The translations under genes and the position numbers were made by a program. Shown here piece by piece: positions 1 to 41,770 of a stretch of DNA of 41,770 nt; the first letter of the stretch is position 1; every line of letters begins with the position of its first letter. Under the pieces are notes generated by a model. The model was given only the letters and a program-made list of their open reading frames with translations, did not search any database and was not told where the DNA came from. Location of the stretch: the sequence record SRR16203515_4633; one strand, 5' to 3'.

Positions 1-637
1 AATACCCTACTCCTCTAACATTTTTGATTAAATCTACATCAATCTTTTTTCTAATATCTCTTACATGTGAAGAAATTGTATGAAAGTCCTTCATTTTATC
101 TTCATAGATATAATCAGAAATAGTTGAAAAAGAGAGAACTTTACCTCTATTTTTAATCAAAATATATAGAATCTCATTCTGTTTTTTTGATAAAACTACA
201 GCCTCTTTATTACAAAATAGTTGTTTAATATGTAAATCATAAGAGTATCCTTCACCTAACTCTACGATTTTTGTAAAATGGAATTGATTTAATATTGCTT
301 CCATTCTTAGCTCTAACTCTGCTAATTCAAATGGTTTTTTCAAATAATCACTACACCCTAATTTATATGCTTTTTTTACATCTTCAATATCTACTAAGGC
401 ACTAATCATAATAACTGGAACATCAATACTTTTATCTCTTAAGAATTCTAATATCTCTAAACCATTTACATTAGGCACATTAATATCAAAAATAAAAAAA
501 TCATATTCATATAAATTTGTACAATCTAATAATTCTAAACCATCATCAAAAGATACAACATCATTGCCTTTTAATTTTAGATATTTAGAAATATGTTCAT
601 TTAAAGATGTTTCATCTTCTAGTAATAAAATTTTCAT
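1..637 (-). CDS. OmpR/PhoB-family response regulator (3' end runs off the window)
   Basis: Not in the ORF track. ATG at 637 overlaps the upstream TGA (ATGA). Reads MKILLLEDE...FFIFDINVP...MISA...DYLKKPF, then a winged helix ...ISSHVRDIRKK...IKNVRGVGY. Confidence 0.93.
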   Translation of the reverse strand, partial: MKILLLEDETSLNEHISKYLKLKGNDVVSFDDGLELLDCTNLYEYDFFIFDINVPNVNGLEILEFLRDKSIDVPVIMISALVDIEDVKKAYKLGCSDYLKKPFELAELELRMEAILNQFHFTKIVELGEGYSYDLHIKQLFCNKEAVVLSKKQNEILYILIKNRGKVLSFSTISDYIYEDKMKDFHTISSHVRDIRKKIDVDLIKNVRGVGY

Positions 638-1665
638 TTTTTCTCTTTATATGTAAATTTAAATTTTGTTTTGTTGTTTATTGAAGTTACATTTATTTCT
701 ATATCATTCTTTTTACAAATTAAAGCAACAATTTCAAGACCTATACCAAAGCCCATAGATTCACTATCTTCTTGATATAATTTTTCAAATATTTTATCTG
801 GATTACTTAAGATTTTTCCTCTATTACTTATAGAAAAAGATATGAAACCTTCATCTTTCATATCAATTTTAATACTTATTGTCGAATTTTTATATCCATA
901 TTTTAATGCATTTGATAGAATATTTAATACAACTCTTTTTAGCTCTATTTCACTAATAAAAATCATTGGATTATCTACATTTGATTCTAATTCAAAATCC
1001 ATTTCATTATTCAAAGCAATTGGTGTTAAATAATTCATTTGCTCTTTCATAAAAGGTTCTAACTCAATCCATTGAGCTTCAAATTGTGTTACTTCTTTTT
1101 TAATAGAATAATACATATCATCAGAAAATATATTAAGTAATCTCATTGCAGATTTTATACTCTTTAAATAATTAGTATTTCCATGCTCTAAAACCTGCAT
1201 TTCTAAACCTGTAGACATTACACTCAAAGGTGTATATATTTCATGGAATGATTTTTCAACTAAGTTATTTAAAGAAGAGATAATCATACTTGTTTGAAGA
1301 TGAGATTTAACCCTTACAAGAACTTCTTGTTCATGAAAAGGTTTAGGAATATAATCTACTCCTCCCACTTCAAAAGCTTTTACTTTATCATTGGGACTTG
1401 TTAATGCAGATAAAAAAATGATAGGTATGTCTTTTGTCTTTTCATTCTTTTTTATTCTCCTACAAGTTTCATAACCATCAATATTTGGCATTAGAATATC
1501 TAATAAAATTAAATCAGGCTGAATTTCTTCAGCAATTTTTATTGCTTTCTCTCCATCTTTAGAAAGAAATACATCAAAATCATCTTTTTCTAAAATATTT
1601 TTTAGAATATTTAAATTTTCAGTTGTATCATCAACTACTAATATTGTTTTATTATTTGTATTCAT
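634..1665 (-). CDS. Hybrid response regulator/histidine kinase (REC-HisKA-HATPase), soluble
   Basis: Intact REC (ILVVDD, LLDILMP, LSA, IPKPF), H-box FHEIYTPL, N-box NILSNALKY, G2 GFGIGL. Confidence 0.9.
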   Translation of the reverse strand: MNTNNKTILVVDDTTENLNILKNILEKDDFDVFLSKDGEKAIKIAEEIQPDLILLDILMPNIDGYETCRRIKKNEKTKDIPIIFLSALTSPNDKVKAFEVGGVDYIPKPFHEQEVLVRVKSHLQTSMIISSLNNLVEKSFHEIYTPLSVMSTGLEMQVLEHGNTNYLKSIKSAMRLLNIFSDDMYYSIKKEVTQFEAQWIELEPFMKEQMNYLTPIALNNEMDFELESNVDNPMIFISEIELKRVVLNILSNALKYGYKNSTISIKIDMKDEGFISFSISNRGKILSNPDKIFEKLYQEDSESMGFGIGLEIVALICKKNDIEINVTSINNKTKFKFTYKEKK

Positions 1666-3071
1666 ATTTCACTCTTTTTATTACTTAAAATATCTACAAT
1701 TTTATCAAATTCGTACTCTTCTAAATAATTTAGAAGGTACTCTTTTGTTTTATTATCAACTATTTGCCCTATAAGTTTATTACACACTTTATAGTTTCCT
1801 AAATTAGATTCTAATACTAAACTATTTTTTAATTCCTCTTCTATTTTTATATTAAAAGATGTATCCATTGATTCTTTTTTTACAAAATCATACTCACTAG
1901 CACTAAACATAATTAGTACCTGATCAATATCTATAAAACTATATGGTTCTACTATATAAGTAGTTGAAATTTTATTTATATTTGCTAAATCCCTAGCCAT
2001 TACAAGAGATGTTAACGCAACAATAGAAATATCTTTATCTTCATCTTTTAACTTAGCTAAATAGTTTATTTCTTCAGAATTGATATTATCAATATCAATA
2101 AAAATCATATTGTTAATATTATTAAGCTCAATTCCTTTTAATTTATCTAAACTATTAATCTCTTTATATTTTATATTTCTTGTGGAAAAGTAAGTATCTA
2201 ATATAGATATATTTTCTTTTCTACATGAATAAATAATTGGGATAAAACTATCTGAATCTTTAATAGATTTAATTTCTTGTATTTCAAAAATATCTTCTTG
2301 AGTTGAAACAAAAGTTTTAGTGTTTTTTTGGCACTTAATAGAAAATGAGAACTCGCTTCCTTTATTAAGTTTCGAGCTAATATTAAGTTCACTCTCTAAA
2401 AGAGTTAAATTCTTATTTACAATTCCTAAACCCAATCCAAAGCCATCAATATCCTTACTATTCTCACCTCGAACATACTCATTACTTAAATTTATAATAT
2501 CTGATTCATTAATCCCAGAACCAGAGTCTTTAATCTCAAAGATAATAGAATCTTTATTTTCTGAAATATTACAGTTTATGGATACAAAACCCCTATTCGT
2601 AAACTTCACAGCATTTCCAACTAGATTTAATAAAATATAAAAAAGTTTATTCTTATCACTTTTTAATATATATTCTTTATTAATATTTGTATTTAATTCA
2701 AAGTCCAGACCTTTTGATGAGGCAAGATTTTTGAAAATAGAATATATGTTTAATAATAGTTCTTTTAAATTAAATTGTGAGAGTATGATCTTATCATTAC
2801 CACTATTTTTACTTAATGTAATAATATTGTTAATTAAATCAATCATATGAGAAGTAGCATTAATGATTTTCTTAACGCTTTTTTTATTATCCGTACTTAA
2901 TGTATTATCATTATCTAAAATTTGAGCATTCCCATAAATTGCATTTAGCAAAGTTCTTACATCATGGGAAATATTAGATAAAAAAAGGTCTCTATGTTTA
3001 TCTGATTCCTTTTTTCTGCTCTGTTCAATAATAGTTATTAATTCTTTTTTTGTTAAGTTTGAGTAATCCAT
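1662..3071 (-). CDS. Soluble hybrid histidine kinase (HisKA-HATPase) with degenerate C-terminal receiver
   Basis: SNISHDVRT H-box, NLVGNAVKFT, DSGSGI, GFGLGL. The C-terminal REC-like part lacks the acidic pocket and has VEP for KP. No TM segment. Confidence 0.88.
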   Translation of the reverse strand: MDYSNLTKKELITIIEQSRKKESDKHRDLFLSNISHDVRTLLNAIYGNAQILDNDNTLSTDNKKSVKKIINATSHMIDLINNIITLSKNSGNDKIILSQFNLKELLLNIYSIFKNLASSKGLDFELNTNINKEYILKSDKNKLFYILLNLVGNAVKFTNRGFVSINCNISENKDSIIFEIKDSGSGINESDIINLSNEYVRGENSKDIDGFGLGLGIVNKNLTLLESELNISSKLNKGSEFSFSIKCQKNTKTFVSTQEDIFEIQEIKSIKDSDSFIPIIYSCRKENISILDTYFSTRNIKYKEINSLDKLKGIELNNINNMIFIDIDNINSEEINYLAKLKDEDKDISIVALTSLVMARDLANINKISTTYIVEPYSFIDIDQVLIMFSASEYDFVKKESMDTSFNIKIEEELKNSLVLESNLGNYKVCNKLIGQIVDNKTKEYLLNYLEEYEFDKIVDILSNKKSEI

Positions 3072-3112
3072 ATTAAATAATAACAGAATTTAAATTATTT
3101 CTTACTACTAAA

Positions 3113-3958
3113 CTACAGTGAAATATTCTTTGATATAAGTTTTTCATCTATTTTATAGACTAAAAAAGTTTTTTTATCTATGATTTTATTAGAAACAATA
3201 ATCTTATTTTGTAAATCTAAATTTGTTCCAATATAAGTATTATCATAAATTATTGAAGAGTTTATATTTGTATTATTTTCAATAATTACATTATTTGAAA
3301 TAATTACATTTGGCCCAATAACACAATTATCCAATATCTTTACATTATCTTGAATAACAACAGGTTCAATTAACTTTGAGCTTGGGGAAATCTTTACATT
3401 TTTACCTATAATAATATTATTATCATTACTATATCCATAGGTATAATCAATAGAATCAATTCTATTTAAAATATAGTTTAATACTTCCAAATAGTTATCT
3501 AAAGAACTAATAGCTTTTATTTTAATAAAATCTATGTCATTTACTTTAGATACACCTCTTTTGTGATAACTTAATTCAAATGTATTTTCTTTCAACATAA
3601 AACCATGTTTTAAAGTTGATATATTCTCTTTTATTGTCTCAAAAGAAGTATAAATAAATCCAATATTATACATACATAAAAGGTCATGACTATTAAGATA
3701 TTCATAATCTAAACTACTCTCATCTTCAATAAAATTAACTTGAGGTGAAAAAACTTTAGATAAATAAAACTCATCAACAAAACTATTCAAATCTTTTCCA
3801 AGAACAAATATCTCATCTACTTCTAATTCATTAAAAAAATCAAAATAGTAAGAGAAGAGTTCTTTTCCACAAACCTTTAGTTGTAATAGATTATTACTTA
3901 AAAGCTCAAGTTCCCCACTAGGCGATAATTTCGTTGATATTTTGATTATAGCTTTCAT
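3113..3958 (-). CDS. NDP-sugar pyrophosphorylase-like protein: degenerate N-terminal domain plus hexapeptide left-handed beta-helix
   Basis: MKAII start without the LAAGxGTR motif; LLQLKVCGKEL resembles the PKPMIPLLQKP region; C-terminal repeats IIIGKNVKI, VVIQDNVKI, CVIGPNVII. Start moved to 3958 (GGAG 7 nt upstream). Confidence 0.75.
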   Translation of the reverse strand: MKAIIKISTKLSPSGELELLSNNLLQLKVCGKELFSYYFDFFNELEVDEIFVLGKDLNSFVDEFYLSKVFSPQVNFIEDESSLDYEYLNSHDLLCMYNIGFIYTSFETIKENISTLKHGFMLKENTFELSYHKRGVSKVNDIDFIKIKAISSLDNYLEVLNYILNRIDSIDYTYGYSNDNNIIIGKNVKISPSSKLIEPVVIQDNVKILDNCVIGPNVIISNNVIIENNTNINSSIIYDNTYIGTNLDLQNKIIVSNKIIDKKTFLVYKIDEKLISKNISL

Positions 3959-4307
3959 TGTCATTCTCCATTAGTTTAAAACTATTAATAGCATCATTTT
4001 CATTTTCATAAATATCTATAATTGAATTAACTCTTGTTATTTCAAAAATCAGTTTTGCTTGATCTAATAAGTTATGAATTTTTACATCCCCATCTTTTTC
4101 TCTTAATTTTTTCAAACAAAAAACAATATAACCAAGTCCAGAAGAGTCAATCATTGTTACTTCTTTAAAATCAAATAAGAAATATTTGTATGATGATTCA
4201 TATTCAAAAAATTCTCTTTTTAAATCACTTACGTCTTCAAGCATAAGCTCACCTTTTAGACTAACAACTAAAACATTACCTTTGTTTTCATATTTTGCCT
4301 CTAACAT
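3918..4307 (-). CDS. STAS-domain anti-sigma-factor antagonist (RsbV/SpoIIAA/SypA-like)
   Basis: LKGEL...FDFKEVTMIDSSGLG with the phosphorylatable Ser; IFEITR; AAGGAG RBS. Confidence 0.92.
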   Translation of the reverse strand: MLEAKYENKGNVLVVSLKGELMLEDVSDLKREFFEYESSYKYFLFDFKEVTMIDSSGLGYIVFCLKKLREKDGDVKIHNLLDQAKLIFEITRVNSIIDIYENENDAINSFKLMENDNESYNQNINEIIA

Positions 4308-4329
4308 AATAAACTCCTTATTTTTTATA

Positions 4330-4363
4330 ATTATAAAATTCTTGTATGCAAAAAAATTGCAAT
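4330..4363 (-). promoter_or_regulatory. EPS-box promoter 1 (direct repeat plus -10)
   Basis: Minus strand ATTGCAA-TTTT-TTTGCAT-ACAAGAATTT-TATAAT, 22 nt before ATG 4307. Confidence 0.8.
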
Positions 4364-4367
4364 TACA

Positions 4368-6305
4368 CTAATAAGAACCTTTTTGGAATAAAACAGCTGG
4401 AATTGTTTTTAATAATAAAACTATATCTTTTAGTAAAGATTGCGTTTTTATATACTCTTTATCCATTTGAACTTGTTCTTTAAAAGGAATGCTGCTTCTT
4501 CCAGAAACCTGCCAAATACACGTAATGCCAGGTTTTGCATCTAATCTTTTTTTATCATCCATGTTGTATAACTTAACCTCATCAATTACAGGTGGTCTAG
4601 GACCTACTAAACTCATATTACCTAAGAATACATTTGCTAATTGAGGTAATTCATCAATACTTGTTTTTCTAATAAATTTACCTATTTTAGTAATTCTTGG
4701 ATCATCTTTCATTTTAAAAATCACTCCATCTTTAGATTGGTTTTGATCTTTTAATTTTTCTTTTAACTCTTCTGCATCAACTACCATAGATCTGAATTTA
4801 AACATTTTAAATATCTTTCCATTTAAACCTACTCTATCTTGAACAAAAAATACATCTCCTTTACTAGTAAGTTTTATAATCACAGCTACGACTATAAAAA
4901 GAGGTAAAAAAAGTATCATCAAAATAAATGAAGCAAGTACATCTATTGATCTTTTTAGAAAATTTCTTGAAACAATAGCTAGTTTCCAAATAACTTTTTG
5001 TAGATTTAGTTTCTTTGGTTTATCATAAGTATTAAGATAATTATCAATTAAACTATCATTTTGTAATTGTTTTTTATATCTAAGAACTCTATATATAAAT
5101 AAAGGATTGCCAAGAATATATCTTTTCCACATTCTTTTAGGTTCTTGTATCATTCTATAAACCCACTCAAACCCTGTTTCTCTTAAATACATTGGAGCTC
5201 TTTTAATATTAGAAGAATAAAAATCAAATAAACCTCCAACTCCTATAATTACATTAGAGTTCAATTGATTTTTATATTTTTCAATAAAAATCTCTTGCAT
5301 AGGTGCTCCCATAGCCACAAGCAAGATATCAGCCCCAGTATTATTGATTCTATTAATTAACTCTGTTTGTTCTACTTCATGATTAATATAACCGTGAGCT
5401 GTTCCCACTATTTGTAAGTTTGGATATTTTTCCAATAGTTTTTCTTTTGCTTTTAAAGCTACTCCATCTTTTGCTCCAAGAAGAAATATTTTAAAAGAGT
5501 TTGTTTGACTTAATAAACAAATATGAGGAAGCATATCTGTACCATTTACATTCTCTTTTAGTTTCTGTTTTAGAATATTGCAAGCTATATTTATTCCACT
5601 ACCATCTGGTAGTACTAAATCTGCTTTTGCAAGTGTTTGTTTATATTCATTATTAGAGAATGTTTTGTTTAAACAATCAGCATTAATAAAAGATATAATT
5701 TTTTTATCTTTTTTATAAATACTATTTTTTATAATCTCTAATATTTCATTCATTGCTAGATTATTAAAAGTAATATCAAAGATAGTGATAGTTTTTGAGA
5801 TTTTATTAGTTTTTGAAAAATACAATAAACTAATCATACCCTTACATAAAATAGATAAATCACTAAAAAAAGATTGATTAGATATATACTCTTTATTGCA
5901 TGAGCTGATATTAATATTTGCTATTTTAGAATTAGCTCGGATAAACCATAAACTAAAAATTCCAGGTTTATGATTTACTTTATATTTAATACTTTCATTA
6001 TATTTAACTAAAGCTACCCCAACTAATGATATTTTAGAGATTAAAACAAAATAGTATAAAGGCATACTTTTAATAAAGATATTATTCGTATTAAAAAAAC
6101 TAAGATCTATTTGATTATATTCATCTAAAAAGAATTGTTTTTTAGTATAAATTTCTTTATTAGAAAGAATCTTACGAAAGAAGAAAGTCATATAAACAAA
6201 TATTCCTAAAGTCAATATGAACATAGAAATACTAATCTCAAAAACACGTTTTGTTACAATATAAAAACTATCTAGTTTTATATAATTCAATAATTTTGTT
6301 TGCAT
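4368..6305 (-). CDS. Fusion: degenerate phosphoglycosyl transferase + WecB/TagA/CpsF (GT26) + intact bacterial sugar transferase (initiating PGT)
   Basis: N-terminal KRVFE..ISLVG..KPGIFSLW; middle LPDGSG, NGTD, AMGAPMQE, GVGGLFD, RAP..EW..R..QEPKR; C-terminal KFRSM, DPRIT, SIDELPQL, SLVGPRP, KPGIT. Start 6305 has a GGAG RBS. Confidence 0.9.
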   Translation of the reverse strand: MQTKLLNYIKLDSFYIVTKRVFEISISMFILTLGIFVYMTFFFRKILSNKEIYTKKQFFLDEYNQIDLSFFNTNNIFIKSMPLYYFVLISKISLVGVALVKYNESIKYKVNHKPGIFSLWFIRANSKIANINISSCNKEYISNQSFFSDLSILCKGMISLLYFSKTNKISKTITIFDITFNNLAMNEILEIIKNSIYKKDKKIISFINADCLNKTFSNNEYKQTLAKADLVLPDGSGINIACNILKQKLKENVNGTDMLPHICLLSQTNSFKIFLLGAKDGVALKAKEKLLEKYPNLQIVGTAHGYINHEVEQTELINRINNTGADILLVAMGAPMQEIFIEKYKNQLNSNVIIGVGGLFDFYSSNIKRAPMYLRETGFEWVYRMIQEPKRMWKRYILGNPLFIYRVLRYKKQLQNDSLIDNYLNTYDKPKKLNLQKVIWKLAIVSRNFLKRSIDVLASFILMILFLPLFIVVAVIIKLTSKGDVFFVQDRVGLNGKIFKMFKFRSMVVDAEELKEKLKDQNQSKDGVIFKMKDDPRITKIGKFIRKTSIDELPQLANVFLGNMSLVGPRPPVIDEVKLYNMDDKKRLDAKPGITCIWQVSGRSSIPFKEQVQMDKEYIKTQSLLKDIVLLLKTIPAVLFQKGSY

Positions 6306-7386
6306 GATAACTCCAATCATATTTTTTTACTTCTACTAAACCTTTAGCAACCATTTCTTCTTGTTTACTTTCATCACTTAAAACTTCTTCAATACAATTT
6401 TTTATACTCAAAGGACTATATTCATCAAAGAAAGCAGATACATCTTTTCCTATTTCTAATAGTGAGGAATTAGAGGCACATAAAGTTGGTACTTTCATTG
6501 CCATTGCTTCAATCAAAGGAATTCCAAAACCTTCATAATAAGAAGGGAATATAAATAGTTTTGCATTATAGAAAATAGAAGGTAACTCTTCATTTTCTAA
6601 AAAGCCTAAAATTTTAATTGATTCTTTATCTTTTGACTTTTGTATATGTTCTATAATCACATGGGAGTTTTCTTTTTGATTCCCAACTAATACTAAATCA
6701 TATTCATCTTTTATCTCAAGAGGTAAAGCTTCATAAGCTTTTATTAGATTAAGATGATTCTTTCCTGGGTGCTCTAATCTTGATACATATAAAAAGTATT
6801 TTTTATTTAAAGAGAGTTTTTCTTTTATTTTTTCAAAGTCACCTTTGGGACTATGAAATAATTCTTTATCAACCCCATTGTAATTAACAGTAATTCTTTG
6901 TGAGTCTATATTAAAATGTTTTTCCATATCAAGTTTTGTATTATTACTAACAGCAATTATTTTTTTGATTGGTTTTAAAAAAATTGGAATAATATGTTTT
7001 ATATAAAACATTCTAAAAAAGTCATATTTATTTGATACATTAAATTGAGATAAATCATGAAATGTAGCAATTGTAAAAATAGGATAAAAAGCCATTAGTC
7101 TTCTATTAGCAGCAGGTAAAAACATAAAATCATAATCTTTATTTACATAAAAAGGTAAAAAGAACATATGAAATATCAAATTTAAAATACTGGATTTAAG
7201 AATATTAGGAAATAAGATAAAATGAATATTTTTATGTTTTCTTTTAAAGTTATCCATATCTTTTTCTAATAAAGCAACATAAATCTTATTATCTTGTGCA
7301 AGATTATATATAGTATTTTCAATATAGTTTGAGATGCCTGATTTCCCATCATCAAAGGCTAAGGCACTAACAAATATCTTTTTCAT
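6268..7386 (-). CDS. Glycosyltransferase family 4 (mannosyltransferase-like)
   Basis: TFHDL, SRLEHPGKN, FPSYYEGFGIPLIEAMA (EX7E). Confidence 0.92.
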   Translation of the reverse strand: MKKIFVSALAFDDGKSGISNYIENTIYNLAQDNKIYVALLEKDMDNFKRKHKNIHFILFPNILKSSILNLIFHMFFLPFYVNKDYDFMFLPAANRRLMAFYPIFTIATFHDLSQFNVSNKYDFFRMFYIKHIIPIFLKPIKKIIAVSNNTKLDMEKHFNIDSQRITVNYNGVDKELFHSPKGDFEKIKEKLSLNKKYFLYVSRLEHPGKNHLNLIKAYEALPLEIKDEYDLVLVGNQKENSHVIIEHIQKSKDKESIKILGFLENEELPSIFYNAKLFIFPSYYEGFGIPLIEAMAMKVPTLCASNSSLLEIGKDVSAFFDEYSPLSIKNCIEEVLSDESKQEEMVAKGLVEVKKYDWSYHANKIIELYKTR

Positions 7387-7410
7387 AATAACTCTCCTAT
7401 CTTTTTTATT

Positions 7411-7444
7411 ATCATAAGAAAGTTAGGTGCAAAAACATTGCAAT
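7411..7444 (-). promoter_or_regulatory. EPS-box promoter 2
   Basis: Minus strand ATTGCAA-TGTT-TTTGCAC-CTAACTTTCT-TATGAT, 24 nt before ATG 7386. Confidence 0.8.
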
Positions 7445-7461
7445 TTAATTATAAAAAAGAA

Positions 7462-7977
7462 TTATAGTATTTGTTTTATGATTTTTTTTGAGGCACTTTT
7501 TGAGTTTAAAAGTTGATAATCTATATTTTCATTATTCAACATTGTAAGTATTTTGTTATCTAAATCTATAGCTTCTTCTAGAGTTTCATTTCTTCCATAT
7601 TCTTGATAAACAATATCTTTTCTTTTCAAAAAGAAATTGATATTTTCATACTTATTAAAAACATCTAACAACATTTGTTTAAATAGTTTTTCATCATAAA
7701 TAGATGTTTGTTTATAAAATACATATCCTAAAAGAAAAGAACCATCACATATTGCATAATCAACCTCATTTTCTAAACGCAATAGATTATGGTGTTGTTG
7801 AGCAAAGATATATAAATAATCATCTAAAGTTCTAAAACTTTTTTCATAAGTTAAGTCCTTAGCAAACTCACTTACATATTCAACTTTTTGATTCATTTTT
7901 TTTAATTTAGAAAACAGACTAACAGCAGTAGTAGATTTACCACTTCCCGGACCTGCAAAGATATTAATTACTTTCAT
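7462..7977 (-). CDS. Small P-loop kinase/ATPase (AAA_28/NadR-kinase-like)
   Basis: INIFAGPGSGKST Walker A, EYVSEFAKD, AICDGS, YQEYGRNET; AGGAG RBS. Confidence 0.8.
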   Translation of the reverse strand: MKVINIFAGPGSGKSTTAVSLFSKLKKMNQKVEYVSEFAKDLTYEKSFRTLDDYLYIFAQQHHNLLRLENEVDYAICDGSFLLGYVFYKQTSIYDEKLFKQMLLDVFNKYENINFFLKRKDIVYQEYGRNETLEEAIDLDNKILTMLNNENIDYQLLNSKSASKKIIKQIL

Positions 7978-7986
7978 AACAAACTC

Positions 7987-8865
7987 CTATTGATAATTTC
8001 CATAAGTGGCTTTTTGTTTTAAAATCTTTCTGCTTTGGCCGTTTTTATGACCTTTATAATATGCATATTGATAAATAAATCTTCTTATTATTGCTTTTGT
8101 AAACTCACAATATTCACAAGTTTTTATATGATATTTAAAATCATTGAAAAGCGAAGCTGCATAAGATTTACACATATTATAAATACTAAATTTATTATTA
8201 AAAATAAAAGCATCTGCTTCCCCTTCTACAAATCGTCTATTATATATTTGATCCAAAGTATAATTATGAGAGTGCATAACAAGTGCATTAGCTACATATT
8301 TAACTACAAGATTTTTATTTCTTAGATCATAACCCATTTTTGTATCCTCTGAAGCCCAAGCTTTTGTATAAAAAGGATTTTTATGCCAAACTGTTTTTTT
8401 TATTCCTGATAAAGGTAATGAAAAGTACATCCAAGTAGGAGCATTTGATTTATTTGGAAAAGCTAATTCGTAATCTCTTTTTACCCAAGGTTTTGCTTCG
8501 GGTCTTGCAATTTGTCTAGCAAAAACAGCACTTACCTGCTCTTTTTTTAGTTCATTAATTAGATTTAATAAACAGTGTTTATTTAACATCACTGTGTCTG
8601 AGTTTAAAAATACAATTAGATTTGTTTTTGTTTTTGATACTGCATTATTTAATACGATTCCTGGATGATAATCTTCTGCTTTTACCTCTATTAACTTATG
8701 TTCATAAAAAGCAGCTTGTTTTAGCGTGTCATCACTTGAACCAGAATCTACAATTAATAATTCAAAATCTTTGTATGTTTGAGAAAACAAAGCTTTTAGG
8801 GTTTTTGAAATAATATCCGAATTGTTTTTTGTTCGAACAATCACTGTTGTTTCTATATTTTTCAT
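7987..8865 (-). CDS. Glycosyltransferase family 2
   Basis: IVDSGSSDDT, FLNSD, FARQ, ASED, HSHNY. Confidence 0.9.
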   Translation of the reverse strand: MKNIETTVIVRTKNNSDIISKTLKALFSQTYKDFELLIVDSGSSDDTLKQAAFYEHKLIEVKAEDYHPGIVLNNAVSKTKTNLIVFLNSDTVMLNKHCLLNLINELKKEQVSAVFARQIARPEAKPWVKRDYELAFPNKSNAPTWMYFSLPLSGIKKTVWHKNPFYTKAWASEDTKMGYDLRNKNLVVKYVANALVMHSHNYTLDQIYNRRFVEGEADAFIFNNKFSIYNMCKSYAASLFNDFKYHIKTCEYCEFTKAIIRRFIYQYAYYKGHKNGQSRKILKQKATYGNYQ

Positions 8866-9674
8866 GATTTAGCCTTTACAAGTTCACTCATATGTACAGT
8901 TTCACAAGTAGAAATATATTCCAAAATTCTTTTTACTTGTTTGAAGTTATCACATAAATACATAGTAATAGGATGTATGATTACATTTGATACGAGCCCC
9001 TTAGCTTCTCTATCTTTTAGTTGTTCTAAAACTAGATTTGCCCATGTTTCCACATAATAAGACTCTTTACCAAAATCATCACTCCAGTTGTATCTTTTTT
9101 GCCACTTCTCAATCCATTGAGGAGTTCTCTCCGCATGAATTAAATGTTCATGATCTGGAATAATATTAATAGGAAAATTATAAATTCCTGTTTTATGTAA
9201 AGATGGTTCATTTGAAGCTTTTTTTACTCCATCAGAACAGATTTGTATTCCTGCATCAAAAAGTACTTCTTCTGTATTTTCACCATGCATATACATATGG
9301 TTTCTCCACACTTTTATATCTTTTCCTGTTTTCTCTTTTATAATTTCTATTGTCTTTAATGTATCATTTCGTTGATACCATTTAGGACCATTATAATTTT
9401 TTGTTAGTTTATTCCAAACTCTATGGAAAAACTCATTTTCAAAGGCATCATAGTTGTGTCCTCCTACTTCTATTAAAGGATTAAATACTATCTGTTTTAC
9501 ATCACTCCACTCTTCTTCAAAAGATTTACCAGTGATAAAATAATTCATCTTAATATCGTAAACCTCTAAAAGTCTTAGAAATAATATAGCTGTTTGCATT
9601 TCACTAATATCACTGTGTTGTTGATTTCCCGTATTTAAACTCATATGATGTAAATCACCTGTTAAACAAATCAT
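8862..9674 (-). CDS. Polysaccharide deacetylase (NodB/CE4-like), no signal peptide
   Basis: LTGDLHH motif-1 variant, YFITG, EVGGHNY, WRNH, IIHP. Confidence 0.72.
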   Translation of the reverse strand: MICLTGDLHHMSLNTGNQQHSDISEMQTAILFLRLLEVYDIKMNYFITGKSFEEEWSDVKQIVFNPLIEVGGHNYDAFENEFFHRVWNKLTKNYNGPKWYQRNDTLKTIEIIKEKTGKDIKVWRNHMYMHGENTEEVLFDAGIQICSDGVKKASNEPSLHKTGIYNFPINIIPDHEHLIHAERTPQWIEKWQKRYNWSDDFGKESYYVETWANLVLEQLKDREAKGLVSNVIIHPITMYLCDNFKQVKRILEYISTCETVHMSELVKAKS

Positions 9675-9684
9675 AATTTATCCT

Positions 9685-10872
9685 TTATATCCCAAAATCT
9701 TCTCTAATAAAATTACTATTAACATAATTTTTCCAATAAGTTAAATATTGATTTTTTAAATTTTTATCATTATTATTTGTTTGGAAAAAATCTCTTACAA
9801 TCCCATCAAACTCTTTTCCTTTAATTCCATAAGCAATAAAAGGAAATAAAATAGGCATCATTCCTTTAACTCCAAGCATTTTATATTTTAGGTCTTCTAC
9901 AAAATTAAAGCCTGAAATTTTTGGTGTTTTTTTCACTAAAAATAAAATCTTTTTGATATTACCTTTTAGAGTAGATGTGTCAATTAATGATTGATTTATT
10001 GCTTTTGTAATATATGTTTTAGAGTTTATTTCTACATTATCTAAAGCTAATGATTCACATAAAAAATGTATTTTTGTTAACTCTGCTTTTAAAAACTGAT
10101 GATACTTATTAATATTAAATTTATCATATCTTTCATAATCTGGTTGGAATCTAAACTCCATTGCTTTATCATATAAGGCTTTGAATTTAGGATCAATATT
10201 ATTTAGAGCTTTCATTCTTTTTTGTTTTTCAACATAACTATAGTGATACTTCCCAAGATAAAATAATAAAGCATCTCCATAACCAATAATTGCTTTTATC
10301 CAATGTTTGATTACAGTTTTTTTATCTTTATAAACTAAATTTTCTTTTTCTAAAATCAAATCATTTATAATTAATAAAGTTCCTCTATTTACAATTAGAT
10401 TTCTAATATCCCAAGAAGGAATAGTTTCTACTTCAAAATTAGTATTTTTTGTTAGACAATCACTATTTCCTGCAATTACTTTATGACCATATTTCATATC
10501 ATATGTAATAACTAAAGGGTCAATATTTAAAAGCTTAGAAGCACTAATTACTGTAAATTCAACAAAAATCCCTAAAGATTCAGTATGCTTATCAAAGATG
10601 CTTTTACACATGTCAGATAATAATACTTCTTCATCTTTTGTAATATTTTTTGAAACAACTATAAAGTCAAAGTTATTATGTGGGTACTCTCTATTTTCAA
10701 CTTTTACAACACCACCCTCACCTCTACCATAACCACCAATTAGAATCACAACTTCATATAAATCTTCTGATATTAAAGTTTTAACATCTAATGAAATATC
10801 ATCTAAAACTTTTCCTAATTTCTCATCAAATTCTTTGCTTCCCTTTACGGTAAGTCTCCCATAACTAGACAT
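9685..10872 (-). CDS. Pol-beta-superfamily nucleotidyltransferase-like protein with helical C-terminal domain
   Basis: ILIGGYGRGEGG...PHNNFDFIVV (hG[GS]..R followed by NxD in place of DxD). Start moved to ATG 10872 (AGGAG 6 nt upstream). Confidence 0.65.
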   Translation of the reverse strand: MSSYGRLTVKGSKEFDEKLGKVLDDISLDVKTLISEDLYEVVILIGGYGRGEGGVVKVENREYPHNNFDFIVVSKNITKDEEVLLSDMCKSIFDKHTESLGIFVEFTVISASKLLNIDPLVITYDMKYGHKVIAGNSDCLTKNTNFEVETIPSWDIRNLIVNRGTLLIINDLILEKENLVYKDKKTVIKHWIKAIIGYGDALLFYLGKYHYSYVEKQKRMKALNNIDPKFKALYDKAMEFRFQPDYERYDKFNINKYHQFLKAELTKIHFLCESLALDNVEINSKTYITKAINQSLIDTSTLKGNIKKILFLVKKTPKISGFNFVEDLKYKMLGVKGMMPILFPFIAYGIKGKEFDGIVRDFFQTNNNDKNLKNQYLTYWKNYVNSNFIREDFGI

Positions 10873-12031
10873 GTTCAACTCCTAATTTATTTTGGAATGT
10901 TTCTATTAATAAACTTGTATGAGCAGCGCTATCATGTTCATAAATACTAGTTTTTAATACATTAAAACATATTCTTTGGTGTAGCTTTTTATCTTCAATT
11001 AATAAGTTGATTTTCTCTTGTAAATCTTTTATATCATTAGGAGTAACAAGTAATCCATTAACATCATGTTTTAACCATTGTGATACTCCTCCAACTGCTG
11101 TGGCAATTACAGGTAAACCAACTTTTTGAGCTTCAATTCCAACTAAATTAAAAGTTTCAGGAGCTCTACTTGGTACAACTAAACAATAAGCTCTTTTATA
11201 ATATTCCATTAACTCTTCATGGTTTAATTTCCCAACAAAAGTAACTCTATGTTCAATTTTTAGCTCTTTACAATAATGTTTGAAATACTCTTCTTGTTTC
11301 CCCTCACCTACAACTACTAGATTATATTCTTCATCTATTTTATGCATTGATTTAAGTAAGGCATCTAATCCTTTTCCATTAATTAGCTGACCAACAAAAA
11401 GTAAAGTTTTATTAGATGTGAAATTAGTATTTGTTGAATATTCAAACTTCTTAGCTGCATATAATGGATTTACAGTAATACTTTCATTATCAAATTCATG
11501 TAATTCTAAATGCTCTTTCATATATTCAGAAGCCACAATAAAGTGATTTAACTCTTTATTTACTTTTTGTAGTTTTTCTAGTTTTCCAAGAGTTTGAATA
11601 GAAAAACCTAAAGCTGAGTTTGATCTATTTACAAAACCTAAACATCCATAACAACCTAAACCTAACTTTTTAGTACAAGTCTTTTTCCCAAGTGTTGTAT
11701 ATTTGTGTTCTCTTAAACAAAATAGTTTATGATCATGAAAAAATCTAACAGTAGGTATTTTAGTTTTTATAATCTCTTTATAGATACTTTCATCATCTAA
11801 CTGATGAATATAAATCACATCTGGTTGAATATTTATTATTTGATCATATACATTAAGTATTGGAAAAGCTTCATCAAACATATCAAGAAATTCATTGTGT
11901 ATATCTTCATTTGCGTCATATAATAAAGAAGATTGAATATCGAAGTTTTTCATCTCATCAGCAGTATTATAAATATACTGTTCAGCTCCACCTTGAAGAG
12001 TAGCTTTTTGATTTATCCATAGAACTCTCAT
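10865..12031 (-). CDS. Glycosyltransferase family 4
   Basis: GGAEQY, HDHKLFC, VGQLINGKG, PSRAPETFNLVGIEA. Confidence 0.92.
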   Translation of the reverse strand: MRVLWINQKATLQGGAEQYIYNTADEMKNFDIQSSLLYDANEDIHNEFLDMFDEAFPILNVYDQIINIQPDVIYIHQLDDESIYKEIIKTKIPTVRFFHDHKLFCLREHKYTTLGKKTCTKKLGLGCYGCLGFVNRSNSALGFSIQTLGKLEKLQKVNKELNHFIVASEYMKEHLELHEFDNESITVNPLYAAKKFEYSTNTNFTSNKTLLFVGQLINGKGLDALLKSMHKIDEEYNLVVVGEGKQEEYFKHYCKELKIEHRVTFVGKLNHEELMEYYKRAYCLVVPSRAPETFNLVGIEAQKVGLPVIATAVGGVSQWLKHDVNGLLVTPNDIKDLQEKINLLIEDKKLHQRICFNVLKTSIYEHDSAAHTSLLIETFQNKLGVEHV

Positions 12032-12055
12032 AACTTGCTCCTAATCTTTTTTCTT

Positions 12056-12089
12056 AGTTTAACTACTAAAGTTGCAGAAAGTTTGCAAT
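12056..12089 (-). promoter_or_regulatory. EPS-box promoter 3
   Basis: Minus strand ATTGCAA-ACTT-TCTGCAA-CTTTAGTAGT-TAAACT, 24 nt before ATG 12031. Confidence 0.78.
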
Positions 12090-12104
12090 ATGAGAGTCTA
12101 TAAA

Positions 12105-14501
12105 TTACTTCTTAGAATTTATAGATTTATCATAAATATTTGAAAGAGTTTTATTAATTAAAGACTCATCATAGTTTAATACTTCAAGTGAAGCATTAGT
12201 GATTAGTCTGTTTTTTAAGTCCTCATCTAAAAGGATTTTGTTCATATTTTTCTCTAATGAAAGTAAAGATTCATTTTCAAAAACTAATGCAGTTTTTTCA
12301 TCTTCAATTACATTACAAATACCACAAACACTACTAAGAATCAAAGGAAGTTTACTAGCCCATGCTTCTAAAGCTACTATTCCAAAAGGTTCGTGAGTAG
12401 AAGCTAATACAAAAGCATTACTATTTAAATAAGTATTTATCAATTCAGAACTATTAGGTTTTAAATCTGTAATTATTGTAATAAAATCCTGTAAGTTCTC
12501 AAAAGAGATAAACTCTTTTAATTCATTTAGATAATCTTCATCTGTTATATTTCCAACTAATAATAGATGTATATTTTCATTTTTTTCTAATAGGTTTTTA
12601 AAAGCCTTTAAAATTAGAAGTTGATTTTTTTGTTTATCAATTCTTGCAGAAGATAAAAATACAAACTTATCTTCATCTATTGAATATCTATTTCTGAAAG
12701 TCTCATCTTTTTGTATTTGAAATTGTTTTATATTCACACTATTAGATAATAAATAAACATCTTTGTTTGGATAGTTCTTTTTTGTATTTTCATACTCTTT
12801 TTTATTTAACGTAATAATTGAAGAAGCATCATCATATACTCGTCTAGAACCAAATAAAAAGCCTAATACTTTTCCCCATTCAAAAGAGTTTTGTGTAGGT
12901 TGCATTCTTGTTTTGGCTTCATTTTGATTAATATCATATAAACCCCCATGTATTGTAACAATATAAGGTATCTTTCTTATTTTACAAATAGTTCTAGCAA
13001 TAGAACCCATTCTTTTTGCTGTATGTAAATGAATTAAATCTACATCTTTTATAAAAAAGAGATAATAAAAAAGTGACCAAGAAAATAGATTTCCGCCAAC
13101 TAGATCTAAACTATTTTTATTTTTATTTGATAAATTAAAATATGGATAAAAGTAACTAAATCTTTTTACTTTTATATTACTAATCACCTCTTCTTTTTTA
13201 TCGCTTAGAATATCACTTGTAATAACTTTTGATTTAATACCATAGTTCTTTAGACCATTAGCAATTGATACTACAACATTTTCAGTTCCACCCCAGTGGG
13301 ATTTTGTGAATCTTCTTGGAATATGAAGAACACTTGTTTTACTAGTAATATCTTTTATAATAGTAGAGAGTTTTTCTTGTACATTTGAGAAAGAGTAATT
13401 ATTAGAAACATATTTGAAAGCTATGTTTTCATATTTTTCTTTTGTCTGTTTATTTTGACAAATTGTTAAAATATCTCCAGCAATTTCATCTTCTTTATTA
13501 GCTATGAATATTTTTCCTTCCAAATCTAAGCCACTTGCAGCTCTGCTTGTGGCAACAATAGATTTTTTTAAACTAGCAACTTCTAATATTCTTGTTAATG
13601 TTCCAGATGCAACTGTCAAAGGAAATAGTACTAATAGTGAGTTTTTTATATAAGAAGCAATATCATCAACTTCCCCTATTAATTTAATATTTTCATACTT
13701 CTTTTGATGTAAAGGTGTAGCATTTTTCCCTACAATATAGATCTTTGTATCTGTAGATTTTAAAAAGAATTTTAATAAAGGATATATCTTTTCAATTAGA
13801 TATGTATATGCACTTAAATTTGCAGTTGAATTTAGTACTCCATAAAAAAGTATATATTTATCTTTAATTTTTTTTGATGCATCTACTTTAATTTTATTAA
13901 TTACATTAGGTAAAACAAAATGATTATCATTGTTTTTGATATTATATTTATTTTTAACAAGTTCTAATTCATTCTTATTTGTATATAAAAAATTATAGTC
14001 TTTATTAAATAGTTTTTTTTCAAAGAAACTCAATTTATAATATTCAAAAAAATGATATCTATTTTTAATTGATTTATTTTGATTCCAAGCAGCATTTGAA
14101 ATCTCTGAAAAAAGCATATCTACATCAATAATGATTTTTATTTTTGGATTAATACTTTTAATAAAATCAGCAATTTTAGCAGTAGAAGATAGTCTTAAAA
14201 AACATACATCATAACTATTTTTTAGGATAATACTTTTTAATTTATCTAGATTTTGTTTATCAAAATTTAAAACTGCTTGGCTTTTATACCAAGGTTGTTT
14301 TATATTTTTTATTGTAAATAATCTATTATCATTTCTATGAGAATATAAAAGTTCTTTTGAATACTCTGCATTTTTAATTAAAAAAACATCAGTATTATAA
14401 TCTTTTATTAAAGACTCATACAAAAATTTACTTCTATTTTTATCCCCTGAATCAAATCCAATAAAAGGAGTGTCTATATATAATAATTTTAGAGTTTTCA
14501 T
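12105..14501 (-). CDS. Tandem double GT4 glycosyltransferase
   Basis: First domain SGDKNR...FPLTVASGTLTRILE; second domain WGGTE...ARIDKQKNQ...STHEPFGIVALEAW. Confidence 0.88.
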   Translation of the reverse strand: MKTLKLLYIDTPFIGFDSGDKNRSKFLYESLIKDYNTDVFLIKNAEYSKELLYSHRNDNRLFTIKNIKQPWYKSQAVLNFDKQNLDKLKSIILKNSYDVCFLRLSSTAKIADFIKSINPKIKIIIDVDMLFSEISNAAWNQNKSIKNRYHFFEYYKLSFFEKKLFNKDYNFLYTNKNELELVKNKYNIKNNDNHFVLPNVINKIKVDASKKIKDKYILFYGVLNSTANLSAYTYLIEKIYPLLKFFLKSTDTKIYIVGKNATPLHQKKYENIKLIGEVDDIASYIKNSLLVLFPLTVASGTLTRILEVASLKKSIVATSRAASGLDLEGKIFIANKEDEIAGDILTICQNKQTKEKYENIAFKYVSNNYSFSNVQEKLSTIIKDITSKTSVLHIPRRFTKSHWGGTENVVVSIANGLKNYGIKSKVITSDILSDKKEEVISNIKVKRFSYFYPYFNLSNKNKNSLDLVGGNLFSWSLFYYLFFIKDVDLIHLHTAKRMGSIARTICKIRKIPYIVTIHGGLYDINQNEAKTRMQPTQNSFEWGKVLGFLFGSRRVYDDASSIITLNKKEYENTKKNYPNKDVYLLSNSVNIKQFQIQKDETFRNRYSIDEDKFVFLSSARIDKQKNQLLILKAFKNLLEKNENIHLLLVGNITDEDYLNELKEFISFENLQDFITIITDLKPNSSELINTYLNSNAFVLASTHEPFGIVALEAWASKLPLILSSVCGICNVIEDEKTALVFENESLLSLEKNMNKILLDEDLKNRLITNASLEVLNYDESLINKTLSNIYDKSINSKK

Positions 14502-15661
14502 TTTGAACTTCTTTCCTTTAATAAACTATTAATACTAGTTTCTAAAGTTGTTTCTTCTGATTTTCTACGAGTATCATCAATCAACCATGTCATATCACTT
14601 TCTTTTGTATTAGTAACCGTGCCATCTAAATCAATAATAGAATCGGAGAAAAGAATCTTTTCATTTATTCTGGCTAAGGAATTAATACTTTTATAATCAT
14701 CAATAATTGATTTTCGAAGTATAACTTTTTGGCTTATTTTACAATTTGAACCAATCATAGTTGGACCAATTATTACAGCTCCATCTTCAACACAAGAAGA
14801 AGATCCAATATACACAGGAGGAATTATTTTTACTTTTTCCAAATCAATTTTTACATTAAGACCTAAATATACGCCTTTTTTTACCTCTTTTGCATTAATG
14901 TTATAACCTTTAATTTCTCCTGATAAAATCTTACAAGTTGCATCATAAAAATCATCTACATTACCAATATCTACCCATTCATAAGGAATATCTACCCCAT
15001 AAATATTAAGTTCTCTTTTTGCAAGTAAAGGCAATAAATCACCTCCAATATCAAACTCTTTATCTTTTGGAATATAATTAAAAACTTCTGGCTCAAAAAT
15101 ATAAATACCTGTATTGGCTAAAGTTGAAAGAGCTTCATTTACCTCTGGTTTTTCTTGAAAAGTAAGAATCTTATCATTCTCATCAAGCTTTACTATTCCA
15201 TATTTATTAGTTTCTTCTTTTTGTACTTTTTTTAAAGCAATTGTTGCCATTGATTTTTTTTCTTTATGAATTTTTATAGCTTTTTTAATATCTAAATCAA
15301 TCAGAGCATCAGCACATAAAACAACAAAAGTATCATCAAAAAAAGATGAAAATTCTTGGATTTTTTTCATACCACCTGCACTACCTAATGCTTTTGATAC
15401 AAGTTTGTCTTCTTGTAACTCTCCTTCAAAAGAGTAAGCTATTTGTACTCCAAAACGACTTCCATTTCCAAAATAATTTTCTATTTTAGATGAAAGATAA
15501 CTTGTATTAATTATGATTTCATCAATTCCACAAGTTTTTAAATGTTCAATTATTGATTCCAATACCGGTTTTTGAAGAAGGGGTATCATTGGTTTTGGAG
15601 TATCATTAGTAATTGGACGAACTCTTGTTCCTTTTCCTGCTGCTAATATCATCGCTTTCAT
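14498..15661 (-). CDS. cugP: NDP-sugar pyrophosphorylase, CugP-like (non-GalU UDP-glucose pyrophosphorylase; often annotated Man-1-P guanylyltransferase)
   Basis: MKAMILAAGKGTRVRPIT..PKPMIPLLQKP..RFGVQIAYSFEG..GSAGGMKKIQEFSSFFDDTFVVLC..WVDIG plus LbH. Start moved to 15661 (GAGGTG RBS). Confidence 0.8.
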   Translation of the reverse strand: MKAMILAAGKGTRVRPITNDTPKPMIPLLQKPVLESIIEHLKTCGIDEIIINTSYLSSKIENYFGNGSRFGVQIAYSFEGELQEDKLVSKALGSAGGMKKIQEFSSFFDDTFVVLCADALIDLDIKKAIKIHKEKKSMATIALKKVQKEETNKYGIVKLDENDKILTFQEKPEVNEALSTLANTGIYIFEPEVFNYIPKDKEFDIGGDLLPLLAKRELNIYGVDIPYEWVDIGNVDDFYDATCKILSGEIKGYNINAKEVKKGVYLGLNVKIDLEKVKIIPPVYIGSSSCVEDGAVIIGPTMIGSNCKISQKVILRKSIIDDYKSINSLARINEKILFSDSIIDLDGTVTNTKESDMTWLIDDTRRKSEETTLETSINSLLKERSSK

Positions 15662-15673
15662 TTTGCACCTCAA

Positions 15674-17068
15674 TTATTTTCTTTTATAATCATCTTCATA
15701 TCTAACAATGTCATCTTCTTCAAGATACTCACCAACTTGTACTTCAATTAAAACTAAATCAATTTTTCCTTCATTTTCTAATCTATGTTTTTTACCCATT
15801 GGAATATAAACTGATTCATTAGCTCTAACTAATTTTTTATTTTTTCCTATAGTCACAGTTGCAGTTCCACTAAGCACAATCCAGTGTTCATTTCTATGGA
15901 AGTGTTTTTGTAAAGATAATCTTTTTTTAGGTTTAACAAGAATAGTTTTGAATTTATAATTTGCTTGCTCTTCCATAACATTATAAGTTCCCCAAGGTCT
16001 ATGAACTAGTGGATGATCTATTGCTAAAGTTGAACCCTCTTTTACTAATTGAGATACCACTTCTTTTACATCTTGTGTTTTCTCTTTATTAACAATAAGT
16101 AAGGCATCAGGAGTATTTACAACAGCTAGATTTTCAACTTCTACTAAAGCTACTTTTTTATGATTCGAAATAACAAGATTATCTTTTGAATTTAATAAAA
16201 GAGGTTCATCTGTAGTGTATTTAACTGCATTATTATTTTCATCTTTTTCTAAAGCTTTATAAATTGAACAAAAACTTCCTAAGTCACTCCAACCAATATC
16301 ACTTCTTACTACTTTTAGATTAAAACATTTTTCCATTACTGCAACATCAATACTAACTGCGGGGATATCTTCCATAAGTTCTTTATTTATTCTAATTACA
16401 CTTTTTGTTTTTGCACTACTATAAGCATAAATAGCTGGTTCATAAATATCTAAAGCAAACTCTCGTACACTATTTAGTAAAACACTTGCTTTAAAACAAA
16501 ACATTCCACTATTCCAAAGATATTTTTTTGAATCTACAAATTTATGTGCAGTTTCTAAATCTGGTTTTTCATGGAAAGAATTAACCATTTCATCTTTTGC
16601 TTTTATATAACCATAACCAACTTCTGCATATGTTGGAACGATTCCAAAGAGAGTAATATAATCATCCATTGCAAACTGTTTTGCATCTAATACACTTGCT
16701 TCATAATTCTCAATATTTAAGATTGAGTGATCACAAGGAGTTACAAAAACTGTTTCATTTGCTTGAACATGTAAAGAGGCGATTATGATTGCAGCTGCTG
16801 TATTTCTACCAACTGATTCTAGAATAAACTCCACTTTAAAGTTTGAAGGAAGAAGATTTTTAATCTCATCAATTTGATCTAAAGCCATAAAGTAATGGTC
16901 TTCATTACAAACAATTAAAAATTTATTTGTTAATTTACTATTTCTTAATATAGTATCTTGAAATAATGAGTATTCACTTATTAATTGTGTAAATTGTTTT
17001 GGCATGTGTGTTCTTGAAATTGGCCACAATCTTGTACCGTTTCCACCACATAAAATTACATTTACCAT
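15674..17068 (-). CDS. manC: Mannose-1-phosphate guanylyltransferase/mannose-6-phosphate isomerase
   Basis: ILCGGNGTRLWPISR..PKQF, GRNTA, GYGYI, FHEKP, WNSG, WSDLG, cupin RPWG..LSLQKH..EHW. Start moved to 17068 (GGAGG RBS). Confidence 0.96.
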   Translation of the reverse strand: MVNVILCGGNGTRLWPISRTHMPKQFTQLISEYSLFQDTILRNSKLTNKFLIVCNEDHYFMALDQIDEIKNLLPSNFKVEFILESVGRNTAAAIIIASLHVQANETVFVTPCDHSILNIENYEASVLDAKQFAMDDYITLFGIVPTYAEVGYGYIKAKDEMVNSFHEKPDLETAHKFVDSKKYLWNSGMFCFKASVLLNSVREFALDIYEPAIYAYSSAKTKSVIRINKELMEDIPAVSIDVAVMEKCFNLKVVRSDIGWSDLGSFCSIYKALEKDENNNAVKYTTDEPLLLNSKDNLVISNHKKVALVEVENLAVVNTPDALLIVNKEKTQDVKEVVSQLVKEGSTLAIDHPLVHRPWGTYNVMEEQANYKFKTILVKPKKRLSLQKHFHRNEHWIVLSGTATVTIGKNKKLVRANESVYIPMGKKHRLENEGKIDLVLIEVQVGEYLEEDDIVRYEDDYKRK

Positions 17069-17093
17069 AATACACCTCCGTTTTATAATAGAG

Positions 17094-17127
17094 AGTTTCG
17101 CGTACTTGTATGCAAATAAAATGCAAT
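17094..17127 (-). promoter_or_regulatory. EPS-box promoter 4
   Basis: Minus strand ATTGCAT-TTTA-TTTGCAT-ACAAGTACGC-GAAACT, 25 nt before ATG 17068. Confidence 0.75.
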
Positions 17128-17244
17128 TATCAGAAAAGTTCAAAAAATTATTACAATTTGTCATAAAATCTTATTGATTCTATTTTTTTTACTATAATTA
17201 TAAGAAATACAAAGGTCAAACCTATAAATGATAAGGAAATTCAA

Positions 17245-17577
17245 GTGAATGGAAAAATAGAAATTACATATAAATTATTATGTAAAAATGACGTAAATAA
17301 AGAGATTAGTTTATCTCAACTTTTAAAAAATGAAAAAATAGCAAAGTTAATTAAAAGTGAATTTGCAAAGGGTTTTAGAAATATTGATTTAGTATGTCCA
17401 AAAGAAATAGAAGATACTTTTAAAATTGAAACAATTAAAGAGTATTATACTTTTGAAGTTTTAAAAGATGATTTTGCTGATATTTTGGCCTTAGCAGAAG
17501 AGAATGCAGCTTCAAGAAAACTATTCAAAAAAGATTGTAATAGAATAGAACTTGTAGATATTAAAACTCTTGATTAA
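17245..17577 (+). CDS. Hypothetical protein (110 aa), opposite to the EPS locus
   Basis: GTG start with AAGGA RBS and upstream TATAAT; fills the gap exactly and its stop abuts the next gene's stop. Confidence 0.8.
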   Translation: MNGKIEITYKLLCKNDVNKEISLSQLLKNEKIAKLIKSEFAKGFRNIDLVCPKEIEDTFKIETIKEYYTFEVLKDDFADILALAEENAASRKLFKKDCNRIELVDIKTLD

Positions 17578-18831
17578 TTAAGAGAATTTTACAACTAAAA
17601 CAGTAGTATCATCTGTATTTGGTTCATTCTCAATAAATTCATTTAGTGAGCTTTGTATATTAACAAGTATTTCATCTACATCTAGATCTATTGAATTATG
17701 ACTGATATCAATTAATCTATCTAAAGTATACATTTCACCTGCTTTATTTTTGGCTTCGATTAATCCATCTGTATATAAAATCAAAGAATCATTTTTTTGC
17801 AGTTTTTTATGAACAGGTTTATATTTTGTATCAGGGAATACACCCAATGGAATTGCAGTGGATTTTAGTTTTTCCATTCTGTTTTTTTCTTTTGTAAAAT
17901 ACAGAACTTCATTATGTCCAGTACTTATATACTCAAATCTATTCTCTTTTTCATAATATTTTATGAAAAAGGCTGTGATAAAGAAATCACTATGTTTTGA
18001 GTCTTCGCACATAAGATTATTTATCAAAAGAATTTGTTCATCGAAACTAATATTTAAACTAAGAATAGATCTACAAACACCTCTAAAGGTACTCATAGTA
18101 ATAGCAGGACCAACTCCATGTCCAGAAACATCAGCAATTATGATATTAATAGCTCCATCTTTGGAATCAAATAAATCATAATAATCTCCCCCAACATACT
18201 CAGCTGCTTCAAAAAAAGTTGAAACATTCATTTTAGCAACAGTAGGAAGTTCTTTTGGTAAGAAATTTACTTGTACTTGTTGAGCTACTTGCATCTCTTC
18301 TTTTAGTCTATTACCTTTTTTTACTTCTTCTATCATTTTTTGAAGTTCATAGTTTTTAACTAATAAGTCAGCAGAACGCTCTTCTACTAGCTTTTCTAAA
18401 TTTTCTTTATACTCTATATTTTCTCTTTTTAATAGAATATGTTTTATAGTTTTTTTAATTGTAAAATAAAATTTATTTACATCTAAAGGTTTAAAAACAA
18501 AACCATCAACACCTAATTCAATAGCTTTGGTTAAAAACTTTTGTTCTGTATATGCAGATAAAAATATTATACTTTGTTCAATCTCTACAGTTTTAATAAT
18601 TCTTGCCATTTCTAAACCATCCATGATATTCATAATAATATCACTAATAATCAAGTCATGCTTGGATTTCATATATAAGAATAAACCTTCTTTTCCATTT
18701 ACAGCAACTTCAATATCATCAAATATTCGACTTAATAACTTGTGTGTTTTTGCTCTAGCAATTTCATTATCTTCTACATATAAAACTTTTATATCTTTAG
18801 AGAGAAGTTTAATTTCTGTAATATCATCCAT
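17578..18831 (-). CDS. Response-regulator-fused PP2C/SpoIIE Ser phosphatase (RsbU/RsbP-like)
   Basis: REC VLYVED, ISDIIM, FKP; PP2C VGGDYYD, ADVSGHG, YTDGL, DDTT. Confidence 0.93.
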   Translation of the reverse strand: MDDITEIKLLSKDIKVLYVEDNEIARAKTHKLLSRIFDDIEVAVNGKEGLFLYMKSKHDLIISDIIMNIMDGLEMARIIKTVEIEQSIIFLSAYTEQKFLTKAIELGVDGFVFKPLDVNKFYFTIKKTIKHILLKRENIEYKENLEKLVEERSADLLVKNYELQKMIEEVKKGNRLKEEMQVAQQVQVNFLPKELPTVAKMNVSTFFEAAEYVGGDYYDLFDSKDGAINIIIADVSGHGVGPAITMSTFRGVCRSILSLNISFDEQILLINNLMCEDSKHSDFFITAFFIKYYEKENRFEYISTGHNEVLYFTKEKNRMEKLKSTAIPLGVFPDTKYKPVHKKLQKNDSLILYTDGLIEAKNKAGEMYTLDRLIDISHNSIDLDVDEILVNIQSSLNEFIENEPNTDDTTVLVVKFS

Positions 18832-19239
18832 TTATAACTCCACAATAAGTTTGATACTATTCTTTTTGAATATTACATCTTTACAAAAGTGTTTCATCAA
18901 AATAATACCTCTTCCAGAATCTTTTAGTAAATCTTCTGGTTTTATATGTTCACTATCTTTTCTTTTATTTTCAATAGCAACACCCTCACCTTCATCTTTC
19001 ACTTCAATACTAATATGTGACTTATCTATACAATAAGATAAAGTTACATTTTTATCTTTATTTTCTTTGTTTCCATGAATTATTGCATTAGCTAATGCTT
19101 CTTGAATTACCAATGATAAAGTATTTTTTTTATCTTGATTTTTAATTAGTTTAAATAGTTTTGATTCTAACCAATCAAATACCTTTGGAATATTTGATAA
19201 TTCACTAGAAAAAATAAAGTTTGAAGAAGATGAATTCAT
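18832..19239 (-). CDS. RsbW/SpoIIAB-like Ser kinase/anti-sigma factor
   Basis: QEALANAIIHGN, DEGEG, SGRGIILM. Confidence 0.92.
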   Translation of the reverse strand: MNSSSSNFIFSSELSNIPKVFDWLESKLFKLIKNQDKKNTLSLVIQEALANAIIHGNKENKDKNVTLSYCIDKSHISIEVKDEGEGVAIENKRKDSEHIKPEDLLKDSGRGIILMKHFCKDVIFKKNSIKLIVEL

Positions 19240-19254
19240 AAAAATTCCTTAATA

Positions 19255-19581
19255 TTATCTGCTTACATCTACGAATGTATTTAATTTTGTTACATCAAAT
19301 ATATTAAATACAATCTCATTAACATTTATGATTTTTAAACTTTTATCATGCTCTGAAAGTTTTTTGTAAAGATTAATAATCATTGTTAAACCTGAACTAT
19401 CAATAAAATTTATATTATAAAAATCTAATACTTGTTCGTCTTTTTTTGAGCTACCATTTATTTCAGATATAACTGGAGTCAATTGTTCTTTTATTAGTTT
19501 TAAATTTGTTGTATCAATTCTGTCACAATCAATAAAAGAAACAACAGATTTATTTTTTTCATTTTTTATATTTATAAACAT
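19255..19581 (-). CDS. STAS-domain anti-sigma-factor antagonist
   Basis: LDFYNINFIDSSGL, IFDVTKL; AAGGAG RBS. Confidence 0.9.
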   Translation of the reverse strand: MFINIKNEKNKSVVSFIDCDRIDTTNLKLIKEQLTPVISEINGSSKKDEQVLDFYNINFIDSSGLTMIINLYKKLSEHDKSLKIINVNEIVFNIFDVTKLNTFVDVSR

Positions 19582-19618
19582 AAAATACTCCTTCTAAAAT
19601 AATTATACATTAATTAAA

Positions 19619-21130
19619 TTAAATAGTTTTTATTTTATTTATTAATAACTTTTTTATTTCAGCTCTCTCTGTCTCCTTCATAAAGATATAATACAATATT
19701 GTAAAACAACTAACACATAATAATCCATATATAAGTAAGTCTAAAATGCTATTAATACTACTCGAAGTAAATATATAAAATACACCATAAACAATACAAC
19801 CTAAAATTATAGTTTTAAATACCACTTCTTTTAAATAATAAAAAACTGATATTTTTGAAAACTTACAGGATACTGGTATATTATAAATAATTGCAAAGAA
19901 AACATTAGGAATCAAAGTACCTAAAGCAACACCCATTATTGAATACTTTTGAACTAAATAAATACTTAGTACTAAATTCATAACAGCCTCTAATATAGCT
20001 ACTACGGTAAGCTCTTTATGTCTTTCACACATTAATAAAACTTGAACAGAACTACTTCTAAAAAACACTAAAACATACATTGAAACTAAAAGTATCATTG
20101 CAGTATAAACAACTTCAATACTTTCAATTTCTAACCAAAAATACAATAACTTATCAATATATAAAAAAGTAGGAATAAAAAGTAATGTGGATATAAAACC
20201 TACAATTTTATTAGTATGAAGTAAGGTATTTTGTAAATCATCATGTTTATTCGTAACAAATAAAGAAGCAGATAAGGGTCCTAAAATATCATGTATTTGA
20301 GTTGAGAACTGTCTAAAAAGCTCAGATACTCTAGATACAATTTGATAAACCCCAACTAAAGCTACAGTTGAGAACATAGAAATTACTAATTGATCTGTTC
20401 TAAATATAATAACATTTGAGAACATTACAATATATGCAAATATTGAAAAACTCATAAGTTCATAAACTCTTTTTTTCTTAAAAAAAGAGAATGATATTTT
20501 TAGACTAGGAATATTTTTGAATACATAAATAGCCATAAAAACATTTGTTAAAAACTGAATAACAATTGCAATAGCAGCCATATAAATAAGTGAATATCCA
20601 TAAGAGATACAAAGGCTTAATAAAACAAAATTTAATACTAAAAATACTATATCAATATTATTTCTTAATGTGATTTTTTGTAAACCTCTTAATACTTCTT
20701 TGAAAAAACCAAAAGGAAAAAGAAGTGCAGTTCCTATTCCAAAAATATAAAATGTAGTTTTATAATATTCTATTGTTTCACTAGATGAAAATACAAATAT
20801 CTTCTCTAAATTCTGAGCTAATAAAACAGTTACAATAAGAATTACAAAAGACAAAAGAATATATGAAAAGAAAATTGTTGATATAGTTTCATTAAAACTT
20901 TTCCAATTATTCTTTGCTTGGGATTCACTAGTTGCTTTTTGAACTGCTGTTCCAAAACCAAAATCAAGTAGTAAGGAATATCCAAACACACTCCATAAAA
21001 GTGCCCAGAATCCATACTCTTCATTGGAAATTCCAAGAAACATTATTCTAACTAACATTAAAGATAATATTATTTTTAAAATAAGTAATATATAGTTTGA
21101 TATGGTACTGTTTAATATTATATTTTTCAT
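19619..21130 (-). CDS. wzx: Oligosaccharide flippase (Wzx/MOP family)
   Basis: Many TM helices; EEYGFW..LLDFGFG; RTDQLVI..VGVYQ; context. Confidence 0.85.
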   Translation of the reverse strand: MKNIILNSTISNYILLILKIILSLMLVRIMFLGISNEEYGFWALLWSVFGYSLLLDFGFGTAVQKATSESQAKNNWKSFNETISTIFFSYILLSFVILIVTVLLAQNLEKIFVFSSSETIEYYKTTFYIFGIGTALLFPFGFFKEVLRGLQKITLRNNIDIVFLVLNFVLLSLCISYGYSLIYMAAIAIVIQFLTNVFMAIYVFKNIPSLKISFSFFKKKRVYELMSFSIFAYIVMFSNVIIFRTDQLVISMFSTVALVGVYQIVSRVSELFRQFSTQIHDILGPLSASLFVTNKHDDLQNTLLHTNKIVGFISTLLFIPTFLYIDKLLYFWLEIESIEVVYTAMILLVSMYVLVFFRSSSVQVLLMCERHKELTVVAILEAVMNLVLSIYLVQKYSIMGVALGTLIPNVFFAIIYNIPVSCKFSKISVFYYLKEVVFKTIILGCIVYGVFYIFTSSSINSILDLLIYGLLCVSCFTILYYIFMKETERAEIKKLLINKIKTI

Positions 21131-21131
21131 T

Positions 21132-22274
21132 TTATACTCTTGTAATTTTTAATAAAACATCTTCTACTTGTTTTTTTACAATATTAATATCAAATTTATT
21201 TTTCACTTTTTGATAGGCATTTGTTCTATATTTTTCTAATAAATCCCAACTATTATGTAAAAGTAATATTTTGAATGTCAAATCCTCAACACATGAGGGA
21301 GTAAAAAGTAAACCATTTTTAGAATCATCAATAATTTCAGCAGGACCAAAATCATCAGGAGCAATACTTACAACTCCATAGTTCATTGCTTCAATTAAAA
21401 CTAAACCAAAAGGCTCTCTCATTCTAGTTGGCATTAATAAAACATGATTGTTTTTATAGGCTTCTTCTAAATTATCAACTTTCCCATGGAAAATCACATG
21501 ATTGCTCAAACATAAAACCTCAACCATTTTTTTACATTTATCAATATATTCTTTATCCCCATCACCATAAATATGAAATTCAAAATCATATATTTTTCTA
21601 TCACGTAAGTTTGATAACGCTTTTAATGCCAAATCTAAACCCTTACTATAATCTAAACGACCACAAAACATATATTGCATTAGCTCTTTGGATTTCGAAG
21701 ACTTTTCTTTTGTGATTTTTGTTCCATTTGGTATTTGGAATATATTTTGAGTTCCATAAAACTCTTTCATTTCAGGAATCATCCATTTTGAAACAGAAAT
21801 TATTGGATCTATTTTTATATCAATAGCTTTAAACCCAGGAAGAAGTTGTTTTACTTCTCTTTTGAGTTTAGACATAAAGTTATTGGCTAAAAATCCTTTC
21901 ATCCAAAAATCCCCAATTTCAAATACTTTTTTGATTTTTTCTTTTTCAACTGCCCAAATAGGAGACAGGGATACTAATCGCAAAGACCAAATATAAACTA
22001 AATCTGGTTTTATTTTTTTTATTACATCTTGAGTTGTTTCATAGTTAAACTCTTCAACTACATTTTTATCAAAATAAGAAGGATCTTTATAATCTATATA
22101 TTTTAATTTTCTATATACTTTTCCAAGGGAAATGCTTTCTTCTTTATAATTTCCAGTAAGTACATAAACTTCATGCCCTGCTTTTTCTAAAAATTGAACA
22201 GTGTCATAACAAGCTAACTCATAACCACCAATATAATAAGGGGGATAATAATTACTTAAAATTAAAATTTTCAT
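21132..22274 (-). CDS. Glycosyltransferase family 4
   Basis: SNYYPP..GGYE, GRLDYSKG, REPFGLVLIEAM. Confidence 0.92.
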   Translation of the reverse strand: MKILILSNYYPPYYIGGYELACYDTVQFLEKAGHEVYVLTGNYKEESISLGKVYRKLKYIDYKDPSYFDKNVVEEFNYETTQDVIKKIKPDLVYIWSLRLVSLSPIWAVEKEKIKKVFEIGDFWMKGFLANNFMSKLKREVKQLLPGFKAIDIKIDPIISVSKWMIPEMKEFYGTQNIFQIPNGTKITKEKSSKSKELMQYMFCGRLDYSKGLDLALKALSNLRDRKIYDFEFHIYGDGDKEYIDKCKKMVEVLCLSNHVIFHGKVDNLEEAYKNNHVLLMPTRMREPFGLVLIEAMNYGVVSIAPDDFGPAEIIDDSKNGLLFTPSCVEDLTFKILLLHNSWDLLEKYRTNAYQKVKNKFDINIVKKQVEDVLLKITRV

Positions 22275-22285
22275 GACTTATCCTT

Positions 22286-22663
22286 TTATCTTAATAAATG
22301 GAATTGAAATAAATCTATTCCTATTAATGATTTTATATAGTATAAAGCCAAAAAGATTGCAGTTAGCACTGAAGCTATTACTAAAAACACTAAAAATGTA
22401 GAAAATATAATAAATATAATATGTGAAAGTTTTGTAAGTGAAAATTTTCTATCCATTTTTCTTTTTTCACTACCTAAATAAATTGTGATATAAAACATTT
22501 TGAAAAACCAAAAATCAAAATTTAGATTAACTATCTTTTTTGTTGCTTTTGGTAATGCACAAGATATTAATTTTTTTGTTTCCCTTTTTTGTTCATTTGT
22601 CATACTATCTTTAATTAAGGGATTCATTTTTTCAAAGATAACATCTTCATTTAGATTTTTCAT
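22286..22663 (-). CDS. Small membrane protein of unknown function
   Basis: 125 aa, overlaps the upstream stop, one long hydrophobic segment ending LYYIKSLIGIDLF. Confidence 0.7.
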   Translation of the reverse strand: MKNLNEDVIFEKMNPLIKDSMTNEQKRETKKLISCALPKATKKIVNLNFDFWFFKMFYITIYLGSEKRKMDRKFSLTKLSHIIFIIFSTFLVFLVIASVLTAIFLALYYIKSLIGIDLFQFHLLR

Positions 22664-23972
22664 TTTTTTTACCTTCTTTAATTAATCTTGATACAACCAA
22701 AATAACAGCAAAAATAAACATCATTTGATAGAAGTTATTAGTCTGTTTTAAAACCCATTCCATTGTTGACTGTAAATACATACTTGTTAAACAGCCAATA
22801 AAAGCCATTGGAATATACTTGTACTTCTTATATTTGCCTTTTCCTAAAGCAATATAATTTCTTATATTCTTAATATAAAAGAACATAAGAAATGATATAA
22901 ATACCAATAAATTAGCTCAGCCAGTCTCTGCTGCTACTAATAAATAAACTGTCTCAACGATTCCACCTTTTTCGTCATCATCTTTTCTTACAATATGCTC
23001 ACCATAGTTATATGGGGGATTTATTTTTAAACCAAAGTTATTTAAACCTACTCCAAAAACCTTATCATTTGCCATATTTTGGGCAGCTTCAGCTAAAACA
23101 ACTCTTACATTTAATGACTCTTCTGGAGCTGTTTGAATTCTCTCCATAATTGTGTCACTTGCCTTATATAAAATTCCTGTAGCACATACAAAAAATAGAA
23201 CTGTTACTCCTAGTTTTTTAGCAGTAAATTTTGTTTTATAAGAAAGTAAAAATATTAAAAAAATAGAAATAGAAAATACTGCCATTCCACCTCTTGATAG
23301 AGTTGAAATAATATCAACACTAGCAGCACCAAATGCTGTAATCCAAACATACAGTTTTGCTTTTTTTGCATTTAGGGCATAAGATAAAAAAATACTTCCA
23401 TATACAATCATATACATTACTAAGGAGTTTTGATGAGGGAAAGGCCCTTTTACTTGAAACATTCCTTCTAAGTATTTCTGTTTTAAAACCATTAGTGTTA
23501 TGTAAGCCACAATTATCAACATATATTTAATAAACTCTTCTATATCTTCAAAAGATCTAATTAAATTATAAACAACAAAAAAGTAAAAATACATTCTTAC
23601 CATTTTCCATAATTCAAAAAATGAATAGATATATACATCACTATTAATTATTGAAATTAGTGAGAAAGTAAAATATGTGAAATAAATATAACTAGCTGGA
23701 GGCATTTTTATTGGGAATTTATCTTTTCTAGAATAAATCACAAAAAATAGAATAATAGCTGTAATATCAACAAGCCCTATTTCAAAACCTCTTGATGTTC
23801 CTCTATATGTTTCCATTGAGAAAAAATTAATGTCTTCTGTACTTGCTGTAAAAAACAGTAATAAAAACCAAAACGATTTTTCAATCCAAACGAATCTTTT
23901 GGCAAATATTACTGCTATTGGAACTCCAATAAATAGTACAAAAAAGAAAATTATATATTTTAACTCAAACAT
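22647..23972 (-). pseudogene. O-antigen ligase/Wzy-like polymerase interrupted by an in-frame TGA at 22919-22917
   Basis: ORFs 22917..23972 and 22647..22907 are in the same frame, 9 nt apart (AAETG*ANLLVF). Motifs PHQNSL, TLSRGG, FGVGLNNF. Read-through length is 441 aa. Confidence 0.82.
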
Positions 23973-23987
23973 AATCTTGCCTTTACT

Positions 23988-24518
23988 TTATATTACTTCT
24001 CTGTATTTCACTACTTTTGATGGGATACCCACAACAACTGCACATCTTGGTACATCTTTTAATACAACACTATTAGCTCCCACAATAGAATAATCATCTA
24101 AAGTGATTTTTCCTAAAATTTTTGCACCTGTACAGATCTCTACAAAATCCCCAATTGTTGGGTTTGTATCTTCATACTCTTCCCCTCTATCACCTAATGT
24201 AACTCCTTGGTGAATAATACAATTTCTACCAATTGTCGCAAACTCTCCAATAACTACTCCACTACTATGAGGTAAATATAAACCTCCATCAATTTTTGCT
24301 TTTCTAGCAATGTCACAACCAAATAAAACAAAGTTTAAAAAAGAAACTATTTTTCCTAATATTCCTAATCTATATTTACTTAATACACTAGAAATTCTAA
24401 ATAAAATCACAGGATATAATCGAGGATTCAACACATGAACTAAATCTTTTGTAGATACTGTCTCTTTATTTTTATAAATTGCAATATCCTCTTTTATTAA
24501 TTGAAGTAAAGTTTTCAT
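23988..24518 (-). CDS. Serine-acetyltransferase-like (LbH) polysaccharide O-acetyltransferase
   Basis: LPHSSGVVIGE, HQGVTLG, VGANSVVLKDVP..VVGIP. Confidence 0.88.
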   Translation of the reverse strand: MKTLLQLIKEDIAIYKNKETVSTKDLVHVLNPRLYPVILFRISSVLSKYRLGILGKIVSFLNFVLFGCDIARKAKIDGGLYLPHSSGVVIGEFATIGRNCIIHQGVTLGDRGEEYEDTNPTIGDFVEICTGAKILGKITLDDYSIVGANSVVLKDVPRCAVVVGIPSKVVKYREVI

Positions 24519-24519
24519 C

Positions 24520-25629
24520 TTAATCTCCTTTTAGTAATTGATTAGTGATGTATGCACTTTGAATAGTTTCTAAACTAGGCATAATTGTTTGAAGAATATT
24601 ATTCCAATCCCCTAAAGTCGAAGTAGGAATAAACACAATATCAAAAGGTTTAACTCTAAAGTCTTTTGATTTCCCTTCTAAAATATCTTCTAAATTTGCA
24701 ATATATACAACTGGATTTGTTAAAGTTCCTCTGATAATGGCAACTTTTTGTAAATTTGCATTTACTTTAAATCCTTTTGCATAAGTTACAACTTGGCTTA
24801 AAGTCATGTTTTCTTTAAAACCATAATGACCAGGAAGATTAACTTCCCCTAAAATATAAACCTCTGTATTTAAAGCAGATGGAATATAGATATAATCTTT
24901 ATCTTTTAATGGAATATTATGTAAAGGATTACCTTTTCTTACTAACTCAATAAAATTTACAGGTAATACTCTATTTCCTCTTCTAATAAAAGCGTGTTCT
25001 AGATCTGCTAACTCAATAGTATTGTCTTCAAAGATCCCAATTGAAAGACCTTGAGCAATTGCAATTGAATCAATTGCTTTTGCATTATTTGTAATTTGAT
25101 AAGTTCCAGGAAGTGAGACTTTTCCTAAAATTGTAAAACTTTTACTTCTAAATTCAACAGGAATAATAGATACAATTGGATTCACTAAATATCTTTTTAG
25201 TTTATTCGCAATTTTTCTCATTGCTTCATTAATTGTAAGACCAGCAACTTTCACATCTCCTATTAATTGAAAAGTTAAAGTTCCATCAACTTTAACAACT
25301 GAACCTTTTACATTTAATTCAGGTTCCTCGTAAACAAAGATATTAAACATATCACCAGAGCCAATAACGTACTCATTTTTCTCCTTTATATGTAATTCAA
25401 GAAGTTCTTTTTTTATTTCATTTGAATGTAATCCATTATGAATAATTTCAAAATCTTTTTCTAATACTTGTAATGCTGGATCTGTATTTCTACTTTTATA
25501 TGCTTTTGGTGTACTCTTTTTCGCATATAATGTTGTGTCTTCAGGTTTAGGTGAAGCTACACATCCGATTAAAAAAACCGCAAGTAATAAGATTAATAAG
25601 TAATTAGATACTTTTATTATCGATAACAT
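24520..25629 (-). CDS. wza: Outer-membrane polysaccharide export lipoprotein (OPX)
   Basis: Lipobox LIGC, YVIGSGD..VYEEPEL..DGTLTFQLIG, SLBB repeats, C-terminal amphipathic WNNILQTIMP. Confidence 0.9.
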   Translation of the reverse strand: MLSIIKVSNYLLILLLAVFLIGCVASPKPEDTTLYAKKSTPKAYKSRNTDPALQVLEKDFEIIHNGLHSNEIKKELLELHIKEKNEYVIGSGDMFNIFVYEEPELNVKGSVVKVDGTLTFQLIGDVKVAGLTINEAMRKIANKLKRYLVNPIVSIIPVEFRSKSFTILGKVSLPGTYQITNNAKAIDSIAIAQGLSIGIFEDNTIELADLEHAFIRRGNRVLPVNFIELVRKGNPLHNIPLKDKDYIYIPSALNTEVYILGEVNLPGHYGFKENMTLSQVVTYAKGFKVNANLQKVAIIRGTLTNPVVYIANLEDILEGKSKDFRVKPFDIVFIPTSTLGDWNNILQTIMPSLETIQSAYITNQLLKGD

Positions 25630-27571
25630 TTAGAACTCCTTTTACATGAGATATACCTAGTGAGTTTATTTCTTCTACAATTGGATCAATTGTTTTTCTA
25701 GAAGACTCATTACATTTAAAAACTAATAAAACTAAATCGGCTAAAGGAGCAAAGTTTTTAAAGAAATACGTATTTACTCCAAAAGCAAGTACTTCAAATA
25801 AAACTAGGTCATATTCATTTGTTTTTAAGTTCTCAAATAACTTTTCTGAAATATTTGTATTTGCTAAGTAGTAATCATTTATTTCACTATCTTGAATATA
25901 TAGTTTGTGAACATACTCATTAACAACATTTACATTATCAAAGTTAAGATTTTCAATATCACTACAATTAATTATAGAACCCTCTATTTCAGGAGTTATT
26001 TCACTAACTGTTTCAATATAAAGTACTTTTTGTTTTGTAGTTGAACAAAAGTATGTTAATACTTCTGAAATATGAGTTTTTCCCGTATTTGCAACATCAC
26101 TACCTAGTAATACAATTTTTTTATTTTTCATTGTTTTCATAAAAGAAGTAATAAAGTCCATTGTATTTTCTTTGATAATATTGTTATCTTTTGTATTAAA
26201 AAACTCGCCAATAAGTTTGATATTAAATCTTCTTTCAATATCAAAAGCTCCTTTTATTCTAAAATCAAAGAATAATTTCAGAATAAAAAAGCCTGTAAAA
26301 ACTAAAGCTGATAAAAAACCTGTTCCTAAAATCATTGCTTTTTTGAAGTTTGATTCTGGATATTTTGGTGGTTTAGCTCTTTCTAAAAATTTGAAATCTT
26401 CTTGAGAAGACTCTAGTGCAATTTTTAATTCATTTTGTCTTTTTGTAACTAAGTCTAATAATGAATTTTTCTCATCTATTTTTTTTGCAATAACTGAATA
26501 TTTTTTTTCTAAAATATTTAACTCTTTAATTTCATTTTCTATATTGTTTTGTTGTTCAAATAACTCTTTAATTCTGTTAGTTGATGAAATTACACCAATT
26601 TTACTTTGAGATAATTCAATAATTAAAGCTGTAAATAAAGGATTATTCCCATAAGTAATCTCATCTGGAATACTTTTTTTATTTTTTCTGCTTGAGTATT
26701 GAGATTTCATTTTTGATATCTCTTTTTTCAAAGTTTTAATTTTTGGATTATGTTTTGTATATTTTTGATTCATTGCATCAAGTTCTTTTTCTTTATTTGC
26801 AATTGCTTTTAAGTCAGCTGATCTAACTGAATATTCAAGTTGAACTTCTTTTGGAATTTGTTTTAATTTAATATTGATTTGTTTGATTTTTGTTTGATAC
26901 TCATTTTTTAAAACTTTTGTATCAATAAGGTTTAAAGCAACTTCATTTAGTTGTTCATACTTATAATCTTTTTGAACTTTGATTGATAAGATTTTATTCT
27001 CTTTATTAAATCTTTCTTTTGTAGATAATAAAACTTCAATCTCTTTAATTAGTGATTCTTTTTGTTTACCATAATAAACTAGAACCTCTCTTGTTGCAGC
27101 ATTTTGTACTTTATAAAAGTTTTTTAGAAAAATCTCTGCAAGTACATTTGCACCTTTTACTGATAATTCTCTATTACCATTAGTAAAAAGAATCTCAATA
27201 ATGTCTGATCTTTTTCTTCTTTTAATCTCATACGATGAATATATTTTTTCAACTGTTGTATCAAGATTTAATGCTTTAATAGCTTCATTTAAATTTTCTC
27301 TTGTTCTTATAGTTTGTAAAGCAGTGTCATAGTTAAAGTTTTGGAATTTATAAGGTACATCTTTTGGCATAGATATTTTTTTGTCATATCTAATTATTTT
27401 TGCAACTGCTTTATAAGAAACAGTTGTAAACTTATTTGCAAAAAATGTAGCAACTAAGATTCCAATAATTGCAGCAATAAGAATTGATGGTGCTTTATAT
27501 AATAATTCTTTTAAGAAATATAAAGGATTAACAATAAAAAGATCATCAGTTTTAAAAGCTTTATTTTTCAT
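25604..27571 (-). CDS. Polysaccharide co-polymerase (Wzc/GumC-like) with degenerate kinase domain
   Basis: Two TM segments flanking a coiled coil, YTKHNPKI, LERAKPPKYP, then GSDVANTGKT and GVLN; no Tyr-rich tail. Confidence 0.85.
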   Translation of the reverse strand: MKNKAFKTDDLFIVNPLYFLKELLYKAPSILIAAIIGILVATFFANKFTTVSYKAVAKIIRYDKKISMPKDVPYKFQNFNYDTALQTIRTRENLNEAIKALNLDTTVEKIYSSYEIKRRKRSDIIEILFTNGNRELSVKGANVLAEIFLKNFYKVQNAATREVLVYYGKQKESLIKEIEVLLSTKERFNKENKILSIKVQKDYKYEQLNEVALNLIDTKVLKNEYQTKIKQINIKLKQIPKEVQLEYSVRSADLKAIANKEKELDAMNQKYTKHNPKIKTLKKEISKMKSQYSSRKNKKSIPDEITYGNNPLFTALIIELSQSKIGVISSTNRIKELFEQQNNIENEIKELNILEKKYSVIAKKIDEKNSLLDLVTKRQNELKIALESSQEDFKFLERAKPPKYPESNFKKAMILGTGFLSALVFTGFFILKLFFDFRIKGAFDIERRFNIKLIGEFFNTKDNNIIKENTMDFITSFMKTMKNKKIVLLGSDVANTGKTHISEVLTYFCSTTKQKVLYIETVSEITPEIEGSIINCSDIENLNFDNVNVVNEYVHKLYIQDSEINDYYLANTNISEKLFENLKTNEYDLVLFEVLAFGVNTYFFKNFAPLADLVLLVFKCNESSRKTIDPIVEEINSLGISHVKGVLNVIDNKSI

Positions 27572-28706
27572 CTCTTATCTCTTTTTCCATAACTTTTCTA
27601 ATATCAGTAATTGAATTAATATTCTCATCTATGCTTGTACTTGAAAACATAAGTGAATATGAGTCTTTATGATCTGGGTGAAAACCATGCATTCCAGGAA
27701 TTGCTTGTAATCCAAAATAACTTGGGTTAATTAAAGTTCCAGGATTAGTTAAAAAGAATAGTTCTCCAAATCTTCTATCTTCAAAGAAAACTCTCATTTC
27801 TTTTAACTCATCATCATCTACAATTTTTCCACTACTTTGAAATGATAAAAGATCTTCAATTGTCTCTCTAGCTTCATCATTCATAAACCAAAATCTAGCC
27901 ATTGTTGAATCATACATAGCAACATAATCTTTTCCATAAACTAAACCAGTGTTCTCAATAACTTTGATTAAATCTACACTTCCTTTAGTATCACACATTC
28001 CATGGTCACTAAAGATATGTAAAGAAACTTCATCATATTTATCATTTGCATAATCATAAACATTTGATATTTGATCTTCTAACCATTTGATTTTCTCAAC
28101 TGTTTTTTCATGTTCTGTCCCGTATGTATGCATAACCCCATCAAGTGTTGGTAAGTAAAGATATGAAAATTCAATATCACCTTCATCAATCTTTTCTTTT
28201 AAAGCATTGATATTGTAAGTTTCACTTTTTCTCCAATTTGAGCAGTGGTAAGGAATATCATTTTCTACACACCAATCAAAGATAGTGTCAGTTTTTAAAA
28301 TCCCATTTGGAACAAAATAATCATGTTTTTCTAAGTAATCAAAATATGGAAGATGTGCAAATGGCACAGAATAAATCTCAAAATAACCTGTATAACCATT
28401 GATAAATTTCATAGCTCTACTTAAATAGTGTCTAGGTCTAAATCTATCAAATATTCTTTTTGGTAAAAAAGACAGATACTTACAAAATTTAAAAGGTGAG
28501 TTTTTAGGATCATAATAAAAACTAGACCAGTGTGTATGTTCATCAGGATATCTTCCAGTTAAAATAGAAGGATCAGCACCTGAAGAAAAACCAAATGTAG
28601 TTTTTAATTTTTTTCTTGTATCAATAGCTTTATTATTAAAACCATGCTTTTTATAAACTTCCCATCCAAACCCATCTATGAAGACAAATAGTGATAACTT
28701 TTTCAT
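27561..28706 (-). CDS. Alkaline-phosphatase-superfamily protein (NPP/phosphodiesterase-like), no signal peptide
   Basis: FIDGFG, FSSGADPSILTG, LDGVMH, SDHG, GMHG. Start moved to 28706 (AAGGA RBS). Confidence 0.85.
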   Translation of the reverse strand: MKKLSLFVFIDGFGWEVYKKHGFNNKAIDTRKKLKTTFGFSSGADPSILTGRYPDEHTHWSSFYYDPKNSPFKFCKYLSFLPKRIFDRFRPRHYLSRAMKFINGYTGYFEIYSVPFAHLPYFDYLEKHDYFVPNGILKTDTIFDWCVENDIPYHCSNWRKSETYNINALKEKIDEGDIEFSYLYLPTLDGVMHTYGTEHEKTVEKIKWLEDQISNVYDYANDKYDEVSLHIFSDHGMCDTKGSVDLIKVIENTGLVYGKDYVAMYDSTMARFWFMNDEARETIEDLLSFQSSGKIVDDDELKEMRVFFEDRRFGELFFLTNPGTLINPSYFGLQAIPGMHGFHPDHKDSYSLMFSSTSIDENINSITDIRKVMEKEIRDEK

Positions 28707-28731
28707 AACCAGTTCCTTAATCATTTTTAGA

Positions 28732-28765
28732 AGATTAACAACTCTATATGCAAAAAGATTGCAAG
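28732..28765 (-). promoter_or_regulatory. EPS-box promoter 5 (head of locus)
   Basis: Minus strand CTTGCAA-TCTT-TTTGCAT-ATAGAGTTGT-TAATCT (with extended TGn), 25 nt before ATG 28706. Confidence 0.8.
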
Positions 28766-28822
28766 ATATTACAATATGCAATATTTTGAATATAATTTTT
28801 TTAATTTAGTTAATATTGCAAA

Positions 28823-29134
28823 ATGAAAAAGTCAATAGATATCTTAGAAAAAGTTAGTGATGAGCTAAATAGACATACTGTATTTTATAAATTCAATAAA
28901 AATATTGAAGCATCAGATAAATACAAAAAAGGCAGAATTGATGCCTCTACATGGTTAAACGAGTTAGTTTATTATTATATAAAAAAAGAAAAAAACTTCA
29001 TTGTTGAATTTAAAGAAGAGATAAATAAACAGAAAAATAAAATAAATAGTGTTAAAAATGGGGATTACAAAATGGGTTTAATTGACGAATTAAAAACTAT
29101 AGAGGATTCAATAGATGATAGAAATAATAAGTAG
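28823..29134 (+). CDS. Hypothetical protein (103 aa)
   Basis: Open frame with coding-like composition; no recognised motif. Confidence 0.7.
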   Translation: MKKSIDILEKVSDELNRHTVFYKFNKNIEASDKYKKGRIDASTWLNELVYYYIKKEKNFIVEFKEEINKQKNKINSVKNGDYKMGLIDELKTIEDSIDDRNNK

Positions 29135-29228
29135 TTTAGCAATAGCAAGTGGTATTTATTCAGTATATAAATATGAGAAATCTTTAGAAAAAGGAAAAAT
29201 CCCTTTCTCTAAAAGAATAAAGAAATAG
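29115..29228 (+). CDS. Putative 37-aa small membrane protein (not in the ORF track)
   Basis: GAGG 9 nt before ATG 29115; MIEIISSLAIASGIYSVYKYEKSLEKGKIPFSKRIKK*; ends 1 nt before the convergent gene. Confidence 0.5.
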   Translation: MIEIISSLAIASGIYSVYKYEKSLEKGKIPFSKRIKK

Positions 29229-29229
29229 T

Positions 29230-29967
29230 TTAATATCTATTATCTTTAATAAACATCACTTGATTATTCTCACCTTCTATTTCAATATGGAATAATCCAG
29301 TTGCTTTAATAAGATGGCTTAGTTTTTGATAGCCATAATTAATAGGTGAAAACGAAGAGTTTTGTGAAATATACAAACCAACAGCTGCAATATTAGACCA
29401 ACCATTATGATCTGATGTTTGTTCAACTGCCATTCTTAAAGTATGTACTAATTTTGTATCTTTTCTTAAATCTTTTTGATTTACCTTACTACTTCTCTCT
29501 TCTGAACAATCTTCATTAGAAGACTCATAAAGTTTTTCTGTATAAATAAATTGAGAGCAGGCATTAACAAGTGAGCCAGGAGTTTTTGATTCACCATAAC
29601 CATAAACAGTCAATCCATCTGATAAAATACGCGAAACAACAGGTGAGAAATCACTATCACTTGTAACTAAAGCAATTGCACTTAAGTCTTTCGTATAAAG
29701 TAAATCCATGATATCAATAACCATTGCAATATCACTAGCATTTTTACCTTTTGTATAATCAAACTGTTGTATTGGTTTGATTGCATATTCAAGTAATGAC
29801 TCTTCCCAGCCTTTTAGTTTTGGATTTTTCCAGTTACCATAGGCTTTTCTAATATTAACAACACCATATTTAGATAAATCATTTACAATACTATCTATAT
29901 ATTTCGAACTTACATTATCGCAGTCAATAAGCATAGCTATATTGTCTTGTTTCTTATTATGTTTCAT
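29230..29967 (-). CDS. NYN-domain (LabA/DUF88 PIN-like) protein with C-terminal OST-HTH/LOTUS domain
   Basis: LIDCDN, AYGNW, GKNASDIAMVID, TSDSDF; C-terminal GWSNIAAVG..FSPINYGYQKLS. Confidence 0.92.
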   Translation of the reverse strand: MKHNKKQDNIAMLIDCDNVSSKYIDSIVNDLSKYGVVNIRKAYGNWKNPKLKGWEESLLEYAIKPIQQFDYTKGKNASDIAMVIDIMDLLYTKDLSAIALVTSDSDFSPVVSRILSDGLTVYGYGESKTPGSLVNACSQFIYTEKLYESSNEDCSEERSSKVNQKDLRKDTKLVHTLRMAVEQTSDHNGWSNIAAVGLYISQNSSFSPINYGYQKLSHLIKATGLFHIEIEGENNQVMFIKDNRY

Positions 29968-30166
29968 TATTATTCTTTAATTTTTATTTTTTGAATTTAA
30001 ATATTTGTTAGGCATTTATATAATAACTAAAGTATTAATAAAAGACAAGTAAGTCAAAAAATTGACAAAGCAGTCTATAACAAGATTTTAGATAATATAT
30101 TTTATTAAATAACAAATATATTAGTATATGTAGAATACTTATTTTACGGGAGTTTCAAGAAATAAT

Positions 30167-32116
30167 ATGGCATTAGTAGATTTACAAAATATCACAAAAC
30201 AATATGATATAAAAACGATTTTAAAAGATGCAAACTTTACTCTAAATAGAGGACAAAGAATTGCAGTAATTGGTCAAAATGGACAAGGAAAATCAACATT
30301 ATTCAAAATTATTATGAGAGATGTTGAGCCAGACTCAGGGGAAATCTCTATTGATAAGTCATTAAAAATTGAGATGTTAGACCAACAACCAAAGTTTAAA
30401 GCAGGTCTTAATGTTCGAGATGCAATTGAGGGACAATTAAAAGAGCTAAAAGAAGCTAAAACAGAATATGAAGAAATCACTCAAAAAATTGCAACTGATT
30501 ATGAAAATGAAGAGTTAATTAAAAGACAAAGTCAATTAGCAACATTTATTGATTTTCATAATGCTTGGGATTTAGATAATACAATTGAGAGAGTTTTAAA
30601 AGAGTTCAAACTAAAACAATATGAATTCAAAGATGTAAACTTACTAAGTGGTGGAGAACAAAGAAGAGTTAGTCTTGCAGGATTACTACTTAAAAAACCT
30701 GATGTACTACTTTTAGATGAGCCCACGAATCACCTTGATGTTTATATGGTTGAGTTCTTAGAGAGTTTACTTCTAAAGAATAACTTCACTTTATTATTCA
30801 TTTCACATGATAGATATTTTATTGATAATATTGCTACTTCTGTTGTAGAAGTTGAAGGTGGAAGTCTAAAAAAATTCCATGGTGGTTATTCTTCTTATTT
30901 AGAACAAAAACAGCAACTATTAGAAAATATGCAAAAAGACCATGATAACTTACTTCGATTAGTAAAAAGAGAAGCTCACTGGATGCAAAGGGGAGTTACT
31001 GCTAGAAGAAAAAGAAATGAAAGAAGAAAATCTGAATATCTTGATCTTAAACAAAAAGCAAAATCAAACCCAGCTGCTATTAGAAAAATGAGCATCGAAT
31101 TAGAAAGAGAACAAAAAGCCTTTAATACAGAAGACAAACAAAGAAATAAAAAGAAAATGCTTTATGAATTAGATGATGTTTGTAAAAGCTTAGGGGATAA
31201 AGAACTAATAAGAGACTTTACTTCTAGAATTCTTCAAAAAGATACTATTGCAATTGTAGGACCAAATGGTAGTGGGAAGTCTACACTTCTTAAAATCTTT
31301 ATGGAAAAACTTGAAGTAGATAGTGGAAAGTTCAAAAAAGGTGACTTTAATATTGGATATTTTGATCAGCAAAGAGATATGCTTGATGATAACAAAAATA
31401 TTATGGATATCTTTTGTCCAGATGGAGGAGATAGAGTTACTCTGCCAGATGGAAGAGACCAACATGTATTTGGTTACTTAAAAAACTTCTTATTCCCAAG
31501 AGAATACCTAGATAAAAAAGTAGGTGTTTTAAGTGGTGGTGAAAAAAATAGAGTTGCTTTAGCTTTATTATTTACTAAAAAAGTTGATTGTTTAATCCTA
31601 GATGAGCCTACAAATGATTTAGATATTCCTACAATTAATATTCTAGAAGAGTATTTACAAAGCTTCCAAGGAGCATTAATTTTTGTATCTCACGATAGAT
31701 ATTTTGTAGATAAAATTGCAAAAAAACTATTTGTTTTCAAAGGTAAAAATGGTTTAGTTGAGGAGAGTTTCCAGCCATATTCTGAATATCTAGAGATTGA
31801 AAAAGAGATTTTTGATTTAGAAAGTTTAGAAGTTGAAACAAAAAAACAAGCGCAAGAAAAACCAAAACAAACAGTAAAAAAACAAACAAAACTATCATAC
31901 AAAGATCAAAGAGATTATGACTCATTACCAGAAGAAATAGAGAAATTAGAAGAAAAAATAGAAGAAATAAATGAGTGTCTTATGAACCCTGCTTGTTACG
32001 AGCAAAAAGGTATAGTTGCTGTATCAAAAGAGTTAGAAGATACAGAAATTATTTATGAGCAGAAAGTAGAGAGATTTTTAGAACTAGAAGAATTAATAGA
32101 GAGCTTTAATTCGTAA
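30167..32116 (+). CDS. uup: ABC-F family ATPase (Uup-like)
   Basis: Two ABC domains (GQNGQGKST/LSGGE/LDEPTN; GPNGSGKST/LSGGE/LDEPTN), WMQRGVTARRKRN linker, KLSYKDQR C-terminal coiled coil. Confidence 0.9.
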   Translation: MALVDLQNITKQYDIKTILKDANFTLNRGQRIAVIGQNGQGKSTLFKIIMRDVEPDSGEISIDKSLKIEMLDQQPKFKAGLNVRDAIEGQLKELKEAKTEYEEITQKIATDYENEELIKRQSQLATFIDFHNAWDLDNTIERVLKEFKLKQYEFKDVNLLSGGEQRRVSLAGLLLKKPDVLLLDEPTNHLDVYMVEFLESLLLKNNFTLLFISHDRYFIDNIATSVVEVEGGSLKKFHGGYSSYLEQKQQLLENMQKDHDNLLRLVKREAHWMQRGVTARRKRNERRKSEYLDLKQKAKSNPAAIRKMSIELEREQKAFNTEDKQRNKKKMLYELDDVCKSLGDKELIRDFTSRILQKDTIAIVGPNGSGKSTLLKIFMEKLEVDSGKFKKGDFNIGYFDQQRDMLDDNKNIMDIFCPDGGDRVTLPDGRDQHVFGYLKNFLFPREYLDKKVGVLSGGEKNRVALALLFTKKVDCLILDEPTNDLDIPTINILEEYLQSFQGALIFVSHDRYFVDKIAKKLFVFKGKNGLVEESFQPYSEYLEIEKEIFDLESLEVETKKQAQEKPKQTVKKQTKLSYKDQRDYDSLPEEIEKLEEKIEEINECLMNPACYEQKGIVAVSKELEDTEIIYEQKVERFLELEELIESFNS

Positions 32117-32118
32117 GT

Positions 32119-32127
32119 TGCTATAAT
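32119..32127 (+). promoter_or_regulatory. Extended -10 promoter (TGcTATAAT)
   Basis: Perfect TGnTATAAT 41 nt before ATG 32169. Confidence 0.55.
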
Positions 32128-32168
32128 AATGATAAATTTTATAAAATAATTTTTCAACAAGGATATGC

Positions 32169-32612
32169 ATGAGTTTAAAACAACAACTTAAAGATGATGT
32201 AAAAGTTGCAATGAGAGAAAAAAACGTAGTAAAAAGAGACTCAATTAGAGCTATTAATACTATGATTAAACAAATCGAAGTTGATGAAAGAATTGAATTA
32301 ACAGACGAAGATATTATTAAACTTATTCAAAAAGGTATTAAACAAAGAGAAGAAGCAGTTACTCAATATAAAGCCGCTTCTAGAGATGATTTAGTAGCAA
32401 AAGAACAAGAACAAATTGACGTATTTAGTATTTATTTACCTGCTCAGTTAAGTGATGAAGAACTTGAAGCTGGAATGAAAGAAATTGTTGAAGCAGTAGG
32501 CGCTACATCAATGAAAGACATGGGTAAAGTAATGGGTCAAGCAACAAAAAGATTTGCAGGTGTTGCAGATGGAAAAAGAATAAACGAAGTTACAAAAAAA
32601 TTATTATCATAA
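32169..32612 (+). CDS. GatB/YqeY domain protein
   Basis: LKDDVKVAMREK..KQREEA..YLPAQLS..KDMGKVMG..ADGK. Confidence 0.95.
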   Translation: MSLKQQLKDDVKVAMREKNVVKRDSIRAINTMIKQIEVDERIELTDEDIIKLIQKGIKQREEAVTQYKAASRDDLVAKEQEQIDVFSIYLPAQLSDEELEAGMKEIVEAVGATSMKDMGKVMGQATKRFAGVADGKRINEVTKKLLS

Positions 32613-32642
32613 ATTAAATAATTTCAAATAAGTAGGTAAAAA

Positions 32643-33767
32643 ATGGAAGTAAAAGATATTATAGAAAACTTATCACCAAGAGAGAGAAGTGAAGTTAATA
32701 GTAAAAATATAGATTCAATACAAAAATTAATTCCTCTATTACTAAAAAGGGTTACTCCTGAAAATGTAGAACCTCTAGCTTCACTACTTAGGAAATCAGT
32801 TTTACCATCAATATGTTTAGATGTTGATGATAAAATAGAACATTTATTTATAAAGATTGAGGCAAATCCTCAACTGCTTTTTAAAGAAGAAGTTCAAGGA
32901 AAAATCGAAGATTTTATTTTAAAAAGATTTGAAGCAGACAAAAAATTAGTTATCGAACAAACTTCTGATATTTCTAAATTTGTAACATTAATGGGACAAT
33001 ACCTAAATGATGCAATTTCAAGTAGTGGAAATGGTTCTAAAAATGTTTTAGGTATAAAAGAGAAAATCGAATCAATTGATCTTAATGCTAATGGATTAAA
33101 AGAGCTAGAACAACTACAATCAGAATTAGTTAAAGCTGCATCTTCTATTGAAGATGAAATGGATACAGTAAGTGATAAACTAAAAAGTGGAAAATCTAAA
33201 GTTCAAGAGCTTGAAGAAAAAGTAAAAACACTTGAAGAAGAGTTAACTAAGTCAAAAAGTGAAAGTATGAAAGATCACCTTACTGGATTACTTACAAGAC
33301 GAGCTTATGATGAAGAAGTAAAAAGAATTGAAAGTCAATATAAAAGAAACAATACACAATATGCTGTTGTATTCTTTGACTTAGATTACTTCAAAAAAAT
33401 CAATGATACTTACGGTCATGACTGTGGGGACGTGATTTTATCTACATTTGCAAAGATACTGGATAAAAACACACGAGATGAAGATATTGTAGGAAGATAT
33501 GGAGGAGAAGAGTTTGTAGCTATTGTACACTTTAATCTAACAAGAGAATTACTACAATATTTAAAAAGAATCAAAACAATTGTAACTTCAAATAGTTTCT
33601 TATATAAAGGAAACAAAATCAAAGTTACATTCTCAGCAGGTGTATCTATTAGACCTAATCAAGAATCTTATGAGAATACTATTCAAAAAGCTGATATGTT
33701 ATTATATGAAGCAAAAGAGAATGGTAGAGACCAAATCAAACTAGAAGATGGTCGTACTATAAAATAG
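32643..33767 (+). CDS. Diguanylate cyclase (coiled coil plus GGDEF)
   Basis: DHLTGL, DLDYFKKINDTYGHDCGD, I-site RDED, RYGGEEF. Confidence 0.94.
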   Translation: MEVKDIIENLSPRERSEVNSKNIDSIQKLIPLLLKRVTPENVEPLASLLRKSVLPSICLDVDDKIEHLFIKIEANPQLLFKEEVQGKIEDFILKRFEADKKLVIEQTSDISKFVTLMGQYLNDAISSSGNGSKNVLGIKEKIESIDLNANGLKELEQLQSELVKAASSIEDEMDTVSDKLKSGKSKVQELEEKVKTLEEELTKSKSESMKDHLTGLLTRRAYDEEVKRIESQYKRNNTQYAVVFFDLDYFKKINDTYGHDCGDVILSTFAKILDKNTRDEDIVGRYGGEEFVAIVHFNLTRELLQYLKRIKTIVTSNSFLYKGNKIKVTFSAGVSIRPNQESYENTIQKADMLLYEAKENGRDQIKLEDGRTIK

Positions 33768-33796
33768 TTAAGTAATTAAGTTTACTTACCTATTTT
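33761..33796 (+). terminator. Probable intrinsic terminator after the DGC
   Basis: AAAATAG-TT-AAGTAA...TTACTT-AC-CTATTTT hairpin spanning the stop codon. Confidence 0.5.
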
Positions 33797-34160
33797 TATG
33801 AACAAAACTTTTATTTATTACATTATCTTTACACTAAATTATATATTTAAGACATCTTTTTCCCACTAAAAACATTATATTATCCAAGTTTATTTATTAT
33901 TATATCATTCTAAATTATGATTTTTTTTCAAAATTCTTTTGAAAACTGGATTATTTTGATATAAAAAAGAACTATTTTTTGTTTTTTTGTAATAGAAGTA
34001 TAGCAATTTTGATTGTTTTTGAATGGGATATAAAGTAGATGAGTTAGACATAACATAATATATCTAACTCATATTTCAGGTAATAATAATTTTCTATGTG
34101 GAATTTTTTTGAAAGAAAAATCCCCCTACTATCTATAAATAAGAACTATCTATAAAAAGA

Positions 34161-34571
34161 TTAGTTCATTGAGTAACCAATATTAGAATGGTTCTTAATT
34201 AGGTCATAATATGTTTTATCTCTTAAAGTTTTTACTTTATTTCTTAGAGTAAATCTAGTCATATTTTTACCTTTCCAAGCAACACTATGAATTGTTTCAA
34301 TAGGAACAATTTCACCTTTATTCTCTAATAATAAAGAGAAAAGAGCTTCTTCAATTCTTGTTAACTTAACCTGCTCATCGTAGCTGTTGAATAGTTTTGA
34401 AGTTGCTTTGTTGTAATAGAAACCATTGTCTAATTGAACAATACTATTAATGTCTTTTTCGATTAGTTTACCGATGTACTCATCAAGTGTAATATTCAGT
34501 TTATTGATTTTTTCATTTAACTTAATATTGTCACTGTCGTTTATAGAAATATTTAATTTTAAATCTTCCAT
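34161..34571 (-). CDS. OmpR-type winged-helix regulator without receiver; short N-terminal RHH-like segment
   Basis: KLTRIEEALFSLLLENKGEIV..W..TLRNKVKTLR..IKNHSNIGY. Confidence 0.85.
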   Translation of the reverse strand: MEDLKLNISINDSDNIKLNEKINKLNITLDEYIGKLIEKDINSIVQLDNGFYYNKATSKLFNSYDEQVKLTRIEEALFSLLLENKGEIVPIETIHSVAWKGKNMTRFTLRNKVKTLRDKTYYDLIKNHSNIGYSMN

Positions 34572-34611
34572 GATCCTGTCCTTTTTGTTTTTATTTATTT
34601 ATTTATTTGTA

Positions 34612-34645
34612 ATAATAACATTTTCATGTGTACTTCTTGTGTAAG
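34612..34645 (-). promoter_or_regulatory. Direct-repeat box plus extended -10 upstream of the wHTH gene
   Basis: Minus strand CTTACAC-AAGA-AGTACAC-ATGAAAATGT-TATTAT. Confidence 0.55.
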
Positions 34646-34982
34646 TAAATTATATATAAATAAAAAAATAAATATATGATATTTTTTTAATTATAGCAAA
34701 AAACACTATATTTTTATTAAAGTATAGCATTTTTGCTATAAAAGTCCAAGGGTTTTTACTAAAAGTAATTTAATAATGTAAATAATATGTATTATTTTCG
34801 CATTTAACGCAAGAAATAAATTTTTGAAATTTTTTTACTTTTTTACGAAAATTCCCATTTTATTCATTTTTTTTCATTTTTTAGTAATTATTTTTTTATT
34901 TATTCATAAAACAAGAATTAAAAAACAAAGAATTAAACACTAAAAGTATAAAATTCTAGGAACATTCCACAAAAGGATTTTT

Positions 34983-36110
34983 ATGAATGATGATTTTTAT
35001 TCTAAATTAAAAGCAATTAACAGTATTAAAGAAATTACAAAAAACAATATATATTCAAAACTGCCAAAGGATTGGTATATTTTGGCTACAGATATTAAAG
35101 ATTCTACTATTGCTATTAAAGAAGGAAAATATAAAGAAGTTAATATGGTTGGAGCATTAACCATCATCTCAATTTTAAATATAAATAAAAACATCGATTT
35201 ACCTTATGTATTTGGAGGAGACGGTGCATTTGTGATAATTCCACAAAGTATTTATCATGAAGCAAAACAGTCCCTCTTAGCTATTCAAAAGATTTCTAAA
35301 GATGCATATGACTTAAACTTAAGAATTGCCTCTATATGTATTGAAGAAGTATGTAAGAACAATAAAGAAGTATTAATCTCAAAATTAAAAGTTTCAAAGG
35401 ATTATTACCAAGCAATTATCAATGGTGGAGGATTAGAACTTTGTGATGATTTATTAAAAAACTCAAACAGCTTTTTAATTAAAGATAAAATAGATGAAAA
35501 CTTTCAAGTTGATATAAGTGGACTTGAGTGTAGATGGGAAGCAATTCCTTCTCCAAAGGACGATACTTTATCAATACTAATAAAAAGCAAAAATGAATCT
35601 TATTATGAAAATATACTATCTAATATAGAATCAATAATTGGCGATAATAAAAAAAGACACCCTATTTTAGAAAACTCTTTAAACTTAAGTTTTAAAGATA
35701 AAGACTTGAATTATGAATCATCTATTTATTCTCAAAATCTTTTTATGAAAAAACTAATTAATCTAAAATTAAAAATGATAAATGTAATTGGTTATATATT
35801 AATGAAACTCAATTTAAAAGATTGGTCTACATATAAACAAAGAGTTTTATCCACTACAGATACAGAAAAATTTGATGACATTTTAAGAATGGTAGTATCA
35901 ACAAGCAAAGAAGAAACACAAATTCTAGAAGAGTATTTAGAAAAAGAGTTTCAAAAAAATAAGCTAATATATGGTATTCACAAATCAGACTCAGCACTAA
36001 TGACATGTTTAATATTTGAAAGACATGGAAGACATATACACTTTGTAGATGGCTCAAACGGTGGATATGCCCTTGCAGCAAAAGATTTCAAGAATAAAAC
36101 TCTTATATAA
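34983..36110 (+). CDS. DUF3095 family protein
   Basis: TDIKDST.AI..G.YK.VNMVGA, PYVFGGDGA, SGLECRW, HIHFVDGSNGGY. Confidence 0.85.
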   Translation: MNDDFYSKLKAINSIKEITKNNIYSKLPKDWYILATDIKDSTIAIKEGKYKEVNMVGALTIISILNINKNIDLPYVFGGDGAFVIIPQSIYHEAKQSLLAIQKISKDAYDLNLRIASICIEEVCKNNKEVLISKLKVSKDYYQAIINGGGLELCDDLLKNSNSFLIKDKIDENFQVDISGLECRWEAIPSPKDDTLSILIKSKNESYYENILSNIESIIGDNKKRHPILENSLNLSFKDKDLNYESSIYSQNLFMKKLINLKLKMINVIGYILMKLNLKDWSTYKQRVLSTTDTEKFDDILRMVVSTSKEETQILEEYLEKEFQKNKLIYGIHKSDSALMTCLIFERHGRHIHFVDGSNGGYALAAKDFKNKTLI

Positions 36111-36227
36111 GTATAAATTGTAACTATTATAATAATTTATTAGCTACTTATTTATTATTACTTGAAAACTTTTATATTATTTAGTTATTTTGGTATAATA
36201 TTTTTAACTTTTTATAAAAGGCTAAGT

Positions 36228-38612
36228 ATGGGAAGAGTTGATATCTGTATGAAAATTAGACCAACTGTATTAACATTATTTATATTACTAACTGGGATTA
36301 TTATTGCAATTAGTTTATCTCTTCAATATTATTTTTTGAAAGAACTTGCATTTAATGCAACGGATGAGAATATGACACATATCTCAGAAAAGATTGAACA
36401 AAAAATAAAAAATCTTGATGAAAAAAACAATAATATAATTTCGAACCTTGAACTATATAAATCAATACATGATATTCCAAAAAAAAATGAAAGACACCCT
36501 CTTCTACCACTTATTTCTAATACTTTAAATAATAACAAATTTATCTATGCTATTTATGTAGGAACAGTAAAAGGCAGTTTCTATGAAGTAATTAATCTAG
36601 ATATTGATAAGAAATTAAGAGAAAAATACAATGCCTCTAAAGATATGAAATGGCTTGTAATCAAGATATATACAGAAAATGAAGAACGAGTTCAATATGA
36701 AGAATTCTTAGATTCAAATCTAAAACAAATAAGAAGTAAAAAATCCCTTGCAAAATATGATCCAAGTGTAAGACCATGGTTTAAAGAAGCCAGAAAAACT
36801 CACAAAATAATCAAAACTGACCCATATATGTACACAAACCTAGAAGCAAAAGGGACTACTTATGCAAAGGAAGTTCCTAATAGTGATTGTGTATTAGGAG
36901 TTGATGTATCTTTAGTGAGTATGTCTAATTTCTTAAAAACTCAACTTGTTTTTGAGGATAGTGAAATTTATCTTTTCAGAGATAAAAACAAAGTTACAGC
37001 AAGTGCAAACCAAGGTGAAAACTATAAAAACTTGGACTTTGAGGAACTTAGAAAAAATCTAAAAATAAATAATACAAACTCTAGTTCTAAAATCATAGAA
37101 ATAAATGAAAAAAAATACTTTACATACTTTTCTACACTTAATTCAAGCTATGATAAAAAAGAGTATCTAACAGTGTTATTACCTCTAAAAAGAATAATGG
37201 AGCCTTATAACAAAGATATTCTAATTTCATCTGTTACAACTCTTTTAATATTACTACTATCAACTCCATTAGTTTGGTTAGCTACAAAACTACTAGCTGT
37301 TCCAATTCAAAACTTAGCTAATGAAAATAGAAAAATTATAAACAGAAAATTTAAAGATGTAGTTTTTGTAAAAACAAATATCAAAGAGTTAGATGACTTA
37401 TCAAGATCATTAGTGAAGCTTTCTATTTCTATGCAAAAGTATGAAAAAGACCAAAAAGAATTAATGGACTCATTTATCAAAATCATTGCAAGTGCTATAG
37501 ATGCTAAATCAAAATATACAGGTGGACATTGTGAAAGAGTACCAGAACTTAGTATGATGATTGCACAAGCAGCAAGTGATGATAAAGAAGTTTTTAAAGA
37601 CTTTATAATAAAAAATGAAGATGAGAAAAGAGAATTAAACATAGCAGCTTGGTTACACGATTGTGGAAAGGTAACAACACCTGAATATGTAGTAGATAAA
37701 GCTACAAAACTAGAAACTATATACAATAGAATACATGAAATTAGAACTAGATTTGAAGTATTACATAGAGATATAACTATTCAAACACTTACCAATATTA
37801 TCAATGGAGCAGATGAAAAAGAAGAAAAACAAAAACTTCAAGACTCACATAAAAAACTACATGAAGAATATGAATGCATTGCAAATGCAAATATTGGTGG
37901 AGAATTCATGGACAAAGAAGATATTGAAAAAATTAAAGAAATATCAAAAAGAACATGGACAAGAAACTTCGATAATAGTATTGGATTATCAAGAGATGAA
38001 AGAGAAAGACTACAAACAAATAAAAATAATACAACTCCACAAGTAGAAAAAATACTTGATGATAAAATTGAGCATATAGTTGAAAGAGAACTACATATGG
38101 AAAAAGAGTATGAGAAATATGGAATGAAGCTTGATACTCCTGAACATATGTATAACTTTGGAGAAGTATATAATCTTTCAATAAAAAGAGGAACACTAAC
38201 AAACGAAGAGCGATATAAAATTAATGAACATATTATGATGTCAATAGTAATGTTAGAGCAATTACCATTTTTAGAAAATCTAAAAAGAGTACCAGAATAT
38301 GCAGTAGCCCATCACGAAACATTAATAGGTACAGGATACCCTAGAAAACTAACAAAAGATCAAATGAGTGTACCAGCTAGGATATTAGCAGTTGCGGATG
38401 TATTTGAGGCTTTAACATCATCAGATAGACCATATAAAGAAGCTAAAACTTTATCTGAATCTATAAAAATCTTAAGTTTTATGGTTAAAGACCAGCATCT
38501 AGATAAGGATATTTTTGAGATGTTCTTAAAAACAGGTATTTACAAAGATTATGCACATAAATTCTTATTAAAAGAACAAATAGATGAAGTAGATATATCT
38601 AAATATATCTAA
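36228..38612 (+). CDS. Membrane-anchored HD-GYP c-di-GMP phosphodiesterase (Cache-like sensor, HAMP-like linker)
   Basis: Two TM segments, YDPSVRPWF, YTGGHCERV, LHDCGK, HHETLIGTGYP, ADVFEAL..RPYK. TGgTATAAT at 36191-36199 argues for a start at 36228 or 36249. Confidence 0.9.
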   Translation: MGRVDICMKIRPTVLTLFILLTGIIIAISLSLQYYFLKELAFNATDENMTHISEKIEQKIKNLDEKNNNIISNLELYKSIHDIPKKNERHPLLPLISNTLNNNKFIYAIYVGTVKGSFYEVINLDIDKKLREKYNASKDMKWLVIKIYTENEERVQYEEFLDSNLKQIRSKKSLAKYDPSVRPWFKEARKTHKIIKTDPYMYTNLEAKGTTYAKEVPNSDCVLGVDVSLVSMSNFLKTQLVFEDSEIYLFRDKNKVTASANQGENYKNLDFEELRKNLKINNTNSSSKIIEINEKKYFTYFSTLNSSYDKKEYLTVLLPLKRIMEPYNKDILISSVTTLLILLLSTPLVWLATKLLAVPIQNLANENRKIINRKFKDVVFVKTNIKELDDLSRSLVKLSISMQKYEKDQKELMDSFIKIIASAIDAKSKYTGGHCERVPELSMMIAQAASDDKEVFKDFIIKNEDEKRELNIAAWLHDCGKVTTPEYVVDKATKLETIYNRIHEIRTRFEVLHRDITIQTLTNIINGADEKEEKQKLQDSHKKLHEEYECIANANIGGEFMDKEDIEKIKEISKRTWTRNFDNSIGLSRDERERLQTNKNNTTPQVEKILDDKIEHIVERELHMEKEYEKYGMKLDTPEHMYNFGEVYNLSIKRGTLTNEERYKINEHIMMSIVMLEQLPFLENLKRVPEYAVAHHETLIGTGYPRKLTKDQMSVPARILAVADVFEALTSSDRPYKEAKTLSESIKILSFMVKDQHLDKDIFEMFLKTGIYKDYAHKFLLKEQIDEVDISKYI

Positions 38613-38671
38613 TCATCTAAAATGTATCACATATACAAAAAATTTCGCTATACTTCCGCCAAAGGATTATT

Positions 38672-39007
38672 ATGAAAAAAACTTTCAGATTACAAGTAGC
38701 AAACAAACATCCTGACAGACAAGTAGAAGCTATTAAAAACGAAATTAGAAAATACATCAAAAGAGAAAAGAAAAAACCTCTTTCAGATGGTTTTGATCAT
38801 TGGAACTTCAATTGTAAGTTTGGTAAAAATGACGAAACACCAGCAGTAATTAACTTCCCAGATATTACAAAATGTATCGATGAAGCGGCAAGTGAAAACT
38901 GTGAAACATTCTATATGGAAATTATCGCACAAGAAGCAGTAAGACCTCCAAAAGAAGAAAAAACAGTAGAAGTAATTGAAGAGATTACAGATGAGCAAGC
39001 AGAATAA
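38672..39007 (+). CDS. Conserved hypothetical protein (DUF6172-like)
   Basis: MKKTF..KHPDRQVEAIKNEIRKYIKRE..WNFNCKFG; AAGGA RBS. Confidence 0.75.
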   Translation: MKKTFRLQVANKHPDRQVEAIKNEIRKYIKREKKKPLSDGFDHWNFNCKFGKNDETPAVINFPDITKCIDEAASENCETFYMEIIAQEAVRPPKEEKTVEVIEEITDEQAE

Positions 39008-39016
39008 TTCTGCTTG
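38996..39016. terminator. Hairpin between convergent genes
   Basis: Perfect inverted repeat CAAGCAGAAT-A-ATTCTGCTTG. Confidence 0.6.
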
Positions 39017-39021
39017 TGAAA

Positions 39022-39825
39022 CTATCTAGTATCAGTACTTTCAAAAATCTTATTGGCTGAGGATTCTACAAAGCCAGTATAAATCTCCCCTTTTTTATCA
39101 CAATAACGTAATGCAAATTCATAAAAACAACTAGGAAGCTCTTTTTCCCAATCATTAAATTTAACAGGAAATTTATCAGCCAGAGTAGAAGACTGTTCTA
39201 ATAAAAGTTCTTTTGAACCTTTTATCTCACCACCAGATGAATTCAAAATAAAACCTGCATCTTTTAGCTTTTGGTTTACTTCTTCTATAGTATTAAATTT
39301 TTCTAAATGATTAATACTAACAGTAAAATGATTAGCTCTATATCCCCATGCTGCTAACCAAGCTGCATATTCACTCTCTTCTAAAAGTATTTTATAAATC
39401 CTATAATCAATATTCCAATGTCTACCTGAATATAAAAAGTTATCGTTTAGAATCTTATCTTCATCAACTTGGGATACTAAAAAATGTATTACCTCTTGAA
39501 TTGCAGGGGAAAACTTCTCTACTTGTAATTCTGAAATAAAAACCTTTGGATTAGTGCTATCGTAATGTTCATAGTGTTTTGCATGTATTTTTTTATCTTC
39601 AAAATTATACTCTTCACACTCCTTGTATCCCAAAGAGGTAAAATGTTTTGCTAATTTCTCTAAGCCTACTTTTTCTAAATCAAAAGTACGTAAAGCTATA
39701 TGATCATTGATTATGTCGTTGTTTTGAGTTGAACCTAAAAGTTTATGAATTTTTGTAGCAGTAGGCGTAACACGTAGATAGTTTTGCCATAGGTACTCAA
39801 AAAGGGTATTGATATTATCATGCAT
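39022..39825 (-). CDS. DUF1338 family (2-oxoadipate dioxygenase/decarboxylase-like) protein
   Basis: NDHIALRTF, PKVFISEL, SEYAAW..ANHFTV, LLEQSST, FYEFA.R, IFEST. Confidence 0.88.
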   Translation of the reverse strand: MHDNINTLFEYLWQNYLRVTPTATKIHKLLGSTQNNDIINDHIALRTFDLEKVGLEKLAKHFTSLGYKECEEYNFEDKKIHAKHYEHYDSTNPKVFISELQVEKFSPAIQEVIHFLVSQVDEDKILNDNFLYSGRHWNIDYRIYKILLEESEYAAWLAAWGYRANHFTVSINHLEKFNTIEEVNQKLKDAGFILNSSGGEIKGSKELLLEQSSTLADKFPVKFNDWEKELPSCFYEFALRYCDKKGEIYTGFVESSANKIFESTDTR

Positions 39826-39926
39826 ACTTTATCCTTGATATTAAAGTATCAAGTTTTTCTTTTTGCATATTCTCTTACATATACTAATATTTTATCATAG
39901 TATTGTGTCGTATTACAATAAGAGTT

Positions 39927-40493
39927 TTAGTTTAATTTATTTGTAGCTTGGATTTGAAACTTTTCTAAGATAGTTTTATTTTCAATATTTCTCATATCTA
40001 ATAAGTCTTTTCTTTTTGTAGATAATTGTAGTTTTTTATTTACATTGTCTAATATAATTGGTACAAAATTTGGTTTATGAGAATAACTAAGCACTATATG
40101 AGCTTGATTATTTTTGGCTAATTTTGTATAAATCAGCCTTAATTGTTCTTCTTTTATTCCTAATTTCATAAGAGTAAAAAACTTTGCAATTGCAAAATCT
40201 TCACAATCCCCTGCTCCTGATGATAGAAACTCAATAGGAGTTGCCCAATAATCACTCTTATTCCAATTATTTAAATCTGATTTATACGATAGTTTATTAA
40301 AGTAGTCATTTACAATTTTTAGTTTTTTTAGTGTTTTTTTATTTTCTGCTTTTTTTACCATAGCTTCCCATGATTTGATCTTACTTAGAGTGAATTCATT
40401 CACTGAAATATTAGATTTAAAATCTAGATTTATAGATGCATTTAAAGTAAGTGTAAAAGATAAAGTTATTAAAAGTTTTAAAATTATATTCAT
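39927..40493 (-). CDS. Transglutaminase-like cysteine peptidase (BTLCP/LapG-like), exported
   Basis: Signal peptide, DYWATP, GDCEDFAIAK, AHIVL, ILDN (Cys-His-Asp triad). Confidence 0.92.
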   Translation of the reverse strand: MNIILKLLITLSFTLTLNASINLDFKSNISVNEFTLSKIKSWEAMVKKAENKKTLKKLKIVNDYFNKLSYKSDLNNWNKSDYWATPIEFLSSGAGDCEDFAIAKFFTLMKLGIKEEQLRLIYTKLAKNNQAHIVLSYSHKPNFVPIILDNVNKKLQLSTKRKDLLDMRNIENKTILEKFQIQATNKLN

Positions 40494-40598
40494 TAGTTTT
40501 TTATAGCCTATTTTTTTGATTCCGACATTCTACTAAAAAATGTTTTAAAGTATGTATATTTCAAACACTATATTTACTTAGTATTATAAATTAATAAA

Positions 40599-40643
40599 AT
40601 TTCATTTTAGATTCACTTGTAATTCATTTGTAAAAACTAAACT
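40599..40643 (+). promoter_or_regulatory. Triple 11-bp direct repeat plus -10 upstream of the YtkA-like gene
   Basis: ATTTCAT-TTTA-GATTCAC-TTGT-AATTCAT-TTGTAAAAAC-TAAACT. Confidence 0.6.
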
Positions 40644-40671
40644 TACTTTATAAAAACACAAAGGACAAAAA

Positions 40672-41028
40672 ATGAAAATATTAACAAATATATTATTAGT
40701 ATCAGTATTAGGACTAGGATTTGCTCAAGCAAAAGACAAAGATTATAGTGCAAGTATAGAAAGTAAAGAGACTTTAAAAGTTGGAGTAAATCAAATAAAT
40801 GTATCGATTAAAAGTAAAACTATTCCAGTATATAATGCAGATGTAAAACTAAAAGTATTCCAAAAAAACAATAAAATCATGACTTATAAAACAAAAGAAA
40901 TAAACAAAGAAGGAGAATATGTATTCAATGTAAATCTAGAACAAAAAGGAACATATAACTATCTTTTATCTTATAATCGAATGGGTGGAGTAATACATAG
41001 AGTTAGAGGGGATTGGGAAGTTAGATAA
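40672..41028 (+). CDS. Exported YtkA/FixH-like Ig-fold protein
   Basis: Signal peptide (..GFAQA), LKVGVN, ADVKL, GEYVFNVNL..GTY. Confidence 0.65.
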   Translation: MKILTNILLVSVLGLGFAQAKDKDYSASIESKETLKVGVNQINVSIKSKTIPVYNADVKLKVFQKNNKIMTYKTKEINKEGEYVFNVNLEQKGTYNYLLSYNRMGGVIHRVRGDWEVR

Positions 41029-41041
41029 AACTAATAACTTC

Positions 41042-41070
41042 AAAACCTCAAGTATAATATTTGAGGTTTT
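41042..41070. terminator. Bidirectional intrinsic terminator
   Basis: AAAACCTCAA-GTATAATAT-TTGAGGTTTT between convergent genes. Confidence 0.75.
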
Positions 41071-41082
41071 AAGATTTTTAGC

Positions 41083-41770
41083 CTAATCTACACTCTTAAA
41101 AATCAAATTAAATGAAGCACCTATATAATTTTTATTTTCATATACAAACTCTTTATTCTCTACTGTTATTTTAGAATTTAGATGTTTTGTGATTATTTGA
41201 TTTGTCATATATAAACCTATTCCAGTTCCATGGCTTTTATGTTTAGTAGTAAAGTAAGGTTCAAATATTTTATCTTTAATCTTAATAGGAATTCCTCTTC
41301 CATTATCTTTAATATTTATAGAGATAAAATCATTTTCTTTTGATACATCAATAAAAACATATTTATCAAAATCCTTATCATCAATAAGACTTAATGCATC
41401 TTTTGCATTATTTAATATATTTATCAAGGCTTGAATTAAAAGATTTTCATTACAATATAATAAATCATCAGGGTTTTTATTATTGATAATTATTGCTACA
41501 TTTGATATTTTGAAAGAATCTTTTATTAGAGAAACAACCTTTTTAATAAGACTTTTTGTATCTATTTTACTTTGAGAGGAACTATCTGATAAAAAGAAAT
41601 TCCTAAAATCATCAATTGTTTTTGATAGATATTGTGTTTTCTCATTTATACTGTCCATATTCTCTAGAAACTCATCATCTTTTAGTATTCCAAGTTCTTT
41701 TTTTAGTTTAGTACCTGTAGCAGTTGTTGAAATAATCGAAAGAGGTTGTCTCCATTGATGAGCAATATTA
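41083..41770 (-). CDS. Sensor histidine kinase, C-terminal part (5' end outside the window)
   Basis: Frame stays open to the window edge: NIAHQWRQPLS H-box, NILNNAKDA, DNGRGI, FEPYFTTK, GTGIGL. Confidence 0.92.
   Translation of the reverse strand, partial: NIAHQWRQPLSIISTTATGTKLKKELGILKDDEFLENMDSINEKTQYLSKTIDDFRNFFLSDSSSQSKIDTKSLIKKVVSLIKDSFKISNVAIIINNKNPDDLLYCNENLLIQALINILNNAKDALSLIDDKDFDKYVFIDVSKENDFISINIKDNGRGIPIKIKDKIFEPYFTTKHKSHGTGIGLYMTNQIITKHLNSKITVENKEFVYENKNYIGASFNLIFKSVD

Follow-up and report, generated by a model that had tools for sequence, protein, structure and literature searches.

The window, a stretch of 41,770 nucleotides, belongs to Arcobacteraceae and is a polysaccharide island containing a syp-like partner switch. 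Each of its five operons is headed by a box that has pho-box geometry and a new sequence. Across genomes this box tracks the OmpR-family response regulator encoded at 1-637, not the exopolysaccharide (EPS) genes, and the resulting regulon looks like an undescribed master switch of the biofilm matrix.

Results

The regulator and its two kinases lie next to each other at one end of the island. The genes that matter here are the following:

1..637, minus strand: OmpR/PhoB-family response regulator (REC and Trans_reg_C), cut by the window end
634..1665, minus strand: REC-HATPase hybrid kinase, directly adjoining the regulator in every locus seen
1662..3071, minus strand: HisKA-HATPase kinase, no sensor domain detected
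3113-3964, minus strand: LbH protein
3918-4307, minus strand: STAS protein
4368..17068, minus strand: glycosyltransferase, deacetylase and nucleotide-sugar genes behind promoters 2-4
17578..19581, minus strand: partner-switch module of REC-SpoIIE (RsbU-like), RsbW-like kinase and STAS2
19619..28706, minus strand: Wzx/Wzy-type export and polymerisation genes behind promoter 5

The partner-switch module was not found in the examined stretches of families f4, f7 and f8. In the wzy gene (22647-23972) the codon at 22919-22917 is an in-frame TGA; four relatives read TGG at this position.

The initial annotation had described five 34-bp minus-strand elements, each ending in a -10-like hexamer 22-25 nt before a start codon and heading an operon. 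All five are present at their coordinates with the hexamers it had named. The distances from hexamer to ATG are 22, 24, 24, 25 and 25 nt, and each element precedes a run of same-strand genes:

4330..4363, minus strand: promoter 1, box 4361-4347, -10 TATAAT at 4335-4330, predicted +1 at about 4323; heads STAS1-LbH-HK-RR/HK-OmpR; conserved in G165, G166, G167, G168 and G176
7411..7444, minus strand: promoter 2, box 7442-7428, -10 TATGAT; heads GT4 and a WecG/priming-transferase fusion; conserved in g21, G176, G466, G673 and G923
12056..12089, minus strand: promoter 3, box 12087-12073, -10 TAAACT; heads GT4, a hypothetical gene, deacetylase, GT2 and AAA_28; conserved in g21, G466 and G673
17094..17127, minus strand: promoter 4, box 17125-17111, -10 GAAACT, predicted +1 at about 17087; heads ManC (ATG 17068), nucleotidyltransferase and double GT4; conserved in g21, G176, G466 and G673
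28732..28765, minus strand: promoter 5, box 28763-28749, -10 TAATCT; heads a phosphodiesterase-family gene (ATG 28706), wzc, wza, acetyltransferase and wzy, then GT4, wzx, STAS2, RsbW and RsbU; conserved in g21, G176 and several metagenome loci, where the same gene comes first behind it

The motif is far more frequent than chance predicts: TTGCAWNNNNTYTGCA matches the window five times against 0.06 +/- 0.28 expected, and none of 100 shuffles had five or more matches. Exact TGCA-N7-TGCA occurs seven times in the window, in the five intergenic elements and at two intragenic positions; a search for further intergenic copies with one mismatch and an A..T hexamer at the same offset found none. The nearest complete genome, G001, has nine matches to TTGCAWNNNNTYTGCA: the same five and four in coding DNA, all four without the hexamer. 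A scan for consensus promoters gave no excess over shuffles (104 vs 117; 102 vs 103). No terminator-like minus-strand site was found between promoter 1 and the regulator. A contig from RNA run X2 (13558-17087) ends at position 17087, the +1 that a sigma70 reading of promoter 4 predicts (about 17100 under a sigma54 model). We do not count it as evidence, since it is a single contig from one study, seen among 32 of 133 pieces, and contig ends cannot show starts.

As for the motif itself, the TGCA repeats stand, while the outer T of the originally described 7-mer varies between lineages; the refined core reads Y-TGCA-W-N4-T-Y-TGCA-W. The pho-box-like layout is confirmed as a direct repeat of YTGCAW with an 11-bp period, upstream of a sigma70 -10. 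The pho box is placed about 10 nt before the -10; here the spacing from core to -10 is exactly 11 nt. We collected 63 TGCA-N7-TGCA sites from 22 stretches, chosen without reference to the -10; they are not independent, because many are orthologous. At offset 11, hexamer position 2 is A in 60 of the 63 and position 6 is T in 62. BAnnnT stands at that offset in 53/63 sites, with counts of 0-10 at the other offsets from 7 to 15. In all four families this spacing is the same to the single base. The flanking bases agree more closely with a direct repeat than with a dyad (L1 0.17-0.57 vs 0.70-1.03), and in G964 four half-sites follow one another in 11-bp phase; on the other hand, the TGCA half-site is itself palindromic. 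No one-mismatch box with a strict -10 was found in 16 Campylobacterota stretches. Extra pattern matches in G165:C17 and G166:C6 were dropped, being antisense inside a gene.

The regulator, 215 aa long in G001 with phospho-acceptor D51, scores 80 bits against a PhoB cut-off of 296 (TIGR02154). No PDB entry matches it at E 1e-25. Its helix HTISSH(V/I)RDIRK is identical in six of six locus-linked proteins (59-81% overall identity) and in none of their six nearest paralogues; this recognition helix is retained in 96/104 database homologues.

Box and regulator occur together. Among 184 Arcobacteraceae genomes, the orthologue (at least 70% identity, at most the best 16 candidates scored per genome) and the EPS marker are found in the same seven. 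With a refined pattern, fitted to sites that come from this same set of genomes, each of these seven has three to five matches, and 11 of the other 177 have one match each, ten of the 11 in coding DNA. Family f8 holds the orthologue in four of 22 genomes, none of which yielded the EPS marker. The refined pattern, likewise tuned on sites from these genomes, matches the same four and none of the 18 others. A looser pattern was fixed before any f8 site was seen: all three of its matches in G251 lie within 4 kb of the regulator, as do two of three in G522 within 9 kb. G222, without the orthologue, has three scattered matches to it (a match count only). None of 30 genomes of family f5 carries the orthologue. 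The one exception to co-occurrence is G145 (86% complete, 7% contaminated), in which a divergent pair of good boxes precedes EPS genes on a 5.4-kb contig and no orthologue was found. Boxes are also retained in loci that have a reshuffled gene order and no RsbU/RsbW module.

The proposal that the 1-637 product reads the box thus gains weight: it is the likely reader because its orthologue is accompanied by the box in four families, even at loci that share no EPS genes. EPS-type and f8 cassettes share two kinases and the regulator, of which the regulator alone has a DNA-binding domain. From these comparisons an OmpR-family protein as the probable box reader is well supported. Two other candidates were set aside: the small genes at 17245-17577 and 28823-29134, which have no domain and are missing from g21 loci, and the partner switch as a source of specificity, as boxes persist in loci without the RsbU/RsbW module.

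A regulon dedicated to EPS, as first proposed, does not survive the comparison with G001 and with other marine and deep-sea relatives, where boxes also head non-EPS operons. In G001 a box stands before a lipoprotein/DUF4842 operon elsewhere in the genome, and relatives have a box-headed type I secretion operon. In f8 the boxes precede a Fap-like amyloid operon, a PAS-GGDEF diguanylate cyclase gene and a pel operon. The Fap-like operon combines a FapF homologue (E 5e-37), a C39 peptidase and repeat subunits; the repeat proteins are N/Q/S/A/G-rich and gave no Pfam or PDB match (for the large repeat protein, no PDB sequence match). Positive feedback on the regulator's own operon is plausible but variable, with a box directly before that operon in two of the four f8 genomes, and looks partial.

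Sulfurovum indicum has a cluster with the same gene types that is co-induced on elemental sulfur relative to nitrate, mostly 7-38-fold (PMC10045233, Table S2). The response regulator at the cluster end rises only 2.1-fold, against 8.4-8.7-fold for the preceding genes; the phosphodiesterase and ligase genes rise only about 2-fold, and RS00270 is missing from the expression lists (PMC10045233).

Discussion

The observed sequence, spacing, conservation and co-occurrence of the boxes very probably reflect activator-dependent sigma70 promoters, served by the phosphorylated 1-637 regulator as part of a mobile matrix-control module. The kinase and REC-kinase relay encoded beside the regulator would phosphorylate it, presumably in that order. 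A regulator dimer would then bind head-to-tail to two YTGCAW half-sites one helical turn apart, between about -38 and -24, where a -35 element would otherwise stand. Sigma70 polymerase would be recruited to the TAnAAT -10 located 11 nt downstream, so that a single phosphorylation signal may turn on all five island operons. Regulator, hybrid kinase and box would form a mobile module in other free-living Campylobacterota, controlling whichever matrix system is present: Wzy EPS, a putatively amyloid-forming Fap-like system, Pel, type I adhesin export or diguanylate cyclase.

The activation mechanism itself is classical. The account of E. coli PhoB in PMC4415409 describes two 11-nt direct repeat units, head-to-tail binding and sigma70 contact. 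Our boxes share with OmpR/PhoB-type promoters the direct repeats with a period of 10-11 bp, the fixed -10 distance and the co-occurring REC and winged-helix regulator. They do not belong to the Pho regulon proper: the half-site is YTGCAW, not CTGTCAT, the regulator is not a PhoB orthologue, and the targets are matrix rather than phosphate genes. Another parallel is Sulfurospirillum PceP, an OmpR-family protein described as autoregulating positively and as acting through direct repeats over -35 on a local regulon of several operons (PMC7755780). Both are Campylobacterota OmpR-family regulators with local multi-operon regulons and repeats over the -35 region. However, PceP is described as binding CTATW-N17-CTATW and controlling organohalide respiration (PMC7755780), whereas here the repeats have an 11-bp period and matrix genes are controlled.

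It is improbable that the OmpR-family protein binds but represses, or that another island or partner-switch protein supplies the specificity. A site over -35 is able to repress, and, as to the output of the RsbU/RsbW/STAS module, that of SypA in Vibrio fischeri is described as unknown (PMC3610818). However, spacing that is exact to the base across four families suits polymerase contact, and boxes are present where RsbU, RsbW, STAS and LbH are not in the examined stretch.

We hold it to be very improbable that a Fur-family dyad binder, which we take to be Zur-like, or another host-wide regulator reads the boxes and represses over the -35 region. The Arcobacteraceae palindrome TGCAACT-N-AGTTGCA does have the same TGCA-N7-TGCA skeleton and stands before znuA in G001 and G173. 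However, none of 60 boxes shows the C (position 6) or the G (position 10) of the dyad, znuA sites are found some 20 nt ahead of the start codon with no fixed distance to a -10, and dyad-bearing genomes without the orthologue have no box clusters. Fur-family cross-talk at the boxes could occur even with the OmpR-family regulator as activator.

Hardly any credence is due to the elements being sigma54 -24/-12 promoters (TGGCA-N6-TTGCA, one change away) with incidental hexamers, their reader being RpoN or an RpoN-like protein that escaped detection. The likeness is considerable: against TTGGCA / TTGCAT (PMC11997794), the boxes have a second half equal to the -12 element, their GC pairs likewise stand 11 bp apart, the spacing is the same, and 15/16 pattern positions are compatible. 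Homologous EPS loci outside Campylobacterota carry TGGCA-N6-TTGCW before STAS, phosphodiesterase and nucleotidyltransferase genes, and some of them also hold a sigma54 activator. The hosts of the box, in contrast, mostly lack RpoN. It was not found in complete G001, in G466, G673 or the four f8 genomes, or in any of 11 and 5 genomes of two locus-holding genera, and an activator-strength PF00158 match occurs in 0/5 genomes (best 33.6 bits vs 219-226 for real ones). The GG at -25/-24 is TG in 5/5 window sites, the 63-site set being uninformative here as it was selected on TGCA. Finally, the sigma70 -10 is fixed at offset 11 of the boxes, where A..T occurs in 0/9 sigma54-type sites.

Promoter capture by the OmpR-family regulator is possible, to judge from the promoter sequences. 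Such a regulator would read a sequence one base from TGGCA-N6-TTGCA and couple it to sigma70, so that RpoN-less lineages could capture formerly sigma54-driven operons through one base change and a new -10. That the box actually descends from sigma54 promoters, with horizontally acquired matrix operons (EPS, Fap) captured in this way, is a tentative idea and on balance unlikely. EPS-homologous loci in other phyla have sigma54 promoters one base off the box before the same genes, and the sigma54 site ends 42-45 nt from the STAS start codon in three outgroup loci; the matching box distance is 39 nt in the window, and for 60 boxes the median is 42. Against this descent, either promoter type is expected at about the same distance, Cloacimonadota-like relatives use TTGACA promoters, G923 has RpoN yet uses the box, and RpoN loss is family-wide in f8. 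No intermediate with both GG and a -10 was found in the 16 Campylobacterota stretches. If the descent is true, a promoter changed sigma class during gene transfer.

SypG is a sigma54 activator; the locus analysed here has none, and its circuit would be of OmpR/sigma70 type in a host without RpoN. Likened by gene types alone, the island resembles syp in its STAS, serine kinase and PP2C partner switch within a Wzy EPS locus, with RsbW and RsbU as separate genes. The Vibrio fischeri syp polysaccharide cluster (SypG/SypE/SypA) is described as encoding a transcription activator of its own, a STAS protein and a partner switch with a REC-containing kinase/phosphatase (PMC3610818). Likewise, a -24/-12 RpoN promoter is mapped at P. 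fluorescens fapA, and Pseudomonas fap is linked to RpoN/BrfA (PMC9207406, PMC3792158), whereas the f8 operon has a TGCA box and a -10 in a family without RpoN. A 2013 survey placed Fap in Beta-, Gamma- and Deltaproteobacteria only; the f8 operons extend Fap-like systems beyond those classes.

Biofilms of vents, seeps and coasts are dominated by free-living Campylobacterota, for which our literature search found no description of a matrix regulator. The present analysis yields a regulator, a candidate binding site and a predicted regulon of three matrix chemistries (Wzy EPS, Fap-like amyloid and Pel), which also covers a diguanylate cyclase and the export of adhesins; cultured genera are among the members of the four families concerned. 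For Sulfurovum, its attachment to elemental sulfur thereby becomes testable.

Polysaccharide island and its five promoters

Judged by its named relatives, the window belongs with Poseidonibacter/Arcobacteraceae, and its minus strand carries a polysaccharide island, with the following blocks and promoters:

1-28706 (-): Wzx/Wzy polysaccharide island
Block (-): phosphodiesterase-family gene, wzc, wza, acetyltransferase, wzy, GT4, wzx, then STAS, RsbW-like, REC-PP2C
Block (-): ManC, nucleotidyltransferase, GT4
Block (-): GT4, deacetylase, GT2
Block (-): GT4, WecG/priming transferase
Block (-): STAS, LbH, histidine kinase, REC-HATPase, OmpR-family regulator
4330-4363 (-): promoter 1, box and -10 hexamer
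7411-7444 (-): promoter 2, likewise
12056-12089 (-): promoter 3, likewise
17094-17127 (-): promoter 4, likewise
28732-28765 (-): promoter 5, likewise

The five 34-bp elements described in the initial annotation stand: their pattern has five matches in the window against 0.06 expected, and each hexamer lies 22-25 nt from an ATG. G001, the nearest complete genome, has the same island (proteins 94-100% identical) and the same five sites; the strict pattern has four further matches there, all in coding DNA and without a hexamer. The island marker gene is present in 7 of 184 family genomes, and wzy in 2 of 401 genomes sampled across the phylum.

An in-frame TGA interrupts wzy at 22919-22917 (-), where G001, G165, G174 and G176 have TGG; the EPS of the window strain may go unpolymerised, or the base may be an assembly error. 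The phosphodiesterase-family gene of G176 is frameshift-split in its bin (L030:4758-5865). Two small genes without a Pfam match, 17245-17577 and 28823-29134 (+), are inserted against the island direction; G522 carries a 35% homologue of the latter some 10 kb away from the regulator. An orphan winged-helix protein (Trans_reg_C, without receiver) lies at 34161-34571 (-), 5 kb beyond the island. Directly after the regulator, just past the window start, G001 (L010:5397-18776) encodes three proteins: a FecR-domain protein of 954 aa, a TPR protein that weakly matches the Slam type, and a protein of 2991 aa whose N-terminus is similar. No box was seen ahead of these three genes.

Architecture of the box

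Genus g21, with proteins 37-77% identical, keeps all five promoters. Families f4 and f7 have a reshuffled, partly divergent gene order, yet the new operon heads bear the box. We collected 63 sites from 22 stretches, requiring only TGCA-N7-TGCA and, 30-75 nt downstream, a start codon accompanied by a ribosome-site-like word; the set includes many orthologous sites, and three that are read off-register or in reverse. Exactly 11 nt past the box, the hexamer has A at position 2 in 60/63 sites and T at position 6 in 62/63. Since TGCA is itself palindromic, symmetries were compared using those 60 sites that have A..T. In both halves Y precedes TGCA, with no mirroring by G, which favours a direct repeat of YTGCAW. 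The pho-box-like layout first proposed holds: the box is an 11-bp, two-unit direct repeat, placed 11 nt ahead of the -10. PMC4415409 describes such an 11-bp, two-unit repeat for the pho box, whose sequence is different.

TGCA dyads also occur in these genomes. In G001 (L112:1533), TGCAAGT-A-ACTTGCA precedes a bacterial globin gene. The palindrome TGCAACT-N-AGTTGCA, probably a Zur site, is found ahead of znuA and also near TonB-receptor-like genes in several Arcobacteraceae (L250:1532, L251:1532, L051, L058).

An OmpR-family regulator as the likely reader

An orthologue of the regulator at 1-637 (-) (70-100% identity; next best 47%) occurs in the same 7/184 Arcobacteraceae genomes as the island, which by itself shows only co-inheritance. 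Elsewhere it is found in 2/171 f4, 1/251 f7 and 4/22 f8 genomes and in none of 30 from f5; the genera with named homologues are Arcobacter, Nitrosophilus, Hydrogenimonas, Sulfurovum and Sulfurimonas. The EPS marker was not found in the four f8 carriers. There, the genes next to a kinase-kinase-regulator cassette encode N/Q-rich repeat proteins, a C39 peptidase and a FapF homologue (E 5e-37), joined in G251 by a Pfam-confirmed PAS-GGDEF gene, and boxes precede these neighbouring genes.

With a pattern fixed beforehand, 3/3 genome-wide matches in G251 and 2/3 in G522 are no more than 9 kb from the regulator; among genomes without it, G247 has no match and G222 three scattered ones. A refined pattern, tuned on sites from those same genomes, matches in the same 4/22 f8 genomes and in 0/18 others, its only distant match lying about 140 nt ahead of a pel operon in G964. 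Across Arcobacteraceae, a refined pattern gives 3-5 matches in each of the 7/7 carriers and a single match in 11/177 non-carriers, ten of these in coding DNA. The remaining one, in G145, is a true exception, with good divergent boxes ahead of EPS genes; the orthologue was not found in this bin (86% complete, 7% contaminated). Six locus-linked proteins (59-81% overall identity) share one predicted recognition helix without a change; six paralogues differ in it, while 96 of 104 homologues retain it.

The initial annotation had named this regulator as the factor binding the box, and it is the likely reader on comparative grounds: the box tracks the orthologue into f8 genomes in which the EPS marker was not found. 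The cis-element is real, conserved and apparently undescribed; the OmpR-family regulator, a well-supported candidate, is very probably its reader, and the mechanism proposed is classical. Full-text literature searches on these genera and systems, in which subscription journals are thinly covered, listed no description of regulator or motif; the nearest studied case in the phylum is that of PMC7755780, and PMC3610818 offers a parallel in syp.

Relation to sigma54 promoters

The sigma54 -24/-12 consensus (PMC11997794) is one base apart from the box. EPS homologues outside Campylobacterota carry TGGCA-N6-TTGCW ahead of STAS, phosphodiesterase and nucleotidyltransferase genes (L172, L178/L183, L190, L038, L035), a sigma54 activator is encoded in L178, L035 and L145, and an RpoN promoter has been mapped at P. 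fluorescens fap (PMC9207406). In an unrooted phosphodiesterase tree (45 rows), box-bearing loci form one clade (98/90), and next to it stands a weakly supported group (93/88) in which sigma54-type loci occur together with TTGACA-type ones. Descent of the box from a sigma54 promoter is possible, at a low probability. As present reader RpoN is excluded, for it was not found in G001, in the two carrier genera (0/11 and 0/5 genomes) or in six other carriers, and G923 has RpoN yet uses the box plus -10. RpoN is present in 67/184 family genomes; at the cut-off none of the 22 f8 genomes has it, which makes its absence in carriers unspecific.

In L035, L145 and L178, TGCA-N3-TGCA repeats that resemble the LuxO site lie ahead of the sigma54 promoters; they are probably enhancers of the local sigma54 activator. 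Another EPS homologue (L151:9770-10010) has a different repeat (TCAGA/CTGACA) in its divergent promoter region, so different regulators have taken over the island.

Breadth of the regulon and feedback

The 'dedicated EPS regulon' of the initial annotation proved too narrow: boxes also head lipoprotein, TolC/ABC/HlyD, PAP2, Fap-like, PAS-GGDEF and pel genes, and the predicted regulon is wider than that EPS set. G001, G174 and G166 each have an additional box far away from the island. Those of G001 and G166 stand at the head of a lipoprotein gene with a second gene behind it, DUF4842/DUF4114 in the case of G001; a look-alike of this pair, judged by eye from N-termini, sits inside the f4 EPS locus of G673. 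A TolC/ABC/HlyD operon has a box at its head in G165 and G167, as does a PAP2 gene in three metagenome loci.

A Fap-like amyloid operon of Campylobacterota is seen in G251 (L234:3313-12916), G522, G964 and G956, with FapF (E 5e-37), a C39 peptidase and repeat proteins that reach 1279 aa; G001, G466, G222, G247 and G965 were searched for FapF and gave none. PMC3792158 limits Fap to three proteobacterial classes. The pel operon of G964 (L296:3-7683), with a box upstream, encodes a PelD GGDEF, a DUF3492 glycosyltransferase, PelG and GH114.

Sulfurovum indicum has a cluster with the same gene types as the island (IMZ28_RS00160-RS00275). According to PMC10045233, it ranks with the most strongly induced on elemental sulfur relative to nitrate; the majority of its genes rise 7-38-fold, but the phosphodiesterase, ligase and response regulator only about 2-fold (response regulator 2.1-fold).

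Positive feedback on the regulator, also proposed initially, is likely in part. From promoter 1 to the regulator the genes overlap save for one 41-nt gap, with no terminator-like site on the minus strand between them, so that the regulator can, from its gene arrangement, be reached from promoter 1. G251 and G956 have a box directly ahead of the kinase-regulator operon; none was seen there in G522 or G964. The suggested bistable EPS expression is unsupported. Together with the 2.1-fold rise of the S. indicum response regulator, these arrangements make partial feedback over a basal promoter likelier.
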